A stretch of 64,000 nt of DNA from Candidatus Cloacimonadales bacterium (GCA_963677495.2 CAXXOU010000004.1:1216001-1280000); one strand, 5' to 3'; shown: positions 1 through 64,000, counted from the first letter of the stretch. Numbers and translations: made by a program. The notes: generated by a model not told the origin, from the letters alone.

Positions 1-1346
1 AAGTTTGCAACTACAAATATTTGTGGTTTATCCATCTTGCCTTCACGCAATCCTTGTGTAACCATAGGATTCATCCAAGCACCGGAACGCTTAGTAGTTC
101 TTGGGTGGAGATCCATGTAGAGGATACCTACATAATCACCATTAGCTTCGCTAACTTCGAACACTTTCACATCTTCATGATAAACAGGAATTTCCTGAAG
201 TGCTTTGAATTCTAAACCATATAGTTTATTAGCAACTTTGAACACACCATCAATAACATTTTCAACCTTGAAATAAGGTCTTAACTCTTCAGAGTTAAAA
301 TCAAATTTCTTCTGTTTAAGCTTTTCTGCATAATATGAGAAATCCCATGCCATGAAATCTTCCAGTCCGTCCATCTCTTTAGCAAAAGTAGCAACTTCTT
401 CAACTTCTTTCTGAGCTACAGGATATGCAACATCATAAATCTTGTTTAAGAAATCAAGAACATTATCTTTGTTTTCTGCCATTCTTTCGGCTAAAACATA
501 GTCAGAATGTGTATTGAATCCAAGTATGTTAGCTCTTTTCTGTCTAAGGTTAGCTATCTGAATACAATTTTCTTTATTGTCAAATTCACCTTCATTTGCA
601 ATCTTGCTTACAGCTAGACTGATAGTTTTTCTTAGCTCACGATTATCTGCATAAGTGATAACAGGCATAATACTTGGAGCTTGAAGATTGAACATCCAGC
701 CCTCTTCTTTGCCCTTTTGCTTTGCTAAGTAAGCAGCTGCTTTAAGTGCATTCTCTGGAATACCTTTGAGTTCGTTAATATCAGTAATATGAAGTTCATA
801 AGCATTTGTTGAATTAAGTACATTTTGAGAGTATTTAGGTGTAATCCCTGCCATCTCCATGTCGATAGCAAGAAGTTTCTCTTTTTCCTCTTTCGGGAGC
901 ATTGCACCATTACGTACAAAACCTTTATACTTGAGCTCTACAACTCTTTTCTGTTCATCATTAAGATTAAGGTTATCCATGTTATCATACACTGCTTTTA
1001 CTTTTGAGAAAAGCACTTCATCAGTAGAAAGTTTACTACCGAACTGAGCAAACATTGGTGAAATAACCTGTGCAAGTGCTTTGAACTCATTATCTGAATG
1101 AGTACTGAGCAGGTTAAAGAAAACAGAAGCTACATCGCTCATTAGAGCCCCGGTTTCTTCTAAAGCTAGGATTGTATTATCGAAGTTTGGTTCTTCGGTA
1201 TTATCTTTTATTGCATCAAGTTCTTTCTGAGCCTCTTCAACACTAAGTTTAGCAGCAGGTTCAAAATGCTCAAGTTTATACTCGTTTAATGGATATACGT
1301 TGTAATCTGTGACACGTTTACGTTCAATCAATGGATTAGATTGCAT
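1..1346 (-). CDS. M3 family metallopeptidase (Dcp/oligopeptidase A-like), 3' end runs off the window
   Basis: Not in the ORF track. Manual translation from ATG at 1346 gives MQSNPLIERK...EEPNFDNTILALE...LQAPSIMPVITYADNRELRK...LRPYF...LYMDLHPRTTKRSGAWMN, typical M3A motifs; the HEXXH motif would lie beyond the window edge. Confidence 0.88.
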   Translation of the reverse strand, partial: MQSNPLIERKRVTDYNVYPLNEYKLEHFEPAAKLSVEEAQKELDAIKDNTEEPNFDNTILALEETGALMSDVASVFFNLLSTHSDNEFKALAQVISPMFAQFGSKLSTDEVLFSKVKAVYDNMDNLNLNDEQKRVVELKYKGFVRNGAMLPKEEKEKLLAIDMEMAGITPKYSQNVLNSTNAYELHITDINELKGIPENALKAAAYLAKQKGKEEGWMFNLQAPSIMPVITYADNRELRKTISLAVSKIANEGEFDNKENCIQIANLRQKRANILGFNTHSDYVLAERMAENKDNVLDFLNKIYDVAYPVAQKEVEEVATFAKEMDGLEDFMAWDFSYYAEKLKQKKFDFNSEELRPYFKVENVIDGVFKVANKLYGLEFKALQEIPVYHEDVKVFEVSEANGDYVGILYMDLHPRTTKRSGAWMNPMVTQGLREGKMDKPQIFVVAN

Positions 1347-1348
1347 AT

Positions 1349-4300
1349 TTATCTCCTATTCTTATTATATTTATAATTATTAAAATCAAATCTAAAAGTC
1401 CTTTGCAACATCACCTCATGTGAATACATCTCATCTTTATCAGGTTCTATACCAAAGGAATATGATACTTTAAACTTTTGTGGTAAACTCAATCTGAAAG
1501 TAGCATCATGATTAATCAGGATGTTTGTTTCTGTCTCCAGATCTGTTGTTTCCTGGAACAACGCCGTATAATCAAAGTAGACATTACGGGTTAAGTACTT
1601 ACCAGCGTTTATCTTTAGATTGTCAAGTAGAATTGCAGAGCTAAACTCAACTAACTGGCTTTCTTCTCTTTTTATCTCATTTTCTTCGTTTATAATGTAG
1701 TTAAAATAAACGTTTTGCAAAAATCCAAAGTCGACATATAAAAAATCAAGACGCAAGAATTTGCGAACATAATTCTCAAATGGGTACAATATTGGATCAA
1801 GATAATAGCTGTTTAAGTTACCATCCAATAAATTCAAGGCTTCATCCTGCCAAATAGAGCTTTCCTGTTCGTCAGAAAGATCTGACAACTCACTATCATA
1901 CCTTACTCTTGCTAGCATATTTACTATTGATCTATCATTAGGGTTATCACTTGAAATATTAAACTGCAACCTATTCACAAACTCTTTTGATAAATCATCA
2001 TCAGTATCTATTGTTAGTAGAATTGTAGTTCCATCAGATGTTTTGTGATAGAGTTCTCCAAGTAAATATTCACCCGAGAACTCATTAATTCCAACTTCAA
2101 AATAATCTACTTTAAAGTTAATCCCAAAGAAATCAAAGGTCCCTGTATCTGCAATCAAAAGAATCTTTTTCACAATCCACTCTTCCCTATTGTAGAAAAG
2201 ATGTATGAAACTATTTTCTCTCACAGGGATATTTGCCGGATGAGTAATATACCGACTGTTATCATCAAAGTAAAGAACTGTATCGAGCTGGAAAGGTAAA
2301 AGAGCAACTTCAGATGTTGAATTACGATTCGAACCAATCGGGTTCAATTGTGAAAACAACTTAAGCAAATTATCAACTTTTGGCGGATACAATCCCATAG
2401 CATTTCTAATAATCACATCAGATTCTATATAAAGATCATCGAAAGGACCGGTAATTGTTGCTTCTCTGCCATGTCGACCTTTAATTATTGCATTTGTAAG
2501 TGTGTTTTCTTGAGAGTATTCAGGTACTGTCAGCTTTATTCCTTCATCATCAGTAGTTATGAATAACTTACCAATCTTCATGTTTCCGAGCGTAAGGTCT
2601 TTTTCATCACCAATTACTTCATTTCTAATATAAACAGATCCATCACCGGACTTAACCTTGAAATCATTTATCATCATCTCATTATCATTGATAACAATAT
2701 CAAGTGTAATATCTTCCAACTGTTGGAGCTGAGTTTCTACATTCATCTTACCATTTTTTAAGTGAATTTGCCCACTATGAAAATTTAGTCCATCCTCATC
2801 CATTGATGTAACTAAATTAATACTTGTTTTAGCTTCTCCTTTATCAGCAAGTCTAAATCGTTTTAACACACTTGCTAAATCTGCGTCAATTGAGATATTA
2901 AGGCTATCGGTTCCTGCTATATTAGCATCAGTAAAGATATTATACCCAATTGCACCATTTGCCAATAAGCTTACTGTGTTATCAGATTCTATCATCAATG
3001 AATCAACGACTAACTTCGAATCGAACTGTTTCAAATCAGCATTTAAGCTACTGATATCAAAGCCATAAACCTGTAAGTTTTTTGACGTTGCTTTAACGGA
3101 AAGTGTTGGTATGGTTGATTCTTTTCCGAAATATAGTTTTGCAGAGCCATCTAGGATACCGTTAAGATTTTCATCAAATACTTGAGAAAGAAATAGACCG
3201 TCAACATCCCCATTTATAGTCAAAATTGGCCTATTACTGATATCTATGAAACCATTTATATCAACAGCATTCTTTATCCCTTCATTCTTAAAGCTGTTAC
3301 TTAACTCAATGTGCTTTGAATTTCCATTTAGTTTTAGGGTTGTACCTATGGGCTTAAAAATTCCGTAACTGAAGTTCCTCACATCAATCATTCCTAATGT
3401 CCGGTTATCCCCTTTTGAGTTTAAGTCTAAATCCATATCTACGTATCCATCGAATTGTCTTGCCTGGTAATCATTGGTAAAGTATCTCAGAATATCCCTT
3501 ACGCCAATAGATTTACCAGATACGGTTACTCCATAATCAAGGCTGTCACCCAATGTAACCCAACCATCTCCGTTAATTTGAGAATTAAGATCAAAATGAT
3601 TTACCCATAGTGTATTATCCTGGATAGAGGTATCTATTTTATAGGAAAATTCTCTTTTATTAAGAAGTGAACTACCTGTTTCAGCTTTAAACGAGCCAAG
3701 TTTCTCATCAAGATTATAATTAAATTCAATTATTAGTCTTGAATCAAGAGTTAGAGTTTCACTTTCTTCAACCCTAAAAGATGCATTACAATCGATCAAA
3801 TCTCCATTTAGAGATACTGTAGTCCTGCCAAAAAGCTCCATAGTATCTAGAGGTTTGCCTAGAGCATTTTTTAGTACATCTTCTCCTTTGACCCCATTTA
3901 ACTCTACATCAGCATATCCCTTTTTCTTGCTGATATTATATGAGCATTCTATATCGACATTTGTTCCAATGTTGGATTTTACAGCGAGACTGTCTCCTGT
4001 AAGCAAAATCTCCGCATTTACTTTGTTTAAATCAATTGTATTATTACTAAACCCGGCGTTACTAAGATCAAAACTACCGGTTAGCTGAGGGTCTATTACA
4101 ATGTTGCCTGAAACTGTTCCCTCCAGGGATAAATCGTTGTTGCCTTCTTCAGGAATAGATGTAAGTGTAATATTAAGATCGTTGAAGTGATTAACCTCAA
4201 TTTCACCGGTAACTATATTGTCCTTAATATTCGATTCTTCGATAATCAAACCAAGCTTGTTCTCAACATAATCAAGTTTAAGAAGGCCATCTGTAAGTTT

Positions 4301-5395
4301 ATAATCTTCCCATTTTAAACTATCAACCTCAACAACCCCATATACTTCAGGAGATGTAACTTTTCCACTTAATATAAAATGTCCATCAACAGCTCCACCA
4401 AGTTCATCTAATAGAACAACAGGATTAAAAGTATCAACATTAACTGTTCCTGAAAGTCCTGGATCACCGTTAAATGGCTCTTGAATTGTGAAAGTAGCCC
4501 GTCCGGTCATCTCATCTAAATTGACCAAATCTGTTCTTACGTATAGATTATCTCCCGTCAACGAAGCAATTAAATCCGGTGCATATAGCTTGTTCTCATG
4601 ATATTTAATAAACAGATCTTCGAATCTAGCTTCAATATTTACATCTGTACTATCCTGTTCGTTTATATAGTTAACCACGATGTCGGCTTCGAAATCAAGC
4701 TCTTCAAAATACTTTGTTGACACTTCTGCAGGTATTAAGTCTGATATAGTTGCATTCAATTTTGTTAATTTTAGATCCTGCACTTTTAGGAAAGAGCTTA
4801 ATGAGCTACCTTTCTTACTATTTGCATTTAAAATCATCTCAAAATCATTATTCCATGCTGTGACACTTGCATCAATGTGGTTTATCGTATCATTCAAATA
4901 TAACTCATGAGATCCCTCAGCGGGACTTATCACTGTGTATTTAACACTTCCATCGATGATTGTTAGCTGACTAAAGAACTTACCTAAATTAGGAATTTCA
5001 AATTGAGTCTGACTACTGGAAGATGAATCCGGTAATGTATATGTTATTATAAGTTCAGGATTTACAATAGTAATTTCATTAAACGGTCTATAATTTTTAT
5101 TTATTCCCGGCAAAAAACCAAGCAATTTATAGTCAACTATAAGCTGTTCCAAATTAAAGATATAATCATCAGCTTTGTTAACAATATTAACATCATTTAT
5201 TATTACCTGCTTATCACTAAGTGTAAGATCTCCAATCTGCAAATCTGCATTCATTTGCTTCTTTAAGTAAGAAACAGCATATTTGTTAATATATGAGTTC
5301 AAGACCTTTGTTCTTGTAACTAATAATACTGCACCATTATATATTAGTATCAGTATTAAAAGCCAAAATAAGAATATAGGTCTTTTACGCATCAT
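1349..5395 (-). CDS. Large AsmA/TamB-like envelope protein
   Basis: 1348 aa, single N-terminal TM anchor, beta-rich repeats, TamB-like C-terminus (INAGKYLTRNVY). Confidence 0.6.
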   Translation of the reverse strand: MMRKRPIFLFWLLILILIYNGAVLLVTRTKVLNSYINKYAVSYLKKQMNADLQIGDLTLSDKQVIINDVNIVNKADDYIFNLEQLIVDYKLLGFLPGINKNYRPFNEITIVNPELIITYTLPDSSSSSQTQFEIPNLGKFFSQLTIIDGSVKYTVISPAEGSHELYLNDTINHIDASVTAWNNDFEMILNANSKKGSSLSSFLKVQDLKLTKLNATISDLIPAEVSTKYFEELDFEADIVVNYINEQDSTDVNIEARFEDLFIKYHENKLYAPDLIASLTGDNLYVRTDLVNLDEMTGRATFTIQEPFNGDPGLSGTVNVDTFNPVVLLDELGGAVDGHFILSGKVTSPEVYGVVEVDSLKWEDYKLTDGLLKLDYVENKLGLIIEESNIKDNIVTGEIEVNHFNDLNITLTSIPEEGNNDLSLEGTVSGNIVIDPQLTGSFDLSNAGFSNNTIDLNKVNAEILLTGDSLAVKSNIGTNVDIECSYNISKKKGYADVELNGVKGEDVLKNALGKPLDTMELFGRTTVSLNGDLIDCNASFRVEESETLTLDSRLIIEFNYNLDEKLGSFKAETGSSLLNKREFSYKIDTSIQDNTLWVNHFDLNSQINGDGWVTLGDSLDYGVTVSGKSIGVRDILRYFTNDYQARQFDGYVDMDLDLNSKGDNRTLGMIDVRNFSYGIFKPIGTTLKLNGNSKHIELSNSFKNEGIKNAVDINGFIDISNRPILTINGDVDGLFLSQVFDENLNGILDGSAKLYFGKESTIPTLSVKATSKNLQVYGFDISSLNADLKQFDSKLVVDSLMIESDNTVSLLANGAIGYNIFTDANIAGTDSLNISIDADLASVLKRFRLADKGEAKTSINLVTSMDEDGLNFHSGQIHLKNGKMNVETQLQQLEDITLDIVINDNEMMINDFKVKSGDGSVYIRNEVIGDEKDLTLGNMKIGKLFITTDDEGIKLTVPEYSQENTLTNAIIKGRHGREATITGPFDDLYIESDVIIRNAMGLYPPKVDNLLKLFSQLNPIGSNRNSTSEVALLPFQLDTVLYFDDNSRYITHPANIPVRENSFIHLFYNREEWIVKKILLIADTGTFDFFGINFKVDYFEVGINEFSGEYLLGELYHKTSDGTTILLTIDTDDDLSKEFVNRLQFNISSDNPNDRSIVNMLARVRYDSELSDLSDEQESSIWQDEALNLLDGNLNSYYLDPILYPFENYVRKFLRLDFLYVDFGFLQNVYFNYIINEENEIKREESQLVEFSSAILLDNLKINAGKYLTRNVYFDYTALFQETTDLETETNILINHDATFRLSLPQKFKVSYSFGIEPDKDEMYSHEVMLQRTFRFDFNNYKYNKNRR

Positions 5396-5399
5396 AACT

Positions 5400-6077
5400 T
5401 TATTTCTCTATGAGTATTCCTTCAACCAACTCAAGCTTACGCTCAGTTTGATCAGCTATAATTGGATTATGAGTAACTAATAGAACTGTCTGATCTATCT
5501 CTTTATTCAGTTTTAAAAGTAAATCGATGACTTCTGTACTATGGGTAGGGTCAAGATTACCGGTAGGTTCATCAGCTAGTAGCAAATCCGGTCTGTTTAT
5601 TAATGCCCTTGCAATTGCTATTCTCTGCTGTTCTCCACCACTTAATTGATTTGGATAGTGATCCTTTCTATCTTTCATATCCAGCAGTTTCAACAACTCT
5701 TCAGCCTGCTTTAGCGATACTTTGTGACTCTTACCGGATACAAGCATCGGCATTGCAACATTCTCGATTGCTGTGAAATCTTCCAATAGGTAATGAAACT
5801 GGAAAACGAACCCAAGATTATTGTTTCTAAACTTATGAAGTTTCTTATCATCAGTGGATATTTCCTTACCATTAAACACTATTCTACCCTGGTCAGGCTT
5901 ATCAAGCATGCCAAGTATATGCAACAATGTACTTTTACCACAACCTGATTGACCTGTAATACTAACTGTTTGCCCTCTTGATATCTCAAGACTAGCACCC
6001 TTCAATATCTCAAGCTTTCCATCATTTTCTATATAGCTTTTATAAATTCCTTCTGCTTTAATTAAAATATCTTTCAT
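5400..6077 (-). CDS. lolD: LolD-like ABC transporter ATP-binding protein
   Basis: Walker A GQSGCGKST, LSGGEQQR signature, LLADEPTGNLD; adjacent to LolC/E-like permease. Confidence 0.85.
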   Translation of the reverse strand: MKDILIKAEGIYKSYIENDGKLEILKGASLEISRGQTVSITGQSGCGKSTLLHILGMLDKPDQGRIVFNGKEISTDDKKLHKFRNNNLGFVFQFHYLLEDFTAIENVAMPMLVSGKSHKVSLKQAEELLKLLDMKDRKDHYPNQLSGGEQQRIAIARALINRPDLLLADEPTGNLDPTHSTEVIDLLLKLNKEIDQTVLLVTHNPIIADQTERKLELVEGILIEK

Positions 6078-7303
6078 TAGTTTCGTTCTCTCAATATTTC
6101 GTTGATAACCATTTTATTTATCTGTCTCAATGGGATTGAAGTAGATGCGAGAATAATTAGTAAAGAGATAATAAAGATTGCACTTAATGCTCCCGGATTG
6201 AGCTTCATAGTAAGCTCATCAATGAAATATACATCTCCATTTATTCCCAGAAGTGTTTGTTTCGTAATCACCCAAGCTAAGAATACACCAGCTACAGTGC
6301 CTGTGAATACAGCAACAACCGAGATTCCTACAAAGCTACTCAAATATAGTTTCTTTAATGTATTGCTACCGGCGCCTATAGCTTTCAAAATACCTATCTC
6401 TGCCTTCTTATCTAAAATACTTGTTGAGACTGAGCCAATCATATTGAAGGAAGCGATTAATACTAAGAACAGCAATATCACAAACAACAATCCACGCTGC
6501 CATTCTAACAATGAGAAAAGAGATTGATTAAAATAGGACCAAGGCAATATCTGATAATCTCTAAATACTTCTCTGCTCCACCTTCTTGCAATCTCATCAA
6601 TATCCTCTGAATCATCAAATAGAAGTACTTCAACCCAATCTGCTACTCCCTCACCTTTAAAAATCTCTCTAAATGCATCATCTGATATTATTCCAAGTGT
6701 ATTATCTTGTTCATACATGCCGGACTCATAGAAATCAGTAACAATAAATTGAACTCTTTTATTTATTAACCCTATGCTACCGGCACCTCCCATTCTAGGA
6801 TTAATAATTGAAATAGTATCTCCAACAGAGATATTCATCTCTCCGGCCAGTACTTTACCTAGAATAATCTCCTTACCATTAATTTCAAAAGCATTGTTAA
6901 CTACTGATCTACTTAAATGTGATTTATAACTTTCTGTGAGCAAATCTATTCCTTTTAGATTAACTCCTCTGACAGTTCCATTATCACTTGTTAACATTGC
7001 TTGTTTGGCTGAAACTCTGGCAAATCCTTTCACTATATCTTTAGATGCAAGAAACTCTGAGAGTGCTGTGACTTCACCTTTATCAAATGAATCTGAGATA
7101 TTTGGATGAATCAGTAAATGAGCGTATGTCTTAAAGATAGACTGCTTTAATGTAGATGTGTAACCATCAAACAAGGATATTGCAGCTGTAAGCGTCATTA
7201 CTGCTATTACAATTCCTATCATAGAAAACCAAAGATCAAATCTCATCTTTCGTTTTCTACCAATTCTCAAAGTTTTTGCCATGTAAAAAGTATATAATTT
7301 CAT
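6077..7303 (-). CDS. LolC/E (MacB/FtsX) family ABC permease
   Basis: TM + periplasmic domain + three C-terminal TMs; EIGILKAIGA motif. Confidence 0.85.
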   Translation of the reverse strand: MKLYTFYMAKTLRIGRKRKMRFDLWFSMIGIVIAVMTLTAAISLFDGYTSTLKQSIFKTYAHLLIHPNISDSFDKGEVTALSEFLASKDIVKGFARVSAKQAMLTSDNGTVRGVNLKGIDLLTESYKSHLSRSVVNNAFEINGKEIILGKVLAGEMNISVGDTISIINPRMGGAGSIGLINKRVQFIVTDFYESGMYEQDNTLGIISDDAFREIFKGEGVADWVEVLLFDDSEDIDEIARRWSREVFRDYQILPWSYFNQSLFSLLEWQRGLLFVILLFLVLIASFNMIGSVSTSILDKKAEIGILKAIGAGSNTLKKLYLSSFVGISVVAVFTGTVAGVFLAWVITKQTLLGINGDVYFIDELTMKLNPGALSAIFIISLLIILASTSIPLRQINKMVINEILRERN

Positions 7304-7480
7304 AAACTATTATAAATATTTCACTGAAACAACTTTGTCAAGCTCTGTTATAAAGCTAGCTCTATGGCTCAAAATCTGTAACTTATCAGACACTAATTGG
7401 AGGAGATTAACATTGTGAACTCACACATCATATAGATCTGTTTTCAATTTCTTTCATTTCATCCCTATTTCCACTTCTAC

Positions 7481-7636
7481 TCCCACTCTTATCTCTGCAT
7501 TAATTCGTGAAATTAGATTGGTCTTGTCCTGACATACACTTGTTAATTACTTGGTAAATAGGCCAAGGGTTTGCCAAGTGTTTGCCAAGGATTGCCCAAG
7601 TGTCTACCATGAATTAATGCAGAGATAAGAGTGGGA
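7481..7636. repeat. Intergenic element: 29-bp inverted arms enclosing an 11-bp-phased CCAAG array
   Basis: Arms 7481-7509 and 7608-7636 match 28/29; CCAAG/CCATG at 7563, 7574, 7585, 7596, 7607. Confidence 0.85.
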
Positions 7637-7771
7637 AGTAAGGGGGCAATCAAAATATCTTACTAGAAATGATAGATTGAGTAAAGCACAGTATTAGGAT
7701 ATAGAGATTGATTTTGAGGGTAGTTTACAGGTAAATCTGCACTATGAAAGGTTAGTTTATACACTTCCCCC

Positions 7772-7987
7772 CTACTTTTTTTTCAATAGTTGTTTCCAAT
7801 GGAACTTATAAACTCTAAAATTCATGATAACATGTATTACTGCTGCACCTAACATAACCCAGCCTGCTATAACATGCCATTCCATTAGTGAATAAAGGTC
7901 GAACAACGTCGCAAGTAGCATAGAAACCGCATTAATAATAAATGAGAGCAAGAGTACAGTATTAACAATAACTTTGAATAGTTTCAT
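7772..7987 (-). CDS. Small membrane protein (DUF4405-like)
   Basis: Two hydrophobic segments with WH...IH..N pattern; AGGAGG RBS upstream. Confidence 0.6.
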   Translation of the reverse strand: MKLFKVIVNTVLLLSFIINAVSMLLATLFDLYSLMEWHVIAGWVMLGAAVIHVIMNFRVYKFHWKQLLKKK

Positions 7988-8104
7988 TTTTCCTCCTGAT
8001 ATATTGATAAACTGCTTATGCTAATTGTCAATATTATTTCTTCCCAAAAATGAGATTAACAAGAAAAAGCTTGTCATTATTTATATTTATGTAGATATAG
8101 AAAA

Positions 8105-9457
8105 ATGGAAAAAAAGAAGAGTATATTTTGCTGTAAGCAGTGCGGGTATGAGTCGGCAACATGGTTAGGAAAGTGTCCATCATGTGGAGAATGGAATAGT
8201 TTTACAACTGTAGACAGGATAGTTGGTAAGGGTGGTAAAACTAAACCTATAGTACAGACTACACAGAACCCACCAACCCGGTTGAAAAAAGTTTCAACTA
8301 CCAAAGGGAAACGCATTCGTTCTGGGAACAGTGAATTTGATGGTGTGCTAGGCGGTGGAATCGTTCCCGGAATGGTAACACTCCTAGGCGGAGAACCTGG
8401 AGTTGGTAAATCTACACTAATGATTCAGCTGGCAGAATGGATGTCACAACAGCAATTAAAGACTCTTTATATTTCAGGAGAAGAAAGTCCTTCACAGATA
8501 AAAGTAAGAACAGATAGATTGGAGCTTTCCGGTGAGAATATCACGCTATATTGTACTAATAATACTGAATCCATTATCGAAGAGATAAGCAATAATAAAC
8601 CGGACTTAGTTGTAATAGATTCGATTCAGTCAACCTATTCAGATAGAGTTGACAGCTTAGCAGGAAGTGTTTCTCAGTTACGTGAAAATGCTGCACGTTT
8701 TACAAGAGTAGCAAAAGAGCTTGATGTACCAATATTCATAATTGGGCATATAACAAAAGATGGAGCGGTTGCAGGTCCTAAGCTTATAGAACATGCAGTT
8801 GATACTGTTTTATACTTTGAAACTGACCCTCGTAACTTTTACAAAATACTTAGAACTACTAAGAACAGATTCGGTTCTACAAATGAGATCGGTATCTTCA
8901 AAATGGTCAACAAAGGTCTTGAATCTGTTGATAATCCTAACTTCGTATTCTTGAATGAAGATGAAAGGTCAGTTGGCACTTCAATCGGATGCATATTAGA
9001 AGGTAGTAGAGTATTTCTGGCTGAAGTGCAATCATTGATCAACAATTCCAGTTATGGTAATCCACAGCGTGTTGCCAATGGTTTTGATCATAAGAAACTT
9101 GCGCTTTATCTTGCTATTATTGAAAGGAACATGGGCATCTCTCTCAGGATGTCTGATGTGTTCATTAGCTTAATGGGTGGAATAAAAGTATCTGAACCGG
9201 GACTTGACCTTGCGATAATCGCATCTCTCCTATCAAGTTTTAAAGATGAACCAATACCGGGTAAGACAGTCTTTATCGGTGAGGTTAGTTTGGGTGGTTT
9301 AGTCCGCCCGGTTGGAATGATAGAGAAAAAGATAACTGAAGCTCAGAAGTTGGGCTTTGATAAGATATTTGTATCAAGTCGGTCAAAACTTTCTAAGAAG
9401 TATGACCAGGTAGTTAAAATAGAACATATAAATGGGATAATGAGAAACCTTTACTAA
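8105..9457 (+). CDS. radA: DNA repair protein RadA/Sms
   Basis: C4 zinc finger, GGEPGVGKST, KNRFG motif, Lon-like C-terminal domain. Confidence 0.97.
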   Translation: MEKKKSIFCCKQCGYESATWLGKCPSCGEWNSFTTVDRIVGKGGKTKPIVQTTQNPPTRLKKVSTTKGKRIRSGNSEFDGVLGGGIVPGMVTLLGGEPGVGKSTLMIQLAEWMSQQQLKTLYISGEESPSQIKVRTDRLELSGENITLYCTNNTESIIEEISNNKPDLVVIDSIQSTYSDRVDSLAGSVSQLRENAARFTRVAKELDVPIFIIGHITKDGAVAGPKLIEHAVDTVLYFETDPRNFYKILRTTKNRFGSTNEIGIFKMVNKGLESVDNPNFVFLNEDERSVGTSIGCILEGSRVFLAEVQSLINNSSYGNPQRVANGFDHKKLALYLAIIERNMGISLRMSDVFISLMGGIKVSEPGLDLAIIASLLSSFKDEPIPGKTVFIGEVSLGGLVRPVGMIEKKITEAQKLGFDKIFVSSRSKLSKKYDQVVKIEHINGIMRNLY

Positions 9458-10554
9458 TGAGAGAACAAGATTTAAAAACAGCTTTTAAAGAACTTAATGA
9501 GAAGTTCGTTCCAAAAACAATTGTAGCGGGATTTGACGGATTTATCGATGAGATTATCCATATTGTCGATACTTACACCGGAAAAGATACTTATAACAGA
9601 ATTGAGACAATTGCAGACTTTGCAGTAAAAGTAAGCCAAGCAGCCGGTTTAAGTGCTAACTTTGAATATAAAACAATCCAAAAGAAGCTTGGTGGTAATG
9701 GCCCAATCATAGCAAATGCTTTACTGTCACAAGGAAACAAGATTCACTATTATGGTGCATTAGGTCTAAAATCAATTGATCCAGTTTTCCAAAAGTTTGC
9801 TGATCATTGTGAGAGTGTTTCATCAATTGCTGACCCAGGATATACTGAAGCTCTAGAGTTTGCTGACGGAAAGCTCATGATGGGCAAAGTTGATTGTTTA
9901 AACCTTGTAAACTGGGATAATCTAGTTGAAGATATTACTTTAAATAGGATAACTGAAGTAATTAATAATTCAGAACTTATATGTTGCACTAATTGGACTA
10001 ATCTCTATAAAATGAATTCAATATTAGAGGGATTAGGAAACCTAGAATTAACTAAAAGAATCCCTTTATTTATTGATCTAGCAGACCCAAGAAAACGTTC
10101 AGTTGATGATATTAAAGGTGTTCTTAAGCTTATAAGTGAATTAGAATCTAAATATGAAGTAATCCTTGGTTTAAATGAGAAAGAATCAATCCTGATTTCA
10201 GAAGTATTGAGTGTTGAAACTGAAAACACTTTGAAAAGAAGTAAGAGAATTAGAGATGATCTGGAAATCACATGTTGCGTTATACATCCTGTAAAGTATG
10301 CAGTTGCATCAACAAAGCATGAATCGATACAAGTTGAGGGCCCATATTGTGCAAAGCCAAAGCTTTCAACCGGTGCCGGAGATAATTTCAATGCAGGTTT
10401 CAGTTGTGGGTTTATAAATGGACTTAGTCTCAAGTCATCACTTTACTTAGGCACGTGTACCTCAGGTTTTTACGTTAGAAATATGCATTCACCAAATATA
10501 GATGAATTAAGGAACTTTATAGAGCAATGGGCAAACAATAATGTAAGGGAGTAG
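9457..10554 (+). CDS. PfkB family carbohydrate kinase
   Basis: GGNG near the N-terminus and TGAGDNFNAG anion-hole motif. Confidence 0.8.
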   Translation: MREQDLKTAFKELNEKFVPKTIVAGFDGFIDEIIHIVDTYTGKDTYNRIETIADFAVKVSQAAGLSANFEYKTIQKKLGGNGPIIANALLSQGNKIHYYGALGLKSIDPVFQKFADHCESVSSIADPGYTEALEFADGKLMMGKVDCLNLVNWDNLVEDITLNRITEVINNSELICCTNWTNLYKMNSILEGLGNLELTKRIPLFIDLADPRKRSVDDIKGVLKLISELESKYEVILGLNEKESILISEVLSVETENTLKRSKRIRDDLEITCCVIHPVKYAVASTKHESIQVEGPYCAKPKLSTGAGDNFNAGFSCGFINGLSLKSSLYLGTCTSGFYVRNMHSPNIDELRNFIEQWANNNVRE

Positions 10555-10556
10555 AG

Positions 10557-12449
10557 ATGGACCAGTTGCAGAAGCAAAGGATAATTGATAGTTTAAGGAG
10601 TTTAGGCAGGGATAGAGAGTTTCGCAAGATGGTTTCTCAAACTTTAGAATACTTAAAGAAACCTGAAGTAATAACAGATAGTGATTTTACATTGAAGCTT
10701 TACCGTATTATTGCCGGTGGTTATTTCTATCTTGCAAAGTATCATGAAGCAATGGACTATTATAATAAAATTCATGCACTCTCAATAACTACAGGAACTG
10801 ATTTAGACATTGCATCTGCTTTTATGGGCATAGGTGGTTGTTACTTTCACTTGAATGATATTGCTAAAGCAGAAGAGTATATGCTTAAAGCAAAACCATT
10901 ATACGAAACAGAACCGGATAATCAAAATCTATGCAATATCTATAACTGGCTAGGCTGCATTTATAACGAGCAAAAGAAGTTATACCAGTCTTTAGACATG
11001 AACATTAAAGCATTAAAGCAAGCTGAGAGACTTAATTTCACAGATACTGTAGAGACCTCTAGTATTGGTGTTGCTCTTACTTTTTTCTACATCGGAGATG
11101 TTAAAAAAGCTCTGGAATATATAAGAAAGGCAGAAGAAACTAACAAAGTCACAAATAATCGAGGAGCTTTAGCTGATATATATAATAATTACGGTATCTT
11201 TTATAAAGAGCTTAAGGAGTTTGGAAAAGCTGTAAAGTATTATCGAAAAGCTTTAGAACTCAGGTTATCTTTGTTTCCGGATGACTACATGAGAATTGGA
11301 CACACCTATGCTAATTTGGCAGCTACAGAGATAAGCTATGGTGATTTAGAATCTGCTAAGAAGAATATTGAAATCGCTTTGGAAAACTACAAGCATCTGT
11401 TGAATAGCGAAGAATTGATTCAAAGCTTGATAATCCATAAAGCACTAATTTCATATCATGAGAAAGATATTAATTCTCTAAAAGAGAACCTTGATCAATA
11501 TGAAAGTTATTATGATGAGTTCAATATTCATAGCGATAAAAAAATGTATTTGATGTTAAAAAGCAGCTATTATGAATCAACAGGGAACTTTAAACAAGCT
11601 TTACAGTATCATGTAGATTATTCTGAAGTACAACAATCTGAATCCACAAAGTACCATCAAAAAGTGATAGATGATATGGAGATGAGAATCGATTATGAAA
11701 AGAGCAAAGCTAGGGCCGAAATATATAAATTAAGAAATGATGAATTGGCAGTTGCCTTAGAAACAAGAGATAAGCTTTTTTCGGTTATAGCTCATGATTT
11801 AAGAGGCCCAGTTTCAAACGTAATTGAGATTATGAGGTTTTACAAAGAAAGTCCTGAATTAATGAATCCGGACGAGTTCGATTCAGTCTTTAATGAATTA
11901 TATTGTTCGGCATCCAATGCTTATACTTTGCTTCAGAATCTGCTCTCATGGGCTAGAACACAAATGAAACAACTTACCCCTGTAAAAACTCCACTTAATA
12001 TCCCTAAGTTAGCAGAAGATGTACTAAAGCAAGTTGCTTATCAGATTGAAAAGAAAGAATTAAAGATAGAAAAAAGCATAAACTGTACAAGCCAAGCGTA
12101 TGGCGATAAAAATATGATCGATTTCATTGTGAGAAATCTACTTACAAACGCAATAAAATTCTCAAAACCAAAAGGTATAATTAGCTTTAGTACACATTGT
12201 GATAACGATAGAGTATATGTAAACATTAAAGATGAAGGGGTCGGAATACCAAAAGACAAATTAGTAAATATTTTTAAAGTCATGAGCAACAAATCAACAC
12301 GTGGCACACACAATGAGCAAGGATCCGGTCTTGCATTAGTCTTATGTAAAGACTTTATCGATCTAAATGATGGTAATATAGAGGCTGAAAGTGAAGTTGG
12401 TCAGGGAACTAGCTTCAAGGTAATTCTTCCAACGTATAAGGATTCTTAG
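10557..12449 (+). CDS. TPR-containing sensor histidine kinase
   Basis: TPR repeats, IAHDLRGP H-box, NLLTNAIKF, DEGVG and GSGLAL boxes. Confidence 0.9.
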   Translation: MDQLQKQRIIDSLRSLGRDREFRKMVSQTLEYLKKPEVITDSDFTLKLYRIIAGGYFYLAKYHEAMDYYNKIHALSITTGTDLDIASAFMGIGGCYFHLNDIAKAEEYMLKAKPLYETEPDNQNLCNIYNWLGCIYNEQKKLYQSLDMNIKALKQAERLNFTDTVETSSIGVALTFFYIGDVKKALEYIRKAEETNKVTNNRGALADIYNNYGIFYKELKEFGKAVKYYRKALELRLSLFPDDYMRIGHTYANLAATEISYGDLESAKKNIEIALENYKHLLNSEELIQSLIIHKALISYHEKDINSLKENLDQYESYYDEFNIHSDKKMYLMLKSSYYESTGNFKQALQYHVDYSEVQQSESTKYHQKVIDDMEMRIDYEKSKARAEIYKLRNDELAVALETRDKLFSVIAHDLRGPVSNVIEIMRFYKESPELMNPDEFDSVFNELYCSASNAYTLLQNLLSWARTQMKQLTPVKTPLNIPKLAEDVLKQVAYQIEKKELKIEKSINCTSQAYGDKNMIDFIVRNLLTNAIKFSKPKGIISFSTHCDNDRVYVNIKDEGVGIPKDKLVNIFKVMSNKSTRGTHNEQGSGLALVLCKDFIDLNDGNIEAESEVGQGTSFKVILPTYKDS

Positions 12450-12521
12450 CTATTTCTTTTATTTACTTGCCAATTGTGTTTACCTGTAAAAGATTGAAAA
12501 CAAAAAATTAGGAAACAATAT

Positions 12522-12974
12522 ATGGGACTTAGACGTTTAGCTAGAGAGTTGGCATTAAAAGCTCTTTATTCTTATGAATTTCAAGATGAAAGTGTAGAGA
12601 CTGATTATTATAGACTATACAATGAATTGAACACTCATTTAGTCAATATTGCACAAACAGAACACGATCATGATAAACATCACACTTCAGAGAAATCTAT
12701 TGAGTTTGCAGCTCAAATCTTAAAAGCTCTTATTTTCAATATGGCTGATGTTGATGAAGTTATAAACAATCAAAGTGACAACTGGTCAATTGAACGACTT
12801 GCAGTTATTGATAGAGAGATTCTTAGAGTTGCAGTAAGTGAGATGAAATATTTGGATACACCACATCCAATAATCATCAACGAAGCGATTGAGATTGCTA
12901 AAAAATATAGTACAGAGAATTCAGGTAAGTTTGTTAATGGTATTCTTGATGCAATTAGTGGAGAACTAAAATAG
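12522..12974 (+). CDS. nusB: Transcription antitermination factor NusB
   Basis: RRLARE, W.IERLAVIDR, INEAIEIAKKY, FVNGILD. Confidence 0.95.
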   Translation: MGLRRLARELALKALYSYEFQDESVETDYYRLYNELNTHLVNIAQTEHDHDKHHTSEKSIEFAAQILKALIFNMADVDEVINNQSDNWSIERLAVIDREILRVAVSEMKYLDTPHPIIINEAIEIAKKYSTENSGKFVNGILDAISGELK

Positions 12975-12976
12975 TA

Positions 12977-13870
12977 ATGACTCCCCTATTCTGTAGCGTA
13001 GGTGTTTTTGCCTATAATGAAGAGAAGAATATTGCTAAACTCTTAGATGCTTTGCTCAATCAGAAGCTCCAAAAAGTAGAAATCACAGAGATAATTGTGG
13101 TATCCAGTGCATGTACTGATTCTACTGATGATATTGTTAAAAGCTATTGTAAGTCATACCCCACAGTTAAGTTGATTCAAGAGAAACAACGGAACGGCAA
13201 ATCAGCATCCATAAACAGATTTATTAAAGAATCCTGTAATGAGTTTTTAGTAATAGAAAGTGCCGACACAATACCTGCACCTAATACAATAGAGCTACTT
13301 GTCTCAGCTTTTCTTGATCCCAAAGTAGGTATGACAGGTGGAAGACCAAAACCTGAGAACAGTAAGTGTACATTTATAGGATACGCCGTTAATTTGCTTT
13401 GGTCACTGCATCACAAAATGGCTTTGATCAGTCCTAAATTGGGTGAAATGATAGCTTTTCGAAAAGTGTTTAAGTCAATTCCTGCGGAAAGTGCGGTTGA
13501 CGAAGCTAGTATTGAAGCTCAAATTAGAGAACAAGATTTAGAAATCAAATATATTCCTAATGCAACAATTCACAACAAAGGACCTGAGGTTCTTTCTGAT
13601 TTCGTCCTCCAAAGACGTCGTATAGAAGCAGGACACATTTGGCTCAAAGATAATCAGTCTTATAAAGTATCATCTCAAAGTAGTACAATCCTTGCAAAAC
13701 TAGCCCTTTCTGAACTAATAAACCATCCGGGAGATATACATAGGTTCACCGGAGTGGTTTTACTTGAAATTTACTGCCGAATACTAGGCAGATATGATTA
13801 TTACATAAAAAGGAAAAATCCTTTCATATGGGATATAGCCGATTCTACAAAGGATTTAAAACATAAATAA
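12977..13870 (+). CDS. Glycosyltransferase family 2
   Basis: AYNEE, SAD, QRRR motifs. Confidence 0.85.
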   Translation: MTPLFCSVGVFAYNEEKNIAKLLDALLNQKLQKVEITEIIVVSSACTDSTDDIVKSYCKSYPTVKLIQEKQRNGKSASINRFIKESCNEFLVIESADTIPAPNTIELLVSAFLDPKVGMTGGRPKPENSKCTFIGYAVNLLWSLHHKMALISPKLGEMIAFRKVFKSIPAESAVDEASIEAQIREQDLEIKYIPNATIHNKGPEVLSDFVLQRRRIEAGHIWLKDNQSYKVSSQSSTILAKLALSELINHPGDIHRFTGVVLLEIYCRILGRYDYYIKRKNPFIWDIADSTKDLKHK

Positions 13871-13871
13871 T

Positions 13872-14954
13872 ATGATTTTACTATATTTAAGAACTTTACT
13901 TTACAAACTATTTTATAGATTTGGTTTTCCAAGATTACTTCCCATGAATTACACGATCAGCCTTCTTTACAGTTGTAATTCTAGATGCTCTACTTGTAAC
14001 ATATGGAAGAAGTCAGCAAACAACATGACAGCATCAGAGTATGGACGTTTATTCAAATCTGTTGGTAAATCACCATATTGGATTACATTCAGCGGTGGAG
14101 AACCATTCTTGCGTCGTGATATTGTTAAAGTAGTTACAACTATTTATCATGCCTCCAAACCTAAGATAATGAATTTTCCAAGCAATGGTATATTAACAAA
14201 AAAGATTGTTAATGACATCAAGAACATCTGTAGAGCCTGTCCAAAATCCCAGATTATAGTTAATTTATCAATTGATGGGATTGAGGAGGAGCATGATAGA
14301 ATTCGTAATGTTGAAGGTAATTATAAGAACGTAATCAAAACCTATAAACGACTAAAAGCACTCAATTACAAGAATCTTCAAATTGGTATACATACTGTCA
14401 TTTCCAGGTTCAATGTACATAACTTTGCTGCTATTGCCAGCCATATGATTGATCTTAAACCTGATTCATATATCACTGAGATTGCAGAAGAACGGCATGA
14501 ACTTGATACTATGAATAGTAATATCACTCCTACATTATTGCAATATAAATCTGCTATTGATTTCTTAATCCACAGAATCAAGAATGGAGAATACAAAGGC
14601 ATGAGTAAAATAACTCAAGCCTTTAGGATTGAATACTATACTTTAGTAAAAGAGATTCTCAGAGATAAAAAGCAAGTAATTCCATGTTATTCAGGTGTTA
14701 GTTCAGTTCAGATTTCTCCAGAAGGTGACGTTTGGTCTTGCTGTATCAAAGCTGAATCTATGGGTAACTTAAGAGAGAATGATTACAAGCTTAAACGCAT
14801 TTGGTTTAATCAGAATTTTAAAAAGGAAAGACAATCAATCAAAAATTTGGAATGCTGGTGCCCACTTGCAAATGCCTCATATACTAACATGCTTATGAAC
14901 TTCGATACACTTGTAAGGGTTTTTTATAGAGCATTTATTAAATGGTATAGTTAG
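13872..14954 (+). CDS. Radical SAM / SPASM-Twitch domain protein
   Basis: CNSRCSTC, SGGEP, C-terminal CYSG...WSCC...CWC. Confidence 0.88.
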   Translation: MILLYLRTLLYKLFYRFGFPRLLPMNYTISLLYSCNSRCSTCNIWKKSANNMTASEYGRLFKSVGKSPYWITFSGGEPFLRRDIVKVVTTIYHASKPKIMNFPSNGILTKKIVNDIKNICRACPKSQIIVNLSIDGIEEEHDRIRNVEGNYKNVIKTYKRLKALNYKNLQIGIHTVISRFNVHNFAAIASHMIDLKPDSYITEIAEERHELDTMNSNITPTLLQYKSAIDFLIHRIKNGEYKGMSKITQAFRIEYYTLVKEILRDKKQVIPCYSGVSSVQISPEGDVWSCCIKAESMGNLRENDYKLKRIWFNQNFKKERQSIKNLECWCPLANASYTNMLMNFDTLVRVFYRAFIKWYS

Positions 14955-14962
14955 GAGGCTGT

Positions 14963-16387
14963 TTGACACAAGTTGAATTCATAAAGTCTACCAACGATAG
15001 TAATTTAGGATTTACTGATTATTTTCCAAACTCAGAGAATAGTTTCTTCTTACTTACCTATAATCTTAAAGACTCACCGTTTTTAAAATCTGTCAATGCA
15101 TTCATACTCGAAGAGGTATTGAAACTAAAGCCAAATAGTATTCCGGAATTGGAAATAAAATCAACCTTTGTTGAATTCTTCAATGATTTAAACTGGAAAG
15201 TGAATGCTATGTTCAACAAAGCTGGTGAAGAGCATAAAGGGCTTTCGCTTTTCTTTGCTGTTAAGCGGTCTAACAGACTTTACTTCGTACAATTTGGTAG
15301 ATTAGCATGTGGTTTACTTCGAGGGGATGAATTTAAGGAGATTGGACTTAGTTGGTCGATTTATCCGATTGCAACTGTTGAATCTCTAAAACAACTTGGT
15401 TCACAACAGGATGATATTCCTGTTAATGTATATGAGATTTCAATTGTTACTTCGAGTACTTTCTTTACTTTCCCATCTAAACTAATTCCAATGATTCAGG
15501 AAAGTGTTAAAAATGGACCTAATGAGATTCTAACTACTCTCATTGCTGCTGAAGAAGACGTTAAACACTTTTTCTTCTTCTCAAAGTTACCCGAAAGATT
15601 CATTAAACCTTTAAAGTTCTTCCAAGGTCATTCTTTTAGAACTAGTGCAATTGCCTTTGGCATTATAATCCTGATAACGATACTGTATTATTTCTTCGGG
15701 GATAATATAGTTGAGCAGATAGGCTTCAAGACGGAAGAAACCTTAACTAGCCACAACATTCTTTTCGAGTTAAAGAACCTTACTGACTCAATCAACAATC
15801 CGGAGCTTGAAAAGCAACTTGCTAAATATGTTTATTCACCTGCAAAAGATGTAAGTCTTAAGCTAATCTGGCAAGGTCAATTTACGCATGATATAACTCA
15901 TTCTCCCCTATTTGATTTAAACAATATTTACCTGATTATAGGTAATAATATAGCCGCAGTCTCCAAACGTGATAAAGAAGTAGTGTGGCAGAAAAGCTTG
16001 AATTCAGTCATTAAGCATGCTGAATCTGTTGAGAATAACCTTCTTATTCACGGTTCAAACAAAGATGTTATGCTATTGAACTCTAAAGGTGAAATCATTT
16101 GGCAAAATTCACTTGGATCTCAACTCTCTGAACCAATTCAATATGGACACTCATCTGTCACCATAACTAGGAAAGAGGATAAAAGATTAAATAGCGGACT
16201 CATGGTTTCAAGTCAAAGTGACCGGATCAACATCTTCAGTTTAATCACAGGAGATATTATACATACAATAAGTTTTAACGATACTCAGGTTAAGTATATA
16301 AGTGATTATGATTCCATAAACAACTGTTTTTACGCAGTTGTCGGGCAAAACATGGTAATCCTTAAACTTCAGATAAAAGGTTGGTAA
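14963..16387 (+). CDS. Membrane-anchored protein with C-terminal PQQ-like beta-propeller
   Basis: Central TM helix; W-containing propeller-like blades (VVWQ, GEIIWQ); AGGAGG before TTG start. Confidence 0.5.
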   Translation: MTQVEFIKSTNDSNLGFTDYFPNSENSFFLLTYNLKDSPFLKSVNAFILEEVLKLKPNSIPELEIKSTFVEFFNDLNWKVNAMFNKAGEEHKGLSLFFAVKRSNRLYFVQFGRLACGLLRGDEFKEIGLSWSIYPIATVESLKQLGSQQDDIPVNVYEISIVTSSTFFTFPSKLIPMIQESVKNGPNEILTTLIAAEEDVKHFFFFSKLPERFIKPLKFFQGHSFRTSAIAFGIIILITILYYFFGDNIVEQIGFKTEETLTSHNILFELKNLTDSINNPELEKQLAKYVYSPAKDVSLKLIWQGQFTHDITHSPLFDLNNIYLIIGNNIAAVSKRDKEVVWQKSLNSVIKHAESVENNLLIHGSNKDVMLLNSKGEIIWQNSLGSQLSEPIQYGHSSVTITRKEDKRLNSGLMVSSQSDRINIFSLITGDIIHTISFNDTQVKYISDYDSINNCFYAVVGQNMVILKLQIKGW

Positions 16388-16388
16388 A

Positions 16389-17549
16389 ATGGCTGTTTTT
16401 AGAATGAAGAATACAATCCAAGACTATGACTGGGGTACTACATACTTCATTCCGGAACTTGTTAAATATGACAACCGGAATTCGAAACCTTGTGCAGAGC
16501 TCTGGATGGGTGCTCATCCAAAAGCACCTTCACAGATCTCAGTTAATGACAATGAACTAGCGTTAAACAGTTTTATTGATTCCTCTCCAGAACTGATATT
16601 AGGTTCGCATGCTGTTTCGGTTTATGATAAGAAATTACCATTCTTGTTTAAAGTCCTTAGTGCTTCAAAGGCCCTTTCTATTCAAGCTCATCCAAACAAG
16701 TTACAAGCAATGACTGGATTCAATAGAGAGAATGAGTTAGGTATAGAGCTAACTGACCGAAATAGGAATTATAAAGATAACAACCACAAACCTGAGTTAA
16801 TGCTCGCTCTTACTCCCTTCACTGCAATGTGTGGATTTAGGGCAATTGCTGAGATAGAGTTCTTGTTTGAGTTATTAGAGATCTCAGAATTATTCCCCGG
16901 TATCAAGAAAGGTTATAGAGAATTCTTCTCCGATTACCTCCGCTTAGATGATTCGTTTATAAATGAAATGCTACTAGATAGAATCAAAGCAAAGCTTTCA
17001 TCTAGTATTCAGGCTAATAAGATTCTAACATGGTGCCTTAAACTTCATGAACAATTTGGCAATCATATAGGTATCTTAGCTCCCTTGTTTTTGAATATCA
17101 TCAAGCTTAATCCCGGCGAAGCAATTTATCTGGAAGCAGGGATTCTTCATGCGTATCTGGAAGGGTCAGGTTTGGAGATTATGGCAAATTCAGATAATGT
17201 TCTTCGTGCAGGATTGACATCCAAGCATATCGATAAAGAGGAGATATTTAATGTTCTCAGGTTCGAGCACACTCCAATAGCTTTAGTCGATCCATGTTTA
17301 TCTGAGAATGGTGAGATAGTATATCAGACCGGTGCTAATGAGTTCGAGATATCCAAATTAGAGATAAATAATAAGACAGTTACTGCAAGTTGTTCCAGTG
17401 CTGAGATATTGTTATGTACTTCGGGCAAATGCAGTGTGAATGGGGTAGAACTAATCCAAGGTCAAACAGTTTTTGTAACTGCTGAAGAATCAGAAATCAA
17501 TATCACAGGGGAAGGTACTATTTTTAGAGCTAAGACTCCTTTAATCTAG
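16389..17549 (+). CDS. manA: Mannose-6-phosphate isomerase, class I
   Basis: YDWG, ELWMGAHP, LSIQAHP, NHKPE, HAY, MANSDNVLRAGLT. Confidence 0.95.
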   Translation: MAVFRMKNTIQDYDWGTTYFIPELVKYDNRNSKPCAELWMGAHPKAPSQISVNDNELALNSFIDSSPELILGSHAVSVYDKKLPFLFKVLSASKALSIQAHPNKLQAMTGFNRENELGIELTDRNRNYKDNNHKPELMLALTPFTAMCGFRAIAEIEFLFELLEISELFPGIKKGYREFFSDYLRLDDSFINEMLLDRIKAKLSSSIQANKILTWCLKLHEQFGNHIGILAPLFLNIIKLNPGEAIYLEAGILHAYLEGSGLEIMANSDNVLRAGLTSKHIDKEEIFNVLRFEHTPIALVDPCLSENGEIVYQTGANEFEISKLEINNKTVTASCSSAEILLCTSGKCSVNGVELIQGQTVFVTAEESEINITGEGTIFRAKTPLI

Positions 17550-18476
17550 CTAAAAGAACTTCCTCTTAATAAATATAAACACAACTATAAGCGATAGTCC
17601 AATTGAGATAAGAGTCAAAAACGTAAAGGCATGTGGTGATCCTGCTATCGGAAGCTTTATGTTCATGCCATAGAAACTGGCAATCAAAGTTGGAAGCATC
17701 AAAACTATTGTGATTGAAGTTAAGAACTTCATTACAACATTCAAGTTGTTAGATATCATCGAAGAGAACGCATTCATGGAATTACTCACAATCTTCGCAT
17801 ATATACTCGCCATCGCTATTGCCTGTTTATTTTCTACAATCACGTCATCAAGTAAATCATCAGCTTCTGAATCTTCAAGTAACCACCTTGATCTTGAAAA
17901 CTTCTCATGCATTATCTCATTTGAGCGTAATGATGTATTAAAATAAACAAGACATTTCTCAACAAACATGAGCTTAGTTAGATCTTCATTCTTCAGTGTT
18001 TGATGTAGTTTCCTCTCAAGCTCATTCATATCTTTATTTATCTCTTTCAGATAGTTCAAAAACTTTACTGAGTTTCTTAACATTATCTGGAGCACAAACT
18101 TCTGAGGGGTTATATCAAATGGCCTATGGGTTCCTTTAGTAAAACGCCCCAATATTGATGGTTCCTCTTTGCATATGGTCATAACTCTGTTGTGAGTTAT
18201 CACAATACCCATGGGAATTGTTTTAAATGGTGAGACATCATCATCTGTTCGAACCGGAATTCTAAGGATAATGAGAATGTTGCCATCTTCATATTCCACA
18301 CGAGAATTCTCATCTGCATCTAAAGGGTCGGTAATGAAGTCTAAAGGCACTTCATGCTCCTTCTCCATAAAGATAATCTCATAATTTGATGGATTCGTCA
18401 CATGTACCCAAAAGCAATCATCCAATTTATTCTGTTCAACTAAACTACGATCTTCTATCCCGAAATATCTGACCAT
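17550..18476 (-). CDS. corA: CorA family Mg2+ transporter
   Basis: YGMN signature between two C-terminal TMs. Confidence 0.9.
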   Translation of the reverse strand: MVRYFGIEDRSLVEQNKLDDCFWVHVTNPSNYEIIFMEKEHEVPLDFITDPLDADENSRVEYEDGNILIILRIPVRTDDDVSPFKTIPMGIVITHNRVMTICKEEPSILGRFTKGTHRPFDITPQKFVLQIMLRNSVKFLNYLKEINKDMNELERKLHQTLKNEDLTKLMFVEKCLVYFNTSLRSNEIMHEKFSRSRWLLEDSEADDLLDDVIVENKQAIAMASIYAKIVSNSMNAFSSMISNNLNVVMKFLTSITIVLMLPTLIASFYGMNIKLPIAGSPHAFTFLTLISIGLSLIVVFIFIKRKFF

Positions 18477-18633
18477 ATTAACTTCCCTGCACTGTTTTTT
18501 TGCAATTAAATAGCTTGAAACATTCTAGTCAATTATAAATAGCTCGAATAAAGTATCTTGTTTCTCTCTTTCATAAACTTCAAGTTAAATAAAATCAGAC
18601 AGAATCTACTGAAAACTTCTATAAATAATAAAT

Positions 18634-19785
18634 TTATCCTCCTGCTTTCTCAAACTTATGGCAACCGGTTTGCCTTAATTTATTAATGACAGGCTTTAAC
18701 TCATCTTCAAGTGCATTTCCTCTTTTACCCTGACAAAACGGACAGGCATGTATATCAGCTTTTGAGTCAACATAGAGATACCTGATACCACCTCCGAAGC
18801 ATCCGACATGCCTTTGGTGGTAACCTGTATATTCTAACATTGGCATCTCATCATGAGCAGGATTATTAACATAATCCAGATAGATCTCGTACAATGTAGC
18901 GATCTCTTCATCAGAAAGCTCGATATCCATTCCGGCATAATGTCCTGTCTTCCTTGGTTCCAAGATTCTCACGATAGAGACACCATGTTCCTTAGCTAAC
19001 TCCATATATCTTTCCAGGTTTGTTTTACTAACGAATTCCCGAACAGCGCATAAAGATAAAGCTACTACAAGTCCGGCTTCTCGAGCATTATCAATTGCTT
19101 TAAGAACCCAGTCATAAGCACTATCATGTTGTCTGAACTTGTTATGCTCATCTTTCTTCCAATGGTCAAGGCTTACTACAACGCCAGTTAAACCAGCCTT
19201 CTTAAGTCTATCAGCTTTCTCTTCATTGAGACCAAACCCGGAGGTAAGTATCCACATATCAGTTGTAGCCTTGGAGTTCTTTACCAGTTTAATCAGGTCA
19301 TCAAATCTTGCTAGTGGTTCTCCCCCACTCAGCTGGATATTAGTGATTCCATAATCTTCAAACTTACTCTGAATAGTTTGTATCTGTTCAAAGCTAAGTG
19401 TTTCTTCAGCTGACAGATTATTCCATTCATAGCAATGCTCACAATGCAACGGGCACCTACTGGTTATAGAAAATATTATTGTTTGCAGTTGATGAAAACC
19501 AGGTACAGAGATACGCTTCATTTCATTGGTAATAAAGAGATCGAATGCAGGTGAAGGCCATCCGGGAGCAGCAATGTTCCAATAATATTTATCATCCACC
19601 TTATACATCTTCGGCTTATCAGAATAACCCTGAATTCTTTTTCTTTTATCGACAAGCATCTTCAATGCTTTCATAGCTTTGATTGGATTACCGTACAGCT
19701 TCAAAGCTAATTTAAAAATATCTCTTCGAAGTCCTTTACGGACTCGCTTTAGCTCCTTACCAGTTACTTGATATGACTTACTCAT
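18634..19785 (-). CDS. Radical SAM protein with C-terminal Cys cluster
   Basis: CPLHCEHC, SGGEP, CFGG...CPFC...GC. Confidence 0.88.
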   Translation of the reverse strand: MSKSYQVTGKELKRVRKGLRRDIFKLALKLYGNPIKAMKALKMLVDKRKRIQGYSDKPKMYKVDDKYYWNIAAPGWPSPAFDLFITNEMKRISVPGFHQLQTIIFSITSRCPLHCEHCYEWNNLSAEETLSFEQIQTIQSKFEDYGITNIQLSGGEPLARFDDLIKLVKNSKATTDMWILTSGFGLNEEKADRLKKAGLTGVVVSLDHWKKDEHNKFRQHDSAYDWVLKAIDNAREAGLVVALSLCAVREFVSKTNLERYMELAKEHGVSIVRILEPRKTGHYAGMDIELSDEEIATLYEIYLDYVNNPAHDEMPMLEYTGYHQRHVGCFGGGIRYLYVDSKADIHACPFCQGKRGNALEDELKPVINKLRQTGCHKFEKAGG

Positions 19786-21352
19786 TATTAAAGCTTTCCC
19801 TCATCTCAAGCAAGTTCTCATATGAGAACCTACTTAGTCGACCCGGTTTCTTAAAACCGTTGAGCTTGGTTATTTTTGCTGGTCCATCAGGTTCTCTTAT
19901 AACTTCATAATGACCTTTACTGTGCATTATGATAGATCTAGCCAGACTTTCATCCTGTTCAGGAACAGGGAACTGCATTATTGCTCTGTTTCCAATCTCA
20001 GGCATCACAAAGTAATCGTTATCATCGTTTAAAAGCAAATCTCTAACATCATTATTATCATGATCAATAGCTGATTCTAATGAAACGATTTGAGGTTTTA
20101 CCTCTACGTTTTCAGTGTAATCAATTCCAACATAATCTGTTTCCCAGAACATAAAGCCGGATTCTAGTTTCACTTCAATTTCATCACCTTCTACTTTTGA
20201 GATATCTATTGGTAAAACCATCTCTTTGTCGGCCATCGGACCAACAACATGGTAATAGTCTGCAAACTCCCATTTACCATCTTGTTTCACATATATTGAT
20301 AAAGGTATATCCTGTTCAAGTGACCAATTAGGATTGTCAGATTTGCCGGACTCTTTCTGCTTATCGAACCATTTATGATATCTTTCACCAAACAAGCTAA
20401 AGAATCTACCCATTGTGTAATCAAGCCAGAATGAGTTTTTACCCTTATATACAAGCTTTGCAGTATTAGCATCTTGAGGTTTCTTAAAAGTAAGCACCAT
20501 ACTATCTTTAGCATTCTCTTCCATAACCTGATTCTCTTCACCACTGTAGTAGAGAGAATCTTTGTCTGTAATTATAGGTAGAATATCATTTCCCTGAGCT
20601 GTTAAAGCAGCTATAGGTTTCTGTAACTCTCCAAAGGTTTGATAATCACCATACTTATCAATTAATACACTTCGATTCTCAGGGTGGTCAACAACAACCA
20701 GTTCAGTAAGATTAGTTGATTGAATCTCTCGCATCTGATTATCCATCTTAAGCTGATATTTGCCATCAACAGGATGCAAATCAGGTAATGGCAGGTAATC
20801 ATGTCGCTCCAAATGCGGCAATATTGCACCGGAATAGATCTCACCAGTTAGCGTATATTTTTCACCGTCAAATGTGTAAACGAATGGACATGACTCTTTC
20901 GTCGCAAGGACAATTGCAATAATTATAACAGAAATAGCAGCTACGGATAACCCTGTTAACAGTACTGTTTTGATTAGTGTCAAAGCAGGATCAACTTCAT
21001 ATACCTGTATCTTTCGAATATCTTTGAGAGGAATCGATACCTTACCCATACTATCAGGTGGAGCAACATTTTCTTTCATATGAAAGTTAATCATGAATTT
21101 ATCTTTCTTGATTTTTGGCTTAATGTAATACTCCTTCATACTACCTGTAACAACTTTCTTCTTAAGTTTAGCCTTGGTAATATAGTATTTATTCTTCTCC
21201 TCCCCTTCATAGATAACGCGAATGTTCCTTTGATATAATCTGGGAATCTCATTCTTTTGAATTTTGTAAGGACTGTATACAACACATGAGCTGAACTGTA
21301 ATGCTATTAGAATGACAATAATAAGTTTGAAAACTCTCTTAGATAATCTCAT
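19778..21352 (-). CDS. Putative lipoprotein of unknown function
   Basis: Likely start ATG 21352 (MRLSKR); lipobox FSSC; internal TM followed by SCPFVYTFDG; overlaps the radical SAM start. Confidence 0.65.
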   Translation of the reverse strand: MRLSKRVFKLIIVILIALQFSSCVVYSPYKIQKNEIPRLYQRNIRVIYEGEEKNKYYITKAKLKKKVVTGSMKEYYIKPKIKKDKFMINFHMKENVAPPDSMGKVSIPLKDIRKIQVYEVDPALTLIKTVLLTGLSVAAISVIIIAIVLATKESCPFVYTFDGEKYTLTGEIYSGAILPHLERHDYLPLPDLHPVDGKYQLKMDNQMREIQSTNLTELVVVDHPENRSVLIDKYGDYQTFGELQKPIAALTAQGNDILPIITDKDSLYYSGEENQVMEENAKDSMVLTFKKPQDANTAKLVYKGKNSFWLDYTMGRFFSLFGERYHKWFDKQKESGKSDNPNWSLEQDIPLSIYVKQDGKWEFADYYHVVGPMADKEMVLPIDISKVEGDEIEVKLESGFMFWETDYVGIDYTENVEVKPQIVSLESAIDHDNNDVRDLLLNDDNDYFVMPEIGNRAIMQFPVPEQDESLARSIIMHSKGHYEVIREPDGPAKITKLNGFKKPGRLSRFSYENLLEMRESFNNE

Positions 21353-21490
21353 AATATCCCCCATTAATAAAAACTATTTCAAGTAGTAGATATTTCTACA
21401 CACAATAAAAAATATGTCAATATCTTTTAACTATTAGCTGACACTAGTTCAATTCTGAATGCGTTTATTGACAGGTATGGATTTATTGAC

Positions 21491-21598
21491 TGAAATCTTG
21501 GATCCTCTCCCGGGTTACCCTTACCTCACCCTTGGGTATCTCTTGCAAAGCCAAGAAAGTTGCAAGGGAGAACCATGGGAAAATCAGGCGAGATTTCA
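21491..21598. repeat. Intergenic 11-bp-phased dyad element (degenerate)
   Basis: CTTNN at 21520, 21531, 21542 faces CCAAG-like pentamers at 21551, 21562, 21573, 21584; short arms TGAAATCT/AGATTTCA. Confidence 0.6.
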
Positions 21599-21645
21599 AT
21601 ATTTGTCCCAGACTTTTATCAGACTAATTCTACTTCTGTCCATCA

Positions 21646-21790
21646 TTCTTCTCTCAGCAGTAATTAGTGATTTTAAACTGGTTTAAACTTGATGATATGT
21701 TGACCTATTCTTGGCAATTAAGCCAAGAATAGGCCAGGGATTTGCCAAGTGTTTACCAAGGGTTGACCAAGAATTACTGCTGGGAGTAGA
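21646..21790. repeat. Intergenic element homologous to 7481-7636
   Basis: Arms CTCTCAGCAGTAATT / AATTACTGCTGGGAG; CCAAG/CCAGG at 21723, 21734, 21745, 21756, 21767; inner 12-bp hairpin CCTATTCTTGGC/GCCAAGAATAGG. Confidence 0.85.
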
Positions 21791-21848
21791 GGGGACATAG
21801 CTACATTTGGACACTTTATGTATTGTCCTGAAATAGTTACCCTAAACT

Positions 21849-22283
21849 ATGAAAGGAAAAGAGATGAAAGAGAAAGAAGAAAAGAGAGTTTTGAGAAACT
21901 ATAGTGTAGTATTTAAGATGAAAGTAGTAGACGAAATCGAGAGTGGATATTTAACTATTAGTGAAGCAACTCAGCTTTATAAAATACCAAGTACGACAAC
22001 CATTCGAGGTTGGATCAAAAAATATGGAATGGATCAAAAGATTGATAAGGTGGTACACTATATGACTAAAGATGAAAAGACCGAATTAATCCGCTTACGC
22101 AAGGAGAATAGACGGCTTCAGCGTGCATTGGACGATAGCTATCTTAAAGAGTTAGCATTAGAGACATTGATAGAAGTATCCGGTAATAAGCTAGGTATGG
22201 ATCTAAAAAAAAAGCTTGGTTCGATAGTGCAGGAAAAACTCAAGAAAGAGCTATTGAATGCGGACTCCGATACAGAGGATTAG
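21849..22283 (+). CDS. IS3 transposase OrfA (HTH + leucine zipper)
   Basis: YSVVFKMKVV...TTIRGWIKKY HTH; LRKENRRLQ coiled coil. Confidence 0.9.
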   Translation: MKGKEMKEKEEKRVLRNYSVVFKMKVVDEIESGYLTISEATQLYKIPSTTTIRGWIKKYGMDQKIDKVVHYMTKDEKTELIRLRKENRRLQRALDDSYLKELALETLIEVSGNKLGMDLKKKLGSIVQEKLKKELLNADSDTED

Positions 22284-22297
22284 AGAGGATTTGTAAG

Positions 22298-23086
22298 GTG
22301 TACGGTTATACAAGACAAGGCTATAATAAGCATGTAAAAATACTCGAACGAGATGCTGCGAGAGACCGTGAGATAGTGCGACTCGTGGAAGAGCTCCGGC
22401 GAGAACAGGAGACAACAGGCTATCGAATGATAATGAAAATGCTTATAAAACATAATGATCCTGACCTAAAGATAAGTAGAGATAAACTAATAGAGTTGTT
22501 ACGTATGAATAACTTATTGCAAAGACCTCCCAAGCGATATGTAGTTACAACAAACTGGAAGCATAAATTGAAGATATACCCCAATCTTTTACCGGAAACG
22601 AACATCACAAAAAAAGACCAAGTTTGGGTAACAGACATTACATATATCTCAGTTGGAAGGGGGTTTATGTATCTGTTTTTAGTAACAGACTACTATTCAA
22701 GAAAGATAGTTGGTCACTACTTATCTGATACTCTGGAAACAAAAGGAGCAGTGAAGGCATTTAATAAAGCAAAAAGAGGAACAAAAATCCCGCGAGGTAT
22801 AATACTTCACTCTGATCATGGTGTCCAGTACTGTAGTAAAGAATACATCGGATTGCTTAAAAGAAGCCATGCAAGAGTTAGTATGACAGGAAAGAATCAC
22901 TGCTATGATAATGCAGTCGCTGAAAGAGTAAACAGAACATTGAAACATGATCTGGGAATGAAATTGAAATTCCCAAACAAAAAGGTCGCTTTGCAAGCAA
23001 CGGAAGAAGCAGTTTATATCTATAATAATAAAAGATATCATTCTTCACTTGACTACAACACTCCTGGAAGTGTATATGCTTCTTAG
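22298..23086 (+). CDS. IS3 transposase OrfB (DDE), probably fused to OrfA by a -1 frameshift
   Basis: WVTDITY, HSDHGVQY, DNAVAERVN, YNNKRYHSSL; the -1 frame is open from the A9G run at 22205-22214. Confidence 0.92.
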   Translation: MYGYTRQGYNKHVKILERDAARDREIVRLVEELRREQETTGYRMIMKMLIKHNDPDLKISRDKLIELLRMNNLLQRPPKRYVVTTNWKHKLKIYPNLLPETNITKKDQVWVTDITYISVGRGFMYLFLVTDYYSRKIVGHYLSDTLETKGAVKAFNKAKRGTKIPRGIILHSDHGVQYCSKEYIGLLKRSHARVSMTGKNHCYDNAVAERVNRTLKHDLGMKLKFPNKKVALQATEEAVYIYNNKRYHSSLDYNTPGSVYAS

Positions 23087-23220
23087 TAAATCAATTTAGA
23101 AAAGATAGAATTATTTCATTCAATTGAAGTAAACTGAGTAACTAAAACTATGGTAAACTTATTCAGGACACTGCATTATCTCACTTATCTCACTTCATCT
23201 CATTCTTTCTTCTCCTATAT

Positions 23221-23355
23221 TAAACTCTTTATCAAAACGTAACCTTCCCACTGTTTTCCCACTGTGCACGCACTGTGCACCCAGTGAAACAGTGGGTTGG
23301 CAGTGCCTTCACAGTGCGTGCACAGTGCAGACACAGTGCGTTGATAGATAGAGCA
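23221..23355. repeat. Intergenic 11-bp-phased CACTG/CAGTG dyad element
   Basis: CACTG at 23249, 23260, 23271; CAGTG at 23282 and 23290, 23301, 23312, 23323, 23334; perfect 18-bp inverted repeat 23260-23277/23310-23327. Confidence 0.88.
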
Positions 23356-23909
23356 GTGAAAGGGAGTAAAAAGGGCAGTAAATATAGCTAAGTTGTTGGT
23401 AATCGCACTGTGTATGTTAATTTCGGACTTGCGTTGCAGCGATAGCGTGACGCGAGAACGAATCAGAGGATTGCGACTTCGGAGTGCATTTTAGGAAGTC
23501 CGTTGCCTTATCAGGCCGACAAACTCCCTAAAATGCTGTAAGTCATTGCAAATCCCACTGTCTATGTAATTTTGAAGCTGTCGCAATAGCGACCGAAGGG
23601 AGATGGGCGAATAGCGAAAAATGGCAAAGGTATAACATTATGAATTCAACTCGTAAACTCGTGCTGGTGGCTACTCCCTATATGTCTCCCTGCCAGTCCA
23701 ACGAGCTCCTTGGATTACGATAAATATAGCAAACTAAAAGGACAATATTTCCATCAATCGTCCCAATTATCGATAACATTATAAAATATGATTGACAGAA
23801 ATCTAAGGGTATGAATTTTCTAGTGTATTGGAACGAGAATACCAAAATACAAAGTTTTAGCATGTCAGAAACGCTAAATATCATATGTTTACAATTAAAG
23901 GAGACATTT

Positions 23910-25169
23910 ATGGAATCCATCGACAACATATTTGAGTTAAATGGAACTCAGTTGAATAAACTTGCCCGTAAATACAAGATCACAGGCTACACAAACATGG
24001 AGAAGCAGGAGCTTATTTTCAAGATACTTGAGATGGTTGCTCTTCAAGAAGGTCTTGCCTTCGTTACAGGTTGCCTTGACGTTATGGATGACGGGTATGG
24101 TTTCTTAAGATTCGAACACAACAACTACCTCCCCGGGAAAGATGATGTATATGTATCACTTACCCAGATTAGAAGATTTAACCTCAAAAGCGGTCATTTA
24201 GTATCAGGTCCTGTACGTTCACCTAAAGATGGTGAAAAGTATTATGCACTTCTCAGAGTCACAGCTGTTAATGCTGCAGACCCACAAGAAGTAATCGAAG
24301 CAAAGAAGTTTGACCGACTTACTCCTTATTATCCAACTGAAAGACTCAACCTTGAGCACCATCAGAATGAGCACACTACAAGAATCATGAACCTCTTCAC
24401 CCCTATCGGTAAAGGTCAGCGTGGTATTATTGTTGCTCCACCAAGAACTGGTAAAACTGTGCTTCTTCAAAATGTTGCTAACGCTATCCTTACTAACCAT
24501 CCGGAAGTTGAGCTTATTGTGCTTCTCGTTGATGAGAGACCGGAAGAGGTTACTGAGATGAAACGTATCCTTAAACCGGGTAAAAGAGAAGTTCTCAGTT
24601 CTACATTTGATGAAACACCAAGAAACCACATAGCTGTTGCTGAGATGGTTATGAACAGAGCTAAACGTCTCGCTGAGATGGGGCGTGACGTAGTTATTGT
24701 GCTTGATAGTATTACTCGTCTTGCTCGTGCATATAACAACACTGTTCCTTCTTCAGGTAAGGTTCTTAGTGGTGGTATTGATGCTAATGGTCTTCATAAA
24801 CCTAAAAAGTTCTTCGGTGCTGCAAGAAACACAGAGGAATCAGGTAGTTTAACTATTATCGCAACTGCTCTTGTTGATACAGGTAGTAGAATGGACCAGG
24901 TTATCTTTGAAGAGTTCAAAGGAACTGGTAACATGGAGCTTGTACTTGATAGATCTATTAGTGATATGAGACTCTATCCAGCTATTGACGTTGTTAAGTC
25001 AGGTACAAGACGTGAAGAACTTCTCCAAACAGAACTTGAAAAACATAGAATGTATATATTACGTAAATACCTTAAGACTATGAGTCCAATACAGGGTATT
25101 GAAATGATGAAGAAGCGTATGAAAACAGCTGAGACTAACGAAGACTTATTGAAGAACATGAGTAGCTAA
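23910..25169 (+). CDS. rho: Transcription termination factor Rho
   Basis: [32 protein letters not shown]; start moved to ATG 23910 behind AAGGAG. Confidence 0.97.
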
Positions 25170-26371
25170 TGGAACTTCTGGCTCCTGCAGGTAATCTAGT
25201 TAAGTTAAAGTATGCACTTATCTACGGTGCGGATGCTGTTTACTGTGCAACCAAGAAATTCGGTCTTAGAGCGAAAGCTGATAACTTCACGATTGAGGAG
25301 TTAGAAGAGGGTGTACAATTTGCGCATGAACGTGGGAAGAAAGTTTATGTTACTGTAAACAGCTTCCTTCATAACAGCGAAGTAGATGAGCTTCCTGAGC
25401 TACTTAAAGAGCTTGAGAGAGTTCATGTTGATGCTGTGATTGTTTCCGACCCCGGAGTTATTGCTCTTGTTAAAGAAACAACGAATCTGACAATTCATCT
25501 TAGTACTCAGGCTAACACTGTATCATGGCGGTCAGTGAAGTTCTGGAGTGAGAATGGCGTTAAACGCGTGATTCTCGCACGAGAGTTAACTTATGAAGAG
25601 ATTCAAGAGATTTGTGAGAAGGTTCCTGATACTGAGATTGAAATATTCGTTCATGGTGCAATGTGTATTGCATATTCCGGTAGATGCTTGCTAAGTGCTT
25701 TCCTTAATAATAGAAGCGGAAATAGTGGTCAATGTACCCAACCTTGTCGATGGAAATATAGTCTTGTGGAAGAGACTAGACCCAATCAACGCTTCGATAT
25801 TGAGGAAGATGAGCAAGGCACATATATTATGAACTCAAAAGACTTGAATCTTTTCAATGAGCTTCCGCAGATTATCAACTCCGGTATTCATTCCATAAAG
25901 ATCGAAGGCAGAATGAAGAGTGCTTATTATGTTGCGAATGTCGTTAGAACCTATAGAAAAGCAATAGAACTTCTTCAAAGTGGCGTGAATGTTGAAGAGT
26001 CTCTGAGTGATGAACTTTATAAGATTAGTCATAGAATCTATGGACCGGGATTCTTCCATGGTTTTGATTCAGATGATACACAGTTCTATGGTTCTTCAGC
26101 TTATATAAGAGATTACCAATATCTTGGGCGTGTGATAGATTCTTATGACGGCACAGCTGTTATTGAATGCTACAGTAAATTCTCTATTGGTGAAGAGATT
26201 GAGATTATCTTCCCTAACCCTGAGGATGATATTGTGATGAGAGCTGAATCAATGTCACTTGAAGATAAGAAAAAGATTGAGTTTACAAAACCTAATACGC
26301 AGGTGCATCTTACAGTAGATAAACAAGTAAAAGAGTATGGTCTTGTCAGGAAGAAGATTAATCAGGCTTAG
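25169..26371 (+). CDS. Peptidase U32 family protein (TrhP/YegQ-like tRNA hydroxylation)
   Basis: ELLAPAG, HLSTQAN, EIFVHGAMCIAYSGRC...C...PCR, KIEGR. Confidence 0.9.
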   Translation: MELLAPAGNLVKLKYALIYGADAVYCATKKFGLRAKADNFTIEELEEGVQFAHERGKKVYVTVNSFLHNSEVDELPELLKELERVHVDAVIVSDPGVIALVKETTNLTIHLSTQANTVSWRSVKFWSENGVKRVILARELTYEEIQEICEKVPDTEIEIFVHGAMCIAYSGRCLLSAFLNNRSGNSGQCTQPCRWKYSLVEETRPNQRFDIEEDEQGTYIMNSKDLNLFNELPQIINSGIHSIKIEGRMKSAYYVANVVRTYRKAIELLQSGVNVEESLSDELYKISHRIYGPGFFHGFDSDDTQFYGSSAYIRDYQYLGRVIDSYDGTAVIECYSKFSIGEEIEIIFPNPEDDIVMRAESMSLEDKKKIEFTKPNTQVHLTVDKQVKEYGLVRKKINQA

Positions 26372-27515
26372 TCTTACGATAGTTGGTTTGTCAATAGGAA
26401 TCAGCCTTAGTGCTGTAGTTCCACGGCATGCTAATTTGATTGAGCAGTATAAAAAGGGTAATAGTAAAGTTGTTGCTGATAGTTTGAAAACATTTAAGCA
26501 TTACAACAATGTAGATTCAGCATTCTATAACTTATATATGGGAAAGCTGGCTTCGAACATCGAAACATCTGAGCGTTTCTTTCTGGAGGCAATCAAGAAA
26601 GGGCGCAATACAGAGTACTATCCGGAAATCTGCCTTGAAATGGGTAAAATCCGTTTCTTTGAGCGTAGATATAAGGATGCCTTAGAGTATTTAGCTTGTG
26701 CAAAAGATTATGGTGATACTCACTTTTGGAAAGCAAGAGCTTATTACAAACAAGCAAAGAACTACCGCAAAGCAAGATCTGCTGCAAGAGCTTACATAGA
26801 AACGAGTAAAGATATTGATAAAGTTAAATTGGCTTATTACACTATAGCTGACTCATGGGCTGAGACTTACGATCATGATAAAGCAATTGATGTTCTAGTT
26901 GAAATGGGTGAGAAATATCCAGATTTACTACAGTCGCAGTATTATTTACTAAAACTGGGAAACTACCAGTTTAAAACAGATGCACCTAAAACATCCTATG
27001 AGTTTTATAAACAAGTGATACTTATAGACAGACTTTCCTCTTATGCCTTTGAAGCTGAGAAACAACTTTATGTCTTAAAGACTCTTTTTAAGGATTCTAT
27101 TGATTTAGCATGTCTTTATCCTGGAGAAGATGTAAAACCGGAAAATAAACCTGTTCTCCCATTAAAAAAGATAACTAAGAAGAAACCTAAACAAGAAAAT
27201 AAAGTAGAACATGATAAAGCTCTAGCAGAGATCAGGCAAAACTATCTAGGAACTAACCCGGTTAGAGTTGATAAGCCGGGAGAAGGAATCTACCTTCAAC
27301 TAGGCAGATTTGGGGTTGAAAACAATGCAAGTAATCTAGTTACAAAGGTAAGATCAAAACAGATTAACTGTAGTTATTTCAAAACTGCCTTCAAAGAGAA
27401 AGATTCTTTTGTTGTATTAGCCGGTCCTTTTACCGATGGGAGCAAAGCAGGATCTGCGAAAAAAGTTTTAAAAACAATGCAAATAAATTCATTTTTAAAG
27501 GTAATTAATGAGTAA
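26337..27515 (+). CDS. TPR + SPOR domain protein
   Basis: Signal-like N-terminus, TPR-like helices, C-terminal YLQLGRF..ENNA...GPF SPOR pattern; start uncertain. Confidence 0.75.
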   Translation: MVLSGRRLIRLSLTIVGLSIGISLSAVVPRHANLIEQYKKGNSKVVADSLKTFKHYNNVDSAFYNLYMGKLASNIETSERFFLEAIKKGRNTEYYPEICLEMGKIRFFERRYKDALEYLACAKDYGDTHFWKARAYYKQAKNYRKARSAARAYIETSKDIDKVKLAYYTIADSWAETYDHDKAIDVLVEMGEKYPDLLQSQYYLLKLGNYQFKTDAPKTSYEFYKQVILIDRLSSYAFEAEKQLYVLKTLFKDSIDLACLYPGEDVKPENKPVLPLKKITKKKPKQENKVEHDKALAEIRQNYLGTNPVRVDKPGEGIYLQLGRFGVENNASNLVTKVRSKQINCSYFKTAFKEKDSFVVLAGPFTDGSKAGSAKKVLKTMQINSFLKVINE

Positions 27516-30132
27516 GAAACCTGCAAAACTAACTCCTATGATGGAGCAGTACTGGAAGTTTAAGGAGCAACATACTGATAAACTTTTACTATTTAGAATG
27601 GGAGACTTTTTTGAAACTTTCTTTGATGATGCAAAGCTTACTTCTAAGATTTTAGGCATCACTCTCACGGCCAGGAATAAGAAAGATGATGACCCGATCG
27701 CACTTGCTGGTTTTCCACATCATGCTCTTGATAATTACCTTGATAAGTTAGTACGTTCCGGTCTTAAAGTAGCTATATGTGAGCAAGTTGAAGATCCCAA
27801 ACAAGCTGTTGGTGTAGTGAAAAGAGATATAGTTAGAATCATTACACCAGGCGCAATACTAGATCAACAGTTACTAGGTTCAAATGCTAACAACTATCTT
27901 GGTGCTGTTTATCGGTCTAAATCCAGGATTGGCTTAGCTATGCTTGATATTTCGACCGGTGATTTCCTTTTTACCGAGTTAAAATTGGAGCAGCTTACGA
28001 ACGAACTGCAAAGATTAGCACCATCTGAGATACTGGTTGTTAATGAAGCTGATAAGTTAATGCTAGAGGATTTAAAGCTGGAATCATCTCCACCTGTAAC
28101 AATTACTGATTCATGGCAATATGACCCTAATGAACTAAAGAAAAGCATAAAGTCACACTTTCATACTAATACTTTAGAGAGTCTTGGGGCTCAGAAGAAG
28201 ACTGTTGGCATTGTTGCTGCAGGAATTACTTTGGCATACGCAAAAGATATGCAACGTGATGAGCTTAAGCATATAACTGAGATACATTACTATTCTATAA
28301 GTAACTACATGCAACTTGATGAGGTTACAAGACGCAATCTTGAATTGCTTCGTTCGATGAGATACGGGGATAAACATGGAAGTCTGATATCTATTCTAGA
28401 TGAGACAAAGACACCCATGGGTTCCAGATTGCTGCAAAACTGGTTGATGCATCCTCTATTATCAGTTGAAGAGATTGACCAACGGTTAAATGCAGTACAG
28501 AACTTCATTCAAAAGATAACTTTCACATCTGATTTGCGTCAGTTACTCGATAGTATAGGTGACCTAAGCAGGTTACTGAGTAAACTTGGTGCCGGAAGAA
28601 TTAATCCTCGAGAGATTAATGCATTAGCTGTTTTCCTTGAGCAATCTACCCAGATTAGAGTTCTGCTTGAAAGTTATGATGCACCTACAATTACAATGCT
28701 CAGAGATTCGATTCTTGAATATGAACCCATAATCAAGAGCATCAGAGAAACAATTGTATCGAACCCACCTGTTCTTATTACAGAAGGGAACATAATCAAT
28801 GATGGTATTCATCAAGAACTAGATGAACTCAGGTCAATAAGTAGAGATGGCAAGTCATGGATTGCAAGGCTGGAAGATGAAGAGAAGCAAAAGACAAGTA
28901 TACCTTCGCTGAAGGTTGGCTATAATAAAGTATTTGGGTATTACTTAGAAGTAACTAAAACTCATAAGGATAAAGTGCCTGATTACTATATAAGAAAGCA
29001 AACATTAGTTAATTCAGAACGTTACATCTCCCCTAGGCTCAAAGAGTTTGAAGCTAAGGTCTTGAGTGCTGAAGAGAAGAGTAAAGCACTAGAACATGAA
29101 CTGTATCTGGATCTTCGTAATGGACTCGCAGAGCAGATTGAGTTAATGCAGCAGTTTGTACAGATAGTTGCAACACTCGATGTAATGTCTAACTTTGCCT
29201 TTATTGCTTATTCTAATAGATACTCCAGACCATCTTTTAATGATGAAGGTTTACTTGAACTAGAAGATTCTCGACATCCAGTAATAGAGAAGCTTCTTGA
29301 AGACGAGCAATATATACCAAATGATGTGAACCTTGATAGTGAAGACAACCTAATCGCAATACTTACCGGCCCTAATATGGCTGGTAAGTCAACCTATTTA
29401 AGGCAGATTGGTTTAATCGCAATAATGGCTCAGATTGGTTGTTATGTCCCGGCAGAAAAGGCTAATTTGCCCATATTCGATAGGGTTTTCACAAGAGTGG
29501 GTGCTTCTGATAATCTCGCAATGGGACAATCAACATTTTTAGTTGAGATGATAGAAACTGCAAACATCTTAAATTCAGCTACTTCTGCGTCATTGATCCT
29601 ACTTGATGAGATTGGAAGAGGAACTTCTACGTTTGATGGCTTAAGTCTTGCATGGGCAATTGTAGAGTATGTATTGAAGTTCAAAGAAGCAAAGACTCTT
29701 TTTGCGACACATTATCATGAGTTGACAGAGATGGAACAGGTGTATAATCGTGTGAAGAACTACAACATAGCAGTTCGAGAATGGAATGATAAGATGATTT
29801 TCATTCGTAAGATTGAGCGTGGCGGAGCTGATCAAAGTTATGGTATTCAAGTTGCCAGACTTGCAGGTCTACCTAGTAAGGTAATCAATAGAGCAAAACA
29901 GATATTAAAGAACCTGGAAAGTCAGGAGTTAAGTCCACAAGGCCTAACACAAAAACTTAAGAAACAACTGCATCAGAGTTCAGAACAGATAGACATATTT
30001 GAATATATGGCAGAGATAAATGAGAACAATGATGGAGTACTAGAAGAGATTAAAGAGCTTGACCTTAATATTATATCTCCTATTGAGGCATGGAAAATAC
30101 TGAAAGATATACAAGAAAAGATTGAGAGGTAA
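27508..30132 (+). CDS. mutS: DNA mismatch repair protein MutS
   Basis: TPMMEQY, FRMGDFFE, TGPNMAGKST, DEIGRGT, SYGIQVA. Confidence 0.98.
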   Translation: MSKKPAKLTPMMEQYWKFKEQHTDKLLLFRMGDFFETFFDDAKLTSKILGITLTARNKKDDDPIALAGFPHHALDNYLDKLVRSGLKVAICEQVEDPKQAVGVVKRDIVRIITPGAILDQQLLGSNANNYLGAVYRSKSRIGLAMLDISTGDFLFTELKLEQLTNELQRLAPSEILVVNEADKLMLEDLKLESSPPVTITDSWQYDPNELKKSIKSHFHTNTLESLGAQKKTVGIVAAGITLAYAKDMQRDELKHITEIHYYSISNYMQLDEVTRRNLELLRSMRYGDKHGSLISILDETKTPMGSRLLQNWLMHPLLSVEEIDQRLNAVQNFIQKITFTSDLRQLLDSIGDLSRLLSKLGAGRINPREINALAVFLEQSTQIRVLLESYDAPTITMLRDSILEYEPIIKSIRETIVSNPPVLITEGNIINDGIHQELDELRSISRDGKSWIARLEDEEKQKTSIPSLKVGYNKVFGYYLEVTKTHKDKVPDYYIRKQTLVNSERYISPRLKEFEAKVLSAEEKSKALEHELYLDLRNGLAEQIELMQQFVQIVATLDVMSNFAFIAYSNRYSRPSFNDEGLLELEDSRHPVIEKLLEDEQYIPNDVNLDSEDNLIAILTGPNMAGKSTYLRQIGLIAIMAQIGCYVPAEKANLPIFDRVFTRVGASDNLAMGQSTFLVEMIETANILNSATSASLILLDEIGRGTSTFDGLSLAWAIVEYVLKFKEAKTLFATHYHELTEMEQVYNRVKNYNIAVREWNDKMIFIRKIERGGADQSYGIQVARLAGLPSKVINRAKQILKNLESQELSPQGLTQKLKKQLHQSSEQIDIFEYMAEINENNDGVLEEIKELDLNIISPIEAWKILKDIQEKIER

Positions 30133-31919
30133 TGATGAAGTTATCCAAATTAACCCTATTATGTTTAGTATCAATAGTACTACTTACCGGATGTAGTTCG
30201 AGTTTTATGCAGACAGTTGTGGGTACTAATGATACTAAAACACGTAGTGATTATGCAGGAAAAGTGAACGATCACACTATTACAGAAGATGAGTTTATTC
30301 GCTCTTATATGGGGCACTATGAAGGCTATTCTTTGAGAATAAACCGCAAACCATCTGACGAAGAGAAGAGAAGAATTTATCTGGAGACATGGGACGATAT
30401 AGTTAAGCATTTTGTACTTGTCGATCTCTTCCAGAAGTACAATATTACAACAACCATGCCTGAAGTACTGGATACACTTCTAATTAATGTTCCAAGAACA
30501 ATGAAAAATTCTCCTCTATTTAATGAAGGTGAGGAATTTAACTATGTTCTTTATGAAAAGTGTCTCCGTGAGAGCGATCCAATCGATCTCACATGGCTTA
30601 AAATGGATTACCTTAAGTATAAGATTCCTCTTCAAAAACTGAAGCAACTTTCATATAGTGCAAAAGATATGACCACTGAAGAACTTGAAGATGTTTATAA
30701 GTACTACTATTCTGAAGTTGATGCCAAAGTTATCTACCTCGATCCCCGAGATACTAGGACTGTTGTGATAAATGCAGAGATTGATGATTATTATAATAAG
30801 AATATTCGTAAGTATTATATCCCTGCAAGTTGTAATATCACTTACATGAAGTTCCCTGTTTTGCCAACAGATGAGGATAAAGAAAATGCACGTTTCGTAG
30901 CTGATTCTCTTTTCACTGAACTTAATAATGGTGCAGTATTTGGACATTTAGCAGCTAAGTATTCAATGCATAATTCCAAGAAACGCGATGGTTCACTTGG
31001 ATTTGTTAAACTTGCAGAACTACCTACAAATGTTTCTAGAGCTATAAAAAGAACCCCCATCACTAGCTTCACTAAACCAATTTTAAATGATGGTGAATGG
31101 AGTATTTATCAGGTTGAAGATAAGACTAAGACAATGGTTAAGCTTCGATTAATCAGAATCGAACCTGTTGCAGGTGAAAAGGCTTATGCTTTGATTGATG
31201 AGAAAATGAAGAATGTTACACAACTCTCTAAGACTATCGGCTTAGCTGAAGCAGCTCAGGAATATGATATGACTGTTAAAACAGCAACAGATTTAACTGA
31301 GGACAATGATGTCATTCCTAATTTAGGTAAGAGCACAACTTTAGTAAAAGAGATGATAAGAAAGCCATCAGGTACTGTTCTCGAACCAATCAAGCATCAC
31401 AACGAAAAGGCTTTTATACTAATCGAAGTGACTGAAGCTAAAGCAAGCAGCTATGTTCCTGTTGAAACAGTTAGACAGGAAATTGAAGCTTCTCTATTAG
31501 AGGAAAAGAAAGTCAAGATGACCGTTGAGTATGCTAAGAGATTGATTTCATCTGCCAAAGGTGACAAACTGATCGAAACAGCTATAAAAGCAGGCTATGA
31601 AGTTATTGATATCCCTAAACTTACTTTTGAAAGCACTGTTCATAGCATTGATAGTAGAGATTTGATTGATGATATTATCAATCTTAAAGCTGCTAAATCA
31701 ACTACTCAGCCTGTTGTACTGGAAGATGGTGTTTATGTTGGTTATGCAAGAAGTATCAAGCGTCCTAATAAGAAGAACATGCATGTGGTTAAACGTGAGT
31801 TGTTTCAAAAGTTATCTAAAGAGGAGAGCGACAAATTCTTTGAATCCTGGTTAACAAAGAAGATTAGTAATGCTAAAGTCGTAAAATGGTATGACGATCC
31901 TGCTTTTAATCCTGAATAA
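30132..31919 (+). CDS. SurA/PpiD-like peptidyl-prolyl isomerase lipoprotein
   Basis: Lipobox LTGC; parvulin motif F..LAAKYS...GSLGF. Confidence 0.8.
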   Translation: MMKLSKLTLLCLVSIVLLTGCSSSFMQTVVGTNDTKTRSDYAGKVNDHTITEDEFIRSYMGHYEGYSLRINRKPSDEEKRRIYLETWDDIVKHFVLVDLFQKYNITTTMPEVLDTLLINVPRTMKNSPLFNEGEEFNYVLYEKCLRESDPIDLTWLKMDYLKYKIPLQKLKQLSYSAKDMTTEELEDVYKYYYSEVDAKVIYLDPRDTRTVVINAEIDDYYNKNIRKYYIPASCNITYMKFPVLPTDEDKENARFVADSLFTELNNGAVFGHLAAKYSMHNSKKRDGSLGFVKLAELPTNVSRAIKRTPITSFTKPILNDGEWSIYQVEDKTKTMVKLRLIRIEPVAGEKAYALIDEKMKNVTQLSKTIGLAEAAQEYDMTVKTATDLTEDNDVIPNLGKSTTLVKEMIRKPSGTVLEPIKHHNEKAFILIEVTEAKASSYVPVETVRQEIEASLLEEKKVKMTVEYAKRLISSAKGDKLIETAIKAGYEVIDIPKLTFESTVHSIDSRDLIDDIINLKAAKSTTQPVVLEDGVYVGYARSIKRPNKKNMHVVKRELFQKLSKEESDKFFESWLTKKISNAKVVKWYDDPAFNPE

Positions 31920-31941
31920 AATTAAGAATATACTAGTTTTT

Positions 31942-31970
31942 AAAGCCTGACGCATTTGCTCAGGCTTTTA
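31942..31970 (+). terminator. Intrinsic terminator (possibly bidirectional)
   Basis: AAAGCCTGA-CGC-ATTT-GC-TCAGGCTTTT hairpin after the operon. Confidence 0.7.
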
Positions 31971-32238
31971 ATTTTCCAATGCTCTTCTGGAATGGCATTT
32001 TAAACACTCGATAGAATTAATGTGATTATTTCTTATCTACTAAGGTGCATTAATGAGTATAAATGTTGATTCAAGTATAGATATAAATCGGTGAAGACTG
32101 AACGATATAAACCGGGTAGAGTAACCAATCCATTCAAGAGTATTAACAATATAAAAGAAGTTGTAAAAATATCTGAGTTTTTATTTGACATAGAGAAAGT
32201 GTGTTGTTTTATGAAAAAAAGCCTATAAAGGGATTTAT

Positions 32239-33087
32239 ATGACTAAGAAAGCTAAGAAAATTAAACATAAAAAACCACCAGTCCAAGATTGGGTTGAAGC
32301 AATACTATTCGCATTTGTAGTTGCTATGATTATAAGAAATTATACTTTCCAGAACTTTAAAATCCCTTCCGAATCAATGGTTAAAACTCTATTAGTTGGT
32401 GACTATCTTGTAGCAAACAAGGTTAAATATTTTCTAACTGATCCTGAGCGTGGAGATATTGTGACATTCCGATATCCAGTTGACCCACCTAATCCAGCAC
32501 ATTTAAAAGATCCTTCAAATCCCATTTCTAAATATTCTAAAGACCTGAAACCTTTATACCCACCTTTATATCTTAACAAAGGTGCTTTCATAGATTTACC
32601 TGCATGGACTTTGTTTGGGATCACTTACTATGCTCCAAGAAATGTTGTTAAACGTGTGATTGGTATGCCGGGTGATGAAATTGAAATGCGTGATAAAGTC
32701 GTTTATATTAATGGTGAAGCATATTCCCCGGAAACAGAAAGTTACTATATCCCAGAATATATTCGACAGCAGTACAATATGCATATTCGAGAGAATGAAT
32801 GGGTAGATAATTCAATGTTTGAAATGAATCTAGATTATTTTGAGAAAATAACTATCCCTGATAACAAATACTTCGTAATGGGTGATAATAGAGACTATAG
32901 TGCTGATAGCAGATATTGGGGGTTTCTTGATAGAAAGGATATTACCGGTACACCTGCATTTATTTTCTTCTCATCAGGAGAAAAATTATCTGCTGTTGAA
33001 TACAGGAATAAACATCCACGCAGTAACCAAAACTTACCAACAAAAAATGTTACTAGATGGAACAGGATATTCAAACTGATAAAGTAA
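32239..33087 (+). CDS. lepB: Signal peptidase I
   Basis: IPSESM, VKRVIG, GDNRDYSADSR. Confidence 0.95.
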   Translation: MTKKAKKIKHKKPPVQDWVEAILFAFVVAMIIRNYTFQNFKIPSESMVKTLLVGDYLVANKVKYFLTDPERGDIVTFRYPVDPPNPAHLKDPSNPISKYSKDLKPLYPPLYLNKGAFIDLPAWTLFGITYYAPRNVVKRVIGMPGDEIEMRDKVVYINGEAYSPETESYYIPEYIRQQYNMHIRENEWVDNSMFEMNLDYFEKITIPDNKYFVMGDNRDYSADSRYWGFLDRKDITGTPAFIFFSSGEKLSAVEYRNKHPRSNQNLPTKNVTRWNRIFKLIK

Positions 33088-34187
33088 TCAGACATATATA
33101 TATACATATCCCATTTTGTCTGAATAAGTGCGATTATTGCTCATTTTACTCAATACCATTTGATCAGTTTCTGTTAGATGAGTATTCAGGGAACTTATTA
33201 AGAGAACTTGAATATTTTAATTCAGAATACACTGTTATTCCAGAAACAATATATTTTGGTGGTGGTACACCCTCCTTGTTACAACCAAAACTAATACAAA
33301 TGATGATTGATGTCTTTCAAAAATCAACGCACCAGGAGATAACTTTAGAAGTAAACCCATCTTCACTAACCGATTCTTATTTAAGAAAACTTCAAACTAC
33401 TGATGTAAACAGGATTAGTATGGGAGCACAAAGTTTTGACGATGAAATGTTACTTTTGTTGGGACGAAATCACACTTCAAAAGAGATTGAAAAATGCTTT
33501 TCAATGCTTAGACAACACGGATTTGATAATATTTCATTGGACTTAATTTATGGAACACCCGGCCAAACTATTGAAGATGTGACTAAAGATTTAGAGAAAC
33601 TTGTAGAAATATCACCAGAACACATTTCAACATATTGTTTAAGTTTAGGTGAAGATGTACCATTAGCCACACGGAAAGAAGAAGTTGCACATGATAAAGT
33701 GATTAACCAAATGTATTATCAGATATCTAGATATTTGAGAAAACATGGATACCGTCATTATGAAATATCTAATTTTTCAAAAAGTAACAAAGAGTCAAAA
33801 CACAATCTTGCATATTGGCAACTAAAGGATTATATTGGTGCAGGGGCTTCTGCTTGTGGTTTAATTAGAAATATACATTATTGCAATCCTGCTAACATGC
33901 AAGAATACTATCGTAATGTTGTAAGAGAGAAAAAATTTCCCAATAGAGAGATTATGGATAGTACATTACTTCAATCAGAATATATAATTATGAACCTAAG
34001 AACAGCAAAAGGTTTTAAAATTAGTGATTTTGCAAGTAGGTTTGGACATGATTTTGAATTACACTATAAGGATCAGCTGTTAAAAATTGGGAAATATCTT
34101 AGTATTAAAAAAGGTAGAGTTAATCTAAAAAGGAGCTATTGGTTCGTTTCAAATAGTATTTTGGAAGAATTTGTTGAGGTAGAATGA
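33057..34187 (+). CDS. hemW: Radical SAM heme chaperone HemW
   Basis: YIHIPFCLNKCDYC, GGGTPS, YEISN, HNLAYW. Confidence 0.9.
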   Translation: MEQDIQTDKVIRHIYIHIPFCLNKCDYCSFYSIPFDQFLLDEYSGNLLRELEYFNSEYTVIPETIYFGGGTPSLLQPKLIQMMIDVFQKSTHQEITLEVNPSSLTDSYLRKLQTTDVNRISMGAQSFDDEMLLLLGRNHTSKEIEKCFSMLRQHGFDNISLDLIYGTPGQTIEDVTKDLEKLVEISPEHISTYCLSLGEDVPLATRKEEVAHDKVINQMYYQISRYLRKHGYRHYEISNFSKSNKESKHNLAYWQLKDYIGAGASACGLIRNIHYCNPANMQEYYRNVVREKKFPNREIMDSTLLQSEYIIMNLRTAKGFKISDFASRFGHDFELHYKDQLLKIGKYLSIKKGRVNLKRSYWFVSNSILEEFVEVE

Positions 34188-35434
34188 AAAGAATAATATT
34201 AATATTATTATCACTGCATATTGTCAGTGTTTTATTAGGTGATATCCTTATACCAATGGACGATGCTCAGACAAATCATTTGAAAGCTTATGGAGTAGCA
34301 TTCCATAGTTTAAGTGAAGGAACTGAAGTACAATGGTTGTTAAACTATAGAGGTGGATCTTTTTTGATTGAAGATCAATCATTCATCATTGCCAGATGCA
34401 AAGTCGCTGGTGTACTTTATGAAGTGATAAGTTCTTCTGATGTATCTGTGATTTTGCAAACGATACAAGAAAACAACATGGAAACTGTTAAGCTTGAAAA
34501 AGAACCTGCAATTGCTGTATATGCACCACCTAATCATCAACCATGGGATGATGCTGTGACTATGGCACTTACTTATGCTGATATCAAATTTGATACTGTG
34601 TGGGATGAGGAGGTTCTATCAGGACAATTAGGTGATTATGACTGGTTACATCTTCATCATGAAGACTTTACCGGTCAGTTTGGAAAATTCTATAGTTCGT
34701 ATCGAAACGCTGATTGGTATAAAACTACAGTATCTGTAAGTGAGAACTTAGCAAAAAAACATGGATTTTCAAAAGTTTGGATGCTCAAACATGCTGTAGC
34801 AGCGAAAATTAAAGAGTTCGTAATAAATGGTGGATTCCTGTTTGCAATGTGTGCTGCAGTTGACACAATTGATATTGCCCTTTCAGCAATGAATGTTGAT
34901 ATTGTCCCTGCTGAGATTGATGGTGATTGGTATGATAAAAACTACAAACAGAAACTTGATTTTGATAACACATTCGCATTTGAGAACTTTAATCTCATTA
35001 TGAACCCTATGGAATATGAATTCTCTGACATCGATGCAAGCAACTACGCTAAATTACGTGGTGCAGAAGCTGACTATTTCCAACTATTTGATTTTTCTGC
35101 TAAATATGACCCTGTTCCAACAATGCTCACGCAGTGCCATGTAAACATTATTGATGGTTTTCTGGGGCAAACAACATCCTTTCATAAGAATAGAGTTAAA
35201 GAGAATATTGTGTTACTAGCTGAAGTTCCTCAAAGTGAAGAAGTGAAATACTTACATGGAAATCTCGGTAAAGGTACTTTCACATTCTATGGTGGTCATG
35301 ATCCTGAAGATTATCAGCATCGCATTGGTGATCCAGAAACTTTACTTGACTTGCATAAAAGTTCTGGGGGATATAGGTTAATACTAAACAATGTTCTCTT
35401 CCCTGCTGCTGAGAAGAAAAAGCTTAAAACTTGA
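34184..35434 (+). CDS. Secreted conserved hypothetical protein with class I glutamine amidotransferase-like motifs
   Basis: Signal peptide; YDWLHLHHEDFTGQ, GGFLFAMCA, GGHDPED. Confidence 0.6.
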   Translation: MKRIILILLSLHIVSVLLGDILIPMDDAQTNHLKAYGVAFHSLSEGTEVQWLLNYRGGSFLIEDQSFIIARCKVAGVLYEVISSSDVSVILQTIQENNMETVKLEKEPAIAVYAPPNHQPWDDAVTMALTYADIKFDTVWDEEVLSGQLGDYDWLHLHHEDFTGQFGKFYSSYRNADWYKTTVSVSENLAKKHGFSKVWMLKHAVAAKIKEFVINGGFLFAMCAAVDTIDIALSAMNVDIVPAEIDGDWYDKNYKQKLDFDNTFAFENFNLIMNPMEYEFSDIDASNYAKLRGAEADYFQLFDFSAKYDPVPTMLTQCHVNIIDGFLGQTTSFHKNRVKENIVLLAEVPQSEEVKYLHGNLGKGTFTFYGGHDPEDYQHRIGDPETLLDLHKSSGGYRLILNNVLFPAAEKKKLKT

Positions 35435-35441
35435 GGGGTAT

Positions 35442-36344
35442 ATGTCAGATTTTTATAAGGATAAGAAGAAAACCGAAGCCAAAGTAGGAATAACTTTACT
35501 TTTTGCAATTATTGCAATCATTGTTGGATACGCTTGGTTAACTAACAGTCTGAAAAAAGGTAGTATGAATGAACTTACTATCTCTTTCTCCAATGCTGCA
35601 AGATTGGAGAAAGGTGACGGAGTCCTGATGCGTGGTGTTTATTGCGGTGTTGTAGATGATGTTGCACTTGAGGAGAACGGGGTTATTGTGAAAGTTCTAC
35701 TTGAGAACCAATTTAATGTACCAGTTGACAGTAAGTATTTAATCAAAGATAAAAGTATGATGGGTGGACATCTTTTAGAGATAGTACCAGGTACTTCAAA
35801 TGCAACAATAGATTTCTCTGAGACACAAGTAGGTGACGTTGAACCAGGACTCTTCAGTGCAGTTAAGCAAGCTACAAACTTAATGGAGAATCTTGAACAT
35901 TTTTTATGGAGATTATCTAAGGAAGATGGATTGATTGCAAGCATTGAAGATACATCGAATCAACTTAACTCAATCACAAAGGAGACTAATGAATTAATTA
36001 AAACGAATAAAGATGCAGTAAATATAGCTATGGAAAACTTAACTGTTAGTATTGCAAAATTAGATTATCTGCTTTCGAAGAATGTAGAGAATATTGATAA
36101 TACGTTAACAAATATTCCATTATTAATCAACGATTCAAGAGAAGCACTCTCGGAGTTAAAAACATCAGTTAATTCACTTCAAGAGATTAGTGAAAAACTA
36201 AACAGTGAAGAGGGAACTGCCGGAAAACTGATTAATGATAAAGAGCTTTACAATTCACTCACAAGAACAATTAGTAACGCAGATTCACTTTTGCATGAAA
36301 TAAAGAAACATCCTCGTAAATATTTAAAAATAAGTGTGTTCTAA
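35442..36344 (+). CDS. MlaD/MCE family protein
   Basis: N-terminal TM, GDGVLMRGV MCE motif, helical tail with GTAGKLIND; start at ATG 35442 behind GAGGGG. Confidence 0.85.
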   Translation: MSDFYKDKKKTEAKVGITLLFAIIAIIVGYAWLTNSLKKGSMNELTISFSNAARLEKGDGVLMRGVYCGVVDDVALEENGVIVKVLLENQFNVPVDSKYLIKDKSMMGGHLLEIVPGTSNATIDFSETQVGDVEPGLFSAVKQATNLMENLEHFLWRLSKEDGLIASIEDTSNQLNSITKETNELIKTNKDAVNIAMENLTVSIAKLDYLLSKNVENIDNTLTNIPLLINDSREALSELKTSVNSLQEISEKLNSEEGTAGKLINDKELYNSLTRTISNADSLLHEIKKHPRKYLKISVF

Positions 36345-39300
36345 ATGAAAAAAGTACTATTAACAGCCATCTTAGCTTTTCTGATTCTATCGATTTTCGC
36401 ATCTTTTGGACAAAACAAAGTACAACTTGAGAAAGAACAATGGGCCAAACTGGAATCAATGCATTTCGATATCTATTATCCCAAAGGTGAAGATGAGTTC
36501 GGGCAACTTGCACTATTAACAGCAGAAGAAGCGTATTATTATCTAAAAAAGGACTTTGTTAGACCTATAATTGGAAGAATCCCAATTATCGTTTATAAGT
36601 CTCATGCTGCATTTCAAACAACAAATGTTATTAATGCGTTACTCAGTCAAGGAGTAGCTGGATTTACAGAGAGTCGTAGGAATCGAGTTGTATTACCATT
36701 TGATGGGAACTACAAGAAGTTTGAAGAAGTTCTGACCCACGAGCTGGTTCATGCTTATGTGAACAACTTCCAACAGAGATACGCTTCAGCAAGATTTTTC
36801 TCCAATAACACCGGGTATATTCCTTTCTGGTTCTCAGAAGGATTACCGGAATTTGAAGCTGTTGGTGGGCGCAGTAGTTACAATAACATGTTTATTATAG
36901 ATATGATTATGAATGATTACATCTATCCTTTAGATAATCTGACAGGTTACTACGCCTATCGTGAAGGTGAATCATTTGTAACATATATCTCTGAACAATA
37001 TGGTAGAGAAAAGGTCATGGAGTATTTCCATGCTATTAGATCACTAAGTAATGTTGAGAAAGCAACGAAACAGCTCTTTGGTATGAAGTTTAAGCAACTT
37101 CAAAATAGATGGAGAACCTATCTAAAGAAGAAGTACTATTCTAAGATAAAAGACATTGATATTCCTTACGATGTTTTTGAACAACTCACTCATCACACAG
37201 AAGATAATACTTATTTCAACTTCTACCCTACAATTTCACCTGATGGGAATCGCTACCTGTTTATGAATAACAAAGGATATCGCAATAGTATCTGGTTAGG
37301 GGATATCGATGGTAACAAGAAACCTAAGCTGATAGTAAAAGGTGAAACCAGTAATAAGATTGAACAGTTTCATGTTCAACGTAATAATGTTGCCTGGTTC
37401 CCAGATAACGATAGATTCGCATTCGCTGCAACCAGTAACAAAGGTGATGTAATCCACATTGGAAGCGTTAGAAAAAAAGGCGTAATTGAGACTTATGAAT
37501 TCCCACAATTTGACGCTATCTTTGAAATATCAGTTTCACCCAATGGTGAATCTATCGCATTCTGTGGTCAAAAAGCAATGGATACAGATATTTTCATGTA
37601 TCATATAATTACAAAAGAACTTGAGCATATTACAAATGATAAATTCACAGATTCTCAACCTATGTTTTCACACGATGGTAACTTGATTGCATTTACATCC
37701 TTTAGATATTGTAATGCTGATAGCACAAGACAAGGTATCTTTTCTGCTTTATCTGAAGATGTTTTCATCTACAACATCTCTGAAGATAAGTTCTACCGTG
37801 TAACTAACGATAATTTTAATAATTCTAAACCTGTTTGGTCGAGTGATGATACTAGATTGTTAGTGCTCTCCAACCGAAAGGGATTATCGAATTACGATGT
37901 AATACAACTTGAGAATGGAGCTAGGGCAAGCTTGACTAACTCCTTTAGTGGTGTTTTTTCTGCTGACCTATCCGCTGATGACTCAACCATGCTACTGTCA
38001 GTTTTCTATAACAATGGCTGGGATATTTATAAAGAATACATGCCACTAAATGAATTGACTTTTATTGATTCTATAAGTATCTCACATGTAGACTTTAAAA
38101 ACGATTTTGGTTCATGCTTTGACCTAGACAGATATAAGCTCTTTGGAAAAGTAGATCGTAAATTGAAAGACGAGTTCATGAAAGCTAATCATCCAAGAAG
38201 CACAATTCTATCTATTAAAAATGTTGCTGTTTCCGACAGCTTAGTTCAATCTTATAATGATCAACTTGATGCTAAACCTGATTCTATATCAGTCTTACCG
38301 GTTAAAAAGCCATACAAGCCAAAATTCTTAATGGATTACCTTTATGGTGGAGGTGCTTACTCCTCTTCTGATGGTGCAATAGCTTTTATTGAAACAAACT
38401 TAACTGATTTAATGGGGAATCATACTATTGGTGCCATGTTAGGTGTTGCAGGAGATTTGGAAGATTCCAGTATTCAGCTAAGTTACATATACAGACCTAA
38501 CAGACTGGATATTGGCACAAGTATATATTATCTTTCCGACGAAACAGTATACTATGATGTACAAGTGCAAGATAAATATTATAGAGAGCGAGAAAGATTA
38601 GCCGGGGCAAATATTTTCTTCCGCTATCCATTTAGTAGATTCTGGAGAGTAGATGCAGGATTTGGCTTCCAACGCTATGAGACTTTATGGGATGAAGGTT
38701 TTGATAATGGTGTTGAGATTGAGTGGGGAAACAGAATCAAGAACTGGGAAGATGATGATTATCTATTTATACCAAGTTTTGAGATTGTGCATGATAATAC
38801 TCTTTATGGTTCAACAGGACCAATGACCGGGTCTCGTTCATATTACCACATAAGAAAGAGCTTTGCAGTGGAAGATAGAAACTATCTTACTCAAGTAATT
38901 GATACACGTCATTACTTCATGTTTGCCAAGAAATTCAACATTTCGGCTCGTGCATTTGCGGGTTGGAGTACAGGCGATAATCCTCAATCCTTCAGCTTGG
39001 ATACATGGTCTGGTTTCAGTATTGGTAACAGTTATGGAATCAGAGGTTTCACTAATGATGACTTAGAGGGTACTAAAAAAGCACTGGGAACATTAGAATT
39101 GCGAGTTCCTTTTATCGAGTATCTTAAGCTAGGGTTTCCTGCTCCACTGGCACTTGGAAATATTAGAGGAAGTATTTACACTGATATAGGTTCAGTATGG
39201 GATGATACAGAGTCATGGCGGGGAATGGAAAATGGTCGTTTCAAAGACATAATTATGGGTTTTGGAATGGGACCAAGACTTAATATGGGCTATTTTGTCC

Positions 39301-39383
39301 TTAAACTTGATATTTCTTGGAATACTGACCTTTATAATACAGGTAAACCAACTTATTCAATCAGTATTTCAGATGACTTTTAA
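36345..39383 (+). CDS. Omp85 family protein with N-terminal HExxH peptidase-like domain and PD40 propeller
   Basis: THELVH + WFSEGLPE, P..SPDG repeats, IRGF motif, terminal Phe. Confidence 0.8.
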   Translation: MKKVLLTAILAFLILSIFASFGQNKVQLEKEQWAKLESMHFDIYYPKGEDEFGQLALLTAEEAYYYLKKDFVRPIIGRIPIIVYKSHAAFQTTNVINALLSQGVAGFTESRRNRVVLPFDGNYKKFEEVLTHELVHAYVNNFQQRYASARFFSNNTGYIPFWFSEGLPEFEAVGGRSSYNNMFIIDMIMNDYIYPLDNLTGYYAYREGESFVTYISEQYGREKVMEYFHAIRSLSNVEKATKQLFGMKFKQLQNRWRTYLKKKYYSKIKDIDIPYDVFEQLTHHTEDNTYFNFYPTISPDGNRYLFMNNKGYRNSIWLGDIDGNKKPKLIVKGETSNKIEQFHVQRNNVAWFPDNDRFAFAATSNKGDVIHIGSVRKKGVIETYEFPQFDAIFEISVSPNGESIAFCGQKAMDTDIFMYHIITKELEHITNDKFTDSQPMFSHDGNLIAFTSFRYCNADSTRQGIFSALSEDVFIYNISEDKFYRVTNDNFNNSKPVWSSDDTRLLVLSNRKGLSNYDVIQLENGARASLTNSFSGVFSADLSADDSTMLLSVFYNNGWDIYKEYMPLNELTFIDSISISHVDFKNDFGSCFDLDRYKLFGKVDRKLKDEFMKANHPRSTILSIKNVAVSDSLVQSYNDQLDAKPDSISVLPVKKPYKPKFLMDYLYGGGAYSSSDGAIAFIETNLTDLMGNHTIGAMLGVAGDLEDSSIQLSYIYRPNRLDIGTSIYYLSDETVYYDVQVQDKYYRERERLAGANIFFRYPFSRFWRVDAGFGFQRYETLWDEGFDNGVEIEWGNRIKNWEDDDYLFIPSFEIVHDNTLYGSTGPMTGSRSYYHIRKSFAVEDRNYLTQVIDTRHYFMFAKKFNISARAFAGWSTGDNPQSFSLDTWSGFSIGNSYGIRGFTNDDLEGTKKALGTLELRVPFIEYLKLGFPAPLALGNIRGSIYTDIGSVWDDTESWRGMENGRFKDIIMGFGMGPRLNMGYFVLKLDISWNTDLYNTGKPTYSISISDDF

Positions 39384-39395
39384 CGGAAACAAATT

Positions 39396-40199
39396 ATGAA
39401 AAAATCACCTAAAGAATATGCCTTAGAAAAGGCTATAAAGAAAGAGCTGTCCGGGAACGCTTTGAAAGCAGCCACATTGATTTTTAAAGATCCCGAGATA
39501 CATGCTGTACAAGAGCATGCAAATATCGTTTCAATTAAACGATTGGGCTATAATGATCATGGACCTGTTCATATGAGAATGGCTTCATTAAATGCAATTA
39601 GATTATGTAATCTTCTAATTGATGCAGATATTAAACTTACTTTACAAGAGGACTTAGAATTTAGTGCTGATGATAGTATGACAGCTGTTGTAATTGCTTC
39701 ACTTCTACATGATTTAGGAATGTCAATAGCTCGTGATTCGCACGAAATGTACAGTATAACCCTAGCTCTCCCCTACATTGATAAAGTCCTATGCAAAATC
39801 TATCCCGATAAGCTTGATAAGCGGATAGCACTTCGTTCAACAATTATTGAAGGAATTGCAGGTCACATGGCGACGAAGAAGATACACTCATTAGAAGCCG
39901 GACTTGTACTTATTGGAGATGGTTGCGACATGGAGAAAGGCAGAGCTAGAATACCTAGTTTAATCAGTAACTCACCAAAAGTAGGTGATATTCACAGATA
40001 TTCATCATCCTCTGTTGAACATGTAACAATCTCTAAAGGGGAAAATAAACCTATAAGAATTACAGTAGAAATGAGTGCATCAGTCGGATTCTTTCAAATA
40101 GAAGAAGTTTTATTCCCCAAAATCAGCTCAAGTCCTGTGAAGCCTTATATTGAACTTATTGCCGGTGTGATAGGTAAAGAACCAGCAAAGTATTTATAA
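39396..40199 (+). CDS. HD-domain phosphohydrolase
   Basis: DHGPVH...LLHDLG...GH...GDGCD. Confidence 0.85.
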   Translation: MKKSPKEYALEKAIKKELSGNALKAATLIFKDPEIHAVQEHANIVSIKRLGYNDHGPVHMRMASLNAIRLCNLLIDADIKLTLQEDLEFSADDSMTAVVIASLLHDLGMSIARDSHEMYSITLALPYIDKVLCKIYPDKLDKRIALRSTIIEGIAGHMATKKIHSLEAGLVLIGDGCDMEKGRARIPSLISNSPKVGDIHRYSSSSVEHVTISKGENKPIRITVEMSASVGFFQIEEVLFPKISSSPVKPYIELIAGVIGKEPAKYL

Positions 40200-40209
40200 A
40201 AAGGTAGTA

Positions 40210-41145
40210 ATGGAAACACATTTCAAGAATAGGATTGAACAAATCCAAAATCTATTATCACAAGAGAAAATCCAAGTTGTTATAGAAAAAGAGATAAAAT
40301 ATGGTTTCAAGATTCTACTCAAGTCATCTTCGAGTAACTCAACCTTTGATCTGCTCTATTCTGCAAGAAAAAAGGCCTTTTCTTTCACTTTTAAGAAAGG
40401 AAGTGAGAACTTTGCCGGCGTTATTGCAAAGTCCTTAGAATCTTTGGATATGAAAGTCACAACCCCTACTGTGTCTTCTCAACAGATCGAAAGCTTTGAA
40501 CATAAATACTCTAGTTGGACCGGTAGTGATGAATCCGGTAAAGGAGATTTCTTCGGACCTTTAGTTACGGCTGTCTTCCATTGTAGTAAAGATATTGCAA
40601 AAGTTTTAAATGCAATTGGAGTTACTGATAGTAAGGCTCTTAATGACAGAAAGATCGTCGAGTTAGCTAAGCAGTTATATAAGGCATATCCTGAGAGAAT
40701 CAATTGTATTGTTCTAAGACCTGAAAGATACAACACTTTATATGCTGATATGGTAAAACAAGGCAAGAAGTTAAATGAGATGTTAGATTGGCTTCACACA
40801 AAAACAATTGAACCGATGCTTTCTGATAAATCAATTGAAGGGATGATTATTGACCAGTACTCAAAATCAGGTCAACTTAGAAATAAGCTCTCGAAGCTAT
40901 TTAAAAATGATATAATTATAAGACCAAAAGCAGAGACTGATCCTGCTGTTGCTGCGGCCTCCATAATCGCTAGATACCAGTTCATTAATGCAATTGAAAT
41001 GATGGGACGAACATATAAAATGAAATTCCCTAAAGGTGCTTCATCTCCGGTCATCAGCGCAGCAAAAATATTTGTCAGAGATTATGATAAAGATTCGCTT
41101 TCAAAAGTCGCAAAAATACATTTCAAAACGATGGAAAAACTTTAA
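40210..41145 (+). CDS. rnhC: Ribonuclease HIII
   Basis: GSDESGKGDFFGP, DSK, IDQY, KAE...AAASIIAR, PKGAS, K.HFK; N-terminal extension. Confidence 0.88.
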   Translation: METHFKNRIEQIQNLLSQEKIQVVIEKEIKYGFKILLKSSSSNSTFDLLYSARKKAFSFTFKKGSENFAGVIAKSLESLDMKVTTPTVSSQQIESFEHKYSSWTGSDESGKGDFFGPLVTAVFHCSKDIAKVLNAIGVTDSKALNDRKIVELAKQLYKAYPERINCIVLRPERYNTLYADMVKQGKKLNEMLDWLHTKTIEPMLSDKSIEGMIIDQYSKSGQLRNKLSKLFKNDIIIRPKAETDPAVAAASIIARYQFINAIEMMGRTYKMKFPKGASSPVISAAKIFVRDYDKDSLSKVAKIHFKTMEKL

Positions 41146-42092
41146 TGAAAACATTAGTCCTAAACAAAATGCCGGATTCTTTCTGGCAATTGATAAAAGA
41201 TAACCAATTAGAAGATTATTTTACAGACGATAATATCCTCTTCTCAGAGGAAATTGAGATATTCATTATCAGGACCGATATTTTCATCAATGAATCCTTT
41301 TTTAAAAGATTCCCAAATTTAAAACTCATTATTAGAGCCGGCTCAGGTGTTGACAACGTTGATTTTAATGCTGCTAAAGAATACAACGTAACTGTTTGTA
41401 ACACACCTTTTGCTAATGTTCAGTCAGCCTATGAACATACAGTAAGTCTGATAATGAATTTGATTAAGCGACATGATGATGCTAAGCAAGCTGTGCTTAC
41501 GAAAGAATGGAAGAAAACTTTGAAACCAAGTTTAGAGATCTCAGACCTTAATGTAATGGTCATGGGTCTTGGACGCATTGGTTCGAAAGTGGCATCTTTT
41601 CTCAAATCACATGGTGCTGTAGTTAAAGCTGTCGATCCATATGTAGATGATAGTGTTTTTGAAAATTTGGACATAGAAAGTATAAGCTATACTCAAGGTC
41701 TTAAGTGGTGCAACTTAATCACATTCCATTGTCCTTTAACCCATAACACGCATCATTACTTTTCAGAACCTGTTATGCATCTCTTACACAACCCAATATA
41801 CTTAGTGAATGTTGCAAGAGGAAGTATTGTTTGTGAGAAAGCTTTGGAAATTGGCTTAAAAAAGGGGTTAATTCTTGGTGCCGGGATCGATGTTTTCGAA
41901 GAGGAACCATGGGAAGTATTAGATTTTGCAAACGAGCCCAATGTTATACTCTCTCCACATACAGGAGCATTTACCGAAAAAGCTAAACAACGCTTATCTG
42001 GAGAAACCATTTCTGTTTGGAAAGATTTTGTTTTTAACAATATTGTTACATCCGAAGTTGTTATGTGGGATTTAATTATTCCTAAGAGATAA
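41145..42092 (+). CDS. D-isomer specific 2-hydroxyacid dehydrogenase (SerA-like)
   Basis: GSGVDNVD, GLGRIG, HCPL, NVARG, DVFEEEP, SPH. Confidence 0.88.
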   Translation: MKTLVLNKMPDSFWQLIKDNQLEDYFTDDNILFSEEIEIFIIRTDIFINESFFKRFPNLKLIIRAGSGVDNVDFNAAKEYNVTVCNTPFANVQSAYEHTVSLIMNLIKRHDDAKQAVLTKEWKKTLKPSLEISDLNVMVMGLGRIGSKVASFLKSHGAVVKAVDPYVDDSVFENLDIESISYTQGLKWCNLITFHCPLTHNTHHYFSEPVMHLLHNPIYLVNVARGSIVCEKALEIGLKKGLILGAGIDVFEEEPWEVLDFANEPNVILSPHTGAFTEKAKQRLSGETISVWKDFVFNNIVTSEVVMWDLIIPKR

Positions 42093-42234
42093 AATCCTTG
42101 ACACTTCTGCATTCATTAATATTATCTAGTCATCATATGAGATAAAACTAAATCCAAATAGACTTATTTTGAAATTACCATTGTAATTTGTAAAAATACC
42201 TAAAAATATGGAATACTAATATACTGGAGATACC

Positions 42235-43068
42235 ATGCTAAGAGAAGTAGGAAGACTTACTATCGAAGATAACAAAGAGATTCATTTAAGAGTAGAAAAG
42301 ATATTCAAGCAAATAGATAAAGGTAGAGCAGACCTTGCAGAAAAGCGCATTCATGAGCTAGCAAATACTGCTAATTATTTCATCCGTGAGACAACAGGTA
42401 AGGAATTAGCTGAATATAAAGGTGAAGAACCTCAAAAGCTTGATGAAATCTGTTATAAAATGCTAGAAGATGAGATGTATGGGATAAGAGCTACTGCCCT
42501 TTTCTACTTCTATAATAAGTACCAGAAAGATCCTGAGAAGATTTTAGAGATTATGGGACGAGTTTTCGAGACTATTCCTTGGGAATCAGAAAGTCTATGT
42601 TTCTATATGTGGAAATCACATACAAAAGTTATGAAAGAAGTTATGATGAAATGGCAGAAATCAGAAAACGATAAGATGCGATCTCTTTCAATTCATGGTT
42701 TAGAAAATATTGCAACAAAAGATCCTAAGTATATTATGGAGTTCCTTAGTAATCTTCTTAATGATAAAAATACAGATGTTCAAAAGAAGGTTTCACATGT
42801 TCTTACTCAAACTTGTAGATTGCGATCTGCAACATGTTATCCTATCTTAAAAACATGGATTGAAGAGGGCGATGACACTGTTATAAAAACTGTATGGGTT
42901 ACCCTTAAGAAGCTTACTAACATTTTAGGGCAAAAAAGCAAAGCAAATAAATCACATGAATTTATCAGTTCTACTCAAAAGATTATTAAAGATTGGAGAC
43001 ATGACTCTAATCAATATGTTCAGGCAATGGGTAATAAACTCTATCATATTACAAAGAGCAAAAAATAA
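42235..43068 (+). CDS. HEAT/ARM repeat protein (DNA alkylation repair AlkC/D-like)
   Basis: All-helical HEAT-like pattern (W.KSEN...R, LLND....VQK.V). Confidence 0.55.
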   Translation: MLREVGRLTIEDNKEIHLRVEKIFKQIDKGRADLAEKRIHELANTANYFIRETTGKELAEYKGEEPQKLDEICYKMLEDEMYGIRATALFYFYNKYQKDPEKILEIMGRVFETIPWESESLCFYMWKSHTKVMKEVMMKWQKSENDKMRSLSIHGLENIATKDPKYIMEFLSNLLNDKNTDVQKKVSHVLTQTCRLRSATCYPILKTWIEEGDDTVIKTVWVTLKKLTNILGQKSKANKSHEFISSTQKIIKDWRHDSNQYVQAMGNKLYHITKSKK

Positions 43069-43088
43069 TATAAATATTTTTCAACAAT

Positions 43089-43121
43089 AAGAACTCGTCT
43101 AGCCAAGACGAGTTCTTTTGT
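43089..43121 (+). terminator. Intrinsic terminator
   Basis: 12-bp stem AAGAACTCGTCT/AGACGAGTTCTT followed by a T-run. Confidence 0.85.
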
Positions 43122-43391
43122 TTTATAAAGAGCTTATAATTAGAACTGATTGTTTCTACATTATTTTCCGATTACTATTATCACCTCGGGTAGTAAAAGG
43201 GAATTGTTAGTTAGTTGTAGTGATGTTTATAAGATTACAATTAAGAGAACTTATCAACAACAAATCGCAAGCTGGTTAATCTTTCAGTTCTATAAATATC
43301 ATATTTGTACCATCAAATAAAACTACATCTATTTTATCGTCCACTTCTTCTCTTTACTTTGTCGCATCAAGAACCTTTTGGCACCGTTGGG

Positions 43392-43472
43392 AAAGTTATG
43401 CACACGATGTGGATAACTTTAGGGGTTCATAGGGAGGGTCTAGGGAGGCTAAAGGGAGGGACAAGCGAGATT
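43392..43472. repeat. Inverted DnaA-box-like pair followed by an 11-bp-phased AGGGA array
   Basis: AAAG-TTATGCACA-CGA-TGTGGATAA-CTTT at 43392-43420; AGGGA/AGCGA at 43431, 43442, 43453, 43464. Confidence 0.7.
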
Positions 43473-43707
43473 CCAGGTTTTTGAAGTAGCACGTACCAGA
43501 CTCGTAGCAATAACATAAAGAATAACATAAAGAAAAAATGGAAAATTGGAACATATGGAATTAATTGAGATAAATCCAAGGAAATAGTAAGATGCTATAC
43601 TCATCAAGTACTGATGCTTCAATGTAAGACAGAGGTAATGGAACAATTCTCAAGTGTAATTATCATTGACACACATAAGAAAGATTAAAACATTGCAACA
43701 TTGAGGT

Positions 43708-43784
43708 GCCCCTGTAGCTCAGCTGGATAGAGCAGTTCCCTCCTAAGGAAAAGGTCACGTGTTCGAATCGCGTCAGGGGTGCCA
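43708..43784 (+). tRNA. tRNA-Arg (anticodon CCT)
   Basis: Cloverleaf: acceptor GCCCCTG/CAGGGGT, D-arm, loop CT-CCT-AA, T-arm ACGTG-TTCGAAT-CGCGT, encoded CCA. Confidence 0.96.
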
Positions 43785-43942
43785 GACTACAATGATATCA
43801 TTCTAGATAATGCACTTCGTATGGATAATCCTAACACTATTGACTAGAGTAGAAACTACTCTAAGCTGGTTTTGCTATACTTTGACAGTTTAATTTAGTA
43901 GTATCACAATTGTTATAAGCAAATCAAGTATTCAATAACAAA

Positions 43943-43971
43943 GTAAAGGGTACCTAAATGGTACCCTTTAC
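43943..43971 (-). terminator. Intrinsic terminator for the large secreted protein gene
   Basis: 12-bp stem GTAAAGGGTACC/GGTACCCTTTAC followed by T-rich sequence on the minus strand. Confidence 0.75.
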
Positions 43972-43991
43972 ACTCAATTGCAGTTAGTAAC

Positions 43992-46900
43992 CTATTTGAG
44001 CATAACTGATTTCTCAGTTATGATTTTATTATTAGTGATCATTTTGAAGATATAGACTCCTGATGAAGCCATCTTATTATCCGAATCTTTTCCATTCCAA
44101 GTTTCTAAGTGCCTACCTTCAGCTTTAACACCATCACACAATATTTTAATCAATTGTCCCTTCATATTGTAAACTGATATTCTCACATTCTGTTCTGATT
44201 TAAGTGAAAAAGAGATTGTAGTTGATGGATTGAATGGATTGGGGTATATACTATTGATTTCTGTTAGATAACTAATGTCTGGAGTGTCTCCTGGTTGTTC
44301 AATATCAGTTATTGTTACAGTGATTGGGCCGTATAATAAAGAAGAGCCATCAATATCAACAGACTCAAGCCAGTAATAATACTCATGTTCTAGTTCCACC
44401 TCTTCATCAATAAAGTTATATTGCTGTTCAGTAGATGTATTTGTGCTCGAAATGATACTGTTATTCACTCTATGTGAATTAGAAACTAAATTATCCATAT
44501 TTCTAAAGATATTGAATCCAATCAAATCTGTTTCTGATTGTGTAACCCAATTTATTTTTGCAGAATTATCTGCTGTAGAAACTGCCGTGAATGAGGAAAG
44601 TTCTACAGGTAAAGTAGATCCTCCACCACCATTAACTGCGAACTCTTCCTCACCTCTATCATTGGAAACCCAATCAAATTCAACTTGCCCTTGTGAAAAG
44701 ACAACATTGTTCGGTGCAATTGGAACAACTTCCCAAACTGCTCCATTGAGATGGACTAATTCAGTTGGTGTAAAACTGCCTAGAAAATTAAACACTATTC
44801 TGGTCAAGTTTCCATTTGGAAGAGTTAATCTAAGAGCAGCTCCACAATTGCTAGGATTTGGTAGTGGTACATCAGGTTGATCCTGAACTTGCAAAGGAAC
44901 ACTTAAAGCACTAACTTCAGAATCAAATGATAAATCAACAGTTGGAATTACATTTCCATCTCCTAAATCAATCAAAGGGAATGAGATTTGTGGTGGGGTT
45001 GTTCCACTGTACTCAATAACTTCTGCGTAAACAACTTCAGCTGGTTCCTGAGCAGTATTTGAAGGTTCTGGCATAACTGTAAATGACCATTCAACTGGAG
45101 ATTCGCAATCACCTGAGTCATTATATGGAATCACTTTCCAATTAACAATCTCTCCCCATTCTGCTATATTCAGTCTTTGATGGTAAAGGATATCAGAAGT
45201 ATATTCAATTATGTTTACAAGCGTATTTCCCTGGTATATTTTAAAATGAGTTGGTAACTCCAATCCTCTATATCTCCAGTTTACAGTCACTGTTCTAGGT
45301 CTATCTGTTGAAGAATCCTCTGGGAAAATATTAGTCGCAGCAGAAGGTTTTTCAGCAAAAGTTTGCCATTCTAAATATGGGTAACCATCATTCTTATTGG
45401 AATCTATTTCCCAGATTGGAGACGAGAAATCCCAATTTGCATCGGTAAATGTTGAAATTTGTTTCATCTCTGCATTTGATTTTCCTATACCACCATTATA
45501 ACTGCTACTTTGCCCTGAGGTCTCAGTATCCCAAAAAGAATCTGTTATACTATCAGATGAGTAATAGTTATATGCCATTAGGCCACCAGTATAATCATTA
45601 CCTGTAATACTTCCACTGTTATAGGAATTCGATATATTTATCGTAGCTTGGGCTCTTCCAACAAAACCACCACTAAAACTATCTCCAAAGGTCGATACTC
45701 TGTTGTAACAATTAGTAATTGTCAATGTGCCACTTCCAGCATAACCAACAAAACCACCAGCATTTGTATAGGAACCGTTAACCGTTCCTGTACTATAACA
45801 AGAAGTGATTGATGTGCTTCCAGATGAAGTGCCAATGAATGCTCCAACATTACCCCAGCATGTGAAGTCAACATCCACAAGTCCAAGATTTGAGATGCTT
45901 GCCCCATTTGTAGAAGTAAAGAAAGCTCTACCATATATTGCTTTATCTATGAACAGACCTGAAATAACATGACCTTGCCCATTGTACGAGCCGGAGAATG
46001 ATATTGCTGAAAGCCCCTCTCCTCCGTTCCAAGTTGAACTTTCTGAAGCATCAATGTCGGATGTTTGTATGAAGTGCTTATCCCAGTATCCACTATTTTC
46101 TGAAAAATTCCTAAGATCCGTTAGATCAGATATTATATAAGGGTCTCCAATTGTTCCAGAGCCACTAAACAAACTTACAAATGAAGTCGTAAAACTAATC
46201 TGATTACCATAGTATGTACCGGTAGTATTAGTAATATATGCTCTAACGTAATATGTTGTAGATGATGATAAACCAGATATATCAGATGTAAATGCTCCAA
46301 GAGATACTGCACTTCCTTCATCATTTGAAGAATCGAAGACAGTAGGACTTCCAGTAGTATTCCAGCACACTCCATGAGCAGAGATAGGAGAATCCAATGA
46401 GAGTATAGTTCCATTTCCGGTTGCTGTCGTCCCAGTAATTTCTGTTACTGCTTGCGTTGTAACTAGAGATTCGGTTGTAAAACTAACTTGATCACCATAA
46501 ATAGTTCCTGTATCATCTATTATATATGCTTTAAGATAATAAGTTTGACCGGATTCTAATCCGGTAACATTGGATGTAAATGTTCCAGTACTAATTGTTG
46601 CACCTTCATCGGTCGAAGAATCTAAGATAGTAGGATTTCCTGATATATTCCAACAAACTCCATGAGCTGTTATTGCTGTTGTTCCAATAGAAGTGATGTT
46701 ACCATTTCCGGTTGCAGTAGTAACACCTATATTCGACACTGCCTGTGTAGTAACAGTACCAGGAGTTCCCGGACAAGTAACAGTGTAACTTATATCTTGT
46801 GGAGTACTTTCATATTGCCCAGATTGAGCAACAACAGTACCATTATGATCTTTAATCTGATATTCATTTTCATATGAGTAACCACCTGCGAAGTATTGAG

Positions 46901-48257
46901 TTGTTATTACATCAGAACATGTTACTGAGAACTCAAATATTTGTGGACCGTAGCCAGTATTAAGTGTTAGATTAGACAAGACAACAGAGCTGTTAACTAG
47001 CAAGTTAATTGATCCACCATTCCAGCCATCTCCAAAGGAATCCGTTAGTTCGATAGTCCATGTTTGACTAACAGATGCAACAGCTGTGAAACTTACTTCA
47101 TTACCATAAGAAGTTCCCCCACTGTTAGTTGCATAGGCTCGGACATAATACGTCTCCCCTTCTGTTAGTCCTGTTATTGATGAGGAGAAAGATCCTGTAC
47201 TAGTTACACTTCCTTCAGTTGTATGATTATCATCTGTAGTTGGAGTTCCAGTTGTATTCCAACAAACACCATGTTCAGAAGGATTTTCTTCACCTAAATT
47301 CGTAATATTACCATTTCCGGTAGCAGTAGTAGCATCGATACCTGAAACAGCTTGTGTTGTAACTGTAGGAGGATCAATCTGCTGCCATCTATAAGCATAA
47401 ACTCCTCCACCTTCTCTATAACCAACAAAATCTTCTATGCTGTTCATACCACAAGCTTGTTCACTATTTGTTTGATCGTAAGCAAGTAACGAATAACTAC
47501 CTGAAGAAATTTCGTAAATGAAGTTGATTTTGACAGCTCCAGAAGTTTCATAATATGCTAAAATATGAGTTGCATTAACATCTTCAATATTCGTTGATTG
47601 GTACCAAGTCATTTGGGGACTGTTTGGATCTCCATCAACTCCATAATCAATAGATGTCCATGTGTCATTGCTGATGTTATACATAAATCCAGTATTTACG
47701 TTTGAGTAGTTATTCCCACTGTTTCCAATAATGACATTTCCGTATATACTTGTAAATTTTGTGTTTGCATAACTTGGTCTGTCTATTGTTGTCCATGTGT
47801 CAGTCCCTGAGTCGTATAAACAGCCATGATAATTAGTTCCATCATAATAGTATCCTATATAACTATCACCATAAACACCTAACATTTCTGTTTGATATCC
47901 GGATGTATGATCTAATTGTGTCCAAGTTATTCCATCATACATAAAGCCGTGTGATACAGCACCACTGTCTTTAAAGTATCCTACAATGTTATCCCCATCA
48001 ATTCCCTGTGGATATGTAAAATTTTCTCCCGGATACATAAGTGTTTGAAAGCTAGCTCCATTATTAGTTGTTTTGAATCCAACAACTGATGTATAAGTCG
48101 AATTAATAGACATTCCAATTATATTCTCATTATCAATATCAGTAGCCCATGTACTATCTCCATAATATTGGAAATATGTCATTGACTGGGCATTGAGAAA
48201 TGTAGAAATTAGTAATACACAAGCTATAATACAAAAAACTTTGATCTTTGTTTCCAT
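43992..48257 (-). CDS. Large secreted/surface protein with three FN3-like repeats, a GLUG-like region and a C-terminal FlgD-Ig/T9SS-type sorting domain
   Basis: Start ATG 48257 (METKIK) with RBS and signal peptide; three ~100-aa VTTQAV...HGVCWN...YG..VSFT-type repeats; LPVELSSF; IYPNPFNPSTTISF tail. Confidence 0.85.
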   Translation of the reverse strand: METKIKVFCIIACVLLISTFLNAQSMTYFQYYGDSTWATDIDNENIIGMSINSTYTSVVGFKTTNNGASFQTLMYPGENFTYPQGIDGDNIVGYFKDSGAVSHGFMYDGITWTQLDHTSGYQTEMLGVYGDSYIGYYYDGTNYHGCLYDSGTDTWTTIDRPSYANTKFTSIYGNVIIGNSGNNYSNVNTGFMYNISNDTWTSIDYGVDGDPNSPQMTWYQSTNIEDVNATHILAYYETSGAVKINFIYEISSGSYSLLAYDQTNSEQACGMNSIEDFVGYREGGGVYAYRWQQIDPPTVTTQAVSGIDATTATGNGNITNLGEENPSEHGVCWNTTGTPTTDDNHTTEGSVTSTGSFSSSITGLTEGETYYVRAYATNSGGTSYGNEVSFTAVASVSQTWTIELTDSFGDGWNGGSINLLVNSSVVLSNLTLNTGYGPQIFEFSVTCSDVITTQYFAGGYSYENEYQIKDHNGTVVAQSGQYESTPQDISYTVTCPGTPGTVTTQAVSNIGVTTATGNGNITSIGTTAITAHGVCWNISGNPTILDSSTDEGATISTGTFTSNVTGLESGQTYYLKAYIIDDTGTIYGDQVSFTTESLVTTQAVTEITGTTATGNGTILSLDSPISAHGVCWNTTGSPTVFDSSNDEGSAVSLGAFTSDISGLSSSTTYYVRAYITNTTGTYYGNQISFTTSFVSLFSGSGTIGDPYIISDLTDLRNFSENSGYWDKHFIQTSDIDASESSTWNGGEGLSAISFSGSYNGQGHVISGLFIDKAIYGRAFFTSTNGASISNLGLVDVDFTCWGNVGAFIGTSSGSTSITSCYSTGTVNGSYTNAGGFVGYAGSGTLTITNCYNRVSTFGDSFSGGFVGRAQATINISNSYNSGSITGNDYTGGLMAYNYYSSDSITDSFWDTETSGQSSSYNGGIGKSNAEMKQISTFTDANWDFSSPIWEIDSNKNDGYPYLEWQTFAEKPSAATNIFPEDSSTDRPRTVTVNWRYRGLELPTHFKIYQGNTLVNIIEYTSDILYHQRLNIAEWGEIVNWKVIPYNDSGDCESPVEWSFTVMPEPSNTAQEPAEVVYAEVIEYSGTTPPQISFPLIDLGDGNVIPTVDLSFDSEVSALSVPLQVQDQPDVPLPNPSNCGAALRLTLPNGNLTRIVFNFLGSFTPTELVHLNGAVWEVVPIAPNNVVFSQGQVEFDWVSNDRGEEEFAVNGGGGSTLPVELSSFTAVSTADNSAKINWVTQSETDLIGFNIFRNMDNLVSNSHRVNNSIISSTNTSTEQQYNFIDEEVELEHEYYYWLESVDIDGSSLLYGPITVTITDIEQPGDTPDISYLTEINSIYPNPFNPSTTISFSLKSEQNVRISVYNMKGQLIKILCDGVKAEGRHLETWNGKDSDNKMASSGVYIFKMITNNKIITEKSVMLK

Positions 48258-48939
48258 TATATCTCTCCTTTCCTTATCTTGCATCCTTGTTTTCTTTTTA
48301 CAATATTTAAATTCCATTCATTTGATAATTTTACTGTAGTACTTGTTATACTTGCGATGGTTAGTATTGCATTTACGTTTGGATTTTCTAAGTAGAGTGA
48401 TTTTAAAATCCACTTCTATTTTCTTTAAGAAAACTAAATAAAGAAACTTGTAGATTTCATTAACCTAGCGACAAAACATTCTTGACTATGATAAAATCTT
48501 TGTTTTCCATTTTACTTTTGATGAAGTTGACAATTACTGAAACAATATTCAAGATGATTACTTCAATAATTTGATTGAGAACTTATTTCATATACTTGCA
48601 ATATATTATAGGGTAGTTATTTATTGTAAAGTTTTTTTTGCATTGTTGCTGAAGTAGTGTAAATTGTTGTCCATTACTTTTGATTTTCGTTAAAACTCAG
48701 AATAAACGAAGAATCTTGTATTACTATTTATTAAGCTTGTACAGATGAGAATGTTTAGTGCAATATAGTTACACCATAGCCAGTCTTCACTACATTTCAC
48801 TATTCAGTCTTACGCAAAAAAGTCATGCTCTCTCTGGTCATGTCTAACCGTAGTATCAGCTGTCCGTCTTTTGCCAGTCAACTTCCTTAATAGCTATCCA
48901 ATATACTACTAAGTAATATTTTACAATGTTAATCCCATA

Positions 48940-48984
48940 TCCTAAGGAAAAAGGTCGTGCGTTCGAATCGCGCCAGGAGTGCCA
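48940..48984 (+). repeat. Divergent 3' half of tRNA-Arg(CCT); att-like remnant
   Basis: TCCTAAGGAAAAAGGTCGTGCGTTCGAATCGCGCCAGGAGTGCCA versus the tRNA 3' half at 43741-43784; no 5' half upstream. Confidence 0.85.
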
Positions 48985-49068
48985 AAATCAAAATATATAA
49001 CAAATATCTTGCCATTATCTTACAAGGCACCTTAATCTACTAAATTGATATTGAATTGGAGAAGATAT

Positions 49069-50136
49069 ATGAAACGACTGACTTATGTCAGCAGACTAAA
49101 TATGAGCATTTCTAACAAAGAACTAGAAGCTATGGGATTACATTCACAGGAAAAGAATCTGAGAGTAGGTATTACAGGTGTGCTCATCTATTTCAAGGAG
49201 CTATTTTTTCAGATTATTGAAGGAGCTGACAGCGAAATAGATACTTTGTTTAAAAAGATTCGAATGGATCTTCGTCACAAAGACATCTTATGTTTAAAGA
49301 CAGAGAATGATATTGGTGAACGTTTATTTCCCACATGGTCTATGAATGTTATAAATCTTGATAACAATACAGATATTCTCATGAGTCCGATCAAAAATCT
49401 CCTTCAGACGATAACTGAATCGCACAGAATTATTGAACAATACACTCAACCTACTGTATTAAATATAATCAATAAGGGATTGAACCCATTGCACATGCCT
49501 GCTAGGAAAGTCGAGAAGATAGTACTCTTTGCAGATATTGTCTCGTTTTCAGAGATTAGTGAACAGCTACCGGTTGAGTTTATAGTTGAGATTATAAACC
49601 GATTCTTTGAAATCACATCCAGAATAATTACTGCAGCAGGTGGAGAAGTTACAAAATACATTGGTGATTGTGTAATGGCCTATTTTGACCCTGAATTAGC
49701 TGATAATGCAATTCAAGGTTGTATTGACATTCTTCGTGAATTGAAACTGGCAAGAGAGAATGCAGCGAGAGATAATCCTATCAGTTTGCTACATTGTGGT
49801 ATTGGATTATCCCAAGGAGTTGTTATTGAGGGGAACATGGGGTCTGCTATTAAAACCGATTATACCATAATAGGAGATCAAGTAAACACTGCTTCGAGAG
49901 TTGAAGATCTGACACGGCAAGTAAAAAAAGCTATAGTTGTAACCGAAAGAGTAAAAAATAGTACAACAAGTACTTTCAACTTTGTACCACTTGGAAAGTA
50001 TAGTTTAAAAGGCAAAAATAAGGCATTCGAATTGTTCTATCCTGATCATGATTTGGTAAATGATTTTGATATTCAAGACATTATAAGTCAAAAGATGAAA
50101 AGACTTTACATTTTTAAAGGAATCTGTAAAGAGTAA
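49069..50136 (+). CDS. Photoactivated adenylyl cyclase (BLUF + class III cyclase)
   Basis: BLUF residues Y6, Q48, W90, M92; cyclase FADIV, TKYIGDC, GNMGS, VNTASR; start ATG 49069 behind GGAGA. Confidence 0.93.
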   Translation: MKRLTYVSRLNMSISNKELEAMGLHSQEKNLRVGITGVLIYFKELFFQIIEGADSEIDTLFKKIRMDLRHKDILCLKTENDIGERLFPTWSMNVINLDNNTDILMSPIKNLLQTITESHRIIEQYTQPTVLNIINKGLNPLHMPARKVEKIVLFADIVSFSEISEQLPVEFIVEIINRFFEITSRIITAAGGEVTKYIGDCVMAYFDPELADNAIQGCIDILRELKLARENAARDNPISLLHCGIGLSQGVVIEGNMGSAIKTDYTIIGDQVNTASRVEDLTRQVKKAIVVTERVKNSTTSTFNFVPLGKYSLKGKNKAFELFYPDHDLVNDFDIQDIISQKMKRLYIFKGICKE

Positions 50137-50209
50137 CTTAAAACTACATTTGCTAAAAGTTGATAGCCAGAATACTGAAGCCATTGAAAAGAGCAAATAA
50201 GGAGATGTT

Positions 50210-50659
50210 TTGAAATTTGTTGAAATAACAAATGAAAATTGGGAAGAAGTGATTAGATTAAGACCTAAAGTTGAACAAAATGATTGTTTAAGGACAGATA
50301 TCGCCTTGCATTCGTTAGCTAGGGCCTATGTGCAGAAAGATAGACCAGATAGGTTAATCCCATATGCTATTGAAGAAAACGGGCAACTGATTGGAATGTT
50401 TCTTCTGAGAAATTATGGAATAGGATGTAACTTAACAAGTTTCTTTATTGACCATAATTTTCAAGGAAAGGGATTTGGAAGAGCAACCATGAATATGTTT
50501 ATCTCTTATGTAAAAGCAAACTATCCACATTCAGAGGAAATAGAACTTGCTGTTTCACCATGCAACAAGATTGCTGAGAGCTTATATTTGAGTCTAGGGT
50601 TTGAATATACCGGGCAAAAAACAAAGAAGGGGAATCTTTATATGGAGTTACATTTCTAA
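50210..50659 (+). CDS. GNAT family N-acetyltransferase
   Basis: FQGKGFG motif A; N..A..LY..LGF. Confidence 0.88.
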   Translation: MKFVEITNENWEEVIRLRPKVEQNDCLRTDIALHSLARAYVQKDRPDRLIPYAIEENGQLIGMFLLRNYGIGCNLTSFFIDHNFQGKGFGRATMNMFISYVKANYPHSEEIELAVSPCNKIAESLYLSLGFEYTGQKTKKGNLYMELHF

Positions 50660-50833
50660 TCATCAATATCTAAGATACTGCTATTAACAATCTCTAAATG
50701 CTCATTATTCCTTATAGTTCCAAACCTATCGACACTTCTTACAAATGCCTTAACATAAATACCTTGTATAATGATTGAGTAACAACATTGAAACCTGAAG
50801 CTCTATTAGCTACCTATATTATTACTTTCATAA

Positions 50834-53497
50834 TTATACTCGTGCTTTATATATATCCTTTTTGAACTGTAAGGTCCATTTTAAACCGTTTTGATTTTCA
50901 AAAGATAACTTCCCATCAAGTTGATGGCTTCCTAACATGTTCACTAAGTTAAGCCCTAGTTTAGAACCTTTATTCAAATCAAAACCATTTTTTAAACCAA
51001 CCCCATCATCAGCAATTGAGATGCTAATAGAGTCATCTTCATCCAACAATGATATCATTAATTTACCGGTTCGTCGGTCAGGCCAAGCGTGTTTAAACGA
51101 ATTAGTGATTAACTCATTAATTATCAATCCTAGTGGAGTCGCAACATCCAGTAGAACAAAAGTATCATTCATATCATATTCAATATTGACTTTATTCATT
51201 TTACTTGAGTAACTTAACAATATTTGGTCCGCAAGTTCATATATATATTCTTTGAGATTTATCCTTGATAGGTCATTGGATTGATACAGTTTCTGATGAA
51301 CAAGAGCCATAGATTTAACTTTGAATTTTATATCATTTACTACTCTTTTTAAATCATCGTTTTGGAACTGCTCTTCAATCATATAGAGCAAGGAAATGAT
51401 AATCTGCATATTGTTCTTTGTTCTGTGATACAATTCTTTAATCAGAACATTTCGCTCATCTAAATCTTGTTTTATCCTATTCTGAGCATCTTTTATCTCT
51501 GAAATATCAACAATAAAACTTTCATAATAAGCTGTACCCTTTAGTGGGTCTCTTTGAATCTTAGAAGTTAATAGTACCCATATAGGTTCACCGGTCTTTT
51601 TTTTAAATCTGATCTCTGTATTTTGAATGCCATTACTACAGCTTAAGGAGAGTTTCTTTAACAACTCTTCTCTTTCGCTTTCATCGTAGTAAATCGCACT
51701 TTCATTCATTTGCATCAACTCATCAATACTTGAAAATCCTAATATTTGTGCAAAAGCATCATTAGCCAGAATGAAATCACCTTCATTGGTCGTTTGATAA
51801 TAACCAACAGGTGCTAGTGTGATAATTTCTTTGTATAGTTTTTCTTTTTGTTTTGCTTCTTCCTCAGCTAGTTTGCGTTCAGTAATATCCAAAATCATTC
51901 CATTAGCGTATTCTATCATGTTAGGGTCATCTTCATAAGGAATCCCATTAGAACGAATATCCAGCCATCTCAAACCTTTTTGAGGGTGATTATAGCGCAG
52001 TTCAATACTAAGTTTATAAGGTGGCTTCATCCCATCCTCGTTTGCCTTTAACATGGCCGGAAGGTCTTCTCTATTGACATAGGAGAACCATTTTTCAAAC
52101 ATATGACTATCTTCTTCTTTCACACCCAATACTTCCATAAAAGAGGGACTTACTTGGATTACTTCTATCTGTCCGTTATCTCTGTTCAGGCGAGTACGAT
52201 AAATCACATAACCTACAGGGTTTTCTACAAGAGAACGGAGATCTCTTTCATTACGCTTGATATCAATATCTGCTTGAATACGCTTAGTAATATCATAGTT
52301 TGTGCCAATCATATAAATCGGGTCACCATTATCATTACGCAAAACCACACCATCCGCTTTAATCCATCGAATAGATCCATCATGCCAAACAACCCTAAAC
52401 TCTATGTCATAGGTGTTCTCACCTTTTAATGCTTTGCTAACTGCTTCTTCCGCTACTACCCTATCATCCGGATGCAAACAGCTCTGCCAAAACTCATAAG
52501 TTAGTTCATTGGGAATTTCAACAATTCCATACAAATCAAAGATTCGCTTATCCCAGAACATACTATTTTGTTCTATATCCCAGTCCCAGATTCCCACTCC
52601 AGCAGCTTTTGTGGCTATAGAAAGTCTTCTCTCCCCTTTTATCAAGTTTCTTTCAGCTTGTTTCTGATTTGTAACATCGTTCAATGTTACAATCAGATTT
52701 CCGGTAATGAACTGAGCATATAACTCACATACTCTAACAGAACCATCTTTGCATGTGATTTTATATTCACCGGTATTTAAAGGTTCACCTGTTTCCTTTG
52801 CTTTCTCAAGAAAGTGTTTCCAACGATCAACAACTTCACTTCTGTATTTGGAATCCGGATAGGCTAATTCATACCATTCTTTGGCAGTCTTAGGCTTATG
52901 TTCAAACAAATCTATAGCACTTTTACTCCAAAACAGTATGCTTTCATTATCTTTATCCACCACAGCAACAGGGAAAGGACTATTATTAAGTATAGAGCGT
53001 ATTCTATATTCACTTTCCTCCAGTTTCTCTTGATTTGCTTTCAGTTTTTCTTCGCTTGCTGCAAGTTTTTGAATAGTTGTCTTTAATTCTTGCTCGTATT
53101 CCTCTTTTTGAATAATCTCTTTTTGGACTTCAAAAGACCTCTTTATTGCCGGTTCCAATTTAAATAACTTGTCCTTGATTATATAATCCCATGCCCCATG
53201 GTGTATACAGTTTACAGCTACTTCTTCACTCAGTGCACCCGTTACAATTATCACTGGGATCTGTGGGCAAATCTCCTTGGCAATTTTTATAACTTCCAAG
53301 CCATTCTCCGGGCCTAAATTGTAATCAGACAGGATGATATCAGGTTGAAACGATTTTACAGTTTCAGTAAAACCTCCAACTGATTCTAATATAACATGTT
53401 CGTATTGCTTGAATATTTTCTTGAGTTCAATCAGAAGTAATTCTGCGTCAAATTGATTATCTTCTAAAATCAATATCTTATAGTTTTCATAACTCAT
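50834..53497 (-). CDS. Hybrid receiver-PAS-HisKA_2 histidine kinase
   Basis: N-terminal receiver (LED, SDY), several PAS/PAC domains, ELYHRTKNN, DDGVG; likely start ATG 53497. Confidence 0.9.
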   Translation of the reverse strand: MSYENYKILILEDNQFDAELLLIELKKIFKQYEHVILESVGGFTETVKSFQPDIILSDYNLGPENGLEVIKIAKEICPQIPVIIVTGALSEEVAVNCIHHGAWDYIIKDKLFKLEPAIKRSFEVQKEIIQKEEYEQELKTTIQKLAASEEKLKANQEKLEESEYRIRSILNNSPFPVAVVDKDNESILFWSKSAIDLFEHKPKTAKEWYELAYPDSKYRSEVVDRWKHFLEKAKETGEPLNTGEYKITCKDGSVRVCELYAQFITGNLIVTLNDVTNQKQAERNLIKGERRLSIATKAAGVGIWDWDIEQNSMFWDKRIFDLYGIVEIPNELTYEFWQSCLHPDDRVVAEEAVSKALKGENTYDIEFRVVWHDGSIRWIKADGVVLRNDNGDPIYMIGTNYDITKRIQADIDIKRNERDLRSLVENPVGYVIYRTRLNRDNGQIEVIQVSPSFMEVLGVKEEDSHMFEKWFSYVNREDLPAMLKANEDGMKPPYKLSIELRYNHPQKGLRWLDIRSNGIPYEDDPNMIEYANGMILDITERKLAEEEAKQKEKLYKEIITLAPVGYYQTTNEGDFILANDAFAQILGFSSIDELMQMNESAIYYDESEREELLKKLSLSCSNGIQNTEIRFKKKTGEPIWVLLTSKIQRDPLKGTAYYESFIVDISEIKDAQNRIKQDLDERNVLIKELYHRTKNNMQIIISLLYMIEEQFQNDDLKRVVNDIKFKVKSMALVHQKLYQSNDLSRINLKEYIYELADQILLSYSSKMNKVNIEYDMNDTFVLLDVATPLGLIINELITNSFKHAWPDRRTGKLMISLLDEDDSISISIADDGVGLKNGFDLNKGSKLGLNLVNMLGSHQLDGKLSFENQNGLKWTLQFKKDIYKARV

Positions 53498-53962
53498 ATT
53501 CCCATCCTCGCAAATTAGGTAAGGTTTCGTAGCATTTTCACACATTATATCTCATAAAATGATAATTACGTATACTCCTGTGTGTAATTTGTATCAAATA
53601 CAATAGATTTAGTCAATCTAATATTTCGATTATGTTTGAAAAGAAAATGAGATTTCTCAATTAAATTATGGTGCTTTCTCGACAGCCAAGCTCAGATTCG
53701 TAGTCTAATCATAACCTTGGAGTAAAGTATTGTAGTTAGACTTAATTTATCCTTCAAAGGTCATTATGAAGCACTACTAAACAGCACTGTAAAAGATTAT
53801 CTTCAGTTAATTTCGATAAAGTTGTTTATAATTCAACTGTTTCAAATATAAAGAATTTTTACGAATCATACTAGGCATTATAATCCTGTGCAAGATCTCA
53901 TTATCATCCCGGTTCCAGGTTCTATCCATGCCCCCGATTAAAAATATGCTTTAACGCTTGAA

Positions 53963-54048
53963 AAAGTTATCCACGCAATGTGGATAACTTTGGCCTTCGC
54001 CAAGGAGGGTCCTTGGTGGCTCCTTGGTGGTTCCTACTTGGTTCCATG
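53963..54048. repeat. Inverted DnaA-box-like pair followed by an 11-bp-phased CCTTG-type array
   Basis: AAAG-TTATCCACG-CAA-TGTGGATAA-CTTT at 53963-53991; CCAAG/CCTTG/CCTTG/CCTAC/CCATG at 54000, 54011, 54022, 54033, 54044. Confidence 0.72.
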
Positions 54049-54199
54049 TTTTTGATTGGGAGCAATAAGGGGTTAATAATGCTAAATGCTAAATGTAAAA
54101 GATAGGGTATAAAATATTAACTATTGACAGTATTAAATTAAATCCTTAATTATGAATTATATTCATGTAGTTATCTGTAAAGTAATTGTTGGATGGTAA

Positions 54200-55648
54200 A
54201 TGATGAATGCAAATGATGTAAATAGAGACGACATTAGCGAAGAAAAAAAATCATTATCTAATGATTTATCTATTTCAGATATTGAAGTTTTGCTCAACAA
54301 CTCTGAAACTGCCTATATCCTTATAAATGGAGATCTAACAATTCAAGCTTTTAACCGCAAAGCGAATCAAAACTCCCTTATTGTGTATGGGAAAGAATTG
54401 CAAGTAGGCAAATCTATGATTGATTTTACAATACAAGGTACAGAGGAAGACTTTCAAAAAGATTTTTATAGCTGCCTGCAAGGTAGAACAATTCGTGTAG
54501 ATTTTGGGACCCCGTCTGATAATCCAGTTTTTTGGTTTGATTTCCGTTACAATCCTGTCATAAATAGCTCAGGAAATATAGATAAAGTGCTTTTTTCTGT
54601 TAATGATATAACTGAACGAAAAATCGCTGAGATTAAATTAAAAGAGAGCGAAGAAAGGTTTAAGGCTTTACATAACGCCTCTTTTGGTGGTATAGCCATT
54701 CATGATAAAGGAATAATTCTTGAATGTAACAAAGGATTATCAGAAATAACAGGTTATTCCCAAAGTGAATTGCATGGAATGGATGGTCTTCTGCTTATTG
54801 CTCCACAAACTAGAGATTATGTTATGGATAAAATAGTTTCCCATTATGAGAAGCCATATGAAGCTTTGGGTATCAAAAAGGATAAAACAGTATATCCTCT
54901 TAGATTAGAAGCAAGAGAAATCCCATATATGGGAAAGACAGTCAGAGCAGTTGAATTCAGAGATATAACAGAAGAGAAAGAAAAAGAAGCAGAAATAAAG
55001 AAAGCACTTAAAGTTAAAGAAGCACTTTTAAGAGAGCTTTATCACCGAACTAAGAACAACATGGGTGTAATCTCCGCTATTCTTTTAATCAATTCAGAAA
55101 GAACAGATGACTTACAAACCAAAAATGTTTTACGAGAGATTAATAACAAAATTGAAGTCATGGCATTGGTACACCAAAAGCTCTACCAGGCTCAAGATCT
55201 AACTAATATTGAACTTGATAAGTATATTAGAGACTTAACTGAGTTGATTGTTAGTTCCTATGGAAAACTCTCAAATGACATAACTGTTAATTATAATTTA
55301 AGTGATGTTCAGATGTCAATTGATTATGCTATTCCCTTAGGATTAATTATTGCTGAGTTGATATCTAACACCTTGAAACATGCTTTTCCTGAGAACAATA
55401 ATGGAGTTATTGATATTTCGCTTAGAAATCAAGATAATAATGACCTTATATTTACCTACTCTGATAACGGAATCGGACTAGAAAAAAGCATAAACCCTAA
55501 ATTCAACGGCTCAATGGGTTTCACATCAATATATGCAATAGCAGAAGGGCAACTAAATGGAGAAGTTAGTGTAAATACAAATATGGGATTAAGTTGGACA
55601 ATAAAATTAAAGAATCTATCATCAACTGAGAGAGTTTATAATGAATAA
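54200..55648 (+). CDS. PAS-PAS-HisKA_2 histidine kinase
   Basis: Two PAS domains, ELYHRTKNN, DNGIG. Confidence 0.9.
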   Translation: MMNANDVNRDDISEEKKSLSNDLSISDIEVLLNNSETAYILINGDLTIQAFNRKANQNSLIVYGKELQVGKSMIDFTIQGTEEDFQKDFYSCLQGRTIRVDFGTPSDNPVFWFDFRYNPVINSSGNIDKVLFSVNDITERKIAEIKLKESEERFKALHNASFGGIAIHDKGIILECNKGLSEITGYSQSELHGMDGLLLIAPQTRDYVMDKIVSHYEKPYEALGIKKDKTVYPLRLEAREIPYMGKTVRAVEFRDITEEKEKEAEIKKALKVKEALLRELYHRTKNNMGVISAILLINSERTDDLQTKNVLREINNKIEVMALVHQKLYQAQDLTNIELDKYIRDLTELIVSSYGKLSNDITVNYNLSDVQMSIDYAIPLGLIIAELISNTLKHAFPENNNGVIDISLRNQDNNDLIFTYSDNGIGLEKSINPKFNGSMGFTSIYAIAEGQLNGEVSVNTNMGLSWTIKLKNLSSTERVYNE

Positions 55649-56006
55649 GACAATACTGATTGTAGAAGATGAAGCTTTAATAGCGATGTTACTGAAAATT
55701 ATGCTTGAGAAAGAGGGATATCAAATCTGTGGTAGTTTTGCTAAGGGTGAAGAAGCAGTAGAATTTGTCAAAACATCAAGTCCTGCTTTAATATTAATGG
55801 ATATAAACTTAGCCGGGACTATCAACGGGATTGAAACTGCAAGAAGTATAAAGACTATTTCAGATATCCCCTTGATTTTTATGTCCGGTTATCATATCTC
55901 AGATTATCAAGAGGAGATAGACAAAATAAAACCGATAACCTACCTAACCAAACCGATTCGATTTGCTGATTTAAAACCATATCTAGAACAAGTTTTTAAT
56001 GAATAA
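55641..56006 (+). CDS. Single-domain response regulator
   Basis: IVEDE, LMDINL, KP; overlaps the kinase stop. Confidence 0.92.
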   Translation: MNKTILIVEDEALIAMLLKIMLEKEGYQICGSFAKGEEAVEFVKTSSPALILMDINLAGTINGIETARSIKTISDIPLIFMSGYHISDYQEEIDKIKPITYLTKPIRFADLKPYLEQVFNE

Positions 56007-56337
56007 ACTAGATGCATACTAATCTAGTTATACAATTCAGAAATACCCACATGAATAAATTCATAAAGTGAATTTAAATCTCTCTTAGTTCAGACTTGTG
56101 ATTCTCTTCTGAAAGATATTAAAGATTTAACTGGGTTAAGTCACTTTTTGTTTTGAAACAACAATGATTGAAGTATACTTCCATGGAGGTGTGTCCCTTT
56201 ATAACTTTAGTTTACATCTAACTCAGACTGTATACTCAATTTATTGATTATCCTAAAAAAGAATCTTCATTTATAACTTGCCTACATTCAAATGAAACTC
56301 AATTAGTTCTTCAACAGAATATGTCAGGAGTTTCGTT

Positions 56338-56925
56338 ATGGACAAACATAAGGTAGTTAAAGTAGGAGTTATACACGGGAGATTCCAGCTATTGCATCTG
56401 GAACATGTTGAATACTTACTAGCAGCAAAGCAACGATGTGAGTTTCTGTATATATGTATTACTAATATAACCCCTCTTCTCTCCAAACAGTTTGAAGGAG
56501 ATTTAAATCGTACAAGCCTGAAAGCAAATCCCTTTACTTACTATGAACGATTGGATATGGTAAGAGATGCCATGCTATCACATGGAATCCCAAGAAATGA
56601 GTTTGAGATTGTACCTCTCCCCATCCGATATCCGGAGACTTATAGCTCTTTTGTCCCCTTAGATGCAACTTTCTATACATCAATCTACGATGATTGGGGG
56701 CGTAAAAAAGTTGAAATATTTAAAGCTCTACACCTCAAAGTTGAAGTCTTATGGGACCGAGATATTAGTGAGAAAAAAATATCAGGTAGCTATGTCAGAG
56801 ACCTAATTGCACATGATAATGAGTGGAAACATCTTGTTCCTAAATCAACTTATGATTATGTTATTAACAACAATTTGGTGCAAAGAATCAGAGATACTTT
56901 TGGAGTAGATCAGGATAGTGAGTAG
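56338..56925 (+). CDS. NMN adenylyltransferase-like nucleotidyltransferase
   Basis: HGRFQLLHLEH, NPFTYYER, ISGSYVR, W..LVP. Confidence 0.8.
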   Translation: MDKHKVVKVGVIHGRFQLLHLEHVEYLLAAKQRCEFLYICITNITPLLSKQFEGDLNRTSLKANPFTYYERLDMVRDAMLSHGIPRNEFEIVPLPIRYPETYSSFVPLDATFYTSIYDDWGRKKVEIFKALHLKVEVLWDRDISEKKISGSYVRDLIAHDNEWKHLVPKSTYDYVINNNLVQRIRDTFGVDQDSE

Positions 56926-59148
56926 TGAACTCGAAAGACTCAGAAAATAGAATAAAATCCTACGAAAGATGCTTGGCTTGACTGATGATGAAGTAATCGA
57001 TGACTCTAGCTCTAATTTAGTTAACATCAACAGCCCAGTAGAAGAAAAGATAGCTCTATTTAGCTTATTATTCAGAGGACGTAAGGATGTATATGCAGTA
57101 CGGTGGGAAAGTAAACAGGGAAAGTCAGGTTATTCGCCTGTTTGTTTGAATCGTTGGAACAAGTCTAAATGTGCACTCCCAAAGATTAAGTGTGCAAATT
57201 GCAGCTATACAGAGTACTCCCCTATCACTGACAAGGTTGTTTTCAATCATCTCTCCGGAAGCTTTGTTATGGGGCTTTATCCCCTAAGTAAAAAGAATCA
57301 ATGCTGGTTTCTGGCAATTGACTTTGATGAAAGTACTTGGCGAGATGATGTACTAGCAACACAACAAACTTGTACGAATCTTAACGTACCTTCCTATATA
57401 GAAATCTCCCGCTCTGGGCATGGAGCACACTTATGGATATTCTTTTCAATTGCAATCCCTGCTGTAAGAGCAAGAGAATTAGGAGCTCATATCATTAAAA
57501 CAACCCTTCAATCCGGTAATATGCTGAATCTAAAATCATATGATCGTATGTTTCCGAGCCAAGATGAACTAATGAAAGATGGGTTGGGAAATCTAATTGC
57601 TTTACCTTTACAGAAAAATGCTAGGAATCAAGGCTACTCTGTATTTGTTTCCAGAGACTTCAAAGTCTATCCTGATCAGTGGGCTTTTTTATCCAATGTT
57701 AAGAAGATTACTCCCGAGCAATTAAAGAATGCATTAAACATTATCCCAAATAGTATTAGTGATTTGAAAAGGAACGATGAACCTGCCAAGATTGTGATTG
57801 CTAATCAAATCTATATCTCTAAAGATTGTTTACCTAAAAGTGTTTACTACAAACTAATACAATTAGCATCATTCAGTAATCCTGAATTCTATATCGCACA
57901 AGCTAGTAGAAGATCGACTCATAATATTCCCAAGTTTATTAATTGTAGTACTAACTACCTAAATTCAATATCCCTTCCATCCGGTCTACTTTTCAAAGTA
58001 ATGGAGTTGCTCAAAAGTAATAGGATTGAGTTTACTCTTCTAGATAATCGCTTTGAAGGAAATAGAATCAACATCGAGTTTATTGGTGAGTTAGTTGATA
58101 GTCAAAAGAGGGCAAGTTCAAAAGTCTTGTCAAAAAAATGGTAGTTCTATGTGCTTCAACAGGCTTTGGTAAAACCGTTGTTGCTATTTCAGTTATTGCT
58201 TCTAGAAAGGTTAATACTCTTATTCTGGCTCATAGGAAAGAACTTCTTGAACAGTGGATAGAGAAACTCAACGTATTCTCTGAATTAGATGAGATTGGTG
58301 TAATTGGTCAGTCAAAAAGAAGACTTACACATATTGTGGATGTTGCAATGATACAAAGCCTACGTAGAATGGATTCATCTGACTTTGATAAGTACGGGCA
58401 AATAATAGTAGATGAATGTCATCATATTGCTGCATATTCTTTCGAAAGTATTTTAAAGAAGTTCAGTTCCAGATACATAGTTGGATTAACTGCAACTCCA
58501 AAACGTAAAGATGGATTACATCCAATAATATATATGCAATGTGGAGATTTGATTAGTTTCAGTTCTTCTCATTTCCATTTTACACCCATGTATCTAATCA
58601 AAAGAGAAACTTCATTCTTTTCAAATGAAAAGAGCTTAAAACATGCTCAACTAATATCCGAAATGGCTTCCAATGAAAAGCGAAACTATATGATATTCGA
58701 AGATGTTATTGATGCATTAGAGCGGAAAAGATATCCAATCATTCTTACTGAGCGACTAAACCATGTAAATGCACTTGCTACAATTTTTAGTAAGACATGT
58801 AAGAACTTGATAATTATCAAAGGTGGAATGAGTAAAAAACAACGACAAGAACTTAAAACGACGCTTAAATCTATTCCTGATGGTGAAGAAAGGTTGATTA
58901 TAGCAACTGGGAAATATATAGGAGAAGGTTTTGATTATCCAATATTGGACACATTGTTTTTAACTATGCCAATATCCTGGAAAGGAACGCTACAACAATA
59001 TGTAGGCCGTTTGATGAGAAACTACAAGAATAAAGACTCGATTGAAGTATATGACTATGTTGATGTTGAAGTTCCTAAACTTACTAAAATGTATGAAAAG
59101 CGTTTTAGAGCTTATAGAAGTTTAGGTTTTACTGTAGAGAAAGAGTGA
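56918..59148 (+). pseudogene. Archaeo-eukaryotic primase-like (TOTE-type) + SF2 DEAD/DEAH helicase fusion, interrupted
   Basis: FLAIDFD, EISRSGHGAHLW, LIALPLQ in 56969-58144; STGFGKT, DECHH, TATP, QYVGRLMR in 58138-59148; in-frame TAG at 56948 and a frame change at the A7 run 58132-58138. Confidence 0.7.
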
Positions 59149-59150
59149 AT

Positions 59151-60020
59151 CTACACAATATGTAAACTATTCTTAGTTACTTCCACAAACATCTCTTTGC
59201 ACCAAGCTTCGATCTCTTTAGATTCATGGATAAATGGTATGACATCCTGTTTAGCTTGTTCAAAATCTACTTCATTGAATCGTCTTATTAGAAGTTCATT
59301 TAAAACTTCTTGAGTAAGTCTTTTATTAAGTTTGAGATGCCCACTTTGCTTCATGCGTGATTCTAGATGCATAATATTGAGCTTTATTCCCTTACTTAAG
59401 TACCATATATAATCATAGAAATCTCTTCCTTTAACTCGACTACCCCAACTTCGACATAACAAGGCATGTACTTTTCCTGCAAAAAGAGAATCCAAAGTAT
59501 AGGTTTTAACTGAGAAAGCGATTGGATTCAGATGATACTTGTTCTCGAATGTGGCACCTTTCGGTGGGTTGATATCAACTTCAAGCTTTATCTTTATCAA
59601 CTCATCTGAATGAATGCTTTGGATTAAACTGTCAGATGGAACAATACGTAAAAGATGAACTTTGGTTCCACCCTTTATAAACGCAGTTCTTATATTTGAA
59701 TTTTGAGATTTGCTTTTTTCAATGACCTGCATATCAAATCCGAAAGAGCCTAATTCGTCTTTTACGTACTTAGAATACTTTGAAAGAGTAAAATCAGTAT
59801 CAGGATGAATCAGACTAAAATCCAAATCCTCTGAGAATCTATTCAATCCATAGAATATTCTTAAACACGTACCACCGTAAAAGGTAGCATAATTAAAGAA
59901 TCCGGAACGATACAAACCTAGTAGTGTAACTTCTTGAACTATCTCTTTGATAGCATGCTTTCTGTCCTCAAGATTCTTCAATTCATACTTCTCAAGCATA
60001 GACATTATACCACTATGCAT
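59151..60020 (-). CDS. AbiEii-family nucleotidyltransferase toxin (type IV TA)
   Basis: FYGGTCLR..YGLNRFSEDLDF, K.HA, RDFYD. Confidence 0.92.
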   Translation of the reverse strand: MHSGIMSMLEKYELKNLEDRKHAIKEIVQEVTLLGLYRSGFFNYATFYGGTCLRIFYGLNRFSEDLDFSLIHPDTDFTLSKYSKYVKDELGSFGFDMQVIEKSKSQNSNIRTAFIKGGTKVHLLRIVPSDSLIQSIHSDELIKIKLEVDINPPKGATFENKYHLNPIAFSVKTYTLDSLFAGKVHALLCRSWGSRVKGRDFYDYIWYLSKGIKLNIMHLESRMKQSGHLKLNKRLTQEVLNELLIRRFNEVDFEQAKQDVIPFIHESKEIEAWCKEMFVEVTKNSLHIV

Positions 60021-60606
60021 ATATGAACTCCTTCAAATGCCATTCTGCAAACTTAATGCAAATGCGTTTCCTATACAGTTTAGCTAATGTAACAAGTGTC
60101 TGGGAGTTCAGGGATGCAACTCTATCCATATCGACGCGTAGGTCTGACTCAAGTAGCTCATGAAACTTGACATCAGCATTCTTAATTCGTGATAACTTAT
60201 CCAAAACCGCCTTCTCCGGAGTTGCTATTAAAAAACTATAATCACCTTCACTAGTGACAATTACTTCTAAGGGATATGCCTTTTCAGGGACATGGTAATA
60301 ATGAAAAGCTCCAATTGGTGTATTAAATATCTTGTTTTTATTCTTTCCATAAGATGCACATGTAATAGTTTTTACCTGTTCAGGAATCAATCCGTAATAA
60401 CTGAGAGCAGACTCAAAACTAACATAGGAAGGGCCATAAAGAATACCTGATATTGCTTTTAAAGAGTAATTCTGTTCATTACCTGGGATATATAATCCAC
60501 GCTTGATTTGAATGAGTTCTTCACTCTTTATCATTCTAGTTAGCTTCGACTTTGGAGAAGCGTACTCTTTTAATTCTTCTTTTAATCCAAGTGAAGTAAT
60601 TATCAT
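60013..60606 (-). CDS. AbiEi-family antitoxin
   Basis: IKRGLY wHTH, PSYVSFESALSYYGLIPE, ATPEKAVLD. Confidence 0.9.
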   Translation of the reverse strand: MIITSLGLKEELKEYASPKSKLTRMIKSEELIQIKRGLYIPGNEQNYSLKAISGILYGPSYVSFESALSYYGLIPEQVKTITCASYGKNKNKIFNTPIGAFHYYHVPEKAYPLEVIVTSEGDYSFLIATPEKAVLDKLSRIKNADVKFHELLESDLRVDMDRVASLNSQTLVTLAKLYRKRICIKFAEWHLKEFIYA

Positions 60607-60608
60607 TA

Positions 60609-60654
60609 TTCCTCCAATAAGTACAACTTATTCATACTTACTGGAGGAAGTCAA
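60609..60654 (-). promoter_or_regulatory. Putative AbiE promoter/operator inverted repeat
   Basis: 15-bp arms 60609-60623 and 60635-60649 match 14/15; they overlap the GGAGG RBS and abut a TTGACT -35-like hexamer. Confidence 0.65.
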
Positions 60655-60764
60655 GTATTTTGTATTATTAATGCTATAGATAATATTTGACAGTCTTAAT
60701 TGCTTTTTGAATCATGAGCAAGAAACGAATATAAGGAAAGCTTTATTACATAAAGAGTTACACT

Positions 60765-61355
60765 ATGAATTACAAAATTAAATTAGAAAAGCCACAAGAT
60801 TACGAAGAAGTAAATCTACTTACCAGAAAAGCTTTCTGGAACGATGAAAAGTATGAAAAAGATGGATTAGGCTGTGATGAACATTATCTTGCACATCTAC
60901 TTAGAGATGCTCCTGAGTTTATTCACGAACTTGATTTTGTGATTGAAAAGGATGGCAAGATTGTTGCCAATATTATGTACACACATTGTAAAGTTATTGA
61001 TAATGTTGGAACAGTACATAAAGTTATTACCTTTGGACCTGTGAGTGTACTTCCTGATTATCAAAAACAGGGATATGGGACAATCATAATTAAGCATTCT
61101 CTTCAAATTGCCAAGGAGATGGGATTCCCGGCTGTGATTATTTTCGGTCATCCAGAATACTATCCTAGATTTGGTTTCAAAGAAGCAGGAGATTATGGTA
61201 TCACTACTTCTGATGGTCACACTTTCCCAGCGTTCATGGCTCTTGAGCTTGAATCAGGTTCACTTAAAAATGTTTCTGGAAAGCTACATATCTCCCCTGT
61301 CTTCACTATAGACCAGAAAGAAGCTCTTAATTTCGACAATCAATTCAAGGAATAA
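60765..61355 (+). CDS. GNAT family N-acetyltransferase (YhbS-like)
   Basis: GPVSVLPDYQKQGYG, GHPEYYPRFGF. Confidence 0.9.
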   Translation: MNYKIKLEKPQDYEEVNLLTRKAFWNDEKYEKDGLGCDEHYLAHLLRDAPEFIHELDFVIEKDGKIVANIMYTHCKVIDNVGTVHKVITFGPVSVLPDYQKQGYGTIIIKHSLQIAKEMGFPAVIIFGHPEYYPRFGFKEAGDYGITTSDGHTFPAFMALELESGSLKNVSGKLHISPVFTIDQKEALNFDNQFKE

Positions 61356-61413
61356 ACATTGACGATATAAAATTACTCCTTAAAGTTCGGCAACACTACT
61401 TTAAGGAGTATCT

Positions 61414-62574
61414 ATGACTAAGATGTTGAAGACTGTAATGTTAGTTGTTGTTATGCTCTCAGTTTTCGGGGGTTGTTTTGCAACAGAACTGAGCACAACT
61501 ACTAAGCTTGAAGATGTTATCGAAGTTCAGAAGTATTTCCGTTCAATTCACATCATGGCTATGCTATTAGCCGGTTTCGGGTTCTTAATGGTATTCATTA
61601 GAAAGTATGGTCGAACAGCAATTACAGCTACATATATGATGGTTAGTATTGCTATCCCAACCTATTTTCTAGTTGAACACTTTGGATGGTTTGCTCATCC
61701 GGGAGCACCAATTAATAGCCTAATTCTTGCAGAGTTTGCAGCTGCTGCTCTTCTGATTAGTGCAGGAGCAGTACTTGGGAGATTAAAAGTATATCAATAC
61801 ATACTACTCGGTTTACTATTCGTTCCTGCCTACACCTTGAATGAATGGATTATGTTATCAGGTGGTTTTGGACTTATTCCTGAAGGCACGTTAGTTGATA
61901 CCGGTGGTTCAATTGTAATTCATACATTTGGTGCTATCTTTGGACTTGGGCTAATCTTCTCACTTACGACTAAAAAAGAGTTCGAGACTGAAGTTGAATC
62001 AGATGCGGTTAGTGATAGATTCTCTCTACTTGGCAGTATGATTCTTTGGATATTCTGGCCAAGTTTCTGTGCTGCTTTAGTTGCACCAAAGGACCTGATA
62101 CCGACTGTTATCAATGTAATACTTGCTCTCTGTGGTTCCACTCTTGCAACTTATGTTGCATCAGTTGGTCTTCGCAAGAAAGTATCTCCTGAAGACATTG
62201 CAAATGCTACTTTAGCCGGTGGTGTTGCTATTGGTTCAACTTGCGATGTGACAATAGCCCCTTATGCGTTCATTATTGGTATTCTTGCAGGATTACTATC
62301 TACATTAGGTTTTGCAGTTATTAAAGAGAAACTTCAAGCTGTTATCAAGAAGATGGATACATGTGGTGTCCTTTATCTTCATGGTTTACCCGGTATCCTC
62401 GGTGGTCTCGCAGCTCTCTTTGTTACTAAAGGCATCAATGTACAATCTCAATTATTAGGTCTTTTGATAACTGTAATTGTTGCACTTGTAACCGGTTTAA
62501 TTATTGGTAAAATCGTCTCATTTACAGGTAAAGTCACTCTACCTTATGATGATGAAAATGATTTAGAAGTATAG
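61414..62574 (+). CDS. Rh-type (Rh50-like) ammonium/gas channel
   Basis: H.MAMLL.GFGFLM.F.RKYG, DTGGSIVIHTFGA, DTCGV..LHG.PG twin-His. Confidence 0.85.
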   Translation: MTKMLKTVMLVVVMLSVFGGCFATELSTTTKLEDVIEVQKYFRSIHIMAMLLAGFGFLMVFIRKYGRTAITATYMMVSIAIPTYFLVEHFGWFAHPGAPINSLILAEFAAAALLISAGAVLGRLKVYQYILLGLLFVPAYTLNEWIMLSGGFGLIPEGTLVDTGGSIVIHTFGAIFGLGLIFSLTTKKEFETEVESDAVSDRFSLLGSMILWIFWPSFCAALVAPKDLIPTVINVILALCGSTLATYVASVGLRKKVSPEDIANATLAGGVAIGSTCDVTIAPYAFIIGILAGLLSTLGFAVIKEKLQAVIKKMDTCGVLYLHGLPGILGGLAALFVTKGINVQSQLLGLLITVIVALVTGLIIGKIVSFTGKVTLPYDDENDLEV

Positions 62575-62590
62575 ATTTTAAAAGAAGATT

Positions 62591-62618
62591 GGGAGTTCCT
62601 ATTACGGAACTCCCTTTC
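62591..62618 (+). terminator. Terminator hairpin between convergent genes
   Basis: GGGAGTTCC-TATTAC-GGAACTCCC-TTT. Confidence 0.75.
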
Positions 62619-62622
62619 CAAT

Positions 62623-63501
62623 TTATATTGTATGTCTTAAGGGAACGCTGTTTAGCCTTTCAGCACTCATTCCGGCAATAGTATCATCTATTTTCTTTAT
62701 TATTTCTGTCTTATCGCGTGGTAAAACAGCATCAAATGAAAGTGAGTTGATGACATGGATTCCAAGATATGATACATTCTTTAAATCTATCAACTCAATC
62801 AACTTCTTCTGTTCTTCGAATACTTCCAACTCAGTAGCTAATTCGAACTTATCATTCGCTATATCCTTAGCTAATTGACTGCCTTCAGCAGGACTTAATG
62901 TTGTTGGTACAATGCCGACCGGATTAGTTGCATTGATTAGCTTAGCTGTTGCTATTGCATTATCGATACCCTTTCCCCTACCGGCTGCACCGAACATGAA
63001 TCCAAAGAGATAGTCAATCCCTGCCTTATTCAACCTTTTAAGCTGAACATAGGAATCTTGAAGACTGAAGCCCTTGTTGTGGTAGATCAATGCTTCTTCC
63101 AGTCCTGTCTCAGCACCAACCCATAATTCATTAATCTTTAGTTCTCTTAGCTCTTTCAACTCTTCATCTGTTTTCCCTTTTATATTGTTGATAGAAGCAT
63201 ACATTGTAATCACTTCTACTTCCGGGAAATACTTGATTACAAGCTCTGCAATAGGTTTCAATCTACTTGCAGCTAACACAAAAGCATCACCATTGACAAG
63301 AAAGACTCTTCGAACACTTCCATATAAGTTTCTAGCTTCAATGATATCTTTTTCGATTTGCTCTAATGATTCAGTTGCAAACTTCACGTCCCGATACATA
63401 TTGCAAAACGTACATTTGTTATGAGCACAACCAACAGTTACCTGAAGCAACAAAGTATTCGCTTCATATGGTGGTCTATATATTGGTCCTGTAAATTTCA
63501 T
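62623..63501 (-). CDS. Radical SAM protein
   Basis: YRPPYEA...GCAHNKCTFC. Confidence 0.88.
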   Translation of the reverse strand: MKFTGPIYRPPYEANTLLLQVTVGCAHNKCTFCNMYRDVKFATESLEQIEKDIIEARNLYGSVRRVFLVNGDAFVLAASRLKPIAELVIKYFPEVEVITMYASINNIKGKTDEELKELRELKINELWVGAETGLEEALIYHNKGFSLQDSYVQLKRLNKAGIDYLFGFMFGAAGRGKGIDNAIATAKLINATNPVGIVPTTLSPAEGSQLAKDIANDKFELATELEVFEEQKKLIELIDLKNVSYLGIHVINSLSFDAVLPRDKTEIIKKIDDTIAGMSAERLNSVPLRHTI

Positions 63502-63511
63502 AGCTTGTTTC

Positions 63512-63808
63512 CTAACCGATCTGTGTCATCTCACTGACGATAAATTCTTTAACTGCTCCTTCTGTAGCTTCCAGATATGCAGCAAGATGAGGGTTATTCA
63601 TATGCTTCTGCCAAAGCTCCCTATTCTCCCAATTCTCGAAGAACATGAAAGAATTTGGATTATCATTGTCCTGATGCAAATCATACTGCAGACAACCCTC
63701 TTCAGCTCTTGTTACATCAATAAGTTTTACTAATTCCTTCAACACTAAATTTCTTTTCTCTTCATGTGCCAATATTCTTGCAACAATCGTTAATTTTCCG
63801 TTTTCCAT
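63512..63808 (-). CDS. ABM-family putative quinol monooxygenase
   Basis: TRAEEGCLQYDLH, E.W, H...PH. Confidence 0.88.
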   Translation of the reverse strand: MENGKLTIVARILAHEEKRNLVLKELVKLIDVTRAEEGCLQYDLHQDNDNPNSFMFFENWENRELWQKHMNNPHLAAYLEATEGAVKEFIVSEMTQIG

Positions 63809-63935
63809 TTCATCTCCTATACTATTTCTTTTTACTATACTTTTTATATTTACTACATATTTTACTGATTAGACATATTGTCAAACAAATTTTTCATTTA
63901 TATCCCGTTCCTTTTGCGATAACGCAAACTTTTAG

Positions 63936-64000
63936 TAAACTCTTTAGCAAAACGCAGTCATCCCACTGTTTTCCCACTGTGCACGCACTGTGCTCCCAGT
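63936..64000. repeat. Second copy of the CACTG-phased element (truncated by the window end)
   Basis: 59/65 identity to 23221-23285. Confidence 0.9.

Follow-up and report, generated by a model that had tools for sequence, protein, structure and literature searches.

Small dispersed repeats shape bacterial chromosomes. To our knowledge, mechanistic understanding of them is limited to the proteobacterial REP/RAYT system. REP units are G+C-rich hairpins of 20-40 nt that favour the 3′ ends of genes. The host considered here belongs to a phylum that is uncultured and common in anaerobic digesters. Insertion sequences that target REPs include, according to PMC1525189, IS1397, ISKpn1 and ISPsy8. The BrickBuilt MITE of Porphyromonas gingivalis is presented in PMC4596501 as a spacerless tandem array of a 23-nt unit. 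The R1 parC site (about 159 bp) consists, as described in PMC2241845, of two sets of five 11-bp units with one ParR dimer proven to bind per unit; binding is cooperative, the DNA is curved and the site overlaps the promoter region. At oriC, a consensus DnaA box is reported to nucleate a series of 9-mers separated by 2 bp, giving an 11-bp period (PMC6070618, PMC6727663), and non-origin clusters of DnaA boxes in Escherichia coli (datA, DARS) are reported to act on the initiator (PMC6868365).

The window is the whole stretch of DNA that was analysed (64,000 nt). An earlier note had described seven loci in it with words spaced by 11 bp; all seven show the described words at that spacing, and each belongs to a family dispersed in the genome. 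The features are listed below by position.

7476..7641, plus strand: family A element; five degenerate CTTGG words in the left arm and five CCAAG words in the right arm, 11-bp spacing.
21493..21598, plus strand: family E element; CCCTTG/CAAGGG dyad, 11-bp spacing.
21643..21796, plus strand: family A element; CTTGG/CCAAG dyad, whose purine-rich outer arm holds an IS3-family insertion.
21819..23175, plus strand: IS3-family insertion sequence; 1357 bp, two overlapping transposase ORFs.
23182..23398, plus strand: family B element; CACTG words in the left arm, CAGTG words in the right arm.
23389..23417, plus strand: junction sequence of 30 nt at the right end of B, TAAGTTnTTG...CACTGTGTATGT.
23418..23538, plus strand: REP-like hairpin cassette, of the same repeat family as the flanks of the Y1 transposase gene at C2:350304.
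23539..23567, plus strand: the 30-nt junction again, 150 nt on from the first copy, then another cassette that differs in type.
43345..43485, plus strand: family C element; inverted DnaA-box pair, then three G-rich units (AGGGAGG x3).
53938..54056, plus strand: family D element; inverted DnaA-box pair, then phased CCTTGGTGG-type units.
63913..63928, no strand: 16-nt palindrome TTTGCGATAACGCAAA, left end of a B element.
63923..64000, plus strand: family B element; CACTG/CAGTG words; cut by the window end.

The repeat unit is a word of 5-7 bp at exactly 11 bp, in polar or dyad arrangement, within elements of 100-215 nt. The word differs between subtypes and the period stays at 11, as had been noted: CTTGG/CCAAG, CCCTTG/CAAGGG, CACTG/CAGTG, AGGGAGG and CCTTGGTGG-type units are all phased. 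Arrays were counted as 5-mers present at least three times at an exact period. Genome-wide, 292 were found at period 11, versus 1-57 at the other periods from 6 to 21, 87 at period 22, and 2-6 period-11 arrays in each of three Markov shuffles of the genome; the earlier observation is confirmed. The same count in the window gives 5 arrays at period 11 versus 0-2 at other periods. The genome holds about 205 array loci with eight or more word types, and at least four families are represented in the window. The dispersed families detected by nhmmer comprise 70 (A), 67 (B), 72 (C/D) and 11 (E) loci.

The arrays might be unread minisatellites in MITE-like repeats, as in BrickBuilt, the 11-bp unit being a slippage accident in a few founder elements. 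Unit number does change in whole 11-bp steps (A, 2-6; C/D, 1-3; B, 4-5), some copies contain runs of identical neighbouring units, and a minisatellite inside a MITE has a precedent, BrickBuilt, in related Bacteroidota, as set out in PMC4596501. Other periods dominate in relatives (period 9, 58 arrays in G014; period 7, 38 in G013); helical phasing is therefore not a general rule of the repeats of this clade. Viral contigs show such tandem word arrays at any period (10, 11 and 12 alike). However, eight or more word types unrelated in sequence all lie at exactly 11 bp in one genome, and G013, from a different family of the order, keeps the same 11-bp arrangement with other words. Dyads have one and the same word on both arms, in opposite orientations; and words are fixed while linkers diverge, a pattern not expected from whole-unit slippage. 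A whole spacerless tandem unit of the BrickBuilt type was not found: the words alone are constant, and linkers differ between units and between copies. The minisatellite explanation is considered unlikely.

Word columns show little or no variation in A and distal B, and up to 45% of copies depart from the consensus in linker columns. The linkers, described earlier as variable, do vary far more than the word but are not free, each linker position having a preferred sequence within a family. In the 37 full-length copies of family A, complementarity between arms is 0.57-0.97 at word positions and 0.76-0.97 in the outer repeat at d=54-62 (weaker out to about d=75), versus only 0.05-0.35 at most linker positions. 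In the sister species G001, the words CACTG/CAGTG and CGGGA are retained and the linkers differ. The outer repeat CTATCATAAT is common to families with different words (CGGGA and TAACG), and copy-specific outer stems close the family C elements. The pyrimidine-rich left and purine-rich right flanks already noted are the two halves of the outer inverted repeats; the A element at 7476..7641 is bounded by a perfect one of 26 nt.

Reading of duplex DNA by a protein is favoured because conservation is in the words and variation in the linkers, because arm complementarity is confined to words and outer repeats, and also because neither an RNA family match nor a strand-specific wobble signal was found. 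The proposal, given an even chance of being right, is that the loci represent a superfamily of dispersed non-coding repeats specific to this lineage, and that a word-specific protein reads the arrays on the DNA duplex, binding cooperatively. One protomer or dimer would bind per 11-bp unit, and the outer inverted repeats and end modules would serve spread and recombination. The 'cooperative binding platform' suggested earlier is favoured by the sequence, through the conserved words, varying linkers and word-only arm complementarity; no reader protein was found.

The earlier alternative of a structured non-coding RNA family, the elements being its genes or motifs, fares badly and is very improbable. 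The hairpin potential of A, B and D exceeds that of shuffles (z -4.4, -7.3 and -4.85); in C, G.U pairs allow the pyrimidine tract on the left to pair with the final AGGGAGG unit, and the plus strand is favoured by alifold (-18.5 vs -7.9). The only Rfam match at gathering thresholds in the window is nevertheless a tRNA; at E<=1, region 21400-23800 gives six weak miRNA-precursor-like matches on the B hairpin, at 20-29 bits versus thresholds of 50-91. Both G.T and A.C mismatches are present in family A, no terminator-like site was found in or beside the elements, and these occur in either orientation, mostly in promoter-bearing gaps, with enrichment between divergent genes. The B core, as single-stranded DNA, folds into a long hairpin (-36.5 kcal/mol, z -7.3), so family B may have a hairpin role.

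Family A lies between divergent genes at 31/62 loci, versus 0.26 expected from intergenic bases (p=5e-5); the element at 7476..7641 separates a lolC/E-like gene from radA. The D element at 53938..54056 sits between divergent sensor-kinase genes. B has its left end towards a gene start in 45/57 cases (p=1e-5), as at 63923..64000, where this end faces the start of the minus-strand gene 63512-63808; all nine strict genome matches to the TTTGCGATAACGCAAA palindrome are at the left end of a B element. No conserved gene family adjoining the arrays was found in the paralog scan, leaving aside the ORFs of IS3 and an open frame that spans B as an artefact. The abundance of a family of 155-aa paralogs, with an unrecognised fold, tracks that of the arrays across eight genomes; as a link to the arrays, it is a lead only.

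Among the three options of the earlier note, 'non-autonomous mobile element' fits best as a description. It agrees with the dispersed, intergenic, multi-copy nature of the elements, their outer inverted repeats, the units added in 11-bp steps and the patchy distribution of the families among related genomes. Terminal inverted repeats of the MITE kind are present (outer complementarity in A, outer stems in C). Equidistant direct repeats on either side of A copies have a mean maximum length of 3.70 nt, versus 3.60 nt in shuffled pairs, a weak test because element ends are not sharply defined. No autonomous partner sharing ends was found in this genome: at separations of 0.4-12 kb, like arrays form three inverted pairs, all of them neighbouring whole elements and none with genes enclosed. 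Comparison with the nearest genome yielded no orthologous empty site, because synteny with it is broken. Since neither target-site duplication, autonomous partner nor filled/empty site pair was found, we only infer that the elements are, or formerly were, mobile.

Other elements treat the arrays as defined targets. The IS3-family element has six near-identical copies in the genome, and all six lie in the purine-rich outer arm of an A element, 4-38 nt beyond its AATTACTGC end and in the same orientation; 3-bp duplications were found at four of them. B ends on the right in a 30-nt junction at which REP-like cassettes collect: 58 of the 79 junction clusters begin at this end of a B element. In the B element at 23182..23398, the right arm is followed by a degenerate AGTAAAA-type extension, likewise 11-bp phased. 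Dispersed intergenic copies are clustered with other modules, as for REPs: cassettes on B, and E beside A (45 nt to its left at 21493..21598; A-adjoining in 5/11 E loci genome-wide).

An alternative, here judged distinctly unlikely, is that the elements are REPIN-like single-stranded hairpins handled by a Y1 (RAYT-like) transposase, the words mattering only via arm pairing. The genome has 14 Y1_Tnp matches (13 above the Pfam cut-off), all diverged paralogs of 67% identity or less, and 27 of their 28 flanks contain dispersed repeats. The cassettes joined to the right end of B are flank repeats of three Y1 genes; A, B and D fold better than shuffles, and A shows no clear signal of target-site duplication. 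What flanks the Y1 genes, however, is not period-11 arrays but short G+C-rich hairpins of the ordinary kind, or other units. None of the 14 Y1 genes was found to be a cognate RAYT gene flanked by family copies, and only one has a period-11 element within 500 nt. The elements are not imperfect palindromes of 20-40 nt forming one hairpin, although the B core does fold as a hairpin. The linkers of A are non-complementary, and the B-like copies of G001 are no different. No bias relative to GC skew was found for A (20/17) and C/D (17/25), and the 25/42 split of B is explained by gene orientation. Y1 and array counts are unlinked across genomes (13 Y1 matches and 2 arrays in G006; 3 and 9 in G014).

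Families C and D contain a consensus DnaA box, and A, B and E do not. Perfect boxes (TTATCCACA) number 154 in the genome, 88 of them within C/D elements; the remaining 66 come close to what 9-mers of the same composition give (median 46). The pair in the C element is TTATGCACA (43396-43404) and TGTGGATAA (43408-43416), and that in the D element is TTATCCACG (53967-53975) and TGTGGATAA (53979-53987). In both, TGTGGATAA is perfect, the left box is mismatched, and the inverted boxes, 3 bp apart, are in register with the array. The G-rich units of C start at 43430, 43441 and 43452, i.e. +22, +33 and +44 from the perfect box; the units of D (54001, 54012, 54023) are in the same register, which holds in three C/D subfamilies with different words.

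For C/D only, there is a slim chance that the elements are repeat-spread DnaA sites, acting in initiator titration or recycling like datA/DARS, with phased units guiding DnaA oligomers as in oriC. Besides the concentration of boxes, the unit starts match the 9+2 spacing and register of low-affinity oriC arrays as given in PMC6070618 and PMC6727663, and DARS cores have oppositely oriented boxes according to PMC6868365. Three perfect boxes lie beside the organism's own dnaA gene, and at least 114 genome records, from many phyla, contain the same 25-nt inverted-box pattern, most of them at a single site. Against this, the C/D units keep only one of the six R-box base-contact positions listed in PMC6727663; the boxes are 3 bp apart versus 5 bp in DARS as reported in PMC6868365; the left box is mismatched; and A, B and E are without a box.

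A broader extension of the platform reading is improbable. The elements would form a new class of bacterial dispersed repeats whose selected unit is a helically phased platform for protein binding and not a hairpin, each word family having its reader from an expanded, diverged small-protein family (the 155-aa family being a candidate). C/D would have captured an inverted DnaA-box pair, therefore more than half of the perfect DnaA boxes would ride on a repeat, whose copy number would feed replication-initiation control.

About 200 repeat copies are here built on a different principle, short words in a strict 11-bp register. If a reader is found, they would provide a second, independent model for the spread and use of non-coding repeats, and natural arrays with differing words and readers as separate DNA-binding parts; the C/D branch would test whether a repeat that multiplies DnaA boxes can change the control of replication. 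As the IS3 insertions show, such repeats also serve as safe landing sites for mobile elements of this phylum. New in this analysis are this targeting of A, the cassette junction at the right end of B, the DnaA boxes of C/D, the Y1 genes beside ordinary hairpins and the 155-aa family.

The literature searched gave no published description of these repeats and no match to a named element, in keeping with the earlier note. In genome ecology, the elements behave like REP/BIME mosaic elements but are built differently. High-copy intergenic dispersal, mosaics with other repeat modules, an apparent lack of target-site duplication and a genome rich in RAYT-like Y1 genes are shared with the REP/BIME/REPIN-RAYT systems of Proteobacteria, as is specific IS3-family targeting of the kind described for IS1397, ISKpn1 and ISPsy8 (PMC1525189). 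Unlike these short hairpins, they are 100-200-nt arrays of exact 11-bp words with unpaired linkers, the Y1 genes of this genome are not flanked by them, and they prefer promoter-bearing gaps over 3′ ends. BrickBuilt, whose host belongs to a related phylum group, is, as described in PMC4596501, likewise intergenic and restricted to its species, with leader and tail subunits, a tandem array inside and small inverted repeats at its ends; here, in contrast, a 5-7-nt word sits in an 11-bp frame, often in dyads, and many unrelated words share one period. C/D share a consensus box, an 11-bp row and, with DARS, oppositely oriented boxes with the oriC/datA/DARS loci as reported, but their units are dissimilar to DnaA boxes at contact positions and they form about 70 dispersed copies versus one to three loci. 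By analogy, parC/ParR is the best model of how family A might be read. In PMC2241845, parC is a single plasmid site beside parR and parM, with two direct-repeat sets; the arrays, in contrast, are chromosomal, with 11-72 copies per family, inverted arms and no adjacent gene.

A pentamer recurring every 11 bp with variable linkers, described in the earlier note at seven intergenic loci of the window, is present at all seven on inspection of the sequence. None of these loci is unique when compared with its own genome (G000: 3.41 Mb, 4 contigs, 37% G+C; matches to a T9SS sorting domain, LolC/E and TamB are consistent with a diderm of the wider Cloacimonadota group). The genome-wide scan bears out the period: 292 arrays at period 11 versus 2-6 in three Markov shuffles. 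An array is defined as a 5-mer with at least three different letters and at least three recurrences at the exact period. The other periods from 6 to 21 gave 1-57 arrays in the whole genome, and period 22 gave 87. The period-11 words include CACTG, CCACG, CCAAG, CGGGA, CGTTA, ACGGG, CCCTA and others. When arrays are merged within 150 bp, 205 loci are obtained. Gene calls are crude (ORFs of at least 80 aa, coding fraction 0.86-0.88); 31 of the 205 loci fall inside such ORFs, 14 of which are false frames across family B. Families were assigned by two nhmmer rounds on the own genome, overlapping matches being merged.

Period-11 elements and associated insertion sequence in the window.
7476-7641 and 21643-21796: family A, CTTGG/CCAAG dyad; 70 genome loci, 37 of them full length
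23182-23398 and 63923-64000 (the latter truncated by the window end): family B, CACTG/CAGTG; 67 genome loci
43345-43485 and 53938-54056: family C/D, inverted DnaA-box-like pair, then G-rich units; 72 genome loci
21493-21598: family E, CCCTTG/CAAGGG dyad; 11 genome loci, 5 of them 43-45 nt left of an A element
21819-23175: IS3-family element, 1357 bp, ends TGTATTGTCC...GGACACTGCA; one of 6 genome copies

The right arm of A is a regular row of CCAAG and the left arm its degenerate mirror image. An outer inverted repeat closes the element; it combines CAGCAGTAATT with a left-hand tract rich in pyrimidines and a right-hand tract rich in purines, and its sequence varies from copy to copy while complementarity within each copy is kept. 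In 37 copies, complementarity between the arms peaks at the words (d=5-9, 16-19, 27-31, 38-40 and 50-51) and at the outer repeat (d=54-67), and at no other place; the linkers pair in 5-35% of copies at most positions. Arm mismatches include G.T as well as A.C. Word columns are near-invariant in A and in the distal B units; linker columns deviate in up to 45% of copies. The words of the CACTG and CGGGA families are retained in the sister species (G001) with different linkers, and one outer repeat is common there to the TAACG and CGGGA families. The number of units changes by whole units: 2-6 in A, 1-3 in C/D, 4-5 in B. As single-stranded DNA, the B core folds at -36.5 kcal/mol, with a z of -7.3 relative to shuffles; the corresponding z values are -4.4 and -5.1 for two copies of A, -4.85 for D, -2.3 for C and -1.7 for E. 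The best-supported mechanism, judged from sequence, is that a putative protein would read the words on duplex DNA.

A candidate for such a reader, as a lead only, is a family of 155-aa paralogs encoded at 24 genome sites (e.g. C4:992928-993386), none inside the window. Its copy number ranks nearly as the period-11 counts (rank correlation ~0.9, in eight related and hence non-independent genomes).

Period-11 arrays, Y1 (RAYT-like, IS200-type) transposase matches and 155-aa family members among relatives. Array counts are from 400-kb samples per genome; 155-aa family counts are from one query.
G000, own genome: period-11 arrays, 40; Y1, 14; 155-aa family, 24
G001, same genus: period-11 arrays, 18; Y1, 13; 155-aa family, 12
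G013, another family: period-11 arrays, 24 (TACGG, CTAGA, GTTTC, GCGGT); period-7 arrays, 38 (L073-L092); Y1, 15; 155-aa family, 11
G014, another family: period-11 arrays, 9; period-9 arrays, 58 (loci L593-L612); Y1, 3; 155-aa family, 8
G006, another genus of the same family: period-11 arrays, 2; Y1, 13; 155-aa family, 2
G027, another family: period-11 arrays, 2; Y1, 6; 155-aa family, 6 (weak)
G005, another genus of the same family: period-11 arrays, 0; Y1, 9; 155-aa family, 3
G024, another family: period-11 arrays, 0; Y1, 2; 155-aa family, 0

The distribution of period 11 is patchy among relatives, and the clade also has other periods. The 155-aa genes are not array-adjacent (6/22 within 1 kb versus a background of 0.19), and two members inspected are neutral to acidic by residue count. 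The family has 290 representatives in a 1.84-billion library and no Pfam match. Its structure model (pLDDT 93.4, pTM 0.80) gave no Foldseek match against the PDB at E<=0.001 (best, 1.3); in a wide VIA-align search, the best match (Z 4.0, rmsd 2.4, 49 residues) falls short of the noise level stated for the tool. DNA-binding domains of small repressor or antitoxin type make up many rows of that search; they are taken to be ribbon-helix-helix proteins, a fold that two titles name, and are not counted as evidence. In a paralog scan of the genome, the array-tied families were the IS3 ORFs and the false ORF across B, and no others.

Y1 transposases were considered as partners of the arrays. Y1_Tnp matches number 14 in this genome, and all of them are diverged paralogs.

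Y1 genes of the genome.
Contig C1: 910648, 783126, 229000
Contig C2: 97516, 154527, 265272, 350304
Contig C3: 348091, 76613
Contig C4: 22109, 910234, 675782, 1048444, 1452046

Dispersed repeats lie on 27 of the 28 Y1 flanks, sometimes as long tandem rows, which is the RAYT pattern. Each gene has its own set of these repeats, which are short hairpins of the ordinary kind or units of another type. Adjacency of the period-11 elements to Y1 genes was rejected, such an element being found within 500 nt of 1/14 genes. Y1 counts among relatives do not track array counts (two further genomes outside the array sampling, G004 and G009, have 4 and 7 matches).

The idea that the arrays stem from a virus, or from a master copy that was autonomous, was also dropped. 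Fourfold CCAAG occurs in viral contigs at period 11 (at least 117), period 10 (95) and period 12 (at least 122); arrays at all three periods are generic tandem repeats. The CACTG pattern has 11 matches in viral contigs, mostly perfect tandem repeats. Mu-type ends were rejected as well: the presumed left-end region of the prophage has repeats of ~17-22 bp (TTCTCTGACATTTTGGC), not period-11 words.

The elements are themselves entered by other elements. The 6 copies of the IS3-family element are 99.9-100% identical; all 6 lie within the purine-rich outer arm of A, in a single orientation, and are located 4-38 nt past its AATTACTGC end, with 3-bp direct repeats at 4/6. In G001, B-like elements are abutted by the ends of a related element. 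Insertion of IS3- and IS110-family elements into REP sequences is documented (PMC1525189). The genome has 17 copies of an IS21-family element that is 2360 bp long, with ends TGTCAATGGCAT and 6-9-bp duplications (e.g. C4:1166047-1168407); almost all are inside other repeats, including the centre of a B dyad and the loop of a C palindrome. Its specificity for period-11 elements was rejected because the copies are spread over many repeat types, only 4/17 being at such elements.

B ends on the right in a 30-nt sequence that looks like a site-specific junction. A loose pattern for this 30-mer has 124 genomic matches; of the 79 clusters that these form, 58 begin at the right end of B, and 40 of 46 close spacings are of 130-159 nt, because a REP-like cassette and a second copy of the 30-mer have been added. 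At window 23389-23660, the 30-mer recurs after each added cassette of 120-130 nt; the two copies flanking a cassette often have variants in common. The cassettes are the repeats that flank three Y1 genes. Among records covering window 14500-24400, no RNA was found; the four that do cover it, contigs of one sample, gave repeat-collapsed depth and repeat-to-repeat joints only, and no excised form. No orthologous empty site was found: flanking genes in G001 are ~73-81% identical and non-syntenic at the three loci tried, and another relative (G002) has a different gene at the tested site.

A lies between divergent genes in 31/62 intergenic cases versus 0.26 expected from intergenic bases (p=5e-5), and B in 24/57 versus 0.26 (p=0.007); C/D has no such enrichment (22/71). 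B is polar, with the left end towards a gene start in 45/57 cases (p=1e-5); this end carries a 16-nt palindrome (TTTGCGATATCGCAAA type), whose 9 strict genome matches are all at a left end of B. Left of several B copies (e.g. C4:567007, C4:1383836) is a conserved segment with a 20-26-codon frame starting MT(Q/K)EEVIH and a hairpin, GGAATTAGCGATTCC; the segment may represent either a leader peptide or a further repeat module. No GC-skew or replication-strand bias of the elements was seen. Beside the elements, counts of intrinsic terminators were shuffle-like, with no terminator-like site, and sigma-70-type promoters, searched with a consensus that may not be that of the phylum, were in no excess over shuffles. 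One sigma-70-like match lies inside the right arm of A (window 7582-7610), where TTGCCA, 5/6 of the -35 hexamer TTGACA, recurs every 11 bp. A tRNA gene (window 43708-43781) is located ~220 nt right of the family C element.

Two DnaA boxes in inverted orientation, separated by 3 bp, are present in both C and D, and the one on the right is a perfect TGTGGATAA; 88 of the 154 perfect boxes of the genome fall in C/D elements. Three perfect boxes are beside dnaA (C1:868310-869614; region C1:868190-869744) and a five-box perfect cluster is at C1:766199-766420, away from dnaA; either site may be the origin. Genome records with the inverted-box pattern number at least 114, come from many phyla and mostly have a single site; the exact C core has 0 matches in the genome collection (the window's own genome excluded). 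In three subfamilies whose words differ, the units begin +22, +33 and +44 from the perfect box, a spacing shared with the low-affinity DnaA arrays of oriC. The units retain 1/6 contact positions of the DnaA box; therefore, from the sequence, DnaA would likely bind the boxes and is not likely to form an oligomer along the units.

The earlier note did not recognise a named element here, and a literature search agrees: no published description of a period-11 repeat class was found in the searched literature on Cloacimonadota/Cloacimonas repeats. The elements are a new form within the REP/BIME/MITE kind of dispersed repeat. By analogy, the working model for the reading of the arrays is the centromere of plasmid R1, parC, in which two sets of five 11-bp units are bound by ParR, and to which A would be the closest counterpart.
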